DNA of 64,000 nucleotides, taken from positions 1-64,000 of the forward strand of contig CAVZMI010000032.1 in the NCBI GenBank assembly GCA_963776275.1. The letters are read 5' to 3'. Origin of the DNA: Ignavibacteriota bacterium (GTDB lineage Bacteria > Bacteroidota > Ignavibacteria > UBA10030 > CAVZMI01). This document shows, one piece after another, positions 1 through 64,000 of the stretch; positions within the stretch are counted from its first letter, which is position 1; each line of letters opens with the position of its first letter. Position numbers and translations under genes: made by a program. The notes below the pieces were generated by a model that saw nothing but the letters and a program-made list of their open reading frames with translations, had not been told where the DNA came from and ran no database searches.

Positions 1-246
1 CCGAACTACCCGAATCCATTTAACCCAAGCACGACGATACAATTTTCGCTCCCACACGCAACATATGTAAAATTAAATATTTACTCTTCCCTTGGACAAG
101 AAGTAGCTCAGCTTTTGTCAGAGAATATGAATGCCGGCACATATACGAAAGAATGGGATGCATCAAGTTTGTCGAGCGGTATTTATTACTGCAGGTTAGA
201 AGCCAGTGGTTTTATTAAAACAAAGAAGCTTGTTCTCTTACGATGA
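1..246 (+). CDS. 3' end of T9SS C-terminal sorting domain protein (cassette 0, partial)
   Basis: Frame 1 reads PNYPNPFNPSTTIQFSLP...SSGIYYCRLEASGFIKTKKLVLLR* with TGA at 244-246. Confidence 0.9.
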   Translation, partial: PNYPNPFNPSTTIQFSLPHATYVKLNIYSSLGQEVAQLLSENMNAGTYTKEWDASSLSSGIYYCRLEASGFIKTKKLVLLR

Positions 247-258
247 AAAGGCAACTGC

Positions 259-389
259 GCATAACAGCACGCATTACGACGTTCACTTTTTAAATAGAAT
301 TTTTAGAGTTCACTCCACCCCGTTGCTCGCGGGAGAATGAATCGTTCATAGCTCGCAACGGGGCGGCGTAATGCGTGCACACGTTAGTT
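259..389 (+). repeat. attC site
   Basis: R'' GCATAAC 259-265; arms GCACGCATTACG / CGTAATGCGTGC; R' GTTAGTT 383-389. Confidence 0.9.
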
Positions 390-428
390 GTAATTGCCCG
401 CAATAATTAAAAGCAAGGAGTTAAATTA

Positions 429-2506
429 ATGAAAAACATACAAATGATTTTAGTGATTACAGTTTCTATCATCTTTGCCATAAGACCCTTACCTGCTCAA
501 TGGGTACAAACGGACGGACCCTACGGCGGCAATATCCACTGTTTTGCTGTCTCGGGCACGAATCTTTTTGCCGGAACTTCTCGCGGTATTTTTCTTTCCA
601 CCAACAATGGTACGAGCTGGACAGAAGCCAATGCAGGTTTGACGAATACTTATATCAATTGTTTTGCAGTTTCAGGCACGAATATTTTTGCCGGATCTTC
701 GGGCGGCGGTGTTTTTATTTCCGACAACAATGGCGAAGGCTGGTCAGATGTTAATATAGGGTTGACGAATACTTATATCAATTGTCTTGCAGTTTCAGGC
801 ACGAATCTTTTTGCCGGAACTTATGGCGGTGTTTTTATTTCCACCAATAATGGTGACAGCTGGACAGAAGTCAATGCAGGGTTGACAAATACTAATGTCC
901 ATGCTCTTGCTGTCTCAGGAACAAAAATATTTGCCGGAACTTGGGGCGGAGGCGTTTTTCTTTCTACCAATAATGGTGACAGCTGGACAGAAGTCAATAC
1001 CGGATTGACGAATACTGAAGTCCATGCTCTTGCTGATACACGGAACAGAAATTTTTGCCGGAACCTATGGCGGTGTTTTTCTTTCCACCAACAATGGTAC
1101 AAGCTGGACAGAAGTCAATACAGGATTGACGGATACTTATTGTCAATTGTTTTGCTGTATCAGGAACAAATCTTTTTGCAGGAACTTGGTTCGGCGTTTT
1201 TCTATCCACCAACAACGGTACAAGCTGGACAGAAGTCAATACAGGATTGACGGATACTAATATTAATGCTCTTGCATGACTTCGGGAAAAATCTTTTTGC
1301 CGGAACTTGGTGGCGGCGTTTTTCTTTCCACCAACAATGGCACATAGCTGGAAAAAGGTCAATACCGGATTGACGAATACTATTGTCTATGCTCTTGCTG
1401 TCTCAGGAACGAATCTTTTTGCCGGAACTTGGGACGGAGGCGTTTTTCTTTCCACCAACAACGGTGACAAGCTGGACGGAAGTCAATAACGGGTTGACGA
1501 GCGACTTATGTTCTAATGCTCTTGCAGTCACTGGCACGAATCTCTTTGCCGGAACTGGCGGCGGCGTTTTTCTTTCCACCAACAATGGTGCAAGTTGGAC
1601 TGAAGTCAACACAGGCTTGACAGAACGAGGTCCATGGCTCTTGCGGTACATGGCACGAATCTTTTTGCCGGGACTGAAGGCGGTGTTTTTCTTTCGACCA
1701 ACAACGGTGCAAGCTGGACTGCAGTCAATACAGGCTTGACGGATACTATATAGTTTGGCTCTTGCTATGATCAGACACGAATCTCTTTGCCGGGACTACA
1801 AGTCACGGCGTCTTTCTTTCGACCAACAACGGCACAAGCTGGACTGAAGTCAATACAGGCTTGACGAGTACTTAAGTCCATGCTCTTGCCGTCTCAGGGA
1901 CAAAGATCTTTTGCCGGAACTTGGTCCGGCGGCGTCTTTCTTTCCACAAACAACGGTACAAGCTGGACTGAAGTCAATACAGGATTGACGGATACATATA
2001 TTGAATGTCTTGCAATCTCAGACACGAATCTCTTTGTAGGGACTCCGTATGACGGCGTTTTTCTTTCCACAAACAATGGTACAAGCTGGATAAATATCAA
2101 TACTGGATTACCGGAGACCAGTAATGTCGGTGCTCTTGTAGTCTCAGGAACAAATCTTTTTACCGGAACTTTAGGCAGCGGCGTGTGGAAGCGGCCGTTG
2201 ACAGAAATGATTACTTCCATAGCGTACTCAAACAGTATGCCCTCTAGATTCAATCTTGAACAAAACTACCCGAATCCGTTCAATCCATCGACGACCATCG
2301 TATTTAGTCTTCCGTTAAGAACATTCGTATCTCTGAAGGTCTTCGATGCTTTAGGTCGAGAGGCGGCGACTATTATTTCTGAAGAACTGTCTGCTGGCAC
2401 TTACTCACGTCAATGGAAGGCAAAAGGATTTCCAAGTGGTGTGTATTTCTATCGATTACAAGCTGGTTCCTTCATGGAGACAAGAAAATTAATTTTTGTT
2501 AAATAA
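429..2506 (+). CDS. Secreted BNR/Asp-box repeat beta-propeller protein with T9SS CTD (cassette 1); multiple frameshifts/stops in this sequence
   Basis: Signal peptide, about 14 repeats of ~40 aa (LAVSGTNLFAGTxGGVFLSTNNGTSWTEVNTGLT) spread over ORFs 429-1250, 1024-1260, 1307-1489, 1383-1739 and 1880-2506, then NYPNPFNPSTTI CTD. Confidence 0.8.
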
Positions 2507-2518
2507 ACGGGCAACTGC

Positions 2519-2544
2519 AACTAACAGGTGTAAAAAAGTTGGCG
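2519..2544 (+). repeat. Truncated attC remnant
   Basis: R'' AACTAAC 2519-2525 followed after only 12 nt by GTTGGCG 2538-2544; no hairpin body. Confidence 0.5.
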
Positions 2545-2589
2545 GTGTGGAGATCGGAAGGACATTGCGTCACTCACAGATGAGAGGGA

Positions 2590-3072
2590 ATGAGTAACCC
2601 AGTGAACCCAAGTGAAGGCCAGCGATTAGCCAAATTGGCCAGGGCTGTTCGCGAGTCCACCCTGAAGCGGCTCCTTCAAGTGCCACTTGGCAAGGAAAAC
2701 TGGTGTCCCTTGTCAGACATGATGACTTGCGCTGATATCGCTCATCATATTGGCGAGTCAGATCAATGGCTATTTGAGAAACTGAAAAACGCGGCATTGC
2801 CGAAGATGGTGGGCAAGTCTGGAGAAGCAGAGCATCTGAGCCCTGAAGGGTTCCAAGATCTTGTAACGAGGTTGAGAGAGTCCGGCGTGCAGCGTACTGA
2901 ACTCCTTTCAACTCTGACCGATTCATTTCTTAATTCGCCGATGTTCGATGATCGATTTGGTGATGTCACAGTCTGGTGGGTAATCGTTCGCGGGAATCTC
3001 GATCACGAGGCCCATCATCGCGGGCAGCTGGCGGTTTATCTAAGGATGCTGCGACATGAAATAGGAAGTTGA
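2590..3072 (+). CDS. DinB family protein (cassette 2)
   Basis: 160 aa; 'IAHHI' and C-terminal 'HEAHHRGQLAVYLRML' DinB metal-binding motif. Confidence 0.85.
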   Translation: MSNPVNPSEGQRLAKLARAVRESTLKRLLQVPLGKENWCPLSDMMTCADIAHHIGESDQWLFEKLKNAALPKMVGKSGEAEHLSPEGFQDLVTRLRESGVQRTELLSTLTDSFLNSPMFDDRFGDVTVWWVIVRGNLDHEAHHRGQLAVYLRMLRHEIGS

Positions 3073-3106
3073 GGTTTACAGATTGAACGAGTGCAACGCA
3101 ACGGGC

Positions 3107-3233
3107 GCATAACACGCAAAAACACGACGCTGGGAATGGCGTTAGAAATAAAGCCGCGCTCACTACTTTTACTCACATAAATTAGTCATTCATGGTTTGT
3201 AAAAGTAGTGCGTGTTTTTGCAGGACGTTATAC
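3107..3233 (+). repeat. attC site (family C)
   Basis: R'' GCATAAC 3107-3113; arms GCAAAAACACG / CGTGTTTTTGC; R' GTTATAC 3227-3233. Confidence 0.9.
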
Positions 3234-3336
3234 GCCATTGCGTTGCTACACTAATGAAATCCAGATACATTCCATGGCAGCTCTGGGTGCAGGTGGCGCA
3301 AACTTCAACTCAATCAACATATAGAAAGAGAAAGTT

Positions 3337-3840
3337 ATGAAAACAAATTTTTTCATGTCGTTGCTTTTGCTCCTTTTCTTCGGATGTACCAAGCAAGAAT
3401 CCGCTCAAATGACTCCTCAAGAGCAGGACAATGCGAAAAAGGAGATCCGAGCGATTGCCAACCAGATCCTTCATGGTGCTGAAAACATGGACGTTGAAGC
3501 AGTTAGTCAGCCGTACCTGAACTCCCCTGACTTCATACAAATTAACACCGATGGATCGATGGTTGATTTTCAAGGGCGCAAGAACGGTACCACCGAGTTC
3601 CTCAAATCTCTAGTCTCTCTGAAATTCACAACCATCAAGGACGAGTTCAGATTTCTTCCAGACAACATAGTACTCTACGCTTGGCTCGGCAAATGTGAAA
3701 TGACGCTCAAAACGGGCGAACACTTGAACATTGACTCGTATGCAGCAACCGATGTATTCACCAAGATGATCAACCAATGGAAAATCATTTACTCGCACGA
3801 GTCCGCATCGCCAGCGGTTCAGGAGAAACCTAAGAAATAG
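3337..3840 (+). CDS. NTF2-like/SnoaL-like (DUF4440-type) lipoprotein (cassette 3, ORF a)
   Basis: Lipobox FFGC; C-terminal 'QWKIIYSHES' typical of NTF2-like fold. Confidence 0.75.
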   Translation: MKTNFFMSLLLLLFFGCTKQESAQMTPQEQDNAKKEIRAIANQILHGAENMDVEAVSQPYLNSPDFIQINTDGSMVDFQGRKNGTTEFLKSLVSLKFTTIKDEFRFLPDNIVLYAWLGKCEMTLKTGEHLNIDSYAATDVFTKMINQWKIIYSHESASPAVQEKPKK

Positions 3841-3906
3841 GCACGCATTGAATCGATATATTCGACTCTCAGCGATGCAATCACTTATCACTCACAGGAG
3901 GTTTAC

Positions 3907-4440
3907 ATGAAAACAATTAGGTGCTTCGGTGCAATCATCGCTTGTTTGTTGCTCATTCTAATGACTTCATGTCAAGACCAACAGGCTAAAGAAGAACTGG
4001 CTAAATTCAAGCAGGGTGAATCATTAAAGGCAACCAATATTGAGCTTGCCAAAAAGTTCTACAAGTACCTTGATGCAGTGAATCTTGATTCTCTCAGAAT
4101 CATGTGTACTTCCGATGCAAAGATCTTCTACGAGTCCGGTGCCCCAATGTCTTTTGCCGATATGGAACCGCTTATAAAAACGTTTTACACATCCTTTCCA
4201 GACTACAAGCATGAGATTCAGGATCTTTTCGCTGCAGATGACAAAGTAGTTGCTCGAATTTCCTATACAGCTACCTTCGCCAAGAAATTCATGGATATCA
4301 AGCCAAATGGCGCCAAATTTACATACAAAGGTATCCAGATATTCCAGTTTGCCAATAACAAGGTATCAAACTTCTGGGGCGTTGAGGATGAATTGGGAAT
4401 GATGACACAACTAGGTATGGAGCTGAAGCTAAAGAAATAG
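3907..4440 (+). CDS. SnoaL-like ester cyclase family lipoprotein (cassette 3, ORF b)
   Basis: Lipobox MTSC; 'SFPDYKHEIQDLFAADDKVVAR...FMDIKPNG...DELGMMTQLG'. Confidence 0.85.
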   Translation: MKTIRCFGAIIACLLLILMTSCQDQQAKEELAKFKQGESLKATNIELAKKFYKYLDAVNLDSLRIMCTSDAKIFYESGAPMSFADMEPLIKTFYTSFPDYKHEIQDLFAADDKVVARISYTATFAKKFMDIKPNGAKFTYKGIQIFQFANNKVSNFWGVEDELGMMTQLGMELKLKK

Positions 4441-4497
4441 TCGCGTGCAAGTGTCTGCGTCCCAGTGTGTTCGATACCGGCACGCAACGCAACGAAC

Positions 4498-4629
4498 GCA
4501 TAACAAACGGCACAACGACGCTGGATAAAGTCATTGCCAATAAAAGCCTCGCTCAACACTTTTGCTTCACAGACAATTTGTCTATTTGTAGTTCGCAAAA
4601 GTGCTGCGTGTTGCCGCTGGACGTTATGC
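4498..4629 (+). repeat. attC site (family C)
   Basis: R'' GCATAAC 4498-4504; arms CGGCACAACG / CGTGTTGCCG; R' GTTATGC 4623-4629; body similar to 3107-3233. Confidence 0.88.
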
Positions 4630-4688
4630 GTCATGGCCGCCCGCTGTCTATAGTGGAGAGGATGGGGTGAAACGAGAAGGAGTATAAA

Positions 4689-5255
4689 GTGAAATCAATT
4701 GTTTTTACTTGTGTTCTCTGCATCATTTTGTTTGGGTGCAAACAACCCTCAGAGCCAACGTCATTGGTTCCATTGACTGCAGCGGCAAAATTTGTTGATG
4801 TTAACTCTTTTGCTATGTCCTACAAACAAGGAATAGCACTTGCGACGGTAACGAGTCACGATGTAAGCATTGAGGGGCTATCAGATAATTGGCAGTATTT
4901 ATATATAGACACTATCACAACAGTACTACCAAGAAGATACTATTTTCATGCTAATTCAAACGGTGTTGGATTTGATAGTAGTACTGCAATATTTGAGGGT
5001 CTTTATTTAATCACTCTTAGTTGGTTTGATAGCGACTCGGCTGTTTATATAGCTGAAAAGAATGGAGGGTCTCAATTTAGGAGTAATTATCCGAATTCTA
5101 CAATCGATGCTTTCCTTGGTGGGGCGGTTTTTCCCAAAACAGCGTCAGATTGGTATATAAGTTATAGTTATTTTTTGAATGACGGTCATGAGAAGTTTCT
5201 TATGTTAGTAATCGATGCTAACACGGGCGATGTAAAATCCAGAAGCACTGATTGA
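4689..5255 (+). CDS. Hypothetical lipoprotein (cassette 4)
   Basis: GTG start after AAGGAG; lipobox LFGC; PepSY-like 'VIDANTG' ending. Confidence 0.75.
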   Translation: MKSIVFTCVLCIILFGCKQPSEPTSLVPLTAAAKFVDVNSFAMSYKQGIALATVTSHDVSIEGLSDNWQYLYIDTITTVLPRRYYFHANSNGVGFDSSTAIFEGLYLITLSWFDSDSAVYIAEKNGGSQFRSNYPNSTIDAFLGGAVFPKTASDWYISYSYFLNDGHEKFLMLVIDANTGDVKSRSTD

Positions 5256-5289
5256 TCACTGCAAATATAAATTGCGGGCGGCCACGAAC

Positions 5290-5451
5290 GCATAACAACA
5301 CAAACTACGTCACTCACACATTTGCCAAGCGAAATAGAAATCGGGGTGATTATATTATTGTGTTCGTTACACCTCGCCCCGGGGCAAATATTAAATGAGT
5401 CATCTGCTAAATTACTGGGTCGAGGCGTCGTAGTTTGTGCAGACGTTAGTT
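5290..5451 (+). repeat. attC site (family B)
   Basis: R'' GCATAAC 5290-5296; arms CACAAACTACG / CGTAGTTTGTG; R' GTTAGTT 5445-5451. Confidence 0.9.
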
Positions 5452-5488
5452 GCAATTGCCCTTACCAAAAATCTAAAAGGAGGTTATT

Positions 5489-6811
5489 ATGAAAAATTGT
5501 TTGATCATGTTGGCGTCCTTGGTTTTATTCTTTACAGTTGGGAATGCCCAGCAAGGTTGGGTCTCGCAGACATCTCCGCTCGGCGCGCAAGGATATGGAG
5601 AGATTCAATTTGTGAGTCCGACTGAAGGATGGATTGTGGCAAGAAATGGACTGTTGATTCACACGACGAACTTCGGAGCGACATGGTCTGTCGATACTGC
5701 CTCTGGAACTGATACGGTCTTTGTCCTGAATGATCCGTCACGATCGATGAGTTTCGTTAATGACGTTACCGGGTGGATGATCGGTAGCTTGGGAAGCACC
5801 TCCGCATCGAAGGGGGCCATTCTTTACAATACTACGAACAGTGGAACATCGTGGAGCAAGCAATTGCTGGCTCCATGGTCAATGGGTTTGTTCGTTCAAT
5901 TTGTTGACGCTAACAATGGCTGGGCCGTTGTCGCGAATGGAACAGGGCTGAACAATATTGCCGGCGGTGCCGTACTTCATACAACCAATGGAGGTGCCAG
6001 CTGGGATTCACTCCCCGACCCTCCACAAGGCATAACATATTTCATTGACGCTAACAATGGCTGGAGCTTCGGCGGCGATACCATCAATTATGTTTGGCAC
6101 ACGACGAACGGCGGAACAAACTGGAGTAATCAAATTACCGATAGCTCAAGCGGTGGATTTAATGCCATGCAGTTCGTGGACGCCAACAATGGTTGGGTCG
6201 TAGGTGGCTCTGGAAAGATATTTCACACAACCAACGGCGGGACGAACTGGACACGAATTACCAACACTGGAAATAATTCCGGACACAAGGCTGTCTTCTT
6301 TCTCAATGCGGATGTCGGTTGGGTCGGAGGTCGTCAGTATGATGAGAACCAGGGTCAGGGAATCATCCTTCACACGACGGATGCAGGTGAATCGTGGACA
6401 ATTCAAAATACGCCGGCGCAAGAGGGCATTTTTAGCATCTATTTTATCGATGCCAACAATGGATGGCTGACAGGCGACCAAGGTGCCCTTGCTAAGACGA
6501 CGACGGGCGGATCGACATCTGTGCGAGAAAGTGGCTCTTCTTTACCGGGTCATTTTGACCTCATGCAGAATTATCCAAACCCATTCAATCCGTCAACGGT
6601 AATTAGCTATCAGCTTTCAACAGTCAGCAAAGTGACTCTGAAAGTCTATGATGTACTCGGAAGAGAAATTGAAACCCTGGTAGACGAACGCCAGAGTGTG
6701 GGAACTCATTCGGTTTCCTTCGACGCAAGCAACGTGCCGAGTGGAGTGTACTTCTACCAGTTGCAGGCTGGCGGTGCAGCTCAAACCAAGAAGCTTGTGG
6801 TGATCAAATGA
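5489..6811 (+). CDS. YCF48/Hcf136-like beta-propeller protein with T9SS CTD (cassette 5)
   Basis: Signal peptide; repeated FVDANNGW...HTTNGGxxW blades; NYPNPFNPSTVI CTD. Confidence 0.88.
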   Translation: MKNCLIMLASLVLFFTVGNAQQGWVSQTSPLGAQGYGEIQFVSPTEGWIVARNGLLIHTTNFGATWSVDTASGTDTVFVLNDPSRSMSFVNDVTGWMIGSLGSTSASKGAILYNTTNSGTSWSKQLLAPWSMGLFVQFVDANNGWAVVANGTGLNNIAGGAVLHTTNGGASWDSLPDPPQGITYFIDANNGWSFGGDTINYVWHTTNGGTNWSNQITDSSSGGFNAMQFVDANNGWVVGGSGKIFHTTNGGTNWTRITNTGNNSGHKAVFFLNADVGWVGGRQYDENQGQGIILHTTDAGESWTIQNTPAQEGIFSIYFIDANNGWLTGDQGALAKTTTGGSTSVRESGSSLPGHFDLMQNYPNPFNPSTVISYQLSTVSKVTLKVYDVLGREIETLVDERQSVGTHSVSFDASNVPSGVYFYQLQAGGAAQTKKLVVIK

Positions 6812-6823
6812 ACGGGCAACTGC

Positions 6824-6960
6824 AACTAACAACACAAACCACGACACTCACACATTTGTATATAATATAGAGTTCGTTCAACCCCGCACCGAGACAAATA
6901 TGAAATGAGTCATTTGCAAGGAATCGGTGCGGGACTGCGTAACCACGCCATACGTTATAT
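6824..6960 (+). repeat. attC site (family B, arms mismatched)
   Basis: R'' AACTAAC 6824-6830; R' GTTATAT 6954-6960; body shares CACACATTTG / AAATGAGTCATTTGC with 5290 and 7698 sites. Confidence 0.8.
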
Positions 6961-6998
6961 GACATTGAATATTTTTAGATTATTACAGGAGGTATATT

Positions 6999-7703
6999 AT
7001 GAACTTTGATCCTAAAGTTTTTGGAGAAGGTTTTCACAGATTTGTTCAAATGGAAATTGACATATTCGGAATTCCTTTAAGTATAATTTTTCATATCGCT
7101 ACATTGGTAATTTTGTATTTGGTTTTTAGATATGGAAATAAATACAGGAAATTGTTTGCCATATACTTTGCTTTTAACTGGTTTTTTCTTTTTGGCTATT
7201 GGGGTGTTTACGCTATGTTTTACTGGTCAAAAATAGGTATACCATATTTAGCTTCATTTATATTAACTCCTTTTTTGTTAGGTTTTATCGTCTTTTATTG
7301 GACAAAAGAAATTATCAATCCTAAATTCGACTTGGATTTTAAAGATGTAAAAGGATATAAATTCGTTGTCTTATTAATTATGATATGGGGATTCTGGTAT
7401 CCAACATATATTTATGGACAAGGTTTCATATTTTGTTTAAAGGATACTTTATTGTCAAATTATGGTTTGATGCCATGTCCGACAACAATGGTTATTCTTA
7501 GTCTTATGACATTAAATTATCCGAAAGGGAATAGATCACTTTTTAATTTATTCACAATCTATGCACTTTTTATAGGAACCGCGGTTGTTGCATCTGGATG
7601 GTTACCTGATATACCTTTTATTATTCTTGGGATATATTCACTATCCTTAATTTTGTATAATAAAGTGAGAGGGATCAAAGGCAAAAAAGTCAACGTCATA
7701 TAA
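6999..7703 (+). CDS. AT-rich multi-pass membrane protein, DUF6064-like (cassette 6)
   Basis: Several hydrophobic helices; 'GLMPCPTT' motif; stop codon lies inside the attC R'' box (ATATAAC), typical of cassettes. Confidence 0.65.
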   Translation: MNFDPKVFGEGFHRFVQMEIDIFGIPLSIIFHIATLVILYLVFRYGNKYRKLFAIYFAFNWFFLFGYWGVYAMFYWSKIGIPYLASFILTPFLLGFIVFYWTKEIINPKFDLDFKDVKGYKFVVLLIMIWGFWYPTYIYGQGFIFCLKDTLLSNYGLMPCPTTMVILSLMTLNYPKGNRSLFNLFTIYALFIGTAVVASGWLPDIPFIILGIYSLSLILYNKVRGIKGKKVNVI

Positions 7704-7857
7704 CAATACAAATTACGTCGTTCACTCATTTGCTAAGCTAAATAATACCGAAAAGATTATATTATTGTGTTCACTCAATCCCGCCACGGATCAAGTATTA
7801 AATGAGTCATTTGCTAATTACCGTGGCGGGCCTGCGTAATTTGTGTGAACGTTAAAC
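7698..7857 (+). repeat. attC site (family B)
   Basis: R'' ATATAAC 7698-7704; arms ACAAATTACG / CGTAATTTGT; R' GTTAAAC 7851-7857. Confidence 0.9.
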
Positions 7858-7929
7858 GAAATATCGCCCTATTGGGGTTGTGCCATCCTTGACTAATAAG
7901 TTATCTTTTATGTTGAAAGGAAGTCAATT

Positions 7930-8460
7930 ATGGAAGTTAAAACGGCACGAAGATTATTGAAGATTATTAAATTCTGTATCAAAAGAGTTTTTCCCGGTTT
8001 ATTAATTGCAATATCTATTTTTTGGTTCATACAACCTAAATGGAATTTCTTAAATATGCCTTATGATAGATTACTTGGGATTGCTTGGATTAGTATGGTG
8101 CCTCTTATAATTGCCCTTAATTTTTTTGAAGAGGTAGTAGAAGGAATAATCAGCAAGCGTAAACGTGGTCGATTTATTAAAGAAGAAGCTAACTGGTGGT
8201 GGGAACACCCTCGAGGGAAAAGAGTAATAATAACAGATAAAAATACCGGAGAAATAATTGGAGCAATAAAAAATGAACAGTTGAAATTTTTGATTGATGT
8301 TTTTACTAAAGAAGATATGGAAGAGAATGATTTTTGTTTTATAAACGAATTATTTGATATTTTTGTTGAAGAAAAGAAACCCGATCCATCCCTAATAGAA
8401 TTCATTCGGAATGCTTTAAAGGATAAAGACGAAATTATATTACATTGGGAAAAAGAATAA
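7930..8460 (+). CDS. Hypothetical membrane protein (cassette 7)
   Basis: 176 aa AT-rich ORF, two N-terminal hydrophobic segments. Confidence 0.7.
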   Translation: MEVKTARRLLKIIKFCIKRVFPGLLIAISIFWFIQPKWNFLNMPYDRLLGIAWISMVPLIIALNFFEEVVEGIISKRKRGRFIKEEANWWWEHPRGKRVIITDKNTGEIIGAIKNEQLKFLIDVFTKEDMEENDFCFINELFDIFVEEKKPDPSLIEFIRNALKDKDEIILHWEKE

Positions 8461-8488
8461 TAACCGTCCGTGGCACGGACGATACTTC

Positions 8489-8594
8489 GTTTAACACGCA
8501 AAATAACGATCCCGCCTCCCTTCGACGGGAATTGCCACAGGCAATTCCCGCTCAGGGCGGGCCGACGGGTCACTACTTTTGCGAACCGTTAGTT
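8489..8594 (+). repeat. attC site with nested palindromic insert
   Basis: R'' GTTTAAC 8489-8495; arms CGCAAAA / TTTTGCG; R' GTTAGTT 8588-8594. Confidence 0.85.
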
Positions 8595-8657
8595 GCAATT
8601 GCCCTTTAAACCATAAAAAAAACTGGCTTATTACTATTGCACAAAAGGAGAATTATT

Positions 8658-9933
8658 ATGAAACGATTGCATCTTCTGTTTTTCTTTATGGTCAGCACCT
8701 CGGCATTTGTTTATTCCCAGATTCCTTCCATTACTTCCTTTACGCCATTATCCGGGCCCATTGGCACAAGCGTTACTATCATCGGCACAAACTTCAGTCC
8801 AACGGCGGAGAATAACATAGTTTTTTTTGGTGCGGCGAGGGCTACGGTTACGTCATCCAGTTCGTCTTCGCTCACTGTGATGGTACCTGTTGGCGCAACT
8901 TACGCGTCTTTTACTGTCACTGTTGGTGGATTAACCGGTTATTCAGCCTATCCTTTTATAGTAACATTTGCTGGAGGGAGCATTTCATTCGATCCAAAGG
9001 TGGAATTTACAACAGGTTCCTGGCCAGCTAGCGTTCATATAAGTGATTTAGATGGAGATGGCAAGTCAGATCTGGTGACAACGAATTTTGGTGATTCTAA
9101 AGTTTCCGTGTTTCGGAATATAAGCTCTATCGGCAATATTACTAGCAGTTCTTTCGCCGCTAAAGTTGATTTTGAGACTGGCTTTGAGACCTGCCGGTTT
9201 AGATATAGATGATTTGGATGGAGACGGTAAGCTTGATCTAGTAATTGCAAATTGCGACAACAGAAGCTCTACAGTTTCTGTGTTTCGGAACACAAGCTCT
9301 AGTGACAGCTTTACGACCAGTTCTCTTGCCAGCAGGGTGGATTTTGCGGCAGGCGTTAGACCCGATGGTACCGCGATAGGTGATTTGGATGGAGACGGCA
9401 AGCCTGATGTGGTAGCTGCGAATGATAGGTCAAGAGATTCAGTTTCAATATTTCGGAATACGAGTTCCAGCGGAAATATTACGAGCAACTCGTTTGCTAC
9501 GAAGATGGATTTTACGACAGGTGTTAGACCCGATGGTGTTGCTATAGGTGATTTGGATGGAGATGGAAAACCTGATATTGTAACTGCGAACAACCTTAGC
9601 AATACAGTCTCCGTTCTTCGGAATAGCTCATCTTCAACCGGATTCAATTCTGATCAAAGCAAGATTCCTACTGTATATTCTCTCGATCAAAATTATCCCA
9701 ATCCCTTCAATCCGTCAACTAACATTTCATTCAGTATTCCGTCAAAATCGTTTGTGTCACTGAAAGTCTTTGATGCTTTAGGGAGAGAAGTGGCGGTACT
9801 TGTTTCCGAAGAGCTGCCCGCTGGAACATATTCACGCCAATGGAATGCAACGCAAATATCAAGTGGAGTGTATTTTTATCGTCTACAAGCTGACTCATTT
9901 ACAGAAACAAAGAAACTTGTATTACTGAGGTAA
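8658..9933 (+). CDS. IPT/TIG + FG-GAP repeat protein with T9SS CTD (cassette 8); frameshift near 9190
   Basis: 'PSITSFTPLSGPIGTSVTIIGTNF' (IPT), four 'DLDGDGKxD' repeats, NYPNPFNPST CTD; split over ORFs 8637-9212 and 9166-9933. Confidence 0.85.
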
Positions 9934-9938
9934 CGGGC

Positions 9939-10036
9939 CTGCACGCCGACCTGTTCGCCGGAGTTCGTTTTGTGAACGGAGGCGAAAGGGCTGCGTTTCG
10001 GCCCGCAGGCCTGCCTGCGTGCCTCCGGCAGGCAGG
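9939..10036 (+). repeat. REP-like palindromic insertion
   Basis: CCTGCACGCCGA...TCGGCCCGCAGG and CCTGCCTGC-N9-GCAGGCAGG hairpins, flanked by CGGGC direct repeats. Confidence 0.7.
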
Positions 10037-10047
10037 CGGGCAACTGC

Positions 10048-10152
10048 AACTAACAGCAACAAAAATGTAAAATGAACCATACCGTTTACCGCAAACGATA
10101 TTGTTCGATCATAGCGGCAAACGGTACGGCATTTTTGTTGCAAATGTTAGGC
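10048..10152 (+). repeat. attC site (family A)
   Basis: R'' AACTAAC 10048-10054; arms GCAACAAAAATG / CATTTTTGTTGC; R' GTTAGGC 10146-10152. Confidence 0.92.
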
Positions 10153-10183
10153 GAAATAAGCCCTTAATGAAAGGAAGTACACG

Positions 10184-11005
10184 ATGGATGAAAAGAGATA
10201 TGGCAATCAAAAGTGTTTCACCACTAAAGCAGGAGGAAGTCTGATGGTAAGGTTGTTATCGGTTGTTCTTTCCACGACGCTTATCGGGGCAATGCTTTAC
10301 AATCCGGTATCGGCCCAAAACCCCTGCGAGGAGATAGGCCCCGACTGCAGAGTGCTGACCTCAGCCGAGGTCAAGGCTTTCAAGGAACTGGTCCTGGCGG
10401 TGAAAGTCCTGCTGCCGGTGCCCGACACGGCCCGGTACGCGCCCGACGGCGCGATAGAGGCCAGCAATATGCCGTTCGTAGCCGAGACGAAGATCCCGGG
10501 CGGGGTGATCACGGGAGGGTCCTGGCAGGCAGGCTGTTTCCCTATCTATCCGAACAACAGCCTCCACTTCGGATACGACGCCAAGGCCGCGCAGGGAAAA
10601 CCAGCCGACAAGGCGAAGGACCCGCTGGCCGCCGTCCAGGCGGCGATGGCCGTTATGGAAAACAAGATCGAGTTAAGCGTCTGGCTCAGGCCGCACCCGT
10701 ACCTGGTGAACGTCGAGGACGGTAAGACCGTGCACGTGCGCGACCAAGACGCGTACAACATCGAGAAGAGCGCCGAATTCCTTTCGTGGCAGACCGGCGA
10801 TGATAATGTCACGCTCAATATGATCTTCGGGCCGCGCACCGTCAAAGAAGCGGAGACCCTGAACACGGATAAGCCGGCCCCCAAACTTGCGCCATTAAAA
10901 TCGATCGAGCTAGTCATCGGCGGTCCCAAGGACGAGGTGGCCGCTCTCAAAAAGAGGATCGACCGCCATGCGTTCGCAGCGCTGCTGGGCCCGGTGGTGA
11001 AGTGA
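10184..11005 (+). CDS. Hypothetical secreted protein, GC-rich (cassette 9); start may be the ATG at 10244
   Basis: 273 aa ORF with a signal-peptide-like segment; visibly more GC-rich than neighbouring cassettes. Confidence 0.75.
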   Translation: MDEKRYGNQKCFTTKAGGSLMVRLLSVVLSTTLIGAMLYNPVSAQNPCEEIGPDCRVLTSAEVKAFKELVLAVKVLLPVPDTARYAPDGAIEASNMPFVAETKIPGGVITGGSWQAGCFPIYPNNSLHFGYDAKAAQGKPADKAKDPLAAVQAAMAVMENKIELSVWLRPHPYLVNVEDGKTVHVRDQDAYNIEKSAEFLSWQTGDDNVTLNMIFGPRTVKEAETLNTDKPAPKLAPLKSIELVIGGPKDEVAALKKRIDRHAFAALLGPVVK

Positions 11006-11200
11006 GTAGCCTGCAAGAAAACCCGTTATCGATCACGGCACGTTAAGCAAGATCGTTATCCCGATCATACAGCATTTAAACAAGTTCTTTATTGGGTTGA
11101 AAAGAAAGAGGATGCCTGTCAATATCCGCACCCATTAATAAGTGCCCGAAATGCGGAGCAAATTTGAAACTCGAATAATTAAAATTTATAGGTTTACTTC

Positions 11201-11279
11201 GCCTAACACGGGCTTTTCGGCTCACTCCGTTCGCCCAAATCGGCTATCGCCGACTTCGCAAAGCCTGGAAACGATAAGC
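11201..11279 (+). repeat. attC site with mutated R' core (GAT instead of GTT)
   Basis: R'' GCCTAAC 11201-11207; arms GGGCTTT / AAAGCCT; R' GATAAGC 11273-11279. Confidence 0.75.
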
Positions 11280-11333
11280 ACAATGCCCCACAATCCACAA
11301 TTACCATCACATCTAACACGAAAGGACACGACT

Positions 11334-11831
11334 ATGAAAACGCTCTGCAACTTAACCGTCTTGACTGCTTGCTGCCTGGCACTTCTTCTGCCCGCCTGCA
11401 CACAGCAACAGCCCGACACTCGTGCAGCAGACGAGGCAGCAATTCGCGCGACCGATGTCGCATTTTCCAAGGCAGTCGAAGCCAAGCAACTGGACGCTGC
11501 GGTGGCGTTCTACGCTGACGATGCAGTGGTGATGTTTGTGAATGTTCCGATGCTCACCACTAAGGAAGCCATTCGCAAGGCGTTTGGGGAATTTTTGGTG
11601 ATGCCCGGCGTAGCGATGAAATGGCAGGTTACCAAAGTGGAAGCTGCACGCTCAGGGGATTTTGGCTATGCCGTTGGAACGTATGAAATAACAATGAACG
11701 ACTCTAAGGGCAAGCCAATCACGGACCACGGCAAGTATGCTACGGTGTATAAGAAACAGGCCGACGGAAGTTGGAAAGCTGTCGTCGATATTTCTAATAC
11801 CGATTTACCTGTAACACCACCGTCAAAATGA
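11334..11831 (+). CDS. DUF4440/SnoaL-like (NTF2 fold) lipoprotein (cassette 10)
   Basis: AAAGGA RBS; lipobox LPAC; 'SGDFGYAVGTY...DHGKYATVYKKQADGSWKAVVD'. Confidence 0.88.
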   Translation: MKTLCNLTVLTACCLALLLPACTQQQPDTRAADEAAIRATDVAFSKAVEAKQLDAAVAFYADDAVVMFVNVPMLTTKEAIRKAFGEFLVMPGVAMKWQVTKVEAARSGDFGYAVGTYEITMNDSKGKPITDHGKYATVYKKQADGSWKAVVDISNTDLPVTPPSK

Positions 11832-11844
11832 TATTGGGCACTGC

Positions 11845-12092
11845 GCTTAACAAGCGTGGTTACGTCGCCCGCCTGCCCGCCGTAGCACTTCGTGCTCAGG
11901 CGGGCCTTCTTCACGACCAATTTCGTCGTGACTCCGGCGGGTAGACTCACAGCCGGTGTAGGCGGGCTCAATACCGCACCGGGGCAAGTATTGAATAAAT
12001 CATTCGCCCCGGCCTCTCCCGACAAAGTCGGGATCGGCCGAGGGCGAGCAAGTTATCGTCGCGGGGTTGCGTGTCTTTTCGACACGTTAATT
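11845..12092 (+). repeat. Enlarged attC site (248 bp) with palindromic inserts
   Basis: R'' GCTTAAC 11845-11851; R' GTTAATT 12086-12092; family-B-like CCGGGGCAAGTATTGAATAAATCATT core. Confidence 0.75.
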
Positions 12093-12214
12093 GCCATGCT
12101 CTCACCTCCATTCGAGGGTGGTGGCATTGACGTTAGTTCAGTTACCAACGGGGTTGGGCAAATCGGGCTAAGTGAAATCTAATCAGCCCCAAGACTCTTA
12201 AAGGAGTTCCAACA

Positions 12215-12694
12215 ATGAAGAATTTGTTCACTACTATAATCGTGTTGCTCTCATGGTTCATTCTCTTATCTTGCAAGAAGGACGAGAGTAATCCCACCCA
12301 AAACCCCACGACGGGCAATGTTCAAGGTATAATAACTTATTCGGGTACTGGTACACCAAGCGCAACTAAACTTTTAGTTGTAGCAATCTATCTCTTCAGC
12401 AATACCAACATGCAAGGCTCGCCAAATGGCTCAACAATCCAAGGTAGTAGTTCGTCAACATCACCATTTTCGTACTCTTTTGCTGTGCCACCAGGAGACT
12501 ATCATCTTATTACTATGTTTGATGCGAATGGTGATAATAATTTTAATTCAGGCAATACTGATCCATATTTGATTTACACACCAAACAACGCAACAGGAAC
12601 CGGAACATTTGGCACAGCTACTGCTAAATTCACTGTTATTGAAGGTCAGACTTTTACTACAAATGTTTCATTCGGAGATACGTACAAGAAATGA
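12215..12694 (+). CDS. Hypothetical lipoprotein, DUF2141-like (cassette 11)
   Basis: Lipobox LLSC; 'PPGDYHLITMFDANGDNNFN'. Confidence 0.7.
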   Translation: MKNLFTTIIVLLSWFILLSCKKDESNPTQNPTTGNVQGIITYSGTGTPSATKLLVVAIYLFSNTNMQGSPNGSTIQGSSSSTSPFSYSFAVPPGDYHLITMFDANGDNNFNSGNTDPYLIYTPNNATGTGTFGTATAKFTVIEGQTFTTNVSFGDTYKK

Positions 12695-12751
12695 GGTTCA
12701 GGAACGAACGTTCCGCAGCGGTCATTCAGCAATCGATTATGAGAGCACGGC

Positions 12752-12856
12752 AGCTAACAGCAACAAAAATGTAAAATGAGCCATACCGTTTGCCGCAAAC
12801 GATATTGTTCGATCATAGCGGCAAACCGGACGGCATTTTTGTTGCACACGTTATGC
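12752..12856 (+). repeat. attC site (family A), near-identical to 10048-10152
   Basis: R'' AGCTAAC 12752-12758; same GCAACAAAAATG...CATTTTTGTTGC body; R' GTTATGC 12850-12856. Confidence 0.92.
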
Positions 12857-12969
12857 AAAATTGTCGGTTGCTAAGACACGAATTTTGGCTTTTGGGTGCA
12901 AGACAACAATCGCGCGTCCTGCACTCGGAGAAACAAAACAAACAGAACCACTAACAATGGAGGTATATA

Positions 12970-14100
12970 ATGGCAGATAAGAAAGCGGATCTGGCAGGGC
13001 CGGGCATCAGCACTTATGAAGAGGTGGATAAAATCCTTCCCCACAATTATAAGGCGTTGTTGGGTCCCAAGGAGAGGATGAAGGCACTCTACAAAATAAA
13101 AAATTTCATTGAAGAGAACCTGTGCAAGGAACTCAACCTTTTTATGGTTCAGGTTCCGCTCATCGTAACCAAGGACAGCGGTGTCAATGATTACCTTGAC
13201 CGGGATGGTTCACGCACGCCCATTGAATTTCCTTGCGGGCTCGGTCTTGAAAAGAGAATCGAGACTCAGGTGGTCCAGGCGGCCACAAAATGGAAACGGA
13301 TGGCCTTGAAGCAGTTCGGCTGTGAAGTGGGTGAAGGGATTTGTACCGATATGAGGGCAGTTAGAAAGGACTACTTCCTGGACCATGACCACAGCGCCTA
13401 TGTCGATCAATGGGATTGGGAACGGGTTATCACTAAGGATATGCGTAATCTGGAATTTCTGCGGGATGTCGTCGAGAGAATCTGGTCGGTTATCTATGAG
13501 GCCGGTCAGATGGTCAAGAAAGACTTCCCCGGACTCAATACCGATAAATATCCGGATATACCAAAAAAGTTGGAATTTTTTCACGCGGAGGAAATCCTGG
13601 AACGCTATCCGGACTTCACCCGCAAACAGCGAGAGACAAAAATGGTCCAGGAGGTGCATCCGGCGATCTTTATCATCGGAATCGGCTATGTCCTGGAAGA
13701 CGGTTATCCCCATGAGATGCGAGCTGCGGATTATGATGACTGGATCTCGCCAACGATTAAAAAGAACGGAAAGCAGTTCCATGGACTCAACGGCGATATC
13801 CTGGTCTGGAATCCGGTGACGAAGCGTCGTCATGAACTGACATCCATGGGTATCCGTGTGACTAAAGAAACCATGGTGCAGCAGCTCAAAGAGGCCGGAC
13901 AGGAACATTTTCTACAGTTGCCCTACCACCAGGCGATCCTCAATGACGAGATACCATTAAGTATTGGAGGCGGCATCGGTCAGTCACGTACATTTATGTA
14001 TCTGTTAAGGACCGCTCACATTGGCGAGGTAAGCACCACGGTCTGGCCTGATGCCCTCAAGTCGATTTGCAAAAGAAAAAATATCCATGTATTGGAATAA
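12970..14100 (+). CDS. asnA: Aspartate--ammonia ligase (asparagine synthetase A) (cassette 12)
   Basis: 'HSAYVDQWDWERVI', 'RAADYDDW', 'GLNGDILVWN', 'ELTSMGIRV', 'PLSIGGGIGQSR...HIGEV' AsnA motifs. Confidence 0.95.
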   Translation: MADKKADLAGPGISTYEEVDKILPHNYKALLGPKERMKALYKIKNFIEENLCKELNLFMVQVPLIVTKDSGVNDYLDRDGSRTPIEFPCGLGLEKRIETQVVQAATKWKRMALKQFGCEVGEGICTDMRAVRKDYFLDHDHSAYVDQWDWERVITKDMRNLEFLRDVVERIWSVIYEAGQMVKKDFPGLNTDKYPDIPKKLEFFHAEEILERYPDFTRKQRETKMVQEVHPAIFIIGIGYVLEDGYPHEMRAADYDDWISPTIKKNGKQFHGLNGDILVWNPVTKRRHELTSMGIRVTKETMVQQLKEAGQEHFLQLPYHQAILNDEIPLSIGGGIGQSRTFMYLLRTAHIGEVSTTVWPDALKSICKRKNIHVLE

Positions 14101-14208
14101 ATATTGAGAAAAATCAGATGTTCGTTTAATCCAGGTTCAACTGCTTAGCGAGATTCAGAAAAAGGAAGGACGGCTTTTTTCCGCAAAGGATTATATTTAT
14201 TTATATTT

Positions 14209-14240
14209 GACAACGGCATACATTTCGCGGAACGTTAGGC
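14209..14240 (+). repeat. Deleted attC: R'' and left arm missing, right end retained
   Basis: GACAAC (matches cassette-12 5' arm ATTGTC) abuts GGCATACATTTCGCGGAAC, then R' GTTAGGC 14234-14240. Confidence 0.65.
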
Positions 14241-14299
14241 GTCATGTGGCACAATAACCAGTAAACCGAATAATTTCAAGAATGATATAATACTATTGG

Positions 14300-15205
14300 A
14301 TGTCAGATATGGAAGAAGAAATCAAAGCAAAAAAAACATTACATCTATTTTGGCGAAAATTTGGATTTTCGCTTGTTCAGATAATCATTGGCATTGTCAT
14401 AGTGAATGTTCTGACATTCTTTGTTCGAAGTATCGCCCAGATAATTCTTTCCGCTTTATCGGTTGAACACTCAACCATCAGGTCAACAGTTGTTTTTGTC
14501 GTTCGGTCATTAACGGTCTACTATGGATATGCGTTGTTTGTGAGGATTTCCGAAAAAAGAAAAGCCGATGAAATCGCCATCGATCGAAAATCTCTGACTC
14601 AATTTTTATCAGGAAGCGCTTTGGGTATACTTTCAATTGGAGTTGTTGTGGCGGTACTGTGGATACTCGGATTTTTCTCAATCGTTGGTACAAACAATTC
14701 GCCTACAATTTATGAAGACATTATGTTCCATTCCTTTTTCGCATTCATACAAGATGTGGTGTTCATTGTGATACTCTTTAGGATTTTTGAACAGAGTTTG
14801 GGAACATGGTTTTCAATGGTTGTAGCTTCGGTAATCTTTGGTTTTCAGCATTTGCTGTACCCGGGACAAACTCTCTGGAGCGCTTCGACTCAGACTATAG
14901 AGGTAGGTATTCTCTTCTGTTCTCTATTTATCTTGACGCGTAGAATTTGGATCATCTTTGGCTTTCACTTCGTCTGGAATTTTATTCAATATGCGATAAT
15001 TGGTTTTCCCGCTATGGGACATTCTCGGCCACTTTTCTTGTGTAAATTCTTCGGTCCAGATATCATTACAGGTTATCCTGTCGGATTTGAAGCATCTTTG
15101 CTGACATTTATTATTGGAACAGGACTGGGATTATTTTTTCTTAGGAAGGTATTTGTCCTTAAAAATTTCATTGAGCCAAAGTGGAAAAAATGGCCACACG
15201 AGTGA
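14300..15205 (+). CDS. CPBP (CAAX/Abi) family intramembrane protein (cassette 13)
   Basis: Multi-TM; FGFQH and HFVWN motifs; first motif degenerate (QDVVFI instead of EExxxR). Confidence 0.8.
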   Translation: MSDMEEEIKAKKTLHLFWRKFGFSLVQIIIGIVIVNVLTFFVRSIAQIILSALSVEHSTIRSTVVFVVRSLTVYYGYALFVRISEKRKADEIAIDRKSLTQFLSGSALGILSIGVVVAVLWILGFFSIVGTNNSPTIYEDIMFHSFFAFIQDVVFIVILFRIFEQSLGTWFSMVVASVIFGFQHLLYPGQTLWSASTQTIEVGILFCSLFILTRRIWIIFGFHFVWNFIQYAIIGFPAMGHSRPLFLCKFFGPDIITGYPVGFEASLLTFIIGTGLGLFFLRKVFVLKNFIEPKWKKWPHE

Positions 15206-15274
15206 AAGATACATGCTAACCGTCGAATAGAATTTACTCCATATGCAATGCGAACAGATGCCAGGTGCCGCACA

Positions 15275-15311
15275 ACCTAATCAAATTTCTTGGAAAGCAG
15301 AGACGTTATAT
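15275..15311 (+). repeat. Degenerate terminal attC
   Basis: GTGCCGCACAACCTAAT imperfectly complements cassette-13 start GTTAGGCGTCATGTGGCAC; GTTATAT at 15305-15311. Confidence 0.5.
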
Positions 15312-15327
15312 CCACAGCGCGATTTTC

Positions 15328-16242
15328 TCACACATATACACGCATTGCCTTGGGGAGAATATCGAACGAGGCTGGTGGTTTCCCGATCACTTCACCGTCT
15401 GCCTCGATAAAAACGTTATCATCTGACTCGACGAATACCTTCTTTGCTGTTGCATAGGTAACACATGGATGATCGATCGTTTTCCCTTTCATCAGGTAAC
15501 TGATTTTTCGAACGTAGGTTGGAATGCTGATATCACCGAACACCGCGATGCTGAATAGTCCGTCGTCGATCTGTGCAGTCGGCGTGGGCGACAGCCCTCC
15601 TCCAAACCAGCGCCCGTTTGCAACGACCAGTGTAATGATCTTTTCTTCTTTCATCGGTGCCTCATCGAAAGAAAAACGGAGCGTCGGTTTTCTATAGCTG
15701 ATGAACGTCGATGTCGTTGCCGCCAAGAAGGCGATTCTGCCGCCGAACGGTTTCGAGCTTCTATTTACCTTCTGAACGACCATAGCACCGAGTCCGATAT
15801 CGGCCACGTTAAAGAACATTCTCTCGATTTCACCGCCGTCCATCCCCCGGCAGCGGATTCTGCCTACATCGCACAGCATCACGTTGCCCCGGGCAAGCTG
15901 CCTTATCGCCTGAGTAACATCACGAGAAATACCCAATGTTCGGATCGTGTCGTTTCCTGAGCCGCCGGTAAGGATTCCGAGTGTAGCCTCAGGGTTGATC
16001 AGAACACCGTTTTCGAAAAAGCCGTTCACTGTTTCGTTTATTGTTCCATCTCCGCCAAGAACGACGATATTCTTGTACCCTTCATGCAGGGCTGTGCGGG
16101 TCATTTCCGTGGCATGCCCTGGGGCTTCAGTGAATTGAAATTCTGTCGGATACATGTGGTGCTCGCGGACCTGCGGTTCAATGTCCTTCCAGTGGCGGGC
16201 GATCGTTCCGGCGTAGGAATTGATGATCAGTAGGTTTTTCAT
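15328..16242 (-). CDS. Diacylglycerol kinase family lipid kinase (YegS/DgkB-like)
   Basis: 'GGDGTINETVNG', 'GSGND', 'ANGRWFGGG', 'EADGE'. Confidence 0.92.
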   Translation of the reverse strand: MKNLLIINSYAGTIARHWKDIEPQVREHHMYPTEFQFTEAPGHATEMTRTALHEGYKNIVVLGGDGTINETVNGFFENGVLINPEATLGILTGGSGNDTIRTLGISRDVTQAIRQLARGNVMLCDVGRIRCRGMDGGEIERMFFNVADIGLGAMVVQKVNRSSKPFGGRIAFLAATTSTFISYRKPTLRFSFDEAPMKEEKIITLVVANGRWFGGGLSPTPTAQIDDGLFSIAVFGDISIPTYVRKISYLMKGKTIDHPCVTYATAKKVFVESDDNVFIEADGEVIGKPPASFDILPKAMRVYV

Positions 16243-16308
16243 CTGAAAGGGCTTACCCTCATTGTGTATAAGGAATATAGAGAAGCCTGGAATGAACTGC
16301 AAGAAGAC

Positions 16309-16337
16309 TTGCATTTTTTCCCGAAACTCGTTATCTT
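16309..16337 (+). promoter_or_regulatory. Putative sigma70-type promoter
   Basis: TTGCAT-N17-TATCTT. Confidence 0.5.
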
Positions 16338-16464
16338 CTTACAATTAGAGAGTATGGAAAGCGATTCATTTTTTATGCTTGCATTGTTAATGAATTACAG
16401 GGAATTACATTTTCCAAAACTTTTAATCAAAGCAACACCCGAAAATTTTCTCGAATAACATCAG

Positions 16465-16495
16465 GTGTCCCGACAAAATCGGGACACTTTTTTTT
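16465..16495 (+). terminator. Intrinsic terminator immediately upstream of the nif3 gene
   Basis: GTGTCCCGA-CAAAA-TCGGGACAC followed by T8. Confidence 0.75.
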
Positions 16496-16510
16496 CATAA
16501 ATGTACACAT

Positions 16511-17617
16511 ATGACAGTCGGCGATATCATCCGGATCTGTGAGCAATGGGCGCCCCGCGGGGCAGCATGGGAGAAGGATAATGTCGGACTACAGATCGGG
16601 ACCACCGGCAAACGGGTGCGAAAAATCCTCATTGCACTAGAGGTTACTGAAAGGGTGGTTCACGAGGCGATCCGGAAGAAGAGCGATCTGATTATCACTC
16701 ATCATCCGCTGTTTTTCCGGCTGCCGCGGGCACTGACTGATTCGACGAATCAGGGAAGAATCGCACGGGAAATCATCAAGCATGATATCTCCCTATATGC
16801 GATGCATACGAACATCGATCGTGTTCGTGACGGTGTCAACTGGACACTTGCCCGACAGCTCGGTCTTCAGGAGATAACCTTCCTCGAATCACTCGAAAAG
16901 TCGATGGTGAAAATCGTGACTTTCGTACCGCGTGAGATGACGGAGCGTATCTCTCAGGCAATGGCTGTGGCAGGCGCCGGAATTATCGGGAAATATAAGG
17001 AGTGTTCTTTTCGTGTCAAGGGTGTGGGAACGTACCGGCCAGATATCGATGCAAAACCCTGGGCAGGAACTCCCGGTCTGCTCGAAAGCGCGGAAGAAAT
17101 TAGGCTCGAAATGGTCGCACCTCGCTGGAATGTACCGGCTATAATCGATGCGCTGCTGAGCACACATCCCTACGAGGAAGTGGCGTACGATATCTATCCC
17201 GTAGAAAATAGAAGTCCGAATTACGGCATAGGCGCAATCGGAACTTTTCCAACTCCACTGCCGGCCTTAGCTTTTCTGAATCGTGTGAAAAAGAAAATTT
17301 CACGGGAAGGATTCCGCTATACAACGGGAAAAAAAAGAACGATCAGACGGGTTGCTGTTTGCGGTGGCAGCGGTGCAGAATATCTTGATGCTGCGATCCG
17401 TTCAGGAGCAGACGCTTTTGTCACTGCCGATATTTCGTATCATGTTTTTCAGGAAGCCGAAGGAAAGATTTTTCTCATTGACGCCGGACATTTTGAGACC
17501 GAGCGCGGTATTATTACTGCGATGAAATCGTTCCTTGAATCATCATTTCACCGCACAAAACGTTTGATTATTATAGAGACAACAGGTGTGCGAACAAATC
17601 CCATTTATTTCTCATAA
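16511..17617 (+). CDS. Nif3-like dinuclear metal centre protein (YqfO type)
   Basis: 'WEKDNVGLQIG', 'ITHHPLFF', 'HTNID', 'HPYEEVAYD', 'DAGHFETE'. Confidence 0.93.
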   Translation: MTVGDIIRICEQWAPRGAAWEKDNVGLQIGTTGKRVRKILIALEVTERVVHEAIRKKSDLIITHHPLFFRLPRALTDSTNQGRIAREIIKHDISLYAMHTNIDRVRDGVNWTLARQLGLQEITFLESLEKSMVKIVTFVPREMTERISQAMAVAGAGIIGKYKECSFRVKGVGTYRPDIDAKPWAGTPGLLESAEEIRLEMVAPRWNVPAIIDALLSTHPYEEVAYDIYPVENRSPNYGIGAIGTFPTPLPALAFLNRVKKKISREGFRYTTGKKRTIRRVAVCGGSGAEYLDAAIRSGADAFVTADISYHVFQEAEGKIFLIDAGHFETERGIITAMKSFLESSFHRTKRLIIIETTGVRTNPIYFS

Positions 17618-17622
17618 AGGAG

Positions 17623-18360
17623 ATGGAATTGGAAAACAAGCTCCGATTGTTGTACGCACTGCAGACCGTTGATAACAAGCTTGATGATATTGAGGAATTG
17701 AAAGGCGATCTTCCTGCAGCAGTGCGGGAATTGGAAGAAGTCATCACAAAAACAAAAAATACAATATCGACAAATGATGAAGCCGTCACTCAGGCGTATC
17801 AGGACCGAAGTAAATGTGAACTCGATATCACTGCGCTGACGGAAAAAATCGAACGATACAAGAATCAGCAATTCCAGGTCCGGAATAACAAGCAATACGA
17901 TCTGCTGACGAAAGAAATTGATGCTGCAGAGAAGAAAATATCTACACTGGAAGCACATATCGATGAACTTATAGTCACGACTAAAAAAATAAAAATTTCT
18001 TCGGAAGAACTTCAGGCTCAAGTCGAAAAATTAAGCGAGACCCTTGCCGAACGAAAAGCAGAACTTGCAGAAGTTTCAAAAGAAACCGAAAAAGAAGAGG
18101 CAGCTTTGCAACATGAGCGGGATAAAATCGTGCATAAGATTGTGAAATCCGACCTGGCAACGTACACTAGAATTCGTGTGGCAAAGCAGGGCCGGGCGGT
18201 CGTTCCTGTAAGACGCGGTGCTTGCGCGGGATGCTATAATGCGGTGCCGCCTCAGCGTGTCCTCGAGCTCCGGAAAAATAATCGTATTTATACGTGCGAA
18301 GGGTGTGGAAGAATTCTTGTCTCTGATGAAATTGTTGAATCCAGCAGCTCCATGCCATGA
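17623..18360 (+). CDS. Coiled-coil + C4 zinc-ribbon protein (CT398/DUF164-like)
   Basis: Long coiled coil then CAGC...CEGCGRIL; usual neighbour of nif3. Confidence 0.92.
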   Translation: MELENKLRLLYALQTVDNKLDDIEELKGDLPAAVRELEEVITKTKNTISTNDEAVTQAYQDRSKCELDITALTEKIERYKNQQFQVRNNKQYDLLTKEIDAAEKKISTLEAHIDELIVTTKKIKISSEELQAQVEKLSETLAERKAELAEVSKETEKEEAALQHERDKIVHKIVKSDLATYTRIRVAKQGRAVVPVRRGACAGCYNAVPPQRVLELRKNNRIYTCEGCGRILVSDEIVESSSSMP

Positions 18361-18773
18361 AACTCACTGCTTTTATCGACGGAGCTGCGCGCGGAAATCC
18401 GGGAAAGAGTGGAATCGGAATTGCAATTTTTGACGGCCAGGGTCGATGCCAGGCAGAGCACTTCGCATTTCTCGGAATCACGACGAATAATGTTGCCGAG
18501 TATTCTGCTCTGATCGCCTGTCTGCGTTTGGTGATGTCACGATTCGCACATTGCTCAGAGTTGTTGATCAATTCGGACAGCGAGTTGCTTGTACGGCAGA
18601 TGAATGGAGTATACCGGGTACGGAATAAAAAATTACAGCGATTTCACAGGGAGGTACGCCAATTGCTCGACAGTGCCCCCTTTCGATTTTCAATATCACA
18701 TATCCCCCGCGAACTGAATGCGAAAGCTGATTCACTCGCGAACCGGGGGATTGATGAACATCAAGTGTATTAA
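18357..18773 (+). CDS. rnhA: Ribonuclease HI
   Basis: 'DGAARGNPG', 'TNNVAEY', 'DSELLVRQM', 'NAKADSLAN'. Confidence 0.92.
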   Translation: MKLTAFIDGAARGNPGKSGIGIAIFDGQGRCQAEHFAFLGITTNNVAEYSALIACLRLVMSRFAHCSELLINSDSELLVRQMNGVYRVRNKKLQRFHREVRQLLDSAPFRFSISHIPRELNAKADSLANRGIDEHQVY

Positions 18774-18804
18774 CTAACAAAATAATACTTCTCATAACCG
18801 CTAG

Positions 18805-19298
18805 GAGTACGGAAAGCGCAGATTAGGCAATCGCGTCCTATCCCGACTTCGTTGGGATAGGGTGAGGAAAGTCCGAACTCCGTAGAGCAGGATGCCACCT
18901 AACAGGTGGGCTGTTTCCCGTTGCCTGACGGCCGCGGAAGGCAGACGGATAGCGTCACAGAAAACATACCGCTTCATCCTATCCGAAAGGAAAGGATGAG
19001 GTAAGGGTGAAAAGGCGAGGTAAGAGCTCACCGTCCCGCTGGTAACAGCGGGTGCACGACAAGCCCCATCCGGAGCAAGACCGAATAAGGAAACATGACG
19101 ACTACACCTACCGGCGTAGTCGAAACGATGCTGCTCGTATCGTAAGATTTCCGGGTAGGTCGCATTCCGTCCCGCCATAATGACGGGCGAAAGAGCTGCG
19201 CTGTGAAGCGTGGTCAAGATAAATGATTGCCTCCCCCCTCACGTTTGTGAACGGGGAAGACAGAATTCGGCTTATCGACCTGTGCCTTTCCGTATTTC
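18805..19298 (+). ncRNA. rnpB: RNase P RNA (type A)
   Basis: GAGGAAAGTCC 18864-18874, CACAGAAAA, GGGTGAAAAGGCGAGGTAAGAGC, GAGCAAG, ACAGAATTCGGCTTAT 19260-19275; P1 GAGTACGGAAAG / CTTTCCGTATTT. Confidence 0.95.
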
Positions 19299-19393
19299 TT
19301 TTGAGCCAGAGGCGCACCTAAGGCAAGCCTTGGGTGTCCATAGGCTCATTAGACTTTGTCTAAATGCGGTAAGCCGTTCCTGCAGGAGTCTTC

Positions 19394-21122
19394 ATGGAGC
19401 ATCGTTGGAATTGTGCACCTCCATCAGATCCGGGTACATTAAAAAAGCTTGTTGACGAACTCTCTATTCCCGAGGTGCTTGCACAGGCCCTTGTGAACCG
19501 GGGAATCGATACTTTCGAAAAAGCTCATATGTTTTTCCGTCCGAGCCCGGATCTCCTTCATAATCCATTCCTCATGGATGGAATGGAAAAGGCTGTCGGA
19601 CGTGTGCTGAAAGCAATCGAAACGCACGAGCGAATTCTCATCTATGGCGATTATGATGTCGACGGGACAAACAGCGCCTCGATGATGTATCTCTTTCTCA
19701 AAGAAATAGGGGCGAATGTCGAAGTTTATATTCCGGGACGCGTAACGGATGGTTACGGAATTTCAAACGGCGGTATCGACCGTGCGAAGGGAAATCAGAT
19801 CACACTCCTGATCTCCGTCGATTGCGGAATCACGGCCGTGGAACAAGCCGTGTACGCCCGTGAACTGGGAATCGAAGTCATCATTTGCGATCATCACGAA
19901 CCGGGGCCGACACTTCCGGATGTTTATGCGGTTCTTGACCCGATTAAACCGGGCTGTAGCTATCCGTTTAAATCGTTATGCGGCTGCGGCGTCGGATTCA
20001 AGCTGATTCAGGGAATCGCCGGCAGATTGGGAAAAGATGAACTCCCTGATAAATATCTCGATTTTGTTGCACTGGCAAGTACAGCCGATATAGTTCCTCT
20101 CATCGGTGAAAATCGCACTCTGGTGAAACTGGGCATGGATATTATTAACACCCATCCCCGACCGGGTATCCGTGCACTGATCGAGACATCCGGACTTCGA
20201 TTCGGCTCGATTTCAACCGGTCAGATCGTCTTTGTTCTGGCACCGCGAATCAATGCCGTCGGGCGCCTTGGAAGCGCTGAACGTGCCGTCGAACTGTTGA
20301 CCTGCGATGATTATCCCGCAGCGCTTGAATTCGCGCAGGTCATGGAAGAAGAGAACCGGAATCGCCGCAAAATCGACGAGGAGACATTCATAAAAGCACA
20401 GGAAATCGTTGAACATTATTTCGATGTCGAAAATGATTCTGTCATCGTCCTACATCAGGATAAATGGCATCCCGGAGTGATTGGAATCGTCGCCTCTCGT
20501 CTGGTTGAAAAATATTATCGCCCAACTGTAATGATGACAACAATCGACGGAGTCGCAAAAGGATCGGCGCGGAGTGTTGCCGGATTCGATATTTACCAGG
20601 CATTGAAGCGTGTCGAAGATAAGCTTTTACAATTCGGCGGACATAAATATGCGGCGGGACTTTCGATCGATATCGATCGGGTCGATGAATTCCGTGCTGC
20701 ATTTAATGCAGTTGTGAAAGAACTTCTGCCCGAAAATTTAAGAGTTCCGGAGATCAAGATTGACAGCGAAATTTCTCTTTCTGACATTACTTCGAAGCTC
20801 GTCCGGATTTTGAAGCAATTTATTCCGTTCGGAACCGGGAAATATGCGCCCGGTTTTTCTCGCCAGGAACGTCGAAGTAGTCGGTTCACCACGAATCGTC
20901 GGAAAAGACCACCTGCGTTTTAAGGTACGAAACGGTCAGCTCGTATTCGATGCTATCGGTTTTGGACTTGGCCGCCTTATCTCCCGTATTGAAACGGGGC
21001 GGAAAAATCTCGATATCGTTTTTTCGATCGATGAGAATGAATGGACTGGTAACGGAGATGGCAATAGTAACGGCAGACCACATGATCAATACCCCCAACT
21101 TAAAATCAAAGATTTAAAATAA
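19394..21122 (+). CDS. recJ: Single-stranded-DNA-specific exonuclease RecJ (frameshift near 20835)
   Basis: 'YGDYDVDG', 'VDCGI', 'DHHE', 'APRINAVGRL', 'FGGHKYAAG'; C-terminus in ORF 20844-21122. Confidence 0.93.
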
Positions 21123-21139
21123 AAGGAGAACATCCACGC

Positions 21140-21889
21140 ATGTCTGGTCATTCCAAATGGGCTACGATTAAAAGGAAAAAAGCTGTTATCGATGCAGCCC
21201 GGGGACGGGCATTTACCCAACTGATCAAAGAGATCACTGTCGCGGCGAGGATAGGCGGCGGCGATCTCAATGGCAATCCCCGCTTACGGCTTGCCATCGA
21301 TAAGGCGAAGGCGAGCAACATGCCGGCCGATAACATTAAACGTGCAATAATGAAAGGGACAGGGGAACTTCCCGGAGTCACGTATGAAGATGTGACCTAT
21401 GAAGGCTACGGTCCCGGTGGTGCAGCTCTCCTTCTCGAATCCGTCACGGATAATAAAAACCGGACGGTATCAGAGTTGAGGCATATTCTCGAACGTCACA
21501 ACGGTAAGCTTGCATCGACGGGCGCAGTGGCATTCCAGTTTTCGAAAAAAGGAACTATCATCATCCAGAAAGCAGGATTGAATGAGGAAGATGTGATGAA
21601 TATCGTCCTGGATAACGGAGCTGATGATATGCAGACGACCGACGATGCATATGAAATCATTACGACACCGCATGCATTTGATAACGTCAAAAAAGCTCTG
21701 GAAGGAAAAGGTATTAAAATCGAGCACGCCGATATTCAAATGGTTCCACAAAACCATGTTAAAGTTGAGGGAAAAGAGGCCGAACAATTGCTTAAGCTTG
21801 TGGAGGCGCTCGAAGAGCACGATGATATACAACATATTTATGCAAACTTCGATATCGACGACAACATTCTTGCCGTATTCAATTCATGA
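21140..21889 (+). CDS. yebC: YebC/PmpR family protein
   Basis: 'MSGHSKWATIKRKK', 'YEGYGPGG', 'TDNKNRT'. Confidence 0.95.
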   Translation: MSGHSKWATIKRKKAVIDAARGRAFTQLIKEITVAARIGGGDLNGNPRLRLAIDKAKASNMPADNIKRAIMKGTGELPGVTYEDVTYEGYGPGGAALLLESVTDNKNRTVSELRHILERHNGKLASTGAVAFQFSKKGTIIIQKAGLNEEDVMNIVLDNGADDMQTTDDAYEIITTPHAFDNVKKALEGKGIKIEHADIQMVPQNHVKVEGKEAEQLLKLVEALEEHDDIQHIYANFDIDDNILAVFNS

Positions 21890-22452
21890 TTATTCTTGGC
21901 GTTGATCCCGGGACACTCGTCACGGGATATGGTGTTATTGAGGGAACAGGCCGCTCGATCAGGGTGCGGACATACAACGTCGTCCGAAACCGCGGTACGA
22001 GTCCGCTTCCGGAACGACTGAAGATGATCTATCAAACGCTCGAAGATGTCATTAATCGATATCATCCGGATGAGTTTGCCATCGAGACTGCATTTTACGG
22101 AAAGAATGCACAATCAGCCTTGAAGATCGGACATGCCCGGGGAATTTCGATTCTTTCTGCTGTTCTCCAGGATATCCCGACAACTGAATATTCTCCACGC
22201 GAGGTGAAAAAAGCTGTGGTTGGAAACGGCACTGCTTCAAAAGAACAGGTTCAATTTATGGTTAAAACACTCCTCCGGATGAAGGAGACGCCGAAATTTT
22301 TCGATGCCACCGATGCTCTCGCCGTGGCAATCTGTCATTATCACCGAATAACGGCTCCACGGGCAAAATTTTCAGATTGGAAAACGTATGTTGAATCGCA
22401 CCCGGAGCGGGTTGTTACTCACTCTATTCCACGAACACGACGCTCATTATGA
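21886..22452 (+). CDS. ruvC: Holliday junction resolvase
   Basis: 'ILGVDPG', 'AIETAF', 'DATDALAVAICH'. Confidence 0.95.
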   Translation: MIILGVDPGTLVTGYGVIEGTGRSIRVRTYNVVRNRGTSPLPERLKMIYQTLEDVINRYHPDEFAIETAFYGKNAQSALKIGHARGISILSAVLQDIPTTEYSPREVKKAVVGNGTASKEQVQFMVKTLLRMKETPKFFDATDALAVAICHYHRITAPRAKFSDWKTYVESHPERVVTHSIPRTRRSL

Positions 22453-23051
22453 TTGCATCACTTCACGGTATACTCACAAAGAAAACACCCACAGAACTTC
22501 AGATCGATGTTCATGGTGTTGGATATTCGGTTTCAATTCCGGTCTCAACATATCAACGTCTGACGGAAGTCGGAACGGAAGTCACCATCCTGACCCATCT
22601 TCACGTTCGTGAAGATGCACAACAGCTCTTCGGCTTTGCGAGCGAAGCTGAAAGGTCGATGTTCAGGCTTCTCATCTCTGTCTCCGGTATCGGACCGAAA
22701 ATCGCTCTTGGAATTCTCTCCGGTGTCGGCGTTAACGAGCTCAAGGATCACCTCCTCCATGCCGACACGACCGCACTGACGACAATTCCCGGAGTCGGTA
22801 AAAAAACGGCAGAACGTCTCATCGTCGAACTACGGGATAAACTCGGTAAAGACGAGATATCGGCATTTCCTCTTCCGCCAATCGGCGACGATGCTTCGCA
22901 CGTTCGATCAGAGACTCTGCTGGCACTCGTTGCTCTCGGCGTTTCGCGCCCGGTTGCAGAAAAAGCGATTCGCCTTGCCCTGCAGGGAGCCGACACGAAT
23001 GCGCTTACGGTGGAAGAGCTGATAAAAAGAGCATTGCGCCATACGGCATAA
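22449..23051 (+). CDS. ruvA: Holliday junction branch migration protein RuvA
   Basis: 'HGVGY', 'VREDAQQLFGF', 'VSGIGPK', 'PGVGKKTAERL'. Confidence 0.95.
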   Translation: MIASLHGILTKKTPTELQIDVHGVGYSVSIPVSTYQRLTEVGTEVTILTHLHVREDAQQLFGFASEAERSMFRLLISVSGIGPKIALGILSGVGVNELKDHLLHADTTALTTIPGVGKKTAERLIVELRDKLGKDEISAFPLPPIGDDASHVRSETLLALVALGVSRPVAEKAIRLALQGADTNALTVEELIKRALRHTA

Positions 23052-23239
23052 AGAGCAAAAGGTTTCCTTTACAAAAAGCAATTTCAGCGGAAGGAAACCA
23101 TTGTCATTCCCCGAAAATAATTTTCTTCTAGTTCTTAGTAAAACAGCGCTAGAGTACCGTGCGCTTGTAAAAACTCCTATTCGATAGACAAAGGTCTACC
23201 TTTTGCTCTTGATTCTTCTTCTTCGTACATTCATTCATC

Positions 23240-24295
23240 ATGCGATCACGATCGACAACCACACCGGAGCGGCTTGAGAACGAACGGGAGTACGATCAGA
23301 CCCTCCGTCCTCTTCAATTCGCCTCGTTCGTGGGTCAGCTAAAAATAGTCGAGAACCTCACCGTATTCATCAAAGCTGCACGTCAGAGGCATGAACCACT
23401 CGATCATGTGCTGTTTACGGGTCCACCAGGCCTCGGGAAAACGACGCTTGCATATATCATCGCCAATGAATTAGGATCGAACATCAAAGCTACTTCAGGC
23501 CCCGTTCTAGATCGTCCGAGCGATCTCGCGGGAGTACTGACAAATCTCGAAGAAGGCGACGTCCTCTTTATCGATGAAATCCATCGGCTCAATCCGATTG
23601 TCGAAGAATATCTTTATTCCGCGATGGAAGATTATCGGCTCGACATCATGATTGATTCCGGGCCGAGTGCACGGAGTATTCAGATATCGCTTCCGCGATT
23701 CACACTTGTCGGAGCAACAACACGAACCGGATTATTGACATCCCCACTCCGGTCACGATTCGGAATTACAAACAGACTTGATTACTATTCAGCCGATGAT
23801 CTTACAGCGATCGTCGAACGATCCGCAACAATCCTTGGTATTAAGATCGAGGACAACGGTGCCAGCGAGATCGCACGACGTTCGCGTGGCACTCCGCGCA
23901 TATCAAACCGCCTCCTGCGGCGCTGCCGCGATTTTGCCGAAGCGGATCCTTCATTAGTACATTACAACGGAATTGTCACAAAAGAGGTCGCCAATGTAGC
24001 CCTCAGCGCCCTTGAGGTCGATGAAAAAGGGCTCGACGATATGGATAAACGCATATTGCTTGCGATTATCGATAAACACAACGGCGGTCCTGTCGGACTT
24101 ACGACCATTGCTGTGGCGGTCGGCGAAGAAGCCGGTACTATCGAAGAAGTGTACGAGCCATACCTTATTCAAGAAGGATTTCTGAAACGAACACTTCGCG
24201 GACGCGAGGTAACACCGTACTGTTATACATATTTCAAGAAACGAAGTCCAACTTCACCTCAACAGAGCCTGGGTTTCGATACCAATCAATCGTAA
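23240..24295 (+). CDS. ruvB: Holliday junction helicase RuvB
   Basis: '[11 protein letters not shown]', 'LFIDEIHRL', 'RGTPR', 'EPYLIQEG'. Confidence 0.96.
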
Positions 24296-24302
24296 CATAA
24301 CA

Positions 24303-24611
24303 ATGGAGAGAACTATGGAGTTACGCAAGTTCTTTTTCCACGACTTCCCCGAATATTTTCACAAACATAATCTTCTCCCCATTATCGTAGCCGTTCTTAT
24401 TGGAGAGTTGTTATTGTATGTTTTGAATGCGTTCCAGTGGCTTCTCGTCCGTGCCATAATGAACGCCATTGATTTTTATCCGACAGGTGTAGATGAAACT
24501 ACAATCTATCATACCTCGGGTACATTTCTTCATGCCGTGCTCATCGCAGCCGCGATTTACATTCTTGTGAAAAGTTCATTCGATTCCACTGATAAGCACG
24601 ATGCGCAATAA
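24303..24611 (+). CDS. Small hypothetical membrane protein
   Basis: 102 aa, two hydrophobic segments, tightly packed in the operon. Confidence 0.6.
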   Translation: MERTMELRKFFFHDFPEYFHKHNLLPIIVAVLIGELLLYVLNAFQWLLVRAIMNAIDFYPTGVDETTIYHTSGTFLHAVLIAAAIYILVKSSFDSTDKHDAQ

Positions 24612-25206
24612 ATCGTTTCATCCGTCAAAACCTCTTCCCAGGTCGTACTATCAACAGTCAACACTCGATGTTGCGCGCGGATTAATCGGAAAGATTCTTG
24701 TACGCCGGTATCACGGTTCCCTTCTGGCAGGTATGATCGTCGAGGTGGAGGCGTACCATGGATTCGACGACAAAGCTTCACATGCCTACCAACGACGGAG
24801 CGGCCGGAGCGAAATCATGTACAATCGCGGGGGAATTGCTTATGTCTATTTTACTTACGGAATGTATCATTGTTTGAACGTCGTCACAGAAAAAGAAGGA
24901 TACCCTGCCGCGGTCGTCATTCGTGCTCTTGAGCCGATTGCCGGAATTACCACCATGTATAAGCTTCGGGGAAACCCACACACCCAACAATTGACAAACG
25001 GCCCGGGAAAATTATGTATGGCTCTCCATATCACAAAGAATGAAAATGGCATCGATCTTCGGAGTAAAGAACTCTTTATCACGAGAGGCCGGAATATTCC
25101 ATCACATTTAATCGGGACGAGCCGCAGAATTGGAATATCACGGAGTGTTGAAAATGAATGGAGGTATTTCTTGAAGGGGAATCCTTTCGTCTCACGTCAT
25201 CGATAG
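24601..25206 (+). CDS. DNA-3-methyladenine glycosylase (MPG/AAG family)
   Basis: 'IVEVEAY', '[16 protein letters not shown]', 'NGPGKLC', 'RIGI'. Confidence 0.93.
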
Positions 25207-28052
25207 CTCTTTCCTTAAAAATTGACCCGTGTACGAGTCTGGAACCCTGGCAATATCTTCTGGAGTACCTTCTGCAACAATTTTCCCGCCTGCATCTCCT
25301 CCTTCAGGTCCCTAGGTCAATAATCCAATCGGCTGTTTTAATGACATCCATATTATGCTCGATCACTACTACAGTATTTCCTTTCTCGACAAGTTTATTG
25401 AGAACTGCGAGCAGCATGCGGATGTCTTCGAAATGCAATCCTGTTGTCGGCTCATCGAGGATATACATTGTTTTTCCGGTTCCGATTTTCGAAAGTTCAG
25501 TGGCAAGTTTTACACGCTGAGCCTCACCACCACTGAGCGTTGTCGCCTGCTGTCCAAGCCGGATATATCCGAGTCCGACTGCATGGAGTGTTTCGAGTTT
25601 TCGCTGAATGCGGGGAATCTCGGAAAAAAAGCTTACTCCTTCCTCGACGGTCATTTCCAGAACGTCCGAGATGGATTTCCCTTTGTATCGGACCTTCAAG
25701 CGTCTCCCTGTTGTAACGCTTTCCCTTGCAGACATCGCATATGACATACACATCAGGTAGAAAATTCATTTCGATTTTCCGGAGACCATCCCCCTCACAT
25801 TCATCGCATCGTCCGCCTTTTACATTAAAACTATAGCGTCCCGCTTTATATCCGCGAATTTTTGATTCGGGTAGCTGTGTGAAGAGATCGCGTATCACCG
25901 TGAAGAGTCCGGTATATGTAGCCGGATTTGAACGCGGTGTCCGGCCTATGGGAGATTGATCGATATTGATTACTTTATCGATATTCTCCAATCCTTCGAT
26001 ACGCTCATATTGAAGCGGTACATCCTTCGACTTGTACAATGTACGTGAAAGAATTCGGTAGAGCGTTTCGTCAATTAATGTCGATTTCCCCGAACCGCTT
26101 ACGCCGGTAATGCACACAAAAAGTCCCAGGGGGATATGGACATTGATCCTCTGCAAATTATTCCCGGATGCTCCGAATAACGAGATCTTCATGGACAGTT
26201 CTTTTTTCCATTGCTGAGCGGCCGGTTTCCGGTGCACGGGTACATCAATCTTTCGTTTTCCGTGGATGTATTGTGCCGTCAACGATTGGCCATCGATCGA
26301 CATGGGTGAACCACTCGCAACAAGATATCCACCATGTTCTCCTGCTCCCGGGCCAAGATCAACTATGAAATCTGCCCGCATGATAGTCTCTTTATCATGT
26401 TCTACGACAATGACTGTATTTCCGAGATCTCTTAGATTTTTAAGGCTCCGGATAAGTTTCACGTTATCGCGCTGATGAAGTCCGATACTCGGTTCATCAA
26501 GTATGTAGAGAACGCCGACGAGCTGTGTCCCTATTTGTGTGGCGAGGCGTATCCGCTGAGATTCACCTCCGCTGAGAGATCGTGCAGTCCTGCCGAGCGT
26601 CAGATAATCCAATCCGACGTTTAGAAGGAAATCGAGGCGTTGTGTAATCTCATGCAGAATCTGCCGGGCAATTTCCATCTCCCGGCGAGTCAAGGTAAGT
26701 TCCCTGAAAAGTTTACGTACATCGACGATAGACCGACTCACAATATCATGGATATTCCATCGTTCTCCTTTTTTTGCATCGACAAGCCGGATAGAAAGCC
26801 GATCTTTTTTTAACCTTCCTCCCTTGCATACCTCGCATGTCGTTGTGGTCATATAAGCTTCAATCCACTCACGAATGTGAGCCGATGAAGTTTCGGCATA
26901 CGAACGGCGTAGCATATCAAGAATGCCCGTAAATCTATGGCGATACGTTACAGATCGTCCGCTGGAATAATTATACTCGATCTCGAATCGCTCATCTCCC
27001 CCTCCATAGAGCAATACCTGGCGCGCTTTCTTTGAAAGTTTTTTTATTGGTGTATCGAAATCAAAGCCATAATTTTTTCCGACGGCACGGATCTGATTGA
27101 ACATCCATGTCTGCCTAGGTTTGCCAAGTGGGGCAATCCCCTCCTGATTAATCGTCAAATCCTCGTTCGGAAGGATTAAATGTAGATCCAGCTCCCGTTT
27201 TTCACCCAGTCCCTCACACGATTCGCACGATCCATACGGAGAATTGAATGAAAACGAATTCGGTGCCGGGTCGTCATAGCTACGACCGCACTCAGGGCAT
27301 GAAAAATGTTTACTAAAAAGGAGATCTTGTCTCCCGTCATTGACGATCACTACACCGCTGCCGAAATCTAACGCAGTCTCTATGGAATCGTTGATGCGTG
27401 ATTTCACGTTCTTACTGACCACAATTCTATCAACAACGATCTCGATATTATGGATTTTATATCGATCGACCTTCATGCCAGAATGAATTTCCTTCACTTC
27501 TCCATCGATTCGCACACGCAGGAATCCGTCTTTTACAATCTGTTCAAAGAGCTCGCGATAATGCCCTTTTCTTCCCCTTACAACCGGTGCAAGGACCTGA
27601 ATCTTGGTTCCTTCTGAGAGTGCGAGGACCGACTCTATGATCTGATCAGTTGATTGTTTCTGGACTTTCCGGTCACACTCAGTACAAAATTGAGTTCCAA
27701 CGCGTGCAAACAGCAGGCGGAGGTAGTCATAAATTTCAGTGACTGTACCGACCGTCGAGCGCGGGTTATGGCTGCTTGATTTTTGTTCGATGGAGATGGC
27801 CGGACTCAATCCTTCGATGTAATCAACATCGGGGCGTTCCATGAGTCCGAGAAACTGGCGTGCATATGCCGAGAGGCTTTCAACGTACCGACGCTGTCCT
27901 TCGGCGTAGATTGTATCGAAGGCAAGACTGGATTTTCCCGATCCCGACAAACCTGTAATAACAACGAATGCATCCCGCGGAATTTCAACATCAATATTCT
28001 TGAGGTTATGCTCCCGCGCACCCTTAACAACAATGCTTTTATATTCATTCAT
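25192..28052 (-). CDS. uvrA: Excinuclease ABC subunit A (frameshifts near 25690 and 25310)
   Basis: '[10 protein letters not shown]', 'GLSGSGKSS', '[12 protein letters not shown]', '[12 protein letters not shown]'; C-terminus GPEGGDAGG...SYTGQFL in a third frame. Confidence 0.95.
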
Positions 28053-28091
28053 ACGTTGAAACGATACCTTTCAGGTAATTACCCAGGATTC

Positions 28092-31000
28092 TTAGTGTCG
28101 AGATTCCCGGTTATATTCCTGAAGACTCTTAACTCTGAGTCGTCCTTCTTTCACTCTCTCGATGCCCTTCACAGCCGCCGACGCAGCCGATAGAGTCGTT
28201 ACAATCGATACTTTATTCTCGATAGCCGCCCATCCTATGGCATACTCGTCGTATCGCGATGTCTCGCCGAGCGGTGTATTAATAATGAGCTGTATTTCAC
28301 CATTTTTTATCCGATCCACAATATTCGGCCGTCCTTCATTGACTTTAAAAACAGGTGTGGCAGGAATTCCTGCCGACGAGAGAAATCGCGCGGTACCCGC
28401 GGTTGCAACGATCGAAAATCCATGTTTGAAAAACTGACGGACGATTGCCAGCGTTTTTTCATTTTTATCTCTGTCGTTAACGCTGACAAATATCCTCCCC
28501 GATGTCGGGAGAGTATTTGATGCGCTCATCTGTGCTTTGGCCGTCGCACCCCCGAAGTTTCCGTCGATTCCCATCACTTCACCCGTTGACCGCATCTCCG
28601 GTCCCAGGAATATTTTTACACGCGGAAATTTATTAAATGGAAACACCGACTCCTTCATCGCAACATGGTTGAGTTTCCGGAAATCGAACGACATGATATC
28701 GAGATCCTTCAATTTCATGCCGATAATTACCTTCGCTGCAATTTTTGCAAGAGGGACACCCGTAGCTTTACTGACAAATGGTACGGCTCGCGATCCGCGC
28801 GGATTTACTTCAAGGACATATACAACTCCATCCTTCTCAGCGTATTGAATATTCAACAGGCCTCGGACATTCAATGCATTGGCGAGTTCTACCGTATATT
28901 TCTCCATCGACGCAAGCTGGTGTTCCTGTATCATGTAGGGAGGAATCACGCACGCACTGTCACCCGAGTGGATGCCGGCCTCCTCGATATGCTGCATCAC
29001 TCCGCCGATGAGCACGTTCTCGCCGTCGGCAACTGCGTCAACATCGTACTCAAACGCATCTTCGAGGAATCTATCGATCAGGATCGGGTGTTCAGGCGAA
29101 ACCTTGACGGCTTTTGTCATATATTCGCGCAACGAATCTGTATTATAACAAATTTCCATTGCACGACCGCCAAGAACATACGACGGCCGGACAAGGACAG
29201 GGAAACCGATTCTATCGGCTACCTCGAGTGCTCCATCGACGGAAGAAGCTGTTCCGTAGTTTGGATGTGGTATATGTAATTCTTGAAGTAATGCACCGAA
29301 TCTCTTGCGATCTTCTGCGATATCGATTCCCTCGGGTGATGTCCCGAGAATCTTAACTCCATAGGCTTCCAGCGCTTTTGATATTTTTAACGGGGTCTGC
29401 CCTCCAAAACTGACAATAACGCCTTCCGGCTGTTCGGCCTCGTATACATTAAGTACATCTTCGAGAGTAAGAGGTTCAAAATACAGCTTATCGGTCATAT
29501 CATAGTCGGTCGAGACAGTTTCAGGATTACAGTTGATCATGATCGTCTCATACCCTTCTTCCTCTAGGGCAAAGACCGCGTGCACACAGCAGTAGTCGAA
29601 TTCGATCCCCTGTCCGATCCGGTTCGGGCCGCTGCCGAGAATGATCGCTTTCTTTCGATGACTTCTCACAACTTCGTTTTCGCTCTCATACGTGGAATAA
29701 TGGTACGGAGTGTGGGCCTCGAATTCTGCTGCACACGTATCGACCGTTTTGTAGACAGGTTCAATTCCATGTTTCTTGCGGGCTGCACGCACCGTGAGCT
29801 CGTTCGTTTTCCATAGAAAAGAGAGCTGTTTATCGGAGAATCCATATTCCTTTGCTTTTCGAAACAGGGAAACATTAATGGAATCGAGCGTATATTTCCC
29901 GAGTTCTTCTTCTAGATCGACAATCTGTTTGATGTTCTCCAGGAACCATGGATCAATCTTCGTGATATCGTAAAGCTCTTCAACCGTGATCCCGAGTTGA
30001 AGGGCATAACGGAGATAAAAAATGTTCTCAGCTTTTGGAGTAGTTAATTTTATTTTAATTTTCGTGCGCCACTCTTCTTTTTCATCCTCCGGGATTTGTA
30101 TCGCATCGATGATATCTTTCCCGTCGGCGCCCAGTCCTGCCCGTCCTTGCTCTAGCGATCGAAGCCCTTTCTGCAGAGCTTCCTTGAATGTCCGGCCGAA
30201 CGCCATCGCTTCGCCGACAGATTTCATTTGGACGCCAAGCGTATCCTCAACCCCTTTGAATTTTTCAAAATCCCAACGTGGAATTTTTACAACGACATAA
30301 TCGATCGTCGGCTCAAACGATGCGGGTGTTTTTTTCGTTATGTCATTGGGTATTTCATCGAGCGTATATCCAATTGCCAACTTTGCCGCAATTTTTGCAA
30401 TAGGGAATCCTGTTGCTTTTGAAGCGAGAGCCGAACTGCGCGATACTCTTGGGTTCATCTCGATGACGATGGACCCTTCCGTCATGCGGATTGACGGCAA
30501 ACTGAATATTCGATCCGCCTGTTTCGACCCCGATCTCACGGATGATTCGTATTGAAGCATCTCTGAGTCTTTGGTATTCTTTATCTGTCAATGTCTGAGC
30601 CGGAGCAACGGTAATCGAATCGCCTGTATGAATCCCCATTGGATCAAAATTCTCGATCGAGCAGATGATTACGACGTTATCTTTCAGATCGCGCATCACC
30701 TCAAGCTCGTATTCTTTCCATCCGATCACGGATTCTTCAATTAACACCTCATGGATGGGCGAACTGCCAAGTCCGTGTTCGACAATCTCCCGGAATTCTT
30801 CGATGTTGTATGCAGTTCCGCCCCCGGTGCCGCCAAGTGTAAACGACGGCCTGATGATTAGAGGAAAACCTATTACTTCTGCAATCTTTATCGCTTCGCT
30901 ATACGTTCCGACAAATCCACCCCGCGCCATCTCGAGTCCTGCGCGCTGCATAGCTTTCTGAAACAATTCGCGGTCTTCCGCCATCTTGATTGCTTCAAGC

Positions 31001-31356
31001 TTTGCCCCGATTAATTCGACGTTGTATTTTTCGAGGATTCCCTGTTCTGCAAGTGCGACTGCAGCATTGAGTGCGGTTTGTCCACCCATAGTGGGAAGCA
31101 ATGCATTCGGACGCTCGCGTTCGATAATTAACTCGATAAATTCCGGGGTGATCGGTTCAACGTAGGTACGATCCGCAAGCTCCGGATCTGTCATGATTGT
31201 GGCAGGATTGCTATTGATGAGAACGACGCGGTATCCTTCTTCTTTCAACACCTTGCATGCCTGGGTACCGGAGTAATCGAATTCACATGCCTGACCGATG
31301 ACAATCGGCCCGCTTCCAATGATCAGTATCGATTCAAGATCAGTCCGCTTCGGCAA
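28092..31356 (-). CDS. carB: Carbamoyl-phosphate synthase large subunit (frameshift near 30480)
   Basis: '[27 protein letters not shown]', '[18 protein letters not shown]', '[13 protein letters not shown]'; split over ORFs 30355-31356 and 28092-30560. Confidence 0.95.
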
Positions 31357-31599
31357 GCCTTCTGCACTCCCCTATTTTATATTATCTGTATAATATACAA
31401 AAAAAGAGAATTATTTTAAAGGGTTTTTTTGGAAAAAATCTATGCAAAAGTCGGTCATACGGTAATGCGTTATAAAGGGAAAAGACTTTCGCCCTGTCGT
31501 GGTTCTTCGACAGTGTAACCTCATTTCGTTCTTATTATTAGGGAGGTCGTACTCGTTCACAAATTCCCGGATTATATCATGTGAATTACAGGGTGAATA

Positions 31600-32160
31600 A
31601 TGCATAAAGGTGAAAACCTGATAGGGCCTCATGGTGGTTATCAAAAACTTAAATCCTTCCAAATGGCTGAGATTGTCTATGATGCGACTGTCGTGTTCTG
31701 TGATCGTTTCATTGAGCGGTCGTCAAGGACTCGCGATCAGATGGTTCAAGCGGCTCGCAGTGGAAAACAAAATATTGCAGAAGGAAGCATGGCTTCCGGA
31801 ACATCGAAAAAATTCGAGTTCAAGCTGGTAGCCGTTGCAAGGGCAAGTTTGGAGGAATTATTGCTCGATTACCAGGATTACCTGAGACAGCATGGACTCC
31901 CCCTCTGGCCAAAAGACGCTCAGAAAACCCAAGAAATAAGGGGAATGGCTTTCTTAGAGAATAAGTCCTATATGACTTATAGGACCTATATAGAAAGCTC
32001 TCTAGATGAAACCGCTGCAAATACAATTATTTGCCTAATTCATCAGGCGGATTATTTGCTGGATCATCAATTGCGACAACTCGAAAAGCAATATTTATCC
32101 GAGGGCGGCTTTACAGAAAAGTTATATGGTTTTAGAAAACGACAATCACAGCCACGCTAA
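31600..32160 (+). CDS. Four helix bundle suffix domain-containing protein (23S IVS/Avd-like fold)
   Basis: 'GGYQKLKSFQ', 'DQMVQAARSGKQNIAEG', 'ARASLEELLLDYQD', 'EGGFTEKL'. Confidence 0.88.
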   Translation: MHKGENLIGPHGGYQKLKSFQMAEIVYDATVVFCDRFIERSSRTRDQMVQAARSGKQNIAEGSMASGTSKKFEFKLVAVARASLEELLLDYQDYLRQHGLPLWPKDAQKTQEIRGMAFLENKSYMTYRTYIESSLDETAANTIICLIHQADYLLDHQLRQLEKQYLSEGGFTEKLYGFRKRQSQPR

Positions 32161-32300
32161 AACGGTGTACGCTGTGATAGGATTCGGCGGACTTCGCCGA
32201 CGTTTGGTTTCGTCACCAGCACCAGAAATGATCCGAAAAAGAGAAACAACTCGAAAGAAATCATATCAGAATGATATTGTTCAGTAATATCAGCAAAACG

Positions 32301-34162
32301 TCAACAGCATCGAAACGGCGGCGGCGTTACCTCATCGTCCGGTTCATTCGTTCCCGAACCGATGGCATAATCACTTCCATATTCGCGACTGCGCAATGCG
32401 CGATATGACCTGCGTACTCCTTCAATAAGAATTGTGATCGCACAAATCATCATGGCCAGTGTAAGAGCCGAATTCACATATCCCTGGACTGCAGTTCCGG
32501 GATTCCGCGTCAAAGGAAGAAAATTTGCCGTAATATTCAGCCACGAAGCCGTGAGCGTCGTCGCCGCCACAAACAGCAGCGGCAGCAGTGTCACCCACAC
32601 ATACCGGATTTTCCCCGCATTGATTATTGCCGTCGATGCCACACATAATGCGACGCAGGCAAGAAGCTGATTGGCGTGCCGAACATCGGCCAGATGGTGC
32701 TGATATTTCCCGCATAAATGAAATATGCCCATAACGACACGACGACACCAGTGGCTACTATATTTGCCGGAAGCCAGTTCATTTTCCCAAAAGGCTTATA
32801 GAATTTCCCCACAAATTCCTGAACGAGGAAACGCCCGATTCTTGTTCCGGCATCAATCGTCGTGAGTATGAAAAGCGCTTCAAACATTATCGCAAAATGA
32901 TACCAGTACGACATGAGACTTTTCATACCGGGTAATGCCGTAAAAATCTGTGCAAAGCCTACAGCGAGCGAGACCGCTCCACCGGGACGTCCTGCAACGA
33001 TTTCGCCTACCTCTCGCGAAAGCATATCAAGATTGACAGTCGAGTATCCAAGTGCCTTAAACTTCTCTATGGGAAGATTAATTGCGTAATAATCTCCCGG
33101 ATGAAGCGAGCTTGCGGCGATAAGTGCAATCACACCTACCAATCCTTCCATCAGCATCGCTCCATATCCGATCATCCGTGCATGCGATTCCTTATCGAGC
33201 ATCTTCGGCGTTGTCCCTGATGACACGAGAGAATGGAATCCCGAGATCGCACCGCATGCGATGGTAATGAACACGAACGGGAACAGCGGACCCGGAATGA
33301 TCGGCCCGCCCCCTGAAATAAATTCTGTAAATGCAGGCATCTGTAAATTTGGATGCACAACGAAAACACCGATGACAAGAGCGGCGATTGTACCTATCTT
33401 CATATATGAACTCAAATAATCGCGTGGGGCGAGTAAAAGCCAGACAGGAAGAATCGATGCAAAAAAACCGTACAGGGCAAGGGCAAAAATAATTCCTTCC
33501 CGGGAGAGGGTGAAAAACGATCCCAGCGATGAACCGGGTATCCACGCTCCAACAATTACTGCGGCAACTACTGCTGTCACACCGATTAAACTCGCCTCGG
33601 TAATATGCCCCTTTCGAAAGCGGTACATCCATAATCCGACGAAGATAGCAATAGGGATTGTCATCCCGATAGTAAACGTGCCCCATGAACTTTCACGAAG
33701 GGCATTTACCACGGCGAGACCCAGCCCAGAGAGCGCAATAATTATTATGATCATGATCGCGACCGAGCCGACCGTTCCTGCAAGAGGCGAAATTTCTCTC
33801 CGTGCAATTTCAGCAAGTGATTTTCCTTTATAACGAATGGATGCGGCAAGAATGACAAAATCGTGCACCCCCCCGGCAAGCACAACTCCGATTACAAGCC
33901 AGAGAAAACCGGGCATATATCCAAACTGCACTGCAAGTACCGGTCCGATTAACGGCCCTGCTCCTGAAATAGCGGCAAAATGATGACCGAAGAGTACCCA
34001 TTTATTTGTCGGCAAATAGTTGCTTCCGTCGTTTAGTGTATGTGCAGGTGTGACACGCAAATCGTTCAGAGCAACCACTTTGGCAGCAATAAACGCGCTA
34101 TAATAACGATAGGCTATTGCCATTATACAAAGTGCAAAAAGTAGTAATGGTAAAGCGTTCAT
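32301..34162 (-). CDS. cstA: Carbon starvation protein A / peptide-pyruvate transporter (frameshift near 32680)
   Basis: '[19 protein letters not shown]', '[13 protein letters not shown]', '[16 protein letters not shown]', 'IWPMFG'. Confidence 0.92.
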
Positions 34163-34197
34163 GAAGATCCTCCTGAGGAGAGACAGAAGACTAATAT

Positions 34198-34253
34198 ATT
34201 TCTGATTGATGATTGACGATTGATGATTGACGATGTATGATTGATAATTTATG
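34198..34253 (+). repeat. Heptamer tandem array downstream of the four-helix-bundle gene
   Basis: ATTTCTG ATTGATG ATTGACG ATTGATG ATTGACG ATGTATG ATTGATA ATTTATG. Confidence 0.8.
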
Positions 34254-34267
34254 TGTTGAAATGCTAT

Positions 34268-34620
34268 CTATTTTTTCCCTTTTGATCTAATCGCTGTTGC
34301 GGCAAAGATGGCGATAAGTTCATTTGCTTCAAGAAGTAGTGGTACTAATTGTTTTTCCGGTACTACTTTCAGCTCCTGTATCATCTCTAACCAGTACATC
34401 GACTCATCGGCTTCTTCCTCAACAATTTGAATCTTAGAAATGAAGTCGGCTTTAGAACGAGCTCTACAAGCAGACCGATAATTCGCGCCTACCGAAGTAG
34501 CCGATCTCGTCAACTGTTTTCCCAAAACATCTGTGATTTTACTATTCGGTAAAGACTCAATTAAACGAATAGAATCCAGTCCGAATTTTTAGTTCTTCTT
34601 TTAAGTTCGTCGGGAGTCAA
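34268..34620 (-). CDS. Four helix bundle protein (TIGR02436-like; 1-nt frameshift in A-run near 34588)
   Basis: MTPDELKRRTK / FGLDSIRLIESLP...GKQLTRSATSVGANYRSACRARSKADFISK...EEADESMYWLE. Confidence 0.88.
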
Positions 34621-34679
34621 CGCAATGATCTCCATTCATGTGTTATATTATGAAATAATATCTGTACATTTTTGAAACT

Positions 34680-34707
34680 CAACAATCAGAAATCAGAAAT
34701 CATCAAT
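34680..34707 (+). repeat. Inverted heptamer array upstream of the four-helix-bundle gene
   Basis: CAACAAT CAGAAAT CAGAAAT CATCAAT = reverse complement of ATTGATG/ATTTCTG-type units. Confidence 0.7.
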
Positions 34708-34726
34708 ACAAAATAACTCTCGCCAT

Positions 34727-35113
34727 CTAAAAAGCGTCTTTATAATATCGTATAACGTGCTCTTTTTCATTTCCAACGATTGCCACCACATCGCATCGGC
34801 AGGAAACATCCCGTATGCCATGCTCGAGCAGGTATCCTTCCGCGATGCGCCTGATCTGCGACTGTTTACGCGCATGGACTTCATCCTCGGGTCTTCCGCC
34901 GCTATCCGACAGTTTTGATTTGACCTCGATAAAAACGAGTACTTCGCCGTCACGTGCAATAATATCAATCTCCCCCTTATCATACCGGTAATTCTTTTCG
35001 AGAATTATAAATCCCTGTGTGCGGAGGAATGATTCGGCGATCTTCTCTGCGATCGACCCTTTCATCCGCGCCGAAATTGAATCCTTCTGTTCTTTCGATA
35101 TATCGTCATCCAT
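34727..35113 (-). CDS. YraN family (UPF0102) protein
   Basis: 'GSIAEKIAESFL...ILEKNYR..KGEIDIIARDGEVLVFIEVK...RCDVVAI'. Confidence 0.9.
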   Translation of the reverse strand: MDDDISKEQKDSISARMKGSIAEKIAESFLRTQGFIILEKNYRYDKGEIDIIARDGEVLVFIEVKSKLSDSGGRPEDEVHARKQSQIRRIAEGYLLEHGIRDVSCRCDVVAIVGNEKEHVIRYYKDAF

Positions 35114-35759
35114 TATGCAGCATACCTTTGATATGGAAGGATCTGCGATGAATTGGACAATAACCGTGGACTTCGATTGCCCGAACATGCGCCGATGTGC
35201 AATAACCTTTATGTTTGTCGAATCCGTATTCCGGGTATTGTTCATGAAACTGCAGCATCATACGGTCCCGGGTCACTTTTGCGATAATCGACGCCGCGGC
35301 TATACTAATCGAACGAGTATCACCTTTGACAATTGCCCTCCAGGGAATTTGATCGTGGTTAAATGAGTTTCCATCCACGAGAATATATTCCGCCTGCGGT
35401 TGAAGCCGACACAGAGCATCCCGCATTGCCTGATACGTTGCCTGTAAGATATTTATTCGATCGATTTCATGATGATCAACGATTGCCACACCATGCGTAA
35501 TCGACGAACATACTATTTTTTCGAACAACCGCTCACGATGGGCCGGCGTCAGCTTCTTCGAATCGTCAATACCGGCAATCATCGTACCGGGAGGGAAAAT
35601 CACTGCGGCTGCGACGACCGGACCGGCGAGCGGACCGCGGCCGGCCTCATCAATACCGGCGACATTCAGGATCCCTCGATTCCAGAGAACCCGCTCGAAT
35701 CGCAACAGTGCCTGAAGCCGGAAATATTCTCTGTCAGTTATCGTGCCACTAGAAATCAT
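35106..35759 (-). CDS. rnhB: Ribonuclease HII
   Basis: 'AGIDEAGRGPLAGPVVAAAV', 'DSKKL', 'IAAASIIAKVTRD'; start uncertain (35759 or 35816). Confidence 0.93.
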   Translation of the reverse strand: MISSGTITDREYFRLQALLRFERVLWNRGILNVAGIDEAGRGPLAGPVVAAAVIFPPGTMIAGIDDSKKLTPAHRERLFEKIVCSSITHGVAIVDHHEIDRINILQATYQAMRDALCRLQPQAEYILVDGNSFNHDQIPWRAIVKGDTRSISIAAASIIAKVTRDRMMLQFHEQYPEYGFDKHKGYCTSAHVRAIEVHGYCPIHRRSFHIKGMLHNG

Positions 35760-37524
35760 TGATGATTCCAAAATGGATTTTTCCTGTTGCGAAAGTATCT
35801 CCTTCACCCAATGCATAACTCACACGGACAATCCCCAACCCCGTTTCAAGCTGGAATCCTATCCCGTATCCTATCTTCGATGCTTGAGTTTCGGGGAGCG
35901 ACTGTACAGGGTTGCCCGGATAGAGGTAATACCCTAAATCGGTAAATGCATAAGCAAACGAATGGCGGCCGATTGACAAACGATATTCCAGTGAACCCCA
36001 CACCAGCCGGGAGCCGATGAATTGGTTCTCACGGTACCCGCGGAGTGTCTGTGCGCCGCCGAATCGAAAAAGATCGGGCTCTGTCATTGCATTGCTGCGG
36101 AGTTCTCTTGCATGGATACTCGAGGCAAGTACCATACGTGAAAATGTGGGTACATACCATTCAAAATCAAGCGAATATCGCTGTAGCGATGAATGTTCCT
36201 CTGTCCCGGCTTCTCCATCACCGATGGTTTTCTCTCCCACCCGAACGTCACTCCGATAGAGATATCCGCGACTCGGAGCAGTGGGGTCGTCACGAGTATC
36301 GTAGCGCACTTCGATTCCGGAACTCACTGACGTGCTTGCGGGAATCGATGAACCGGTAGCGGATGCCGATGGAATGACCTGATCAAATGAAAAGAGAACG
36401 GATAATGTCAGATTATCAAATGCTGTAACCTCAGCCCTGACGTCATATGTCCGCTGAACGTATGTCGTATCCTGCTGACGTTGAAAAAAGCCAAGTCCGA
36501 CATTCAAAGGAAGTCCTGCAATCCAGGGTTCGAAATACTGGAGTTGAAGTTCCTGGGTCGACACACTCTCGTGCTGCCATCGCGCGCCAAGACGTCGCCC
36601 CGTTCCGAATATGTTTTTCAAGAGCACATTCACCATTCCGGTAAACATCCCACTTTCATTCCCCGGAGACGGAGGGAGATAACCGATGATTCCATCGAAT
36701 GTATTCATCGCCGCTTCCGAGACCCGGAGTTTCAATCCTCCTCCCTGTTCCGTCATGATAATTTCGGGTTCATCAACCGTACTGAAGAAACCCAGCCGAA
36801 GAAGCCGCTTACGTACCGCTTCCATTTCGCTTGACCGGTAGAGATCGCCCAACGTAATGCGCGATTCACGCAGGATAACTTCGGGTCGTGTCGTTGAATT
36901 TCCCACGACATCGATCCGATTGATTGTAACACGAGGTCCCTCTACTATATCCAATCTCAGAACAAGACCGTCGCGTTTCTCATCCAGATGATGATGGGAA
37001 GTGATTTCTCCTATTGTAACCGACGCAAAAGGATAACCACGTTCCGAATATTCTCTGATGAGTGCATGGATATCGCTTTCCAGAATCTTATCGATAAGCA
37101 CAGAATTAGGTTGCGTCTCAAACCATGATAGCGCTTCATAGGCAGAGAAGAGTTGCATCGAACGAAAACCGATAGAGTCGATTATAGTGAGAGGCCCTTC
37201 ACTTATCCATACATCGATGATTTTCGCCGGTCGATCTGATTCCCCTGTTGTATCAATCGAATCGATCCGAGTATAATAAAAACCGAGGCGTTGATACTGT
37301 TCCAGTAATGGGTTAAAAAACGAGCGGAGCGAGTCGGAAATACTACGAGTGTGAATTTTTGGAAGAACAATCTGCCGGGCTTCGTTCTGTGAGATGTTTG
37401 TGAGACCGTGAAATCGGATATCGGTAATACGTGAATTTTCTTGAGAAAAAACGATGGCGGGTGCAAAGCACACTAGAAACAGTATGTCTCGCAAATCACG
37501 GAATAACCGGCACCATGGTGTCAT
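35749..37524 (-). CDS. BamA/TamA-family outer membrane protein (POTRA + barrel)
   Basis: POTRA-like repeats ('RGYPFASV', 'RLGFFSTV'), 'GGAQTLRGYRE', C-terminal F. Confidence 0.85.
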   Translation of the reverse strand: MTPWCRLFRDLRDILFLVCFAPAIVFSQENSRITDIRFHGLTNISQNEARQIVLPKIHTRSISDSLRSFFNPLLEQYQRLGFYYTRIDSIDTTGESDRPAKIIDVWISEGPLTIIDSIGFRSMQLFSAYEALSWFETQPNSVLIDKILESDIHALIREYSERGYPFASVTIGEITSHHHLDEKRDGLVLRLDIVEGPRVTINRIDVVGNSTTRPEVILRESRITLGDLYRSSEMEAVRKRLLRLGFFSTVDEPEIIMTEQGGGLKLRVSEAAMNTFDGIIGYLPPSPGNESGMFTGMVNVLLKNIFGTGRRLGARWQHESVSTQELQLQYFEPWIAGLPLNVGLGFFQRQQDTTYVQRTYDVRAEVTAFDNLTLSVLFSFDQVIPSASATGSSIPASTSVSSGIEVRYDTRDDPTAPSRGYLYRSDVRVGEKTIGDGEAGTEEHSSLQRYSLDFEWYVPTFSRMVLASSIHARELRSNAMTEPDLFRFGGAQTLRGYRENQFIGSRLVWGSLEYRLSIGRHSFAYAFTDLGYYLYPGNPVQSLPETQASKIGYGIGFQLETGLGIVRVSYALGEGDTFATGKIHFGIINDF

Positions 37525-37539
37525 TGTAGTATAAAATTA

Positions 37540-38850
37540 TTAGTGTGGGAGGCGTCTCCAAATCTCCCAATCTAAATTCTGTAAACGGTAGTCTCCAAAA
37601 CCTGTCTCATCAATAAATATTAATGATTGCTTGATATCGTCATACGTCCAGATTTCATAAGGTTTTGAATCCATTTCGAAAGGATGACGATCCACAGAAT
37701 TCGGCGGGCCGAAAATGATATAGATCATCCCCATGTCTGTTTTCCATCCCGGGCGGTATCGTGTGAATCGTTTATTGGCGAACGCTACACGCCGGTAATA
37801 CTCATCCATTATTTCATTCTTAGGCGTACCGGGAGTTGGATCTTTTTTCTTCCAGAAATCCATGAATCTCTTTTGCTTTTCCGATACTGTTTGTGCTTCA
37901 AACATGGAATCCAATTCTGCATCCTGTGCAATATATTTCATTTGTTTAATTGCCTCATCCAGATCGCGTATCGACAACGGCATTCCTCTCCAATGTAACG
38001 ATATCTGTTTCCGGCTTGTACTTACAAATACCGTATCAGCATTCCTTCCCCTTGGATGACTTTCAAGATAGATTGTATATTCCCCCGCGGGTACGCTTAC
38101 AGAGTCGATCTTTATAAATTCCTGAATCCCTTGTGATTCTATATGTCGTATACTCGATTCTGTATATACTTTTTCTCTTTTAGAATCGATAAAGGAATAT
38201 CGGAATTCCACCGAATCCGGCTTTCCAACCGGATAATATTCGAAGAAGAGATAAAAACCACCCTCCAGATTTCCGACATTCCCTGAAATATTCGGAGTGA
38301 TAATCCGCCGATTATCCTCCATCGTGAGCTTACTCACCAGCATGATATCGCTCAACTCGGTCTGCCGATGAGCGTAATCCGGAATATGAATTTTTCGCGT
38401 TTCCTGCAATCCACGTTTCGATTCCAAATCAAGATAATTGATTTTTAAGGTATATGCCCCAGGTTTAAGAGTAAAACTTCTCTCCGACATGATGTAATAT
38501 TGGGGGGAAATTGAAACGTCAAATGTATCCGTGGTTGCACGATCATTCCATGTTTTTTCAATCACCATCCGGTCTTGGTCGTCATATACACCCACTGTAA
38601 CCTCGTACTGTGCGGTGTAGGACTGTTTCAAGCGGATAAAACTCAATTGATCATATCCCACCTGAACGTACATATCAAGCCGCGCGTTTGTCGAATCTCC
38701 TGTCGAGAAACTCATCGCATCGATAAATACTTCTAATGGATTATCACTCGATTCGCTATAAGCCTCAATTTGAGCATATCCACGGAGTGATGAACAAAGG
38801 ATAATCCCTAAGAACATCAATATCTTCGATACAATATGTATACATTTCAT
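37540..38850 (-). CDS. GWxTD domain-containing protein
   Basis: 'FWKKKDPTPGTPKNE..EYYRRVAFAN..F...PGWKTDMGMIYIIFGPP'. Confidence 0.9.
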   Translation of the reverse strand: MKCIHIVSKILMFLGIILCSSLRGYAQIEAYSESSDNPLEVFIDAMSFSTGDSTNARLDMYVQVGYDQLSFIRLKQSYTAQYEVTVGVYDDQDRMVIEKTWNDRATTDTFDVSISPQYYIMSERSFTLKPGAYTLKINYLDLESKRGLQETRKIHIPDYAHRQTELSDIMLVSKLTMEDNRRIITPNISGNVGNLEGGFYLFFEYYPVGKPDSVEFRYSFIDSKREKVYTESSIRHIESQGIQEFIKIDSVSVPAGEYTIYLESHPRGRNADTVFVSTSRKQISLHWRGMPLSIRDLDEAIKQMKYIAQDAELDSMFEAQTVSEKQKRFMDFWKKKDPTPGTPKNEIMDEYYRRVAFANKRFTRYRPGWKTDMGMIYIIFGPPNSVDRHPFEMDSKPYEIWTYDDIKQSLIFIDETGFGDYRLQNLDWEIWRRLPH

Positions 38851-38898
38851 GACTGCATCTCCTCTACAATAACATTCATACAACTCGCACAAATCGCT

Positions 38899-40197
38899 CT
38901 ATACCAACCTGCAAATTATATCTCCGTACAGATCATACTCAACCGCATCCGAAATCGATACCTCATAGAATTCTCCACAGCGAGCTTCGACACCGCGACA
39001 ATATACTTCATTATCGATTTCCGGAGCATCCGATTCTGTGCGGCCGATATACCACCCCTGCTCAATCCTATCGATAAGAACGGGGAATTTCTTCCCCACC
39101 ATACTCTGATTCCGGGCTTCCGAGATATCGCGCTGGAGCTCCATGATTCGAGATAACCGTTCTTCCTTGACTTCTGATGGAACAGGATCGCCAAGTTCAT
39201 GGGCTGGAGTCCCCTCTTCATGCGAATACGAAAATACTCCAAGCCGTTCGAACCGTTCTTCGCCAACATAATTAAAAAGCTCCTCAAAATCCTCTGCTGT
39301 TTCTGTCGGGTATCCGACAATGAGCGTCGTGCGCAGCGCGATATCCGGTACCATATCACGGAACGCCTTAAGAAGTTCTCTCGTCGCCTTCTGTGTAATC
39401 CCACGGCGCATCGACCGCAGCACCCCATCCGAAATATGCTGGATCGGTATATCAATATACCGGCACAGTTTCGGCGTTCTCCCGAATATATCCAAAATCT
39501 CCATGGGGAACTTCGCCGGGTACACATACATCAGGCGAATCCATTTAATGCCATCGACTGCCGCGATTTCTTCGAGCAACTTTGCCAGCATCCTATTGCC
39601 AGTACGATCAAGACCATATGCTGTCGTATCCTGCCCGATAATGATAATTTCTTTTACTCCTCGCAATGCAAGAAGCTCGACTTCTTTTAGAATTTCTTCG
39701 ATCGGACGCGAAACAAGCCGGCCTCGCATCAGAGGAATCGAGCAGAAAGAGCAGGGATTATCGCATCCCTCCGATATCTTCAGATATGCATAATGCGTCG
39801 GTGTCGTCAATACCCGCTCACCGATCATCCCGTAGCGATAACGGCCTCCAAGCTCTTCGAGCAGAGCTGGAATTTCGTGTGTTCCAAAAAATCGGTCGAC
39901 TTCCGGTATTTCCTTCGCTAATTCCGATCTATAGCGCTCGACAAGACAACCCATCACAAGTACTTTTTTAAGCTTCTTCACATCCTTCTGACGTATTGTC
40001 TCAACAATAGTATCAATCGATTCTGCCCGTGCTGCATTAATGAATCCGCATGTATTGATGATCGCGATATCGGCGTCATCTATATTCCCGGCAAGTTCAA
40101 TACCATTAAGCCTCATCTGTCCCATCAACGTCTCGGAATCGACGACATTTTTCGGACATCCGAGTGTGATCATGCTGACTTTTGTTCGCGCCGCCAT
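38899..40197 (-). CDS. rimO: Ribosomal protein S12 methylthiotransferase
   Basis: 'LGCPKNVVDSE', 'KISEGCDNPCSFCSIP', TRAM 'APEID'. Confidence 0.94.
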   Translation of the reverse strand: MAARTKVSMITLGCPKNVVDSETLMGQMRLNGIELAGNIDDADIAIINTCGFINAARAESIDTIVETIRQKDVKKLKKVLVMGCLVERYRSELAKEIPEVDRFFGTHEIPALLEELGGRYRYGMIGERVLTTPTHYAYLKISEGCDNPCSFCSIPLMRGRLVSRPIEEILKEVELLALRGVKEIIIIGQDTTAYGLDRTGNRMLAKLLEEIAAVDGIKWIRLMYVYPAKFPMEILDIFGRTPKLCRYIDIPIQHISDGVLRSMRRGITQKATRELLKAFRDMVPDIALRTTLIVGYPTETAEDFEELFNYVGEERFERLGVFSYSHEEGTPAHELGDPVPSEVKEERLSRIMELQRDISEARNQSMVGKKFPVLIDRIEQGWYIGRTESDAPEIDNEVYCRGVEARCGEFYEVSISDAVEYDLYGDIICRLV

Positions 40198-40218
40198 ATC
40201 CCCCGATCCCCCCTTTCC

Positions 40219-41142
40219 TTATGGACGCAATACGATGCCTCCGAGATACAGGTATAAAACGGGCGATACAAATAGCAGACTATCGAACCGGTCCAGCACC
40301 CCACCATGTCCAGGAATGATGGACGATGAGTCTTTCACTCCTACATCTCTCTTCAAGAGAGATTCCACGAGGTCGCCAATTTGTCCGACAACGCCCACAA
40401 TCATCCCCATCATAAGGCTCTCACCAAGAGTAAGATACTGCAGGACTAAATACTTTGCTGCTATTGCCGCGATAACCGCTCCGGCCAACCCGCATATTGC
40501 ACCTTCCCAGGTTTTTTTCGGACTGACCCGTTCAAAGAGTTTATGACGCCCCATTGCACGGCCGCCAAAGTATGCAGCAGAATCACAAACCCAGATGACG
40601 GCGAAAATTGAGACAAGTGTCATCCCGCCCCATTGTTCGATCGTCGACGAATTATATCCGAAAAATCGTATCGCAGGAATCTCTGCATCGAACAATTCGC
40701 GAATTCCGATCAAGGTCCCAAAGAATAACGGTATGTACAGCACTCCGAATACCGTCGCTGTCAGATTCACCAAAGCAGATCCGTTTTTCCTGAATAATTC
40801 GCGGAGTAACACCCACCAGACAAAAAAAACGAGGACGATAACGATGAGATGAGCCTGGGATGGAATATATTGTCGAATCGTTTGCGCGATCCCCCCGAAT
40901 GGAGCAAGTCCGAGTATACGATCCATTTCGAATGCAAGCGTGATGATAATACCCGCTATTGCACCCTCAATCGCCAGTGGTTTCGCTCCTTTTACTTCTG
41001 CGAGGCGATACAACTCGAGCAGGGCGACCGTTTCTAATACCGCGACCATCCCCCACACCCAGAATCCGCCAATTAAACAGATAACAACAATACACGGTAT
41101 ACCGACGACCGCAACGAGTATCCGAATAAAAGTATTACTCAT
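40219..41142 (-). CDS. cdsA: Phosphatidate cytidylyltransferase
   Basis: 'DSAAYFGG', 'SPKKTWEG', 'GDLVESLLKRDVGVKDS..IPGHGGVLDRFDS'. Confidence 0.95.
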   Translation of the reverse strand: MSNTFIRILVAVVGIPCIVVICLIGGFWVWGMVAVLETVALLELYRLAEVKGAKPLAIEGAIAGIIITLAFEMDRILGLAPFGGIAQTIRQYIPSQAHLIVIVLVFFVWWVLLRELFRKNGSALVNLTATVFGVLYIPLFFGTLIGIRELFDAEIPAIRFFGYNSSTIEQWGGMTLVSIFAVIWVCDSAAYFGGRAMGRHKLFERVSPKKTWEGAICGLAGAVIAAIAAKYLVLQYLTLGESLMMGMIVGVVGQIGDLVESLLKRDVGVKDSSSIIPGHGGVLDRFDSLLFVSPVLYLYLGGIVLRP

Positions 41143-41389
41143 GAAAAGTTATTCTGACATCAGTACATTTTACTGGTTCTTTCCTCCATAGAAGAGACGG
41201 GAGTCACACTCCATGATAAGAAAAATTTTTACCTTCTGCAAGAATATTCTGGAAGAGCAGAAAGTGTGAAAAAATTACTCTAAAACGACACAATCGAAAA
41301 AATATTTTATTTAGGACAATTGATACTGATGCAAATATGAAGTATCTTTAGTCAGAAAGGACGGATGAAGTAATCATCCGAAAAAATTT

Positions 41390-43423
41390 ATGAAAAATTT
41401 TGTTAACAAGTATTTCCGGCTCTGTCCGAAAACAGGAAAATTTATGGGTATCGGACGGCTTTCCGGTTTATCGCGTTTATTATTTCCTCTTATAGGTCTA
41501 GCCGCTCTGGTGTGGATACTTATTCGTGTTATTCCAAAACCAAGCCGTTTGAGTTATCCTTGTGTCCGGACTGCTATGCCGTTCGCTTCGGGATTCATCG
41601 GCTACCTTGCGATGCTGGCGCTCTCGGCCACGGCATTTCTCAGATATAAAAAACCTCTCAGATATTATCCGGTATTTTTCATCCTTGCTTTTACTGTTTT
41701 CGGGATCACAGGTTCATATTTAATGAACAGCGATACGGAACAAAATCCAAGGTTTAAAACAATACAGCTCGAACCTAACAACCCGATTGGTGTAGCGAAA
41801 GGAATATTTCCCGGTCGTGTAGTATGGGTACATAATCCCGATGCGACAAATGAAGACTGTATTGTTGATGCACCTGGTCATGGCTGGTACATGAGTGAAA
41901 ATATGGATCAGTCCGTCGTGGATGGAATGGTTTCTTCCGCTTTGCAGAACCTGACCGGAGAGACAAGTGACAGCGCAGCGTGGAGGGCGATATTCCAGTA
42001 TCACAACACGACCCGGGGAAAAGGAGCTGTTAACTATATCCCTGGACAGAAGGTGTTTATTAAAATAAACGCAACGAGCAGCTATAGTTTTTATCCCGAT
42101 AGTTTAACACCTACTGCATATGTCTCCGAAACATCATCAGCGACTGTTCTTGCAGTTTTACGCCAGCTTGTCAATGTCGTTGGTGTTGCACAGAGCGATA
42201 TTTACATCGGCGATCCGATGAAGCATATCTATAAACACTTATACGATGTATGGCACGGAGAATTTCCGAATGTCCATTATCTCGATAATACTGGTTTCTA
42301 TACAAAACTGGGAAGAGAACAAGCAATTAAAAGTACAACTGCCGTCATACATTACTCAGATCATGGAACGATTTTACGTGCAAATGTCTGGGATCCCGGA
42401 AGAACTGGTGGAGCTCCCATCTATAATGATCACCTCTATACTATCCTTGATAGTGCTGAATATCTGATCAATATTCCAATGCTTAAGGGACACAAGCGTG
42501 CCGGAATGACGATGTTTGCAAAAAATCATTTTGGCTCACAGACACGGGGCGATGCATCTCATTTACATAACGGACTGCTTGCTCCAATGGAAATGGAGAA
42601 TAGTGCCACACGAATACGGCCCGGATACGAATTATACCGCATTCAAGTTGATATAATGTCGCATTCATTGGAAGGCAAAAAGAATCTTGTTTACTTAATG
42701 GATGCATTATGGGCTACCGATTATGAGCTCGATGTACCGATAAAATGGCAGATGGCTCCTTTCTATGATGATTATATGTCATCCGTATTTGCATCACTCG
42801 ACCCAGTTGCTATCGAATCGGTCGGTTATGATTTTCTACGTTCCGAGTTTACAGCAGAACGCAGTCCATTAGCAGGTACTTATGTGCAAATGGATGGAGT
42901 CGACGATTACCTTCATCAGGCGGCAGATTCGACAAATTGGCCAACGGGCACTAAATATGATCCGGATAGCACCGGCGTCCATATCTATAGTCTCGGCGTT
43001 CATGAACACTGGAATAATTCCGATGACAAGCAATATTCAAGGGACCTGGGAACAGGTTACGGTATCGAATTACTCCAAGTTGATACGACTACTTCTATCG
43101 CCATGGATAATCAAGGAAATCGTCCAAAAGGATATGAGCTCTATCAAAATTATCCTAATCCATTTAATCCCACTACGACGATAGCCTATTCATTACCCAA
43201 AAAATCATCGGTTGAAGTAACAATTTACGATCTGCAGGGACGTGCAATAAAGTCATTCAATTACAACTCACAATCGGCGGGGTATCAAAGAGTTGTATGG
43301 AATGGGACAAATAATTATAGCAAACATGTATCGAGCGGAATCTATATATACAGGGTACGAGCTTCATCGCTGGAAGATGGAAATATATTCGATAAGTCGG
43401 CAAAGATGATCCTGTTGAAATAA
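41390..43423 (+). CDS. DUF362-like domain protein with N-terminal TM segments and T9SS CTD
   Basis: 'GQKVFIKIN', 'YLINIPMLKGH..AGMTMFAKNHFG', 'ASLDPVAIESV'; NYPNPFNPTT CTD. Confidence 0.8.
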   Translation: MKNFVNKYFRLCPKTGKFMGIGRLSGLSRLLFPLIGLAALVWILIRVIPKPSRLSYPCVRTAMPFASGFIGYLAMLALSATAFLRYKKPLRYYPVFFILAFTVFGITGSYLMNSDTEQNPRFKTIQLEPNNPIGVAKGIFPGRVVWVHNPDATNEDCIVDAPGHGWYMSENMDQSVVDGMVSSALQNLTGETSDSAAWRAIFQYHNTTRGKGAVNYIPGQKVFIKINATSSYSFYPDSLTPTAYVSETSSATVLAVLRQLVNVVGVAQSDIYIGDPMKHIYKHLYDVWHGEFPNVHYLDNTGFYTKLGREQAIKSTTAVIHYSDHGTILRANVWDPGRTGGAPIYNDHLYTILDSAEYLINIPMLKGHKRAGMTMFAKNHFGSQTRGDASHLHNGLLAPMEMENSATRIRPGYELYRIQVDIMSHSLEGKKNLVYLMDALWATDYELDVPIKWQMAPFYDDYMSSVFASLDPVAIESVGYDFLRSEFTAERSPLAGTYVQMDGVDDYLHQAADSTNWPTGTKYDPDSTGVHIYSLGVHEHWNNSDDKQYSRDLGTGYGIELLQVDTTTSIAMDNQGNRPKGYELYQNYPNPFNPTTTIAYSLPKKSSVEVTIYDLQGRAIKSFNYNSQSAGYQRVVWNGTNNYSKHVSSGIYIYRVRASSLEDGNIFDKSAKMILLK

Positions 43424-43451
43424 TATTTCTCAAGTTAAGTCAGAATTCTTT

Positions 43452-43495
43452 GAAGCCGGAGGATATTCAATGATCCACAACCATCCTGCGGCTTC
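43452..43495 (+). terminator. Stem-loop between DUF362 gene and downstream gene
   Basis: GAAGCCGGAGGAT ... ATCCTGCGGCTTC. Confidence 0.45.
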
Positions 43496-43556
43496 AGAAT
43501 TTTGACCCGTTATCTTCCAATCTTAAAAATACAGTAATATTATCGGATGGGATCAT

Positions 43557-45185
43557 ATGCGAAAGACAATTATTCTTGCAGCTTGTTTCGTTTCTGCACT
43601 CCTTCACGCTCAAACACCGGACGTCACCATTGATACGGTTTCCAATTATAACTCGTGGGTATGGAAGGCAATCGTTATGCAGAACGGTCTCGTCACGCAC
43701 GCCACAATACCGGCTATCGGCGGCCGCGTGATGCAGTACGATTTAGGAAGCCATCCTTCAATCTTCGTCAATCCCTCATTGGACCTACTTGGAAAAACCT
43801 TCAAACCAGCTCTGAACGATAAATGGTACAATTTCGGAGGATACAAAACTTGGCCCGCACCTCAAAGTGTATGGAATTGGCCACCACCACCTACTCTTGA
43901 TTATGGTTCATATACTGCAAACAGCATGCTTCAATCGTATGATTCAGTCTCTTTAACTGTTACAAGTCCGATCGAATCGTGGCGTGCACCGAACATCCAA
44001 TTCCAACGCAGGGCAACGATATATCCCGGAACCAGCCGCGTGAAGATGGAGCAAACCATCATCAATCAAGGTGCACAACCAGTGAGCTGGAGCATGTGGA
44101 GCATCGTACAATCAATCGTCAACCATTCCGGTAAAAGCGATTACGAGAATTTCTGGGTGTACTTCCCGATTAATCCTAACAGTCGATACGGAGAAAGCGG
44201 AGTCTATTATTCAGCCGCCTCGAATTCATGGAAAGGAGAAGTTGCCCCGGGAATTTACGGTGTTCAATGTATGCCGGCCTACAGCAGCGATGTAAAAAAA
44301 ATATATTCTGATTCACACAAAGGATGGATCGCATATACCGATCGACTTGATTCCGTCGTCTATGCGAGGACGTTCGACATCTTCGAAGGGGCCGAATATC
44401 CGGACAATGGATCCCGCTCTTCGGTGTACGTAAGCCCTCGCTATACTCCCGTCTATATGGAAGTAGAAGTCACCGGTCCCATAGTCGAACTTGCAGGCGG
44501 TGGAGGAAGCTATACTTTCACAGAAAATTGGTGGGCTGCGAAGATGCGGGCACCGGTATTGGATGTAAATACCGTCGGGGCAATTGCCGGCAGATTGTCA
44601 TACGATTCGGCGACACAAACCCTTTCAGCTGTCTATGGCGTATTCCATAAAGGCACGGCAAAGGTGGTGTTCACAAGCACTGACCATCAGATTGTTGCCG
44701 AAGGAGAAGCACATGACGTCACGCCGCTCCAGGAATTTCAATTTCAGGAAACAATTGCAATTCCAGAGGGTGCGGCAACAGCCGAAATACGGGTTTACAA
44801 CTCAAATAAAGAATTGGTCGGCGTGCTGGATAGTGCAAGCGTTTCGCAGCCTGTAACCGTAATCGAGACAAAAGCACCTTCGTTAATTTCAGAGTATCGT
44901 CTTGAACCCAACTATCCCAATCCATTCAATCCCGGTACGACAATTACGTACACGCTGCCAAAAAAGTCATCGGTCGAAATCACAATCTACGATCTGCAGG
45001 GTCAAAAAATAAAATCATATACATATAATGCTCAGCCGGCAGGCTTTCAAAGAGTTATCTGGGATGGAACAACCGATCAAGGTAGTACGCTATCCAGCGG
45101 AGTATTTATATACAGGGTAAGAGCGATATCCATGGAAGATGGAAAAATTTTTGATAAGTCGGCAAAGATGATTCTACTTAAGTAA
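43557..45185 (+). CDS. Secreted DUF4380-like (mutarotase-like fold) protein with T9SS CTD
   Basis: Signal peptide; 'IGGRVM', 'NFGGYKTWPAPQS.W.WPPP', 'YMEVEVTGP'; CTD. Confidence 0.75.
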   Translation: MRKTIILAACFVSALLHAQTPDVTIDTVSNYNSWVWKAIVMQNGLVTHATIPAIGGRVMQYDLGSHPSIFVNPSLDLLGKTFKPALNDKWYNFGGYKTWPAPQSVWNWPPPPTLDYGSYTANSMLQSYDSVSLTVTSPIESWRAPNIQFQRRATIYPGTSRVKMEQTIINQGAQPVSWSMWSIVQSIVNHSGKSDYENFWVYFPINPNSRYGESGVYYSAASNSWKGEVAPGIYGVQCMPAYSSDVKKIYSDSHKGWIAYTDRLDSVVYARTFDIFEGAEYPDNGSRSSVYVSPRYTPVYMEVEVTGPIVELAGGGGSYTFTENWWAAKMRAPVLDVNTVGAIAGRLSYDSATQTLSAVYGVFHKGTAKVVFTSTDHQIVAEGEAHDVTPLQEFQFQETIAIPEGAATAEIRVYNSNKELVGVLDSASVSQPVTVIETKAPSLISEYRLEPNYPNPFNPGTTITYTLPKKSSVEITIYDLQGQKIKSYTYNAQPAGFQRVIWDGTTDQGSTLSSGVFIYRVRAISMEDGKIFDKSAKMILLK

Positions 45186-45233
45186 TTCTCCGGATACCCA
45201 AAAAACACTTTTAAAAATCCAGAGAGAATAATA

Positions 45234-46324
45234 ATGAAAACGATAATTAATATCTTCACAATGAGCCTGGCACTGTTGTTCTTTGTTCAGCAGACATTCG
45301 CACAGGATACCAAAGAAACAAAATTAAAAGAAATACGACACTGGTGGAATGAAGCTCAATTTGGAAAACGTTTTCAATATCCGGACGCCAGAAAGCTTCC
45401 ACTGATATCGGTAAAAGGAAACAGATTCGTCAATTCTCGGGGCGATACCGTCCTTTTCAGGGGAATTTCAATTTCAGATCCCGACAAGCTCGAGACGCAG
45501 GGTCATTGGAATAAAAATCATTTCATGAAAATAAAAGAAATGGGTGCGCGAATTGTCCGTATCCCCGTTCATCCGGTCGCATGGCGGGAAAGTGCCCAGA
45601 AAAATATCTCGCCCTGCTCGATCAGGCGTTGGAGTGGTGCACGGAACTGGATATGTACATCATTATCGATTGGCACACGATCGGGAATTTAAAAACGGAA
45701 CTATTTCAAAATCCGATGTACAACACAACGATGAAAGAAACGTTTGAATTCTGGCGTGCCGTCGCCGCCCGCTACGCTGGAATCAATACGATTCCCTTTT
45801 ATGAAATTTTCAACGAACCGACCTCAATTCAGAATCGACTCGGACGCATAAGCTGGGATGAATGGAAAAAGATTAATGAAGATATTATTGCCCTGATCAG
45901 ATCGTACAATAAAGAGAGCATACCATTGGTTGCACCCTTCGACTGGGCGTACGATCTCACTCCGCTGCACATTAATCCAATCGAAGCGGAAGGAATTGGA
46001 TACGTAACGCATCCTTATCCGGATAAAAGGTCGAAACCGTGGGAACCAAAGTGGGAGGAGGATTTCGGATTCGCTGCCAATCAATATCCGGTTATTGCCA
46101 CTGAATTTGGATTCATGGGGAGTCATGGAGTTGTAAATGAATACAGTGATTATGGAGATAGGATCATCAAGTATCTCGAAGAAAAGGGTATAAGCTGGGT
46201 CGCATGGATATTCGATCCGGAATGGGGCCCATCGTTGATTTCATCATGGGATACCTACAAACTGACTGAAAGCGGTGAATTTTTTAAAAAGGCAATGCAG
46301 GATACTACACACACAATTCATTAA
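45234..46324 (+). CDS. Glycoside hydrolase family 5 (frameshift near 45590)
   Basis: 'IVRIPVHP', 'YIIIDWH', 'EIFNEP' acid/base, 'HPY', 'IATEFG' nucleophile. Confidence 0.88.
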
Positions 46325-46338
46325 AATCTCCGGAGTAC

Positions 46339-47550
46339 ATGATGAAAATATTTTGTTTACTTCTCATAGTATTTCTCCCGTTCATCGCTGCAGCACAATC
46401 ACCGATTCCACCCGGTGCGAAATTAGATACTGTGGTCTCTGGACTGTCTCAACTCGAAGGACCTGTCTGGAAAGACGGACTCGGATTGCTTTTCAGCGAT
46501 ATCGCCCGGAGCAGGATATACCTGTGGTCGCCTTCCGATAGTTCGACCACAATCTACCTCTACCCTTCAGACAGTTCCAACGGTTTGACCCTGGATGCTC
46601 AGGGACTACTTATCCTCACCCAAATGCAAAAGCGCCGGGTATCACGTCAGGAATCGAACGGAACTATCACTCCCCTCGCTTCAACATTTCGTGGGAAAAA
46701 ATTTAACAGTCCGAACGACCTTGTGGTAAAATCCGATGGATCGATTTTTTTTACAGATCCCGATTTCAATATTCCGGCAGGTCAGACAAAGGAACTTAGT
46801 TTCAAGGGAGTATATAGAATAAGTCCTTCAGGTACTATTGCGCTTCTCGACAGTGTGTTTGATAAACCGAACGGTCTCTGCTTCTCGCCGGACGAGACAC
46901 AACTCTACGTCAATGAATCGCCCCAAGGGAAAATTTATGCCTGGGATGTTGTCAATGACTCAACCATTACAAACAAAAGGTTATTGTATACGATTCCGTT
47001 GGGCGGGTATTCTGACGGAATGAAAGTTGATCCTGAAGGGAATATTTACTGCACAGGACCGACCGGAGTGTGGATCATTTCACCGGACGGAGAATATCTC
47101 GATAAAATCGCCACACCGCCAAATCATAATCCATCAAACTGCGCATGGGGCGATGCTGACAGAAAAACACTCTATATCACGACAGGTAATGCCACTCCGG
47201 GTACTGGATTCATCTATCGAATCAGGCTCGCATCGGGTACAGGAATCGAAAATCATAGTTCTGTCATTCCCGACAAATTCGAGTTATATGCGAATTATCC
47301 CAATCCATTCAACCCGAACACACAGATAGAATACGGTTTGCAGAAAGCGGCCCATGTCAATCTGACTATCTACAATATTAAAGGGCAGAAAGTGGAAACA
47401 CTCGTCGATGGAGACCGTAACGCCGGAATCCACAAGCTCACCTGGAACGGCTCAAGCGTTCAAGGAAAAGAAATTGCCGGCGGTATATATCTGCTTCGGT
47501 TGCAGGCAGGCGAATCCCAGAAGATCCAAAAGTTGGTACTTTTAAAATGA
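46339..47550 (+). CDS. SMP-30/gluconolactonase family protein with T9SS CTD
   Basis: 'LEGPVW', 'FNSPNDLVVKSDGSIFFTDP', 'PNGLCFSPD', 'DGMKVD'; CTD. Confidence 0.9.
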   Translation: MMKIFCLLLIVFLPFIAAAQSPIPPGAKLDTVVSGLSQLEGPVWKDGLGLLFSDIARSRIYLWSPSDSSTTIYLYPSDSSNGLTLDAQGLLILTQMQKRRVSRQESNGTITPLASTFRGKKFNSPNDLVVKSDGSIFFTDPDFNIPAGQTKELSFKGVYRISPSGTIALLDSVFDKPNGLCFSPDETQLYVNESPQGKIYAWDVVNDSTITNKRLLYTIPLGGYSDGMKVDPEGNIYCTGPTGVWIISPDGEYLDKIATPPNHNPSNCAWGDADRKTLYITTGNATPGTGFIYRIRLASGTGIENHSSVIPDKFELYANYPNPFNPNTQIEYGLQKAAHVNLTIYNIKGQKVETLVDGDRNAGIHKLTWNGSSVQGKEIAGGIYLLRLQAGESQKIQKLVLLK

Positions 47551-47629
47551 AAAATTTTAAAATGCAATAAATATAAGGTATACTCCCGTATAGAGAAATG
47601 ACAGATAGAACAATTATCCGAGAAAACCT

Positions 47630-49600
47630 ATGAAAAATATTTTTAGTAAATATTTTCGGTTCTGTCCTAGGACCGGAAGGCCGATAGACTCCAGACCGCT
47701 TACTGGTTCATCACGTTTATTATTTCCACTCATAGGGCTAGCCGCCCTGTTGTGGATAATTATTCGTTTGGTTCCGAAACCAAGTCGTGCCGCATATCCA
47801 TGCATGCGAGCCGCAACACCGGTTGCATCATCATTTATCATCTATCTATTGGGCCTTATTTCATCGTTGGTTTTCTTTAAGAAGGCCAGGATATATCTCT
47901 ATCAATCAAGAGTTATTCTATTTTCATTATCGTTATTGCTGGCGTTGATTTTTGGTATTTTTTCCTACGTAAACACAAATCAAAAAGTATATGCGGATTC
48001 CCAGTCGGTTCTGGAAGGCCCTAACCAATCGATAGGAATCGGGAAAGGAGTCTATCCCGGACGTGTTGTCTGGGTCCATAATCCCAATGCACTTAATCAG
48101 AGTTGTACAAATACTTACGGAGATTATTGGTCGCAGGATAATAACACCCATCAAACCGTGGTAAACAATATGGTATCCGAAGCGATACAAATGTTGACCG
48201 GCAAAGGATCAGATGTAGAGGCCTGGGATGCCATCTTCCGATATTATAATCAAACTCATGCGAGAGGAGATATTGGTTATACAGCCGGAGAAAAAATTGT
48301 CATCAAGATTAATCTCAACACCGGAGTTTCAGGGAGTAATAACGTTCGAGTGAACTTTCAAACGGTTGATACATCGCCACAGATCCTCTATGCCGTTCTG
48401 GATCAACTCATCAACCGCGCTGGGGTGGCACAAGCAGACATCAGTGCAGGTGATCCGGGTCGAAATATCGACAACCTGTACTGGGACAAATGCCATCCGA
48501 TATTTCCGAATGTAAAATATTTCGGTAACGGCACCGGCCGGACTCCAATAGTACGATCAACACTACCCGAATTGATGACCAGTGACGGCCAGATGCAAAA
48601 TTATTTACCGGCCGCTTACGTGGATGCAGCCTATTTGATCAATATTCCGGTGTTCAAGCAGCATCATCGCGCCGGCATATCACTATCGAGCAAAAATCAT
48701 TTTGGAACATTGCTCCCCTACCTGAGTGGCGGCAGCGCTTTCCCTGCCCATTACAGTCTTCCATGTACACAGGGAAATGGCAATGTTGATAACGGCGGGT
48801 ATGGTAAGTATCGTATTTTTGTCGATTTTATTGGGCATAAAGATCTCGGAGGAAAAACAATTCTCTACCTCTTTGATGCATTATGGAGTTCGACGAACTA
48901 CGGTGATCCGCCTTGGAGGTGGAGAACGTCTCCCTTTAATACAAATTACCCTGCATCGGTATTTGCTTCACAAGACCCTGTGGCAATAGAATCAGTTGGT
49001 TTCGATTTTCTCCATAATGAGTTTTATGCAGGCAACCCAAGTGGGAATGCCTTTCCACAATATTCGGGTGTCGATGATTTCTTGCATCAGGCAGCCGATT
49101 CGCTGAATTGGCCGGCCACGATCAAATACGATCCGGAAGGTGACGGTACTTACCTGCCCCGAAGTATGGGTGTCCATGAACACTGGAATAATGCCGCCGA
49201 TAAAAAATATACAAGGAATCTTGGAACAGGCGAAGGTATCGACTTGATAGAAGTAGAACATCCTTCCGATATCAATACAGGTGATAACGCCAATCATCTG
49301 AATGAATATTTTCAACTCTACACAAATTATCCCAACCCATTCAATCCCGGCACAACGATAGTTTATACGTTACCCAAACAATCATCCGTTGAAGTGACGA
49401 TTTACGATTTGGAGGGACATGCAGCAAGAACATATACATTTAACGCACAATCGGCTGGTTATCAAAAAGTCGTGTGGGATGGAATAAATGATCTTGGTAG
49501 ACCGGCATCCAGCGGAGTATATATGTACAGAGTGAGAGCCACCTCGCTGGAGGATGGAAAAATATTTGATAAATCGAAGAAAATGGTCTTGCTTAAATAG
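47630..49600 (+). CDS. DUF362-like domain protein with T9SS CTD (paralogue of 41390-43423)
   Basis: Same architecture: 'LINIPVFKQHHRAGISLSSKNHFG', 'ASQDPVAIESVGFDFL', 'GVHEHWNN'. Confidence 0.8.
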   Translation: MKNIFSKYFRFCPRTGRPIDSRPLTGSSRLLFPLIGLAALLWIIIRLVPKPSRAAYPCMRAATPVASSFIIYLLGLISSLVFFKKARIYLYQSRVILFSLSLLLALIFGIFSYVNTNQKVYADSQSVLEGPNQSIGIGKGVYPGRVVWVHNPNALNQSCTNTYGDYWSQDNNTHQTVVNNMVSEAIQMLTGKGSDVEAWDAIFRYYNQTHARGDIGYTAGEKIVIKINLNTGVSGSNNVRVNFQTVDTSPQILYAVLDQLINRAGVAQADISAGDPGRNIDNLYWDKCHPIFPNVKYFGNGTGRTPIVRSTLPELMTSDGQMQNYLPAAYVDAAYLINIPVFKQHHRAGISLSSKNHFGTLLPYLSGGSAFPAHYSLPCTQGNGNVDNGGYGKYRIFVDFIGHKDLGGKTILYLFDALWSSTNYGDPPWRWRTSPFNTNYPASVFASQDPVAIESVGFDFLHNEFYAGNPSGNAFPQYSGVDDFLHQAADSLNWPATIKYDPEGDGTYLPRSMGVHEHWNNAADKKYTRNLGTGEGIDLIEVEHPSDINTGDNANHLNEYFQLYTNYPNPFNPGTTIVYTLPKQSSVEVTIYDLEGHAARTYTFNAQSAGYQKVVWDGINDLGRPASSGVYMYRVRATSLEDGKIFDKSKKMVLLK

Positions 49601-49619
49601 GATGATGTGATTTTCATAG

Positions 49620-49646
49620 CCGGACGGGTGAAGTTGTACCGTCCGG
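49620..49646. terminator. Hairpin between convergent genes
   Basis: CCGGACGG ... CCGTCCGG. Confidence 0.5.
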
Positions 49647-49673
49647 GTAATGGCGAATCGTTCCGGCCAAAAC

Positions 49674-50729
49674 TTATTTTAAAATCGGATAATGAATTTT
49701 TGGTTCTTTTACAGTGACCCATGGTAATTTATCTAATGTAAGGACTTCCTCACACTCGTAAATCGCCCGAAATGCCTGGAACCCTTGAAAGCCGCCTGCA
49801 TCACCCCAGGCCATAAACCATGTCCACCGCGGCTGTGCACGGAGGTTTTCGGGAGTTGGCACCGCACCAACTTCACCCAATGCAATCGGTTTGTCACCTG
49901 CCAGAGCTAAAAGCTGATCATAATCGTTTTGAGCATACCCGTTTCGATAGACATCCATCGCAAAAATATCAACTACATCCTGTCCCGGGAAATATTTGGC
50001 GAACGGATCGAGATTTTCACGCAGCTCATTAGCATTGAACACCCAGATTAAATTGTTCAAGCCGTGAAAATTCACAAGCCGATCAAAAAGCATGCGATAT
50101 AATGTTTTATAGCCGCTTTCCCCTTCTTTCTTCCCCCACCAGAACCAATCGCCGTTCATTTCATGGTAAGGACGCCAGAGCACCGGTACGCCGGCATTCC
50201 TTAATTGTTTCAGAAACCATGCAATCACATCAACCTGAGATTTCCAGCGCTCGTTGATCTCGGTTCCGGGTGTGATCAGATCCTGCCATTCCCGTTCTGT
50301 GAGTTTTCCCATAATAGATTGCTGGAAATCTACAGGCTCTTCTTCGATCGGACGTACCGCATGCCACATGAGTGTAATAATGAATCCTTCACTGTTTCTC
50401 CTGATCGCTTCGTCCACAATCTGTTGACGGTAGTTGATGCCATCCCATGTTCCCGGTTCGCTGAATCCGAAATCCTGTCCGAAGACGGCAGGGTAGCGCT
50501 TAGTCATTTTCTGAACACCGGCGAGCCGTATAGAACCGTACAGCGGGTTACAGTGCTGACCCGTAAGCGTATGATTTCCGGAAATGCTGTATATATATTG
50601 CAGCAGTCTTACAGCTTCAGGTGATGGATTTGGCGTCACCGGCCTGACGGAATTATCACCGCTGAAGAGAGAGAATGTATTAAAAAATAATGCTAGATAA
50701 ATTCCAGAGATTATTTTTATGGTACTCAA
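49674..50729 (-). CDS. Glycoside hydrolase family 26 beta-mannanase
   Basis: 'VLWRPYHEMNGDWFWWG', 'DKPIALGEVG', 'WTWFMAW'. Confidence 0.93.
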   Translation of the reverse strand: MSTIKIISGIYLALFFNTFSLFSGDNSVRPVTPNPSPEAVRLLQYIYSISGNHTLTGQHCNPLYGSIRLAGVQKMTKRYPAVFGQDFGFSEPGTWDGINYRQQIVDEAIRRNSEGFIITLMWHAVRPIEEEPVDFQQSIMGKLTEREWQDLITPGTEINERWKSQVDVIAWFLKQLRNAGVPVLWRPYHEMNGDWFWWGKKEGESGYKTLYRMLFDRLVNFHGLNNLIWVFNANELRENLDPFAKYFPGQDVVDIFAMDVYRNGYAQNDYDQLLALAGDKPIALGEVGAVPTPENLRAQPRWTWFMAWGDAGGFQGFQAFRAIYECEEVLTLDKLPWVTVKEPKIHYPILK

Positions 50730-50781
50730 GGATAAACCTCCTCTTATGAATAAATAACAGAATATTTTCGATCACAGATCT

Positions 50782-52210
50782 TTATTTTAACAACATTGCC
50801 TTCATCGTTCGAGTTGAATATATACCGCTCCGATCCCGCGAGGTTAATCGAAAAAGATACATACCGCTGGAAAACTTAGAAGCATCCCAGATAATCTGGT
50901 GAGGTTCGTCTTCCCTCTACATCGTTGATCAGTGTGGCGATTTCCCGACCCAGAGCATCGTACACTTTCAACGATACATTAAATCTTGATCCCGCGCCCG
51001 CTATCTGATATCTGATCACAGTTGTCGGATTAAACGGGTTCGGAAAATTCTGGTACAGAGCGAACATATCCGGCAGAGCACCATCGTCATTCGTAAAAAT
51101 TCCTCTTCCGTGTATGGCATTCTGAGAAGTTCCCCAATCGATTGTGTTTATGACAGCAATAAGCGTATCGGCGATTTTGTGATGAGTACTGACATTGGGG
51201 TGTCCTTTATTCACATAGCCATCGTTATAATAGGGGAACCATGCATAAAAGACATCACTATTGCCCACCTCATTTTCCTGATCGACAATTTCCGATATGG
51301 TTGACTTAAGCCATTCCGGATGAGCCGAGACGGCCAGAATTTTCGTACCGGGATATAGGGACCTGATCGTATCGATAAATTCATGATATCGCGTTTGAAA
51401 GAAAGTTTTATTTTGGTTCGGTATGGTTAAACTATCATATCCGTGCCAGCTGTTGAAATCATTCAGTCCGAGACAGATGACAACCAAGTCGGGAATCCAT
51501 TGTCCGAAATTCCATTTCGGCAGACTGATATACTCGAGCGCACGGTCGAAAATAGCGGGCAAATTGTTGCTCGTGTTCCCCTGCCAATCCTGTATAAGAC
51601 CGAAACCTGATGCACTTGTCAAATGAAATTGTGCATCATAATATCTAGCAATGATCGCTCCAAAGCCTTCATCAATGTTGGTATACGAATCGTCTGGAGG
51701 GGCTGAGTCGTTCGAAGTCCATTCATTCCCGGAGGCGCAGGTGAATGAATCGCCGATAAACTCGATTTTCTTTGCTGGTTTTTGTTTCGGCGTCAGGAGA
51801 TTTTTTCCATCGTCAAGGACGAATCCATTGAATGTAAATTTTCCCCAGTTAGTCTCATTCCTTTTCGTCACGCGGATCGTATGATGGCCGTCCGAAAGAC
51901 CCGATCGCAACGTGTAAGAAGCGGTTGTAAATATTGTGGGATGGAATACAAATTTGATTGTATCGTCAATAGTAACATTGTAGTAACAAAAATTGTCGGT
52001 CATCCTGATTCCGATGCTTGTTCCTTCGAACTCGGCATATACAGAGACGCCGGGCCATGAATGTGTCGGAGCTGTTGGAACGCTGAAATCCCATCTTCCA
52101 AAATATTGTATGTTCGGATCACTCGCGGGAACGATGTTTGTGGAGTACGATAGATTGCAGAAAACTATGAGCAACACTGCAGCGGACATAAAGATGTATA
52201 AGCTCCTCAT
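50782..52210 (-). CDS. CE2-like SGNH acetylesterase with T9SS CTD (frameshift near 50915)
   Basis: 'IQYFGRW', 'IEFIGDSFT', 'PDLVVICLGLND', 'GHP'; NFPNPFNPTT CTD whose end (MKAMLLK*) is in another frame. Confidence 0.85.
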
Positions 52211-52779
52211 ATATCCTCCCTTCTGATGAAATCCATTCATTTTTAACCGACTTTGATGATCGGCTTCTTGACGTAAATGTTTCAAAATAACTCTTTTATT
52301 CCTTCGTTTCAATCTATCGACTCTAATCAATTAATAAATTCTAAACACATGACACAGATTGAAGTTTTTACTACAACGACCAGACAATTCTACAATATAT
52401 TCTTCCATGGATAATAAGTAGACCATAACTTTATATATTTATTCGGAGAAACCGTATTATAATACGAATATAGCTGGCACATTTTTTGCAATACTTTTAT
52501 AAAGAATGGAATGATTTTTCAGGAATGGGAAGAGTACTTCATATCGAAAAGACCGAGTGTTGTAAGTTTTTCCAGCTATCATTAAGAATCGTGCAGTAAT
52601 TAAATTCTCTGCGACTCTTGCACGAAATGGTGTAATGTGACGTTCTCAGTAGAATATTAGCGAATGTAAAACTGCGGCAGTCGTTGCAATTATCACATTT
52701 CATGGCAATATAATTTTTGAAGCGATTTTCATATCTTACGTAATATGAGAAAATATTCTTAAATTACAGACGTTGACTA

Positions 52780-55374
52780 ATGAAAAATATTTTCAGAGGA
52801 TTAATCTTGTGTCGTATGACTTATAATAGATATACGAATACCATACTCCCAGTAATTGTCATGACTTTTGTAATCGGATTCATGTCGCAGGTCTATGCTC
52901 TTGATCCTCATAAAACTATTAATCAATACGGCCATAATGTCTGGATGCGAAAAAATGGTTTACCGGCAAATGCAATAAATGTCGCTCTTCAGACTCATGA
53001 TGGTTACTTCTATATCGGGACATCGACAGGTTTATTTCGTTTTGACGGCGTACACTTCAGTGAGGTGAATATTAATCCACATGATAGCGTAGCGGATGAA
53101 AAGATATCTGCTTTATGCGAAACAAGAGATGGGAGTCTTTGGATCGGCACAACATATAATGGATTGCGCTGCATTAAGGATGGAAAAGTCATTCTATATG
53201 GACAAAACGAAGGGTTGACGGAGATAGAGATTAAGAGACTATTTGAAAGCCGCGCCAGACATTTTTGGGTGGGCACGGCTCATGGACTCTTTCTGTTCAG
53301 TGAGGGAAAGTTCAAACAAGTACCTATAAATCCCGCCTACATAACCAGCATTGCCGAAGATGCTCAAGGAAGAATTTGGATTGGGACACATGCAGGTGTG
53401 CGAATTTTTAAGGATGACGATGGGTCAGAGATCTTCAATTTTACATCTGCTGACGGTTTACCCAATAATATAACTTCATCCATCTGTGTCGATCGAAAAT
53501 CAAATGTTTGGATTGGAACTGAAGATGGATTGGCGTGTTGGAAAAACGGTCTGCTAACAACCTACACAACAAAAAATAGATTGTCAAATAATCATATTAC
53601 CACGATTTATGAAGACAAGGATGGCAACCTCTGGGTAGGAACGCGTAATGGCCTTAATCGTTTTTATAATAAACAATGGATTACATTCACAAATTCGGAC
53701 GGCCTTACAAATAATTTTATTTTATCATTTGTTGAAGATCATGAAGGAAGTCTTTGGGTTTGTACCTTGGAAGGATTGGATCATTTCAGAGATGTGAACG
53801 TCACTTCATACACCATGAAAGAGGGGCTTGCCAACGACTACCTTTCCAGTGTTGTTGAAACACCGGATAGAAGTCTGTATTTTCTCAGTAATTCGGATAT
53901 CAGTATTACACGATTGAAGAATGGCAAATTCACAAAATTTTCTAATCAAGTTGGGACCGCCTTTGTCTCACGCGACAGCAGCCTCTGGATTGGCCAAAAC
54001 GGATTACTCTTCAATATTAAAAACGATCAAATTAAAAAATTCGATACAACCACCGGTCTACCCGCCAAATGGATTTCGGCAATCACGGAAGATGATAAAG
54101 GTCTTATAATCTATGTTGATAATATCGGCATTCGGCGGTTCATGAATGGACAATTGAAACCTTACTTGATGAAAGACGGGCAACCATATCCTAATAATGA
54201 ATACGTAGTATGTCTTTACGCACAATCAGACGGAACATTATGGGCAGGTACAACACGTGGGTTAGTAAGGATACATGACGGGTATAGTACAACGTTTACA
54301 ACAAAAAATGGATTGGCAGGTAATTGGATCAGTTCTATTTCTGATGATGGACAGGGGAGTGTTTGGATAACTTCGCCACATGGAGGTTTTACACGTTACA
54401 GGGATGGAAAGTTTACTGCATATACCAACAAAGTTGGATTGTTCACCAACGAAATATACTGTGCTATTTTTGACGACCAGGGAGATATTTGGCTGAGTAG
54501 TCCACGAGGAATAGGGCATATTAAGCATCAGGAACTCGATGACTTTGCCGAGGGTCGATTGAACGCCATTCATTCAGAAATATTTTTAATGGTGGATGGA
54601 ATGAAAACAGATGAATGTTTCGGTGAATGGCAACCTGCCGGTTGGAAAACGCACGACGGCCATATTTGGTTTGCCACAAAGAAAGGGGCAGTGATGATTG
54701 ATCCGAAAGCAATCAAGAAGAACTCACTTTCCCCACCGGTGATAATCGAGAATGTTATAGTAAATCAGCAAAGAGCAAGTATAAATCAGTTCACTAAACT
54801 TGCCCCTGGCTCAGATAAAATTGAATTTCATTATGCAGCATTGAGTTTTCTCGTGCCGGAACGGGTGCTGTTTAAATATAAGCTTGAAGGATATGATTCG
54901 GATTGGATCGAAGCAGGAACCAGGCGAGTCGCATACTATACGAACCTACCGCCCGGCAATTACCATTTCAAGGTAATAGCATGTAACAATGACGGACTCT
55001 GGAACGAGGCAGGAGCGCATTACGGATTCAGACTTGAACCGTTTTTCTATCAGACATACTGGTTCTATGCACTTCTGGTGCTTGTGATCGGTGGAACCGT
55101 GTACGGTTTTTTCAGGCTGAGATTATGGCAGCACGTAAGGAAAGAGAAGGAATTGCAGGAGCATATACACGAAGCGCTAGCAAATATCAAAATGTTAAAC
55201 GGATTAATTCCGATATGCTCAAGATGTAAGAAAATTCGAGACGACAAGGGGTATTGGGACCAACTCGAAGAATATATCGAGACACACTCCGATGCAACAT
55301 TTTCACACGGTATTTGTCCCGATTGTGCGAAAGAATTATATCCGGATATGGTTTCAAAAATGAAGAAAATATAG
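52780..55374 (+). CDS. Reg_prop beta-propeller + Y_Y_Y sensor protein with C-terminal Cys-rich motif, no histidine kinase
   Basis: Repeated 'GL.NN.I.SI.ED.DG.LWVGT'; 'FKYKLEGYD.DW...AYYTNLPPGNYHF.V'; one TM; 'IPICSRCKKIRDD...SHGICPDC'. Confidence 0.85.
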   Translation: MKNIFRGLILCRMTYNRYTNTILPVIVMTFVIGFMSQVYALDPHKTINQYGHNVWMRKNGLPANAINVALQTHDGYFYIGTSTGLFRFDGVHFSEVNINPHDSVADEKISALCETRDGSLWIGTTYNGLRCIKDGKVILYGQNEGLTEIEIKRLFESRARHFWVGTAHGLFLFSEGKFKQVPINPAYITSIAEDAQGRIWIGTHAGVRIFKDDDGSEIFNFTSADGLPNNITSSICVDRKSNVWIGTEDGLACWKNGLLTTYTTKNRLSNNHITTIYEDKDGNLWVGTRNGLNRFYNKQWITFTNSDGLTNNFILSFVEDHEGSLWVCTLEGLDHFRDVNVTSYTMKEGLANDYLSSVVETPDRSLYFLSNSDISITRLKNGKFTKFSNQVGTAFVSRDSSLWIGQNGLLFNIKNDQIKKFDTTTGLPAKWISAITEDDKGLIIYVDNIGIRRFMNGQLKPYLMKDGQPYPNNEYVVCLYAQSDGTLWAGTTRGLVRIHDGYSTTFTTKNGLAGNWISSISDDGQGSVWITSPHGGFTRYRDGKFTAYTNKVGLFTNEIYCAIFDDQGDIWLSSPRGIGHIKHQELDDFAEGRLNAIHSEIFLMVDGMKTDECFGEWQPAGWKTHDGHIWFATKKGAVMIDPKAIKKNSLSPPVIIENVIVNQQRASINQFTKLAPGSDKIEFHYAALSFLVPERVLFKYKLEGYDSDWIEAGTRRVAYYTNLPPGNYHFKVIACNNDGLWNEAGAHYGFRLEPFFYQTYWFYALLVLVIGGTVYGFFRLRLWQHVRKEKELQEHIHEALANIKMLNGLIPICSRCKKIRDDKGYWDQLEEYIETHSDATFSHGICPDCAKELYPDMVSKMKKI

Positions 55375-55785
55375 GCGTTATCGACTTCGTAGCACCTTTA
55401 CCTATACAGAGGCGATTCTTTTTCCTCAATTCACCTTAATACAGCGATTGTTTGAAGATATCAGTCCCTGCAACGAACGGATCTTGTTTTCTAAGGCTTA
55501 TATGAGAGATGAAGAAGATACTCCTATCTTAAGTTTAATATGATCCCTGAGATTGTATCCGTGCATTTTCAATTTCCGACCATCAAAATCCAGATTAGGG
55601 ACATATGACGCTGAAAATTTTTGATATGCCGGCGTACAAATTTGCCTTGTTAATGGGCACTTTATTCGTTCGCCTCATAAAAAATCTTGTTATAATAAAG
55701 ATAACAATGATTGTTGCCGAATATATATAATGAGGGGGTATAGCCGGGCAAAACCACAGCGATTAATGGGTAATACATAATTATT

Positions 55786-58371
55786 ATGCAGAGTCATATG
55801 CCGAAAAGCAAATATAAACGAGCGGTGCTCTTAGTATTCGCAATGTTGTTTATATTCGGAGCGATATCGCCGATCTTCGCACTCGATCCCCAAAAAACTA
55901 TTAATCAATACGGACACACTGTCTGGATACGCCAAAATGGTCTACCGGCAACTGCCGTGAACGTAGTACTGCAGACCCATGATGGTTGCATCTGGTTTGG
56001 TACGTCGGCGGGTTTGTTTCGTTTTGACGGTGTCAGCTTCAAACAGGTGAGCACAAATCCGGAAAATTCTCAATCGAACGAATCAGTTACTTCATTATGT
56101 GAAACAAGAGACAGCAGTCTCTGGATCGGAACGGGGTATAATGGTCTACGTCGCTATAAGAATGGCAAGATGTATAATTACGGCTCGAAGGAAGGTTTTT
56201 ACGATATTCAAATTCGACAACTAGTTGAAAGCCGAACCGGATCTCTCCTCATAGGTACTTCCAATGGTTTCTATGCGTTCAGCAATGGCGTATTTAGACC
56301 CCTTCTTCTTATTCCTAATTATATATCCGGTGTTGCTGAAGATTCACTGGGAAGAATTTGGGTTGGAACACATCTTGGCGTACGAATCATTGACGAGTCT
56401 GACCCGACAAAAGTCGTCTGGCTTACAACCAAAAACGGATTACCACAAAATGTGACTTCATACATTTATACGGATCGACAGGCAAACGTGTGGGTCGGAA
56501 CATACAGTGGATTAGCCATATGGAAGGACGGTAAGTTTACAATATATAATGTGAACAATGGCTTGTCGGATAATTTCATACTTGTAATCTATCAAGACAG
56601 GGACGGCAACGTTTGGGTTGGAACCCATAAAGGACTCAATCGATTTTATGGAGGCAAATGGACAAGCTACATAGATTCAGATGGCCTGACCGATAACAAT
56701 GTTGTATCACTCACAGAAGATCATGAAGGCGGACTCTGGGTTTGCACTTCAAATGGACTCAATCTATTCAAAAACGTCAACATCACTACATTCACAACTT
56801 ACGAAGGACTTCCGAGTAACAACATTTCAAGTATCATTGAAACATCGGATAAAAGCCTATACTTCTTTAGTAATGAAAGATCATACATTACCCGATTTAT
56901 AAATGGGAAGATCACCAAACGTGGCATACAAATCGGTCCCCTTTTTGCAGGACCGGTTTATTCGGCACGAGACGGGAGTCTGTGGATTGGTCAGAACGGA
57001 TTACTTTTCAACATCAAGAATGGAAAAGTCAAACGCTATGATGCTACAACAGGATTACCCTTAAAATGGATTCCTGCAATTACTGAAGACGATAAAAGTC
57101 TAATTTTATACATCGACCACAAAGGTATCTTTAGATTCGTTAATGGACGGTTGACGCCTTATTTAATGAAAGACGGAAAACAATATCCTGCCGAAGAATA
57201 TGTGGTATGTTTTTACCAACAACATGATAATCTTTTGTGGATCGGGGCCGCTAGCTGGCTGATGAAAGTAGAGAATGGAGAAGCTACAACTTATACAATT
57301 AAAGACGGGCTGGCCGGTAACTGGGTCACTTCTATTTATGACGATCGACAAGGGAATCTCTGGATCAGTTCACCCCAAGGCGGTCTCACGCGATACAAGA
57401 ACGGTAAATTCACTGCATACAGCAAGAAGGCGGGTCTATTCACTGATGAAATATATTGCGTGTTAGGCGACGATCAGGGCGATCTATGGTTGAGCAGTCC
57501 GGTGGGCATCGGGCGCGTCAGCTGCAAGGAACTCGATGATTACGCCGAAGGACGGACAAACATCATTCATTCACAGGTCTATGAAATCGCTGACGGGATG
57601 AAAACGGATGAGTGCTTTGGAGAATATCAGCCTGCAGGATGGAAAACACACGACGGCCATATATGGTTTGCGACGAGGATTGGTGCAGTAATGATTGATC
57701 CCAAAACGTTCAAGAAAAACGAACTCCAGCCACCGGTGTTGATCGAGCATGTCACTGTGGATCAACAGATAGTACCACCCGACCGTTTCATTAGTCTTCC
57801 GGCTGGTACACAAAAGTTGGAATTTCATTACACCGCACTCAGTTTCCTTATGCCTTCAAGAGTGTTATTCAAGTATAAGCTTGAAGGATACGATCATGAT
57901 TGGGTAGATGCAGGTACAAGACGTGTGGCTTATTATACAAATCTTCCGCACGGTGATTATCGTTTTCATGTGATGGCATGTAACAACGACGGATTATGGA
58001 ATGAGGTCTGCGCAGACTTCGGTTTTAAACTTGAGCCGCACTTCTATGAAATGTACTGGTTCTATGCACTCGTATTGATTGCATTGGGAGGAATCATCTA
58101 CGGCTTTATCCGATTACGATTATGGCAGCATATAAAGAAAGAGAAAGAGCTGCAGGATCGCATCCAGGAGGCACTCACCAATCTTAAAATATTGGGAGGT
58201 CTTGTTCCGATTTGCGCCAATTGCAGGAAGATTCGAGACGACAAAGGGTATTGGGACCAATTGGAAGAATATGTCCAGACCCATTCAGATGTGAGATTTT
58301 CACACAGCATCTGTCCCGAATGTGCAAAAAAATTGTATCCTGATATGATTTTAAAAAAGAAGAAAACGTGA
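55786..58371 (+). CDS. Tandem paralogue of the kinase-less propeller/Y_Y_Y sensor
   Basis: Collinear with 52780-55374; ends 'VPICANCRKIRDDKGYW...SHSICPEC'. Confidence 0.85.
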   Translation: MQSHMPKSKYKRAVLLVFAMLFIFGAISPIFALDPQKTINQYGHTVWIRQNGLPATAVNVVLQTHDGCIWFGTSAGLFRFDGVSFKQVSTNPENSQSNESVTSLCETRDSSLWIGTGYNGLRRYKNGKMYNYGSKEGFYDIQIRQLVESRTGSLLIGTSNGFYAFSNGVFRPLLLIPNYISGVAEDSLGRIWVGTHLGVRIIDESDPTKVVWLTTKNGLPQNVTSYIYTDRQANVWVGTYSGLAIWKDGKFTIYNVNNGLSDNFILVIYQDRDGNVWVGTHKGLNRFYGGKWTSYIDSDGLTDNNVVSLTEDHEGGLWVCTSNGLNLFKNVNITTFTTYEGLPSNNISSIIETSDKSLYFFSNERSYITRFINGKITKRGIQIGPLFAGPVYSARDGSLWIGQNGLLFNIKNGKVKRYDATTGLPLKWIPAITEDDKSLILYIDHKGIFRFVNGRLTPYLMKDGKQYPAEEYVVCFYQQHDNLLWIGAASWLMKVENGEATTYTIKDGLAGNWVTSIYDDRQGNLWISSPQGGLTRYKNGKFTAYSKKAGLFTDEIYCVLGDDQGDLWLSSPVGIGRVSCKELDDYAEGRTNIIHSQVYEIADGMKTDECFGEYQPAGWKTHDGHIWFATRIGAVMIDPKTFKKNELQPPVLIEHVTVDQQIVPPDRFISLPAGTQKLEFHYTALSFLMPSRVLFKYKLEGYDHDWVDAGTRRVAYYTNLPHGDYRFHVMACNNDGLWNEVCADFGFKLEPHFYEMYWFYALVLIALGGIIYGFIRLRLWQHIKKEKELQDRIQEALTNLKILGGLVPICANCRKIRDDKGYWDQLEEYVQTHSDVRFSHSICPECAKKLYPDMILKKKKT

Positions 58372-58422
58372 GCGTTAGCGACTTCATAGCACCTTTACAT
58401 ATATAGAGGCGATTCTTTTTCC

Positions 58423-60129
58423 TCACTTCACCTTATATACAGCGTAGGAGATCCCCGGCACATCCAGGCTTACGATTTTATTTTTCCTTGATATTTTTAT
58501 CGCTTTCCCTACCAGTAGCTGCAGCTTTTTATATTCTATGTTCATCTGGAATTCCGCCGATGCATCCTTATCGGCCGGATTTAGAATCATCAGAATCACA
58601 TCTTTTCCGTTGGCTCTGGCATAAATAAAGGGATATGTATTTTCTTTTGCATATAGCGGTACAAACTCGGCATATGCAGCCAGAGCAGGCTCTTTATGCT
58701 TCAATTGTATCAGTTTCCTAACCCGGTTCAGCAGCGAATTCGGATCTTTATCCTGCCTTTCAATATTGGGTGCGTTGTTTGTCGTATCCACAGGCAAATA
58801 CAGATTCGAAAAATCAGCTGCAGAAAAACCGCAGTTCTTACCCGACGTCCATTGCATTGGAGTGCGGGCACCTGAGCGTGGTTTGTAGGCGCCTTCAATT
58901 TGGGGCATGTCGGCCAATTGACGCATACCTATTTCATTTCCATAATAAATAAATGGCACGCCGGGCATGGTTATCCCGAATGCCATAATCATTTCAAGTT
59001 CATCGGTGGTCCGGTTTATATTCAACCGTGCGTTATCGTGGTTCCCGAGAGGCAGCAGAATATATCCCTTGGTTTTTGTGTCATTGTATTGATCCATGTA
59101 TTTCGAAAGGAAATTAGCTATGTTCCCCTTTCCTTCCTTATCGAAAAAACTGTGCCCTTCGGAATATCCGTTCAGAATGCGCCAGCTTTCTTTTTGCATA
59201 AGATCGTTGTAGCCGTCGAACCAGTGGAAAAAATCGGCGTGGAAGGCACCGTCAAGCGCGTCTTTCGGATACGACCATTCTGATACCATAAATGCCTGGG
59301 GGTATTTCGTTTTCACAATCTGACGAATCTCGGTCCAGAATTTTTTTGTATCTCCATTTACATCGCTGCCTTTCACCAACGCACCGGCCATATCTGCGCG
59401 TATACCGTCGGCGCCCATGTCCATCCAGAAGCAGAATACTTTTTTTAACTCCTCGCGCATCGCTAGAATGTCTGGATGGTTGACCGGCAGCTGCCATTTT
59501 TTTGTCGAATCGGGTTTACCGAAACCAAAGTTGAGCGCCGGCTGCGACCAGTAGAAATTCCGCATAAAATTTCCATTACGTTGTCCGTAACCCTGAATAA
59601 ATCTGTTACAGTACTCGCCTTCGTCCATCTTCCATACATTATCTGTCCATACATACCAGTTCGAATATTTATTCTGTTGTTGTTTGCATGATTCAATGAA
59701 CCACGGATGATCAATGGCAGTGTAGGTTATGACATAATCGAAAATCACTCTTAAACCGCGTTTGTGCGCTTCTTCAAACAGCCGTTTTGCATCATCGTTT
59801 GTTCCGTAACGGGGCGCCACTTTATAATAATTTCGAATATCATAACCTGCATCATTAAACGGCGAGTCAAAAAACGGATTAATCCAAATGCCGTCGACCC
59901 CGAGGCTTTTAACGTAATCCAATTTTTGAATGATACCGTTCAAATCGCCTATACCGTCGCCATTTGAATCGTAGAAGGTTTGCGGGTAAATCTGGTAAAA
60001 CACCGCGTGATGAAGCCATGCAGGACCATCGGGGATGGTGCATAATCCGGTTATATCAGCTCCTTGCCCATATGCAGGAGCAAATCCAATGAATATGTAT
60101 ATAGCAACAAGAATTAATTTCTTATTCAT
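58423..60129 (-). CDS. GH13 alpha-amylase family glycosidase
   Basis: 'FYQIYPQTFYDSNGDGIGDLNG', 'DGIRADMA', 'SEW', 'NHD', 'PFIYYGNEIGM', 'RTPMQW'. Confidence 0.92.
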   Translation of the reverse strand: MNKKLILVAIYIFIGFAPAYGQGADITGLCTIPDGPAWLHHAVFYQIYPQTFYDSNGDGIGDLNGIIQKLDYVKSLGVDGIWINPFFDSPFNDAGYDIRNYYKVAPRYGTNDDAKRLFEEAHKRGLRVIFDYVITYTAIDHPWFIESCKQQQNKYSNWYVWTDNVWKMDEGEYCNRFIQGYGQRNGNFMRNFYWSQPALNFGFGKPDSTKKWQLPVNHPDILAMREELKKVFCFWMDMGADGIRADMAGALVKGSDVNGDTKKFWTEIRQIVKTKYPQAFMVSEWSYPKDALDGAFHADFFHWFDGYNDLMQKESWRILNGYSEGHSFFDKEGKGNIANFLSKYMDQYNDTKTKGYILLPLGNHDNARLNINRTTDELEMIMAFGITMPGVPFIYYGNEIGMRQLADMPQIEGAYKPRSGARTPMQWTSGKNCGFSAADFSNLYLPVDTTNNAPNIERQDKDPNSLLNRVRKLIQLKHKEPALAAYAEFVPLYAKENTYPFIYARANGKDVILMILNPADKDASAEFQMNIEYKKLQLLVGKAIKISRKNKIVSLDVPGISYAVYKVK

Positions 60130-60132
60130 TTT

Positions 60133-60582
60133 TTATCTCTTCAATTTTATTGTCATTGCTTTTTGTCTGTAGGTAATGATCTTATCAGGATTCGCGGTAC
60201 TTTCAACACCAACTCCATGATCAGCACCCACAAGCACAATGTGAAAGGTGCGCTGCACCGGTGCTCCATGATATGATCCTATCTGTGCACCCAAGGTAAG
60301 CATTTTCCTTTCTTCATTCCACCGGATCGGAATTTGAATACAGAGATGCTTTTCATAATCATATGTATCGCCCTCATCGTCATACAGGGTGAACTCGGCA
60401 TCCTCACCGGTGTAGAATGTATCCGATGCTGAAATACGGACGCGCACAACAACCGGCGAGAAAAAAGTGATTCTAATTTTGTACTTCCCGATATCGAATA
60501 CTTCCGTCGAATGTCCGGAGAAGACATTCCCTTGACAGAGTACTGTCAGACAGAAGATCCACGATACTATTCTTCTGCTCAT
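60133..60582 (-). pseudogene. Internally deleted GH31-type glycosidase remnant (signal peptide + N-terminal strands fused to DUF5110-like C-terminal domain)
   Basis: 'IRITFFSPVVVRVR' joined directly to 'YTGEDAEFTLYDDEGDTYDYEK...IPIRWNE...LTLG...GSY'; no catalytic barrel. Confidence 0.65.
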
Positions 60583-60677
60583 AATTGATTCTTGGCAATA
60601 AGAGTTGTATAATAATATAATGAACTCTAAAATATAATCCTACCATCCAATAATAAAAAAGCAATCCTGAGGGCGAT

Positions 60678-62033
60678 ATGAGCACAGATTCAGTACGCGT
60701 GGAAGAATTGATGCTGCTTCTTACTGAAGGAATTTTACACAGGTGGTATCCATTAGTCATCGATAAGGAATGCGGGGGATATTTTACCAACGTGTCTCAC
60801 GACTGGACGTTGCCGCCGGAGCAGGAAAAAATGATAGTATCTCAGGCACGTCATGTATGGACGTTGTCGAAGGTGGCCGAATTTCTTGGAGGGAACAGGG
60901 AATATGAGCAGATGGCTCGTCACGGCTTTCCATTCCTTAAGAATAAAATGTGGGATGAGAAATACGGCGGTTTTTTCCAGATCCGAAGCCGGGATGGCGG
61001 TATGTCGGATGTTCGCGGATGGCGGGATGAAAAGCGCGCGTACGGGAACGCTTTCGCTGTGTACGGCCTTGCCGCACTCTACGAGAAAACACACGATCTG
61101 GAAGTTCTAGAGTTTGTAAAGACCGCTTTTCGTTGGATCGAAGAACATGCACACGATCCGAAGCACAAAGGATATTTCCAGTTTTTCACGCGGGAGTCGA
61201 AGCCGTTTGACAAAACGTCGGAATATAAAACAATTGCTTTCGATAGCAATGAACTGGGATTTAAGGATCAGAATTCATCGATACATTTGCTGGAAGCATT
61301 TACCCAGCTGTACGATGTCTGGAAGGATCCTCTGGTACATTCAAGGCTGCATTCGCTATTGGAGCTCATCCGGGATACAATGGTGGCAAAACAGGGTTAT
61401 CTGCAATTGTTTTTCCACAATGATTGGACGCCGGTCTCTTTCCGTGACAGTTCTAAGGAAGAACGCGAAGCCAACTACGGATTGGATCATGTCTCATTTG
61501 GCCATGATTATGAAACCGCCTTTTTAATGCTGGAAGCTTCGTACGCATTAGGATTGACCGGCGATATACGTACGCTGGTCGTCGCAAAAAAAATGCTCGA
61601 TCACGCCCTGACGTACGGCTGGGATGAAAAAGCCGGCGGGTTCTACGACGGCGGATATTACTTCAAGGGGGATGACCGCTGTACAATCATCAAGGATACA
61701 AAAAACTGGTGGGCGCAGGCTGAAGGACTGAACGCGCTGCTCTTGTTTTCAAAAATATTTCCCGACGAATCCCGCTACTATACATATGTCCTGCGCCAAT
61801 GGAAGTATGTAAAATCGTACATCATCGACGGGGAAAACGGAGATTGGTTTGAAGGCGGCATAGATAAAGAGCCGCATTTCCGCACAGGAATGAAAAGCCA
61901 CATGTGGAAATGCACCTATCATACATGCCGTTCTCTTATGAACTGCATAACGATGATCATCAATAATTCCGACAAACCATTGAACAGAGTGATTGAACAC
62001 TGGCGCAAGACCGCTAAGCAGTTACCAAAATAA
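60678..62033 (+). CDS. AGE-family epimerase (cellobiose/mannobiose 2-epimerase-like)
   Basis: 'QARHVW', 'YGNAFAVYGLA', 'NSSIHLLEAF', 'SFGHDYE', 'WWAQAE', 'WKCTYH'. Confidence 0.9.
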   Translation: MSTDSVRVEELMLLLTEGILHRWYPLVIDKECGGYFTNVSHDWTLPPEQEKMIVSQARHVWTLSKVAEFLGGNREYEQMARHGFPFLKNKMWDEKYGGFFQIRSRDGGMSDVRGWRDEKRAYGNAFAVYGLAALYEKTHDLEVLEFVKTAFRWIEEHAHDPKHKGYFQFFTRESKPFDKTSEYKTIAFDSNELGFKDQNSSIHLLEAFTQLYDVWKDPLVHSRLHSLLELIRDTMVAKQGYLQLFFHNDWTPVSFRDSSKEEREANYGLDHVSFGHDYETAFLMLEASYALGLTGDIRTLVVAKKMLDHALTYGWDEKAGGFYDGGYYFKGDDRCTIIKDTKNWWAQAEGLNALLLFSKIFPDESRYYTYVLRQWKYVKSYIIDGENGDWFEGGIDKEPHFRTGMKSHMWKCTYHTCRSLMNCITMIINNSDKPLNRVIEHWRKTAKQLPK

Positions 62034-62037
62034 AAAA

Positions 62038-62071
62038 ACCTGCTGACGTCAATACTCTCGACGCAGCAGGT
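62038..62071. terminator. Terminator-like hairpin between convergent genes
   Basis: ACCTGCTG-ACGTC ... GACG-CAGCAGGT preceded by an A-run. Confidence 0.6.
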
Positions 62072-62090
62072 CGTGAAAAAATTAAATGTA

Positions 62091-63278
62091 TTATTTTCGA
62101 TGTGACAGCTCGAGATTTTTCTTTATGAGCTGAATTCGCTGTTGAACACTTGCACCAGTACGAAGTCCGTCTTCCGGCGTGGAAAGAACATAATCAAGAA
62201 GCCTATCGACCGTTGAAACAGCGACGTGCATCCTCGTATCAGATGAACCGTAATAGATAAATACGTCGCCGTTCTTGCGTTCCACCCACCCGTTACTAAA
62301 GGTGACATTCGAAACATCTCCGACCCGTTCGTCGCCCTGGGGAGCCAGAAAATATCCGCCGGGCCTTGCGATAACTTTTGCAGGGTCTCTTAAATCAGTA
62401 AGTAACATATATAATACGTAGCGCAATCCTGCGGCGGTGTTTCGAACGCCGTGCGCAAGTTGAAGCCAGCCTTTGTCTGTTTTAATCGGTGCCGGACCCA
62501 GGCCGTTTTTCACTTCCTTTATTGTATGGTATGCCCGATCATCGATAATGGTTTCATTATCGATCACGGCATTCTCGATACTATCCGACAGTCCCCACCC
62601 TATCCCGCCGCCCGATCCGGCTTCTATGAAACCATCCTGCGGTCGTGTATAGAATGCATATTTCCCGTTAATGAACTCGGGATGAAGGACGACATTCCGC
62701 TGCTGCGGAGATTTTGTTATGAGATCCGGCAGCCGTTCCCATTTCAATAAATCTTTTGTTCTGACTATACCGCACTGGGCGATAGCAGAAGACATGTCGG
62801 TACGGGGAACATCAAGATCCTTCCGCTCCGTACAAAACAAACCGTAGATCCAGCCATCCTCGTGCCCGACTAGGCGCATGTCGTAGACATTAATATCGGG
62901 ATCCGAAGTCTCCGGGATCTGGATGGGATAATCCCAGAAGCGGAAATTGTCCACACCATTGGAAGATTCTGCAATGGCAAAAAAGGATTTGCGATCCACA
63001 CCTTCAACGCGCACCATCAATAAAATTTTTCCCTTATATTCAATAGCGCCGGAATTGAATGTTGCATTCACCCCCAGGCGTTCCATCAGATACGGATTGG
63101 TTTTGTAATTCAGGTCATATCGCCAGAAAAGCGGCGTATGTTCGGCAGTGAGTACCGGATTCGCATACCGTTGATAAACACCGTTTCCTTTCCCTAATTT
63201 TCTATTCTTTTTTGTGATGAGACGTTTGTGCTCTGCAAGGAGCCGTTTCAACTGCCGGTTGAATTCTTCTTTTTTCAT
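62091..63278 (-). CDS. GH130 4-O-beta-D-mannosyl-D-glucose phosphorylase
   Basis: 'HTPLFWRYD', '[16 protein letters not shown]', '[11 protein letters not shown]', '[12 protein letters not shown]', 'VGDVSNV'. Confidence 0.93.
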
Positions 63279-63444
63279 TCTATCCTTTCCTTTTTATTAT
63301 CCTTAAATATACTACAAGGTTTCAGAAATATCAAATTGATGAAATGAATAATCATAGAGCCCGGGTCTTTTTCTTATCGTTAAGTTTTATTATCTTATAC
63401 AGACACAATTGTCTAAGGAACACACTTCGGAAAGGCACACAGAA

Positions 63445-64000
63445 ATGATACTTCCATCACGCTCGTACTTGAAAACTATCTTATGTGGGTGTGTTATGAT
63501 TCTGACAACAACTGTATGCGTTGTCCCTTCGTTATCCCAACAATCAACTTTCCAACTTGCTCCGCTTTTTACAGATAATATGGTTCTACAACAGCAACGG
63601 CATGTGCCTCTATGGGGAAAAGGCATTCCGGGAACCTCAGTCGTTATTCGGGCATCATGGGGAAGACAGGCGACCGCAACCGTCATGGGGGACGGCGCGT
63701 GGTCGGTGAAACTCCCGACTCCAAAAGCAGGTGAACCATTCCAAATATCCTTTATTCACGATACATCGACGACGGTATTACGAAATGTTCTAACAGGCGA
63801 AGTATGGCTCTGTTCAGGTCAATCGAATATGGAAATGCCGTTGGAAGGCTGGCCTCCGGCAGATACGATCGCGAATTCCTCCAGTGAAATTGCACAAGCT
63901 CAATTCCCTTCCATACGTCTATTCTCGGTTAAGCGTGCCAACGAAGCAGAACCGAGCGATATTTGTGAGGGAAGGTGGCAGGAATGTTCGCCCAACACCG
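63445..64000 (+). CDS. Sialate O-acetylesterase-like (SASA/DUF303) protein, runs off window
   Basis: Open frame from ATG 63445: 'LFTDNMVLQQ..VPLWG...GEVWLCSGQSNME'. Confidence 0.85.
   Translation, partial: MILPSRSYLKTILCGCVMILTTTVCVVPSLSQQSTFQLAPLFTDNMVLQQQRHVPLWGKGIPGTSVVIRASWGRQATATVMGDGAWSVKLPTPKAGEPFQISFIHDTSTTVLRNVLTGEVWLCSGQSNMEMPLEGWPPADTIANSSSEIAQAQFPSIRLFSVKRANEAEPSDICEGRWQECSPNT

Follow-up and report, generated by a model that had tools for sequence, protein, structure and literature searches.

Positions 1-15311 of the window, by which the whole 64-kb stretch of DNA analysed is meant, span the distal two thirds of an integron-like cassette array in the chromosome, the upstream part of which is located on another contig of the same genome (C22) and starts behind a co-oriented IntI-like tyrosine recombinase. 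The preferred reading, to which a probability of about 0.7 is given, is that the array is headed by this recombinase, which is missing about 40 residues of the IntI-specific region (hence insert-less), and that the enzyme would move the array's cassettes. The structure of the sites, their clustering, the variability of the cassettes and the association of the sites with the recombinase are all observed. An earlier note on this DNA had called the stretch an integron array; the attC-type cassette array stands, while no IntI was found, as the recombinase lacks the IntI-specific region, lies on a different contig and is broken there.

Cassette units and attC-type sites

The array portion in the window comprises 14 cassette units with 15 genes on one shared strand (Table 1), and the large open reading frames within 1-15205 are on the + strand without exception. 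The start of contig C32 coincides with that of the window and falls inside the array, truncating the first ORF (1-246). Each unit consists of one gene, or in a single case two, followed by an imperfect palindrome of 105-294 nt with the ends nnnTAAC-A ... AC-GTTAnnn; in unit 4 no junction occurs in the 66 nt that separate its genes. The 14 cassettes of the earlier note are thus a fair unit count, though functional-looking junctions number only 9 to 11, because a covariance model scores nine of them well, another two being atypical and the remaining three only remnants.

Table 1. Cassette units of the array in the window and the adjoining conserved gene.
Feature	Coordinates	Strand	Content
Unit 1, cut by contig start	1..383	+	T9SS CTD gene tail 1-246 (TIGR04183 48.4 bits); attC 259-389 (model R1 106 bits)
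Unit 2	384..2589	+	Repeat protein (BNR/Sortilin-like) spread over three frames (429-1250, 1383-1739, 1880-2506), with a T9SS CTD and a signal peptide; R'' remnant alone, 2519-2525
Unit 3	2590..3227	+	DinB_2 protein 2590-3072 (PF12867 42.8 bits); attC 3107-3233 (R1 103.4 bits)
Unit 4	3228..4623	+	Two SnoaL-like lipoproteins (3337-3840, 3907-4440); attC 4498-4629
Unit 5	4624..5445	+	Lipoprotein 4689-5255, no known family; attC 5290-5451
Unit 6	5446..6954	+	Ycf48/BNR-like T9SS cargo 5489-6811, intact; hybrid attC 6824-6960 (32.5 bits)
Unit 7	6955..7851	+	Four-pass membrane protein 6999-7703; attC 7698-7857
Unit 8	7852..8588	+	Two-pass membrane protein 7930-8460; attC 8489-8594
Unit 9	8589..10146	+	TIG and FG-GAP T9SS cargo in two frames (8637-9212, 9166-9933); attC 10048-10152
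Unit 10	10147..11275	+	Secreted protein 10184-11005, no known family, signal-like N-terminus, GC 0.571; degenerate attC 11201-11281
Unit 11	11276..12132	+	DUF4440 lipoprotein about 11334-11831; atypical 294-nt attC 11845-12138
Unit 12	12133..12850	+	Lipoprotein 12215-12694; attC 12752-12856
Unit 13	12851..14234	+	AsnA-like aspartate-ammonia ligase 12970-14100; remnant junction (R''-like 14135-14141, R' 14234-14240)
Unit 14	14235..15305	+	Rce1/CPBP-like membrane protease 14300-15205; terminal R' GTTATAT 15305-15311, which closes the variable region
YegS-type lipid kinase, first conserved flanking gene, outside array	15328..16314	-	TIGR00147 160.8 bits; also adjoins the array in G001

The junctions were searched with a covariance model made in this analysis (R1), which, at E <= 2.5e-5 over the 64-kb window, finds nine sites, all on the + strand and all inside 259-12856. 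The widest gap between these matches is 2.7 kb, within the rule of IntegronFinder that at least two same-strand sites lie less than 4 kb apart; by this model nine spacers score as attC-type, failure to do so having been named in the earlier note as evidence against the array. Two stricter attC pattern scans returned 0 and 2 sites, a looser scan picked the sites up, and an Rfam scan of 1-20000 gave no attC family, its sole match being RNase P at 18815-19290. Like integron attC sites, those of the window end in RYYYAAC (R'') and GTTRRRY (R') and conserve structure while varying in sequence: compensatory changes occur in 14 of 19 stem pairs and 90.8% of cells are paired, values approached by none of 500 shuffles and by no slid register. 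Bottom-strand folding z-scores range from -3.1 to -7.9 for eight of the nine model sites, and the bottom strand is more stable than the top in 11 of 12 distinct folded sites. The predicted minimum-free-energy folds have a 3-nt one-sided loop and, near the R box, no single-base bulges. Outside the boxes there is a sign of modularity: 8.3 of 13 positions are complementary between the 5' flank of an R'' and the 3' flank of the R' that comes before it, compared with 5.1 when both flanks belong to one site and 5.3 when the flanks are unrelated (p = 4e-5 and 6e-7 for the two comparisons).

Wear is visible at several junctions. Among the three remnants, at 2519 (R'' alone), 14135-14240 and 15305-15311, the latter two do not fold; the L boxes of the hybrid attC 6824-6960 are unpaired; and the R' of attC 11201-11281 is mutated to GATAAGC (GAT for GTT), where the counterpart position in a genome of the same genus, G001, reads GTTATGC. 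The attC of unit 12 is 91% identical to attC 10043-10157.

Comparison with this congener, the closest relative, places the mobile boundaries at the same boxes. Identity of 96% begins at 15306, the G|TT of the last junction, and nothing upstream is held in common at that locus, while cassettes 5, 7, 11, 12 and 13 recur in G001 at 85-95% identity on other contigs or in another order. The breakpoints fall at GTTA| or after TAAC-A: the 85% copy of unit 5 is bounded by R' and R'', the 92% copy of unit 7 ends within R' (GTTA|), the 95% copy of unit 11 ends directly 3' of R'', and homology to unit 13 stops after 14142. Gene order, conservation of which had been named beforehand as evidence against a cassette array, is therefore not conserved, and exchange at G|TT, as in integrons, is found by comparison of relatives. 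One public read run (7% of sampled words) yielded over 1-17000 only contigs of 151-233 nt, with no joint at any attC at a depth that is uninformative; several of these contigs are identical to the window, in the same arrangement, and cover part or all of attC 259-389 and 4498-4629, and the lone joint (820-951) lies inside a tandem coding repeat.

The recombinase at the array head

The joining of C22 to C32 follows contig C5 of G001, on which about 6 kb separate the genes of the C22 left flank from the window's right flank; this interval contains a 94-nt piece left over from the 3' end of the recombinase. The earlier note had proposed a search upstream for an IntI and its attI; what C22 holds is a co-oriented recombinase with an attI-like site, without the IntI-specific region. 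The best PDB match of this enzyme is VchIntIA (2A3V, E 1.5e-44), but residues 178-240 of that chain align with only about 22 query residues, leaving a gap of about 40 residues, and against TIGR02249 it scores 237.7 bits (cut-off 265) with profile positions 181-234 unmatched, so that the region that defines integron integrases (intI_Cterm / I2 helix) is absent. In an alignment of 26 homologues, the columns of the catalytic residues (R, K, H-x-x-R, H and Y) show no variation. The array enzyme forms a clade of its own (support 99) in a quick tree with unresolved deep nodes; the XerC/XerD housekeeping pair was ruled out on this ground and because separate Xer-like genes are present on C6 and C11.

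The C22 copy is broken at the catalytic tyrosine by a 306-bp insertion, and an IS481 element sits in the first cassette of the C22 array. An intact recombinase of 96% identity on C23 heads a second array, with 11 model matches downstream on its strand, 10 of them within 14 kb; C22 and C23 are identical through ACGTTA of the first attC and diverge after it. The attI-like site is a short palindrome with GTTAG that abuts the stop codon of the C22 recombinase, and six of nine loci have a palindrome with GTTAGnn or GTTATAC no more than about 50 nt from the stop codon (in L122, GAT replaces GTT).

Across the order, the window's attC type lies downstream of the insert-less recombinase and co-oriented with it in six of seven testable loci (23 of 23 matches). 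At L011, 11 matches follow an enzyme of 62% identity. At the exception among the seven, L127, downstream sequence is present without a match, and the recombinase ORF is only 147 aa long. None of nine canonical IntI loci carries this attC type nearby. The sites at five of the nine measure about 110-166 nt (in most cases about 152 nt) and end in GCCTAAC...GTTAGGC; they lie upstream of intI where the side is clear and have predicted folds with single-base bulges. R1 is specific to the attC type of the window: of 79 loci around more distant relatives of the recombinase, 78 give no match. A simple pairing scan of those distant loci, not counted here as evidence, marked candidate sites downstream and co-oriented in about a dozen, whereas same-strand candidates upstream were absent.

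The closest known systems are the sedentary chromosomal integrons of the 'inverted integrase' group, for example in Treponema, as far as excerpts of two papers describe them (PMC4889954; PMC3607928). Common to both are promoter-less single-gene cassettes on one strand, RYYYAAC/GTTRRRY palindromes, the G|TT crossover, a co-oriented recombinase at the array head and a content that varies among close relatives. The array described here differs from those accounts in an enzyme without about 40 residues of the IntI-specific region and below the TIGR02249 cut-off, in sites with a 1-by-4-nt asymmetric loop by the R box, an unbroken L stem of at least 12 bp and, in predicted folds, no single-base bulges, and in breakpoints that also occur directly after R''. 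The canonical integrons of the same order share the host lineage and the general logic, but theirs is an intI with the specific region, their arrays lie upstream of it, and their sites are about 152 nt long and bulged in predicted folds, none being recognized by R1. Taken alone, the window, with at least nine attC-type sites and no integrase, fits the CALIN class as defined in the consulted portion of Cury et al. (2016; PMC4889954), where the IntegronFinder rule would presumably place it. It differs from that class in being headed, on the adjoining contig, by a specific recombinase family. This combination of array and recombinase is found again in other genomes, so that 'lacking an integrase' may be a matter of definition. 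Our literature search found no published description of arrays of attC sites headed by insert-less recombinases; Supplementary Figure S1 of PMC4889954, according to the part of that paper available a tree placing 21 recombinases without the IntI-specific region near attC sites, lay outside that search and may bear on the point.

Cassette cargo and export signals

All four genes that the earlier note had assigned to the T9SS carry its C-terminal domain: the ORFs ending at 246, 2506, 6811 and 9933 score 48.4, 41.2, 51.8 and 47.5 bits against TIGR04183 (cut-off 23), and all four also exceed the cut-off of PF18962. Signal-like N-termini are present at 429, 5489 and 8637, that of the first gene being off the contig, and the host encodes PorU (962 bits) and has 120 CTD matches, so that CTD, signal peptide and T9SS host, the marks of type A cargo, coincide. 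The loading with T9SS cargo described in the earlier note holds for the number of genes and less so for their state, as only one of the four is intact as assembled and three are partial or frameshifted. The frameshifts may be assembly errors in tandem repeats; the gene of unit 2 consists in part of a coding repeat of ~123 nt in 13 copies. A sub-threshold Pfam match to TcdB_toxin_midN on the FG-GAP repeats of 9166-9933 (17.3 against 24.8 bits) was not taken as a toxin.

Lipobox-like N-termini, a hydrophobic run followed by [GAS]C, were read from five translations (ORFs from 3337, 3907, 4689, about 11334 and 12215), in agreement with the earlier note; our own heuristic flags four of the five, missing one because its listed ORF begins 64 codons too early. 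Multi-pass membrane proteins start at 6999, 7930 and 14300, and the DinB_2 (2590) and AsnA (12970) proteins are cytoplasmic, the latter matching PF03590 at 267 bits and TIGR00669 at 284.2 bits, under its cut-off of 292.8. Five array proteins have no family match. As the earlier note had observed, most genes outside the T9SS and lipobox groups encode membrane or secreted proteins. By our own crude hydropathy rule, used in place of SignalP, envelope proteins make up 13 of the 15 array genes, against 37.4% of 3133 genome ORFs (p = 1.3e-4), and 28 of 44 genes in other arrays of the same type (p = 5e-4). T9SS CTDs adjoin attC sites in 8 of 54 cases, compared with a frequency of 119 in 3133 over the whole genome (p = 0.001).

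A pool of cassettes restricted to this lineage, as was proposed, is reasonable because T9SS-tailed cassettes recur in same-type arrays of at least three genomes of the same order and the host itself has PorU and the CTD matches given above. The further claim that the content is unlike that of usual cassettes stands for the strong T9SS, lipoprotein and membrane bias, but the two differ in degree and in the route of secretion. That signal peptides are enriched in cassettes, 16.1% against 6.8%, is already published (PMC10661359, in the part available); the share here is far higher, with T9SS C-terminal domains and lipoboxes among the export signals. Searches of the 19 ORF pieces against Pfam and NCBIfam found no family of toxin-antitoxin or resistance genes, as the earlier note had stated, though defence-like genes occur in other arrays of the same type. 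Our literature search found no published description of T9SS cargo cassettes.

Competing explanations and significance

The array could be an ordinary integron remnant of the CALIN kind, its canonical IntI lost or unassembled and the insert-less recombinase a mere neighbour. Of 121 genomes of the order, 50 have canonical IntI genes (TIGR02249, roughly 296-487 bits), among them G002 of the same family, so that past action in trans by a canonical enzyme is possible; the assembly is in 38 contigs and rated 96.4% complete, and the window sites have the classical RYYYAAC/GTTRRRY ends. The standard detection tool requires the I2 helix, and the 2016 survey, in the sections at hand, does not regard recombinases that lack it as integron integrases even where they lie near attC sites (PMC4889954). 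We nevertheless consider this explanation unlikely: no TIGR02249 match above 265 bits exists in the genome, none of the nine canonical loci carries the attC type of the window while five hold sites of a different kind, and the insert-less enzyme, with a conserved site by its stop codon, heads an array at two loci here and seven elsewhere (G002 twice, G005, G028, G038, G072 and the L011 genome). Somewhat less probable still is a fossil, built by past site-specific recombination and now fixed and decaying, with nothing diversified today. The broken recombinase, the IS481 element, the three remnant junctions, the mutated GTT, the hybrid attC and the frameshifted cargo are all signs of decay, and joints are absent from the single read run, whose depth is uninformative; yet the C23 recombinase is intact with its 11 model matches downstream, nine sites still fold and score well, and turnover is recent on the scale of congeners, because array content differs completely between genomes with 96%-identical flanks.

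That the recombinase is a passenger integrase of an IS91-type element targeting attC, and not the array's own enzyme, was suggested by G002, in which a second, 42%-identical recombinase with a Y2 transposase lies directly behind the array recombinase. This was rejected as very improbable, since Y2_Tnp (PF04986) has no match in the host genome, in G028 or in the L011 genome; the proteobacterial relatives L056, L063 and L065, moreover, form a separate long-branched clade (support 100). Least probable is that the hairpins are REP-like or terminator repeats between ordinary genes. The sites are indeed intergenic palindromes after stop codons, but this reading is already contradicted by the pairing and mobility data: hairpin sequence varies while pairing is kept, units move between congener loci with breaks at the conserved TAAC/GTTA boxes, GC per kb along the array varies from 0.31 to 0.57, and the sites are tied to a recombinase.

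Under the preferred reading, an array headed by its own insert-less recombinase, the enzyme would act on folded sites at the R boxes to excise, capture and reorder cassettes. Crossovers in R' (G|TT) and just after R'' would allow ORF modules and attC bodies to be exchanged separately, and the occurrence of breakpoints at both places suggests that both strands or both boxes are usable. As the C22 copy is interrupted at the catalytic tyrosine, present-day movement would depend on the C23 copy acting in trans. The array may then serve as a store and shuffler of surface-exposed and secreted proteins, usable only by T9SS hosts. A broader proposal, which we put forward tentatively and rate below even odds, is that a second integron lineage, older than the known one or parallel to it, exists in Ignavibacteria-type bacteria and others, with an integrase in which the I2 helix was never present, attC hairpins that are free of bulges and used with no strict choice of strand, crossovers in both R' and R'', independent shuffling of ORFs and attC sites, and, in T9SS hosts, a dedicated exchange pool of surface and secreted proteins.

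In the part of PMC7790495 available, the ability of integron integrases to handle attC sites as folded single strands is put down to the innovation of the I2 helix. A recombinase clade without it nonetheless heads arrays in several genomes, with up to 11 or more attC-type sites, in the same order as canonical integrons with a different attC type. If the enzyme does carry out the recombination, many 'integrase-less' arrays would have an integrase, and a natural enzyme would make it possible to test how hairpin recombination evolved out of Xer-like enzymes. By their export signals, lipoboxes and T9SS C-terminal domains, the cassettes are bound to a single group of hosts, and the cargo points to cell-surface variation, not resistance, as the trait traded in environmental bacteria of the Bacteroidota group.

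Gene content of the array

The window opens contig C32 of an assembly of 38 contigs (3.70 Mb, completeness 96.4%), of which it is the first 64 kb, and the array therefore extends past the contig start. Every large ORF of positions 1-15205 lies on the + strand, and GC per kilobase inside the array ranges from 0.31 to 0.57. The earlier note had claimed at least 14 cassettes, in agreement with the 14 units counted here, and its gene calls were borne out: the C-terminal sorting domain of the T9SS scores above the Pfam and NCBIfam cut-offs at the ends of the four ORFs named (246, 2506, 6811, and 9933), five N-termini show a run of hydrophobic residues and then [GAS]C (ORFs 3337, 3907, 4689, about 11334, and 12215), as expected of the five lipobox ORFs, and Pfam and NCBIfam assigned none of the array ORFs to a toxin-antitoxin or resistance family. 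ORF 10184 has a signal-like N-terminus, ORFs 6999, 7930, and 14300 encode multi-pass membrane proteins, and the DinB_2 and AsnA products are cytoplasmic. Gene 429-2506 is broken across three frames and gene 8637-9933 across two; since both are repeat-rich, an assembly error is possible.

Features of the window and of related loci (G000, the window's own genome; G001, a genome of the same genus; L numbers, fetched loci)
Sequence	Coordinates	Feature	Remark
Window	2519; 14135-14240; 15305-15311	Remnant junctions	
Window	6824-6960	Hybrid attC	L boxes do not pair; 5' and 3' halves non-complementary
Window	11201-11281	Site	GAT in place of congener's GTT
Window	11845-12138	Site	Over-long
Window	12140-12736	Lipoprotein cassette	89% copies outside any detected array, G000:C23:127666-128261 and G001:C17; no attC in DNA after the latter
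Window	12970-14100	AsnA-like aspartate-ammonia ligase	Usually housekeeping, here a cassette-like unit; 284.2, slightly under equivalog cut-off of 292.8; 94% identity to G001 copy adjoining an attC
Window	18815-19290	Bacterial RNase P RNA class A	Score 244 bits; immediately past conserved flank of array
Window	43151-49540	Four further T9SS sorting-domain matches	Cluster outside any attC array
L009 (G000:C22)	3594-3887	Small GIY-YIG gene of similar kind	
L009 (G000:C22)	10313-10618	306-bp insertion	Exactly at catalytic-tyrosine codon of recombinase
L009 (G000:C22)	10352-10735	GIY-YIG ORF	Continues in frame into recombinase's last 38 codons
L009 (G000:C22)	11219-12363	IS481-family element	In first cassette
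L010 (G000:C23)	2009-2911	IS110-like gene	Within array
L010 (G000:C23)	9756-12492	Restriction-modification set	One cassette: Dcm methylase, 335-aa partner, Vsr
L096	2446-2790	Small GIY-YIG gene of similar kind	
L121 (G002:C2)	10131-12000	IS91-type element	Second, 42%-identical tyrosine recombinase and Y2 transposase
L133	2798-4174	LA2681-type HEPN protein	Cassette of another array
L134	3383-4738	KaiC-like ATPase	Cassette of another array

Cassette units and their recombination sites

The intergenic stretches of the array carry RYYYAAC ... GTTRRRY ends (R'' and R', respectively), and eight junctions contain long hairpins with bottom-strand folding z-scores of -3.1 to -7.9. In an alignment of 27 sites (eight from the window, ten from two other contigs of the same genome, and nine from a relative), both ends keep invariant letters, TAAC-A on the 5' side and (A)C-GTTA on the 3' side, 14 of 19 stem pairs show two-sided changes, and 90.8% of cells are paired, a pairing approached by none of 500 shuffles and by no slid register. 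A covariance model of these sites (R1) gave nine matches over the whole 64-kb window at E <= 2.5e-5, all on the + strand and within 259-12856, while the other rows were weaker opposite-strand echoes of five of these sites (E 0.003 to 3.2) or scattered (E 3.3 or worse). The centre of the hybrid attC matches the core common to sites 5290-5451 and 7698-7857, and the hybrid looks like the product of homologous recombination between attC bodies.

Three lines of sequence evidence argue that the array units are cassettes. The 13 bases left of and within R'' pair with those at and after the preceding R' at a mean of 8.3 positions, with at least 10 of 13 paired in 13 of 30 such pairs, compared with controls of 5.1 for the R' of the same site and 5.3 for unrelated sites (p = 4e-5 and 6e-7). 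Both arms of an extended R stem are thus found within each inter-site unit, as would be expected of a unit once closed on itself. Contigs C22 and C23 of the same genome have a recombinase gene and first cassette in common at 94-99.5% identity; the two sequences are identical as far as ...ACGTTA in the first attC, and beyond it they are unrelated. G001 matches the window at 96% identity from base 15306 (in the last GTTATAT, the T that follows the G), with different DNA upstream, and cassettes 5, 7, 11, 12, and 13 are found again in G001 on other contigs at 85-95% identity, three of them on G001:C15 in another order. The earlier note had held that conserved gene order in relatives would speak against cassettes; no such conservation was seen, and since content and order differ in G001, the claim stands.

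In the classical one-strand model, breaks are expected at R' only. Where homology starts or stops between the window and G001 or between C22 and C23, five of the breaks fall in R': one in the C22/C23 pair, two on the left of cassettes 5 and 11, one on the right of cassette 7, and one where the array ends. Three others, at which homology stops, fall directly after R'' (TAAC-A), each on the right-hand side of a cassette (5, 11, or 13). In G001, cassettes 5 and 11 are each then followed by a different but genuine attC; after cassette 11 this change is replacement rather than drift, because the cassette itself is 95% identical.

The recombinase and its link to the site type

No TIGR02249 match above cut-off, and hence no canonical IntI, occurs in the window's genome, where two almost identical genes, on C22 and C23, match best. 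The C23 copy is intact (311 aa) and has 11 R1 matches downstream on the same strand, ten of them within 14 kb. The C22 copy is broken at the catalytic tyrosine by an insertion with a GIY-YIG ORF, and 3' of it come an IS481 element, which lies in the first cassette, then three attC sites and a gene with BNR repeats reaching the contig end. In G001:C5, about 6 kb separates the left-flank genes of C22 from the lipid kinase of the window, and this interval contains a 94-nt remnant of the recombinase 3' end. C22 thus runs on into C32, and the broken copy heads the window's array.

The array recombinase scores 237.7 bits for TIGR02249 (cut-off 265) and 219.8 for the NCBIfam XerA/integron model (cut-off 220). 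Its nearest solved structure is VchIntIA (E 1.5e-44), of which about 62 residues (178-240) stand opposite only about 22 of its own; it is thus IntI-like without the IntI-specific I2 helix region (insert-less). Catalytic residues are invariant over 26 homologues, and the best protein matches are labelled Ignavibacteriales or Bacteroidota by their sources. A quick tree, built without one fragment and one short row, places an insert-less clade (support 99) apart from the IntI clade of the order (99) and both apart from the genome's two Xer-like genes, with weak deeper nodes. The possibility of an IS91 passenger recombinase was rejected, the Y2 transposase being absent from the window's genome, from G028 of the same order, and from the genome of L011, a relative with a 62%-identical recombinase. 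The IS91-type element of L121 sits immediately behind the array recombinase, at the expected place of the first recombination site.

Canonical IntI above cut-off is present in 50 of 121 genomes of the order, and nine canonical loci were compared with 11 insert-less ones. Across these 20 loci R1 gave 23 matches, all downstream of an insert-less recombinase and on its strand, in six of the seven insert-less loci with downstream DNA and in none of the nine canonical loci; in the one locus of these seven that gave no match, the recombinase ORF is truncated (147 aa). At the other four (L123, L124, L129, and L130), the contig stops no more than about 0.6 kb after the gene and leaves no downstream DNA to score, as if arrays regularly broke assemblies. 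L011 carries 11 co-oriented sites behind its recombinase. Six of nine loci have, no more than about 50 nt from the stop codon of the recombinase gene, a short perfect palindrome with GTTAGnn or GTTATAC after it (GAT replaces GTT in L122), which looks like an attI-like first site. Sites at five of the nine canonical loci are about 110-166 nt long, mostly about 152 nt, with GCCTAAC...GTTAGGC ends, and lie upstream of intI where the side is clear; their predicted folds have single-base bulges, in contrast to the one-sided 3-nt loop and unbroken L stem predicted for the window sites.

The IntegronFinder 2.0 paper reports that Chlorobi, Ignavibacteriae, and Salinibacter contain complete integrons (PMC9024848), and a 2016 paper describes 50 recombinases next to attC sites that lack the specific region and were judged not to be IntI (PMC4889954). 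The I2 helix is given as the basis of attC processing in another (PMC7790495). The proposal of an integron array of T9SS cargo and lipoproteins is confirmed for the array and its cargo but not for the platform, as no IntI scores above cut-off and the recombinase is insert-less. The window's array appears to be a variant integron, its recombination activity being inferred from these sequences.

Secretome content of the arrays

Envelope and lipobox calls were made by one crude rule for the 3133 ORFs of the genome and the cassette genes alike, and by this rule 13 of 15 window array genes are envelope-like against a background of 37.4% (p = 1.3e-4) and five of 15 lipobox-like against 5.1% (p = 7e-4). 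T9SS sorting domains occur in 4/15 array genes and 119/3133 ORFs (p = 2e-3), and PorU is found in the host genome. Among 44 genes adjoining R1 sites elsewhere, in the rest of the genome and six relatives, 28 are envelope-like by the same crude rule (p = 5e-4 against 37.4%). Over all arrays, 8/54 genes adjoining an attC carry the sorting domain, against 119/3133 (p = 0.001); five of the eight lie outside the window, in its own genome and in G028 and G072 of the same order, and a further case in G038 is slightly under cut-off. The same array type also carries a Dcm-endonuclease-Vsr unit, a HEPN protein, and a KaiC-like ATPase. Signal-peptide enrichment in cassettes is already described in a published study (PMC10661359), and a literature search found no description of T9SS cargo cassettes. 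For this array type, the envelope and secretome bias is both genuine and general.

Follow-up and report, generated by a model that had tools for sequence, protein, structure and literature searches.

The gene cassettes of this array are bounded by long terminal inverted repeats, and we consider it reasonably probable that these are the split halves of an extended, wobble-marked R-arm stem of attC-type hairpins, the site design of a distinct and widespread integron-like class. In 10/10 testable cassettes, the first 16–23 bases read as the reverse complement of those immediately 5′ of the cassette's own attC R″ box. This bears out the terminal complementarity of 15–23 bp claimed in the original prediction, whose nine listed start/end pairs were all recovered in place, and extends it to a cassette (c3) that had not been listed. 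Within these stems position 11 (the G of GTT being position 1) is never paired: it is A on the start side (10/10 window starts) and a top-strand C on the end side (10/10), giving T·G on the bottom strand and A·C on the top strand.

Organisation of the array

The window, that is the whole 64-kb stretch analysed, carries the following features. Cassette boundaries are given as the G of R′ and the last C of R″.

236..265, + strand: end arm and R″ box of cassette c0, whose start is off the contig
259..389, + strand: attC a0 (R″ 259–265, R′ 383–389), by sequence reading and model R3 (106 bits); bottom strand folds into an R stem, a 3-nt bulge and a long L stem
383..2525, + strand: cassette c1, start arm 383–400, end arm 2508–2525; A/G at position 11, arm score 8; frameshifted BNR/T9SS-tail gene
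2526..3113, + strand: cassette c2, fused behind c1, own start lost, end arm about 3093–3113; DinB family gene at 2590–3072 (Pfam DinB_2)
3107..3233, + strand: attC a2, by fold and model R3 (78 bits)
3227..4504, + strand: cassette c3, start arm 3227–3246, end arm 4484–4504, 1-base end-side bulge beside the A/G site; two SnoaL-like genes
4498..4629, + strand: attC a3, by fold and model R3 (78 bits)
4623..5296, + strand: cassette c4, start arm 4623–4644, end arm 5274–5296, 1-base bulge beside the A/G site, longest stem of the array (outer score 12); lipoprotein-like gene, no Pfam match
5290..5451, + strand: attC a4, by fold and model R3
5445..6830, + strand: cassette c5, start arm 5445–5461, end arm 6814–6830; Ycf48/BNR-like gene with T9SS tail
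6824..6960, + strand: attC a5, fold of −16.8 kcal/mol without L stem, model R3 29 bits
6954..7704, + strand: cassette c6, start arm 6954–6968, end arm 7690–7704; membrane protein gene, no Pfam match, its last codons and stop overlapped by the end arm and R″
7698..7857, + strand: attC a6, by fold and model R3
7851..8495, + strand: cassette c7, start arm 7851–7869, end arm 8477–8495; cargo gene unknown
8489..8594, + strand: attC a7, by fold and model R3
8588..10054, + strand: cassette c8, start arm 8588–8604, end arm 10038–10054, by arm alignment; frameshifted FG-GAP gene with T9SS tail, and a GC-rich insert at 9933–10037
10048..10152, + strand: attC a8, by fold and model R3 (98 bits)
10146..11207, + strand: cassette c9, start arm 10146–10162, end arm 11191–11207; cargo gene unknown
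11201..11279, + strand: attC a9, by fold and model R3 (22 bits), short (79 nt), R′ with GAT instead of GTT
11273..11851, + strand: cassette c10, start arm 11273–11288, end arm 11836–11851; DUF4440/SnoaL-like gene
11845..12092, + strand: attC a10, by sequence reading and fold, no match by model R3; 248 nt, variable part branched
12086..12758, + strand: cassette c11, start arm 12086–12104, end arm 12740–12758; lipoprotein-like gene
12752..12856, + strand: attC a11, last site of the array, by fold and model R3

The end predicted for c1 (2508–2525) is present and pairs, but its R″ (2519–2525) is an orphan with neither an L box nor R′ behind it, and c1 is fused to the next cassette. The end arm of c2 is similar to the start arm of c3 (score 9). 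In attC a5 the L″ and L′ boxes are unpaired, and this may be a defective or hybrid site. Behind attC a11 lies the housekeeping gene asnA (12970–14100), and no further match to model R3 was found in the rest of the window. No recombinase is encoded on the contig of this array. When reverse-complemented, the c0 end arm agrees with the start of the last cassette on contig C22 (C22:14285) at 15/16 first positions, with A/G at position 11, and this one arm match suggests that C22 continues into the window. A GIY-YIG gene has inserted into the C22 copy of the recombinase gene and interrupts it.

The two ends of each cassette are complementary

Arms were scored by anchored alignment beyond the 7-nt R box, over positions 8–30. 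In array order (c1, c3–c11) the cognate pairs scored 8, 7, 12, 8, 9, 8, 8, 7, 5 and 10, a sum of 82 that was reached by 0/200,000 permutations. Non-cognate pairs had a mean score of 2.38 and a maximum of 10, the latter between c1, c5 and c8, which form one shared arm family. With positions 12–30 alone, the cognate sum was 68 against a permutation mean of 27.4, and again 0/200,000 permutations reached it. Shuffled ends are thus no match for cognate ones, and the arms are private to each cassette, differing between cassettes yet co-varying as had been claimed. Flanks belonging to a single attC of the array scored only 0–3 (8 pairs), hence the pairing runs across the cassette. Since cognate pairs match while adjacent and shuffled pairs do not, these results support the terminal inverted repeats being an outer extension of the attC stem, which can close only once both ends of a cassette come together, whether in a circle or as single-stranded DNA, in agreement with the predicted extra outer stem.

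The circularisation and folding of both strands proposed with the prediction also went its way. Mean fold energies with DNA parameters were −42.9 kcal/mol for the circular bottom strand, −38.6 for the top strand, −33.4 in array context and −34.0 with non-cognate starts. The circularised bottom strand was the most stable form in 9/9 cassettes, its mean advantage being 9.5 kcal/mol relative to the array context (9/9) and 4.3 kcal/mol relative to the top strand (9/9).

Inverted repeats bounding each unit would also be expected if the units were MITE-like small transposons, mobilised by a transposase instead of by site-specific recombination. Here, however, the repeat sequences differ between units, which abut structured attC hairpins with AAC/GTT cores and form a head-to-tail series of uniform orientation downstream of a tyrosine recombinase. 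No transposase was seen within the array, and we give this origin next to no credence.

A fixed wobble at position 11

A opposite C had been predicted at position 11 in every case. This was found in 10/10 cassettes, but in c3 and c4 it requires a 1-base bulge on the end side, and c4 without the bulge does not show it. The same wobble-marked design is present in other arrays of this genome. For 8/26 cassettes of the genome, dropped before counting, the R boxes were non-cognate, probably due to missed sites or fusions, as for those dropped from the relatives' and control sets below. In the 18 cassettes counted, positions 1–10 pair at frequencies of 0.78–1.0, position 11 at 0.00 and positions 12–17 at 0.61–0.89, and background is reached near position 22. 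On the start side, position 11 is A in 18/18 and position 8 is G in 16/18.

The arms bracket each gene, the start arm lying in the 5′ untranslated region, and could therefore be imagined to act at the RNA level, the 5′ and 3′ ends of a cassette transcript pairing for mRNA circularisation, stabilisation or transcription termination. We regard this as very improbable: the sense transcript has the A opposite C mismatch, with the wobble on the antisense (bottom) strand only, the GTT/AAC recombination core is the exact starting point of the arms, and the c6 end arm is inside coding sequence. Also, cassettes in arrays are usually co-transcribed, and a transcript would not have to begin or end at the arms.

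The attC sites here carry a 3-nt bulge on the R′–L′ side, and the first 10 L-stem pairs are without a bulged base in 18/26 sites of this genome, whereas 3′-side bulges are present in the classical sites of the comparison. L-stem features are less uniform in relatives, and the absence of extrahelical bases is established for this genome only. Just inside the R box, A·C (top) or G·T (bottom) was found in 24/26 own, 44/45 relatives' and 86/105 classical sites. A 199-bp ORF-less cassette with its attC occurs twice, at different places, in the C23 array; the copies are 199/199 identical, identity beginning at the R′ box, and this duplicate fits cassette mobility with crossover at the R′ box. The one public run containing this DNA, which yielded short contigs only, gave no excision joints.

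Comparison with classical integron arrays

Control arrays had an IntI above the TIGR02249 cut-off. In 88 gammaproteobacterial cassettes (13/101 dropped before counting for non-cognate R boxes), positions 8–12 pair at 0.78, 0.56, 0.49, 0.43 and 0.31, and in 45 distinct class 1 cassettes at 0.89, 0.73, 0.64, 0.60 and 0.60, with background from position 13 in both sets. Class 1 position 11 is an A–T pair in 26/45 cassettes. Cognate pairing in classical IntI arrays thus reaches about position 11–12 in roughly 40–60% of cassettes. Since pairing over about 12 bp is seen in classical cassettes too, part of the stem extension is not special. Accordingly, the claim that complementarity runs well beyond the 7-bp box holds for the 16–23 bp observed, but the fair baseline is not 7 bp.

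Such pairing past the 7-bp box, with 0.60 at positions 11 and 12 in class 1 and 0.43 at position 11 in gammaproteobacteria, speaks for ordinary attC behaviour, in which any cassette begins with bases that can pair with its own R″ region, the present array showing nothing more. We find this distinctly improbable as a full account, since the controls are at background from position 13 and pair normally at position 11, and their median outer score is 2–3 against 8 for the own genome and 7 for relatives. Only 13/686 gammaproteobacterial inverted-repeat pairs had an outer stem, A/G in 0/13, and a model built from classical sites, run with E values up to 1, matched nothing in the window. The long extension is therefore not routine in these classical sites, and long wobble-marked arms were absent from the classical IntI arrays (88 gammaproteobacterial and 45 class 1 cassettes).

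Recombinase and relatives in other phyla

The array-adjacent recombinase of this genome is Xer/IntI-like, without the IntI-specific I2 insert. Its gene lies upstream of the cassettes and co-directional with them, with 14 nt from its stop codon to the first cassette start. The TIGR02249 profile gave 237.7 bits, below the cut-off of 265, with profile positions 182–234 unmatched. Only residues 5–178 and 240–318 align with VchIntIA (2a3v), whereas alignment with XerA/XerC-like structures runs end to end. Classical IntI was not found in this 96%-complete genome. The I2-less recombinase, the attC sites without the classical bulged bases and the classical pairing to about 12 bp are points absent from the original prediction.

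The wobble-marked design was also found in arrays beside related recombinases of Bacillota, Bacteroidota and Spirochaetota; the motif had been suspected in the last two phyla. Home-made detectors were used to find the relatives' cassettes; the one for L boxes is blind to the arms. In 22 cassettes from 11 loci beside homologous recombinases (9/31 cassettes dropped before counting, R boxes non-cognate), position 11 has A in 22/22 and a pairing frequency of 0.05, while positions 12–17 pair at 0.55–0.77. We further tallied inverted repeats in 80 loci fetched with the recombinase, taking pairs with at least 8/9 matches at positions 1–9 and an outer stem, not conditioned on position 11. A/G was found in 85/122 pairs and the reverse G/A in 5, in a tally that selects for outer stems and from which the fraction of cassettes having them is not derivable. 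At least one A/G pair was present in 26 loci and at least two in 13, where the pairs lie in tandem, 100–170 nt apart, downstream of the recombinase.

These counts bear on whether the arms are a scar of cassette birth. In that view each cassette is made with a long hairpin, snap-back synthesis and the capture of an intermediate with hairpin ends being possible routes, and the arms are its decaying relic, of no use in recombination today. The arms are private to each cassette and variable in length (16–23 bp), several (c6, c7, c9) have extra mismatches toward the outside as decay would give, and in favour of such a scar it may be added that, to our knowledge, the field does not know how cassettes arise. 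It is nevertheless unlikely, as it leaves unexplained the invariant A opposite C in 18/18 own and 22/22 relatives' cassettes from several phyla, the 85/122 A/G against 5 reverse pairs and the conserved G:C at position 8. Moreover, the pseudogenised cassettes c1 and c8 keep intact arms.

Relation to known systems

As in classical attC sites (class 1 59-base elements and sedentary chromosomal integrons, with IntI), the sites here have R″/R′ boxes with AAC and GTT and an imperfect palindrome that folds up as R and L stems flanking an unpaired spacer; the cassettes are arranged head to tail, gene then attC, and the boundary inside R′ makes the first cassette bases cognate to the cassette's own R″. 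The cognate stem is about 8–12 bp there and 16–23 bp here, position 11 pairs there and is an obligatory mismatch here, and the sites of this genome have the 3-nt bulge on the R′–L′ side and no extrahelical bases in the L stem. Classical IntI reads extrahelical bases with its I2 insert, which the partner recombinase here lacks.

The 'inverted integrase' integrons (Treponema, Chlorobi and others) likewise have the recombinase gene oriented as the cassettes and occur in similar phyla (Spirochaetota, Bacteroidota/Chlorobi group). Treponema arrays, with a T. brennaborense intI of 1197 bp, are described in PMC3607928, and Chlorobi and Ignavibacteriae integrons are mentioned in the IntegronFinder 2.0 preprint. 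In those reports, by contrast, integrons are recognised by an IntI search that depends on the IntI-specific domain, and their available parts mention neither stems beyond the R box nor a fixed mismatch.

The CTX-phi attP(+) hairpin is similar in that an I2-less Xer-type recombinase (XerCD) takes as its substrate a single strand folded into a duplex-like stem without extrahelical bases, although this is one phage site that relies on host XerCD and dif, not an array of cassettes with private stems. We know of no fixed wobble at its arm edge. The attP(+) reaction has been presented as the only one resembling cassette recombination (PMC4792948). No description of wobble-marked long attC stems was found in the literature searched.

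A model of the split stem

In the split-stem model that we favour, crossover at G|TT inside the R′ box would split the lower stem, the site's 3′ half travelling in front of the cassette and its 5′ half staying behind the cassette's gene. The reunited stem would comprise, from outside to inside, 5–12 private bp, the T·G at position 11 (A·C in the opposite strand), in some cassettes beside a 1-base bulge, three pairs including the conserved G:C at position 8, and then the 7-bp R box, in total 16–23 bp. The integron-like class with such sites would be one whose recombinase, IntI- and Xer-like but without I2, is encoded ahead of the cassettes and in their direction. The extended R arm would probably be read by the I2-less recombinase, a monomer of which most likely needs about 11–12 bp of duplex on this arm. 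The bottom strand would be the one recombined in this system, as carried over from classical integrons. At the outer edge of the monomer, the wobble could mark the 'folded bottom strand', distinguishing it from double-stranded DNA, with a Watson–Crick pair there, and from the folded top strand, with A·C. We infer in this way protein binding, strand choice and an effect on recombination direction: with the private outer pairs, the hairpin of a free cassette would gain stability, and insertion of free cassettes may thus be favoured over excision from the array.

Organization of the window array and its attC sites

The genome (3.7 Mb, 38 contigs) carries in the window, the opening 64 kb of contig C32, gene cassettes arranged head-to-tail at 1-12856 on the + strand, with an attC-like site behind each gene (R'' ..TAAC, R' GTTA..). 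The attC boxes bound an imperfect palindrome in the 11 sites read, to which one orphan R'' has to be added; R' is GTT in ten sites and GAT in one, and the TAAC and GTTA columns are invariant in the alignment. In the bottom-strand folds, an R stem is followed by a bulge of 3 nt and then by a long L stem, and covariation is heavy: RNAalifold gave 30 pairs, 20-23 of them with compensatory changes, and the sites were also folded singly. Two sites are atypical: in a5 (6824-6960) the L''/L' boxes are unpaired and the fold (-16.8 kcal/mol) has no L stem, and a9 (11201-11279), with GAT as its R', measures just 79 nt. The cassette boundary lies inside R', cassette starts being cognate to their own R'' in a matrix of cognate versus non-cognate pairs.

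As is typical for integron cassettes, the cargo comprises secreted proteins with T9SS tails, DinB, SnoaL-like proteins and unknowns. The cargo genes of two cassettes, c1 and c8, are frameshifted:

429-2525, + strand, c1 cargo: long BNR/Ycf48-like repeat gene with T9SS tail and many frameshifts
2519-2525, + strand, c1 attC remnant: orphan R'' only
8637-10037, + strand, c8 cargo: FG-GAP/T9SS gene, frameshifted into ORFs 8637-9212 and 9166-9933

The c1 end listed in the original prediction is thus present in the form of an orphan R'', and with the site reduced to this box, c1 runs on into the following DinB cassette as one fused unit. In c8, a GC-rich, structured-looking stretch of ~105 nt separates the stop codon from the end arm. 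The array terminates ahead of asnA, and no further attC was found in the remaining 51 kb of the window with R3, a covariance model of the sites of this genome.

Cassette ends form a long cognate stem with a fixed mismatch

For each cassette, a 30-base segment starting at the G of the upstream R' (position 1) was compared with the reverse-complemented 30-base segment that closes with the cassette's own R'', and matches beyond the 7-nt R box were counted as an outer score. Cognate pairs of the window cassettes scored 5-12 against a mean of 2.4 for non-cognate pairs, the highest of which came from c1, c5 and c8, members of one common arm family. Within the array, the pair of flanks around one attC scored 0-3. 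None of 200,000 permutations attained the cognate sum, also when positions 12-30 were taken alone. This confirmed the long, cognate-specific terminal inverted repeats that had been predicted, with stems of 16-23 bp. Position 11 is A at all ten window starts, facing C. The mismatch claimed for every cassette therefore held at 10/10 starts, with the qualification that c3 and c4 show it only when a 1-base bulge is allowed on the end side.

We then circularized nine cassettes in silico, as the original prediction had proposed, and folded them with DNA parameters. Mean energies were -42.9 kcal/mol for the circular bottom strand, -38.6 for the top strand, -33.4 in array context and -34.0 with non-cognate starts. 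Closure on its own end stabilized the bottom strand: it was the most stable form in 9/9 cassettes for each comparison, with 14-22 pairs formed in the outer region. The arms represent the two separated halves of the lower attC hairpin stem and are cassette-specific and co-varying. RNA-level and transposon readings of the arms were also considered and rejected: that these paired ends act as an RNA element is in our estimation highly improbable, and that they are transposon ends is hardly credible.

Further arrays in the genome

Contigs C23 and C22 also carry arrays, and smaller groups are present on C34, C7, C18 and C20. Single cassettes or short arrays marked by A/G at position 11 and lacking a nearby recombinase gene were seen on C34 (~30.3-32 kb), C7 (45.3-46 kb), C18 and C20 (317-319.8 kb). 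Genome-wide, 26 cassettes lie between two detected sites (plus c1), and the 18 with cognate R boxes were counted; among the eight dropped are the c1+c2 fusion and distal units of C23 and C34, whose sites probably escaped detection or are degenerate. In the 18 cassettes, positions 1-10 pair at 0.78-1.0, position 11 never and positions 12-17 at 0.61-0.89, with background reached by ~22. The start base is A at position 11 in 18/18 and G at position 8 in 16/18; the arms thus bear a conserved G:C at position 8 together with a strand-asymmetric mismatch at position 11.

Two other ways of searching were of limited use. A low-threshold inverted-repeat scan of the whole genome returned 1464 pairs, mostly chance and usable only after filtering, and an attC detector based on minimum free energy density was unable to tell true sites, at -0.11 to -0.28 kcal/mol per nt, from background, whose 1% level lay at -0.148.

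An ORF-less mini-cassette of 94 bp, nearly all arm, occurs in two C23 copies that, attC included, are identical at 199/199 positions:

L109 (C23 locus) 5402-5600, reverse strand: mini-cassette with attC
L109 7775-7973, reverse strand: second copy
L110 (C22 locus) 2640-2856: variant

The C23 copies sit behind different upstream sites and their identity starts at the R' box, so that the duplicated 199-bp unit fits mobility with crossover at this box. The one sequencing run, which covered a small share of the window in short exact-match contigs and showed no excision or circle joints, is uninformative on mobility either way.

Comparison with classical integron cassettes

The extended stem could be ordinary attC behaviour, and we examined classical cassettes by the same counts. 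R2, a home-made covariance model built from nine classical gammaproteobacterial sites (and different from the IntegronFinder model), found ~125 sites in 19 array regions upstream of gammaproteobacterial IntI genes above the TIGR02249 cut-off; in the window it had no match up to an E-value of 1. Fifteen gammaproteobacterial loci, each with at least 4 R2 matches, gave 101 cassettes, 88 of them with cognate R boxes. Three plasmid loci (IntI1 or IntI2) were too cassette-poor alone and were replaced by a class 1 set of 66 loci, namely the longest 64 of 80 IntI1 loci plus plasmid loci L115 and L116; these yielded 66 cassettes, 51 distinct and 45 with cognate R boxes.

Fraction of cassettes paired at each position (R' G = 1)
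Set; position 8; 9; 10; 11; 12; beyond
Gammaproteobacterial (88); 0.78; 0.56; 0.49; 0.43; 0.31; background from 13
Class 1 (45); 0.89; 0.73; 0.64; 0.60; 0.60; background

The median outer score of the 88 gammaproteobacterial cassettes was 2, and position 11 is an A-T pair in 26/45 class 1 cassettes. An outer stem was found in 13 of 686 inverted-repeat pairs from gammaproteobacterial loci, none of the 13 carrying A/G. Since pairing in the controls breaks off abruptly at ~12, the effective classical R stem exceeds the 7-bp box usually drawn, which is of practical use for setting cassette boundaries. Extension to ~12 hence occurs in classical cassettes as well; a stem of 16-23 bp with an obligatory position-11 mismatch is not a classical feature, and ordinary attC behaviour as an account of the arms appears very unlikely to us.

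Within the sites themselves, an A.C on the top strand (G.T on the bottom) just inside the R box is common to classical sites (86/105), this genome (24/26) and its relatives (44/45). A 3-nt bulge on the R'-L' side is present in 21/26 sites of this genome. The first ten L pairs are free of bulges in 18/26 of them, whereas classical sites have 1-4 bulged bases on the 3' side; L-stem anatomy is less uniform among the relatives than in this genome.

A recombinase without the I2 insert

A tyrosine recombinase of 311 aa is encoded directly upstream of the C23 array, co-oriented with the cassettes, the first of which begins 14 nt past its stop codon. The C22 arrangement is similar:

L110 1-470 (G000:C22:10300-10770): C22 recombinase copy, split by a ~390-bp insert close to its 3' end

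This insert encodes a GIY-YIG-like small protein and has short inverted repeats at its flanks, with the rest of the recombinase frame resuming behind. The start of the last C22 cassette is cognate to the window end arm 236-265, and from this arm match the window array is probably a continuation of the C22 element.

The best family match of the recombinase is the integron integrase model TIGR02249, at 237.7 bits and under its cut-off of 265, and profile positions 182-234 find no counterpart in the protein. In an alignment with the solved VchIntIA, residues 5-178 and 240-318 alone can be matched, residues 179-239 being represented here by just 21. Together, the profile gap and this alignment indicate a recombinase without the I2 insert, the defining feature of IntI. 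No TIGR02249 match over cut-off, that is, no classical IntI, was found anywhere in the genome. XerA-type structures align with the enzyme end to end, and its domains are catalytic (PF00589, 137.7 bits) and SAM-like N-terminal (PF13495, 75 bits). Xer cut-offs were likewise not reached: 219.8 versus 220 for XerA (NF040815), 178.8 versus 335 for XerC and 178.1 versus 330 for XerD. Two other Xer-like genes are present, on C6 and C11, and the cassette-array context argues for a role other than chromosome-dimer resolution at a double-stranded dif-type site. In the C23 attI region (L109, reverse strand, ~320-380), we observed a perfect 22-bp palindrome overlapping the recombinase stop codon and a direct repeat of the opening bases of the first cassette's arm; complementarity between attI and this arm was checked and none was seen.

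Distribution among recombinase relatives

Relatives of the recombinase number in the hundreds, and the best 80 loci were analyzed. Among these, the closest belong to Chlorobiaceae and Ignavibacteriales MAGs, and match lengths are too short for an I2-sized insert. R3 gave just three matches in the 80 loci and was thus too specific, hence we turned to an L-box detector and to an inverted-repeat scan. The former, which is blind to the arms, found downstream arrays in 11 loci with 31 cassettes, of which 22 proved cognate in their R boxes. Position 11 is A in 22/22 of these, and the fraction paired there is 0.05; it is 0.41 at position 10 and 0.55-0.77 across positions 12-17. In the independent scan, at least eight of the nine positions 1-9 had to match and an outer stem had to begin at 12, with position 11 left free: of the 122 pairs obtained over the 80 loci, 85 carry A/G and 5 carry G/A. 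At least one A/G pair is present in 26 loci, and 13/80 have at least two in tandem downstream, with gaps of 100-170 nt; these tandem loci belong to Oscillospiraceae, Tissierellales, Paenibacillus, Bacteroidales, Treponemataceae and other Spirochaetota. The suggestion that the motif is shared by Bacteroidota and spirochaete attC sites is thus borne out, and the arm design accompanies I2-less recombinases in several phyla. One gammaproteobacterial genome (G001, that of locus L088) encodes a short recombinase of the present type in addition to a classical IntI (392 bits), so the two kinds can coexist.

Discussion

The observation of long, mismatch-marked cassette ends is confirmed and generalized, and the interpretation first attached to it is partly supported. 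We think it probable, with some reserve, that the wobble-marked arm is read by the recombinase and that the private pairs favour free cassettes. Xer-type tyrosine recombinases bind arms of ~11 bp, which would place position 11 at the outer limit of what the R-arm monomer covers, a helical turn away from the site of cleavage. The T.G wobble at this position would exist only in the folded bottom strand, and so could substitute for extrahelical bases as a structure and strand signal. The private outer pairs, in turn, would bring ~9 kcal/mol, and this only on contact between the two ends of the same cassette, a gain that would favour free cassettes as substrates. The same private pairs might instead be a functionless scar of cassette birth; beside a base fixed as A in 18/18 cassettes here and 22/22 in relatives, we regard this as unlikely.

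In the current view of classical integrons, folded single-stranded attC sites are recognized via two bulged bases and the IntI-specific I2 helix. The arrays described here keep, in several phyla, a different and equally strand-asymmetric mark: a fixed wobble one helical turn from the crossover within a long private stem. I2 is treated in the literature as the step enabling hairpin cassette recombination (PMC7790495; PMC4792948); according to PMC4792948, an I2-like domain is not known for any recombinase of the Xer family, and CTX-phi provides the only similar reaction. The accessible text of PMC3607928, PMC7439510, PMC4792948, PMC3053210 and the IntegronFinder 2.0 preprint makes no mention of cognate stems beyond the R box, of a fixed wobble or of cassette arrays with I2-less enzymes.

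We therefore describe a new attC design variant of integron type, with a plausible and testable mechanism. Tools that depend on classical attC models or on the IntI-specific domain may largely fail to see arrays of this type. Were the mark functional, integron-like arrays that present integron finders may miss could be sought by a simple signature, GTTRNNYGNNA at the cassette start and C opposite its A in the cognate arm; tyrosine recombinases would have a second solution to strand and structure recognition, and the preference for free cassettes as substrates would have a testable model. More tentatively, and as a possibility that we hold in some doubt, the wobble-marked long R arm could be the recognition code of a separate, ancient and widespread I2-less Xer/IntI-like gene-capture lineage, in which a G.T wobble at the 11-12 bp arm edge, not extrahelical bases, signals the folded bottom strand. 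This candidate lineage is seen in Ignavibacteria-like, Bacteroidota, Spirochaetota and Bacillota genomes and, if real, would mean that single-strand hairpin recombination of cassettes evolved without, or before, the I2 helix.
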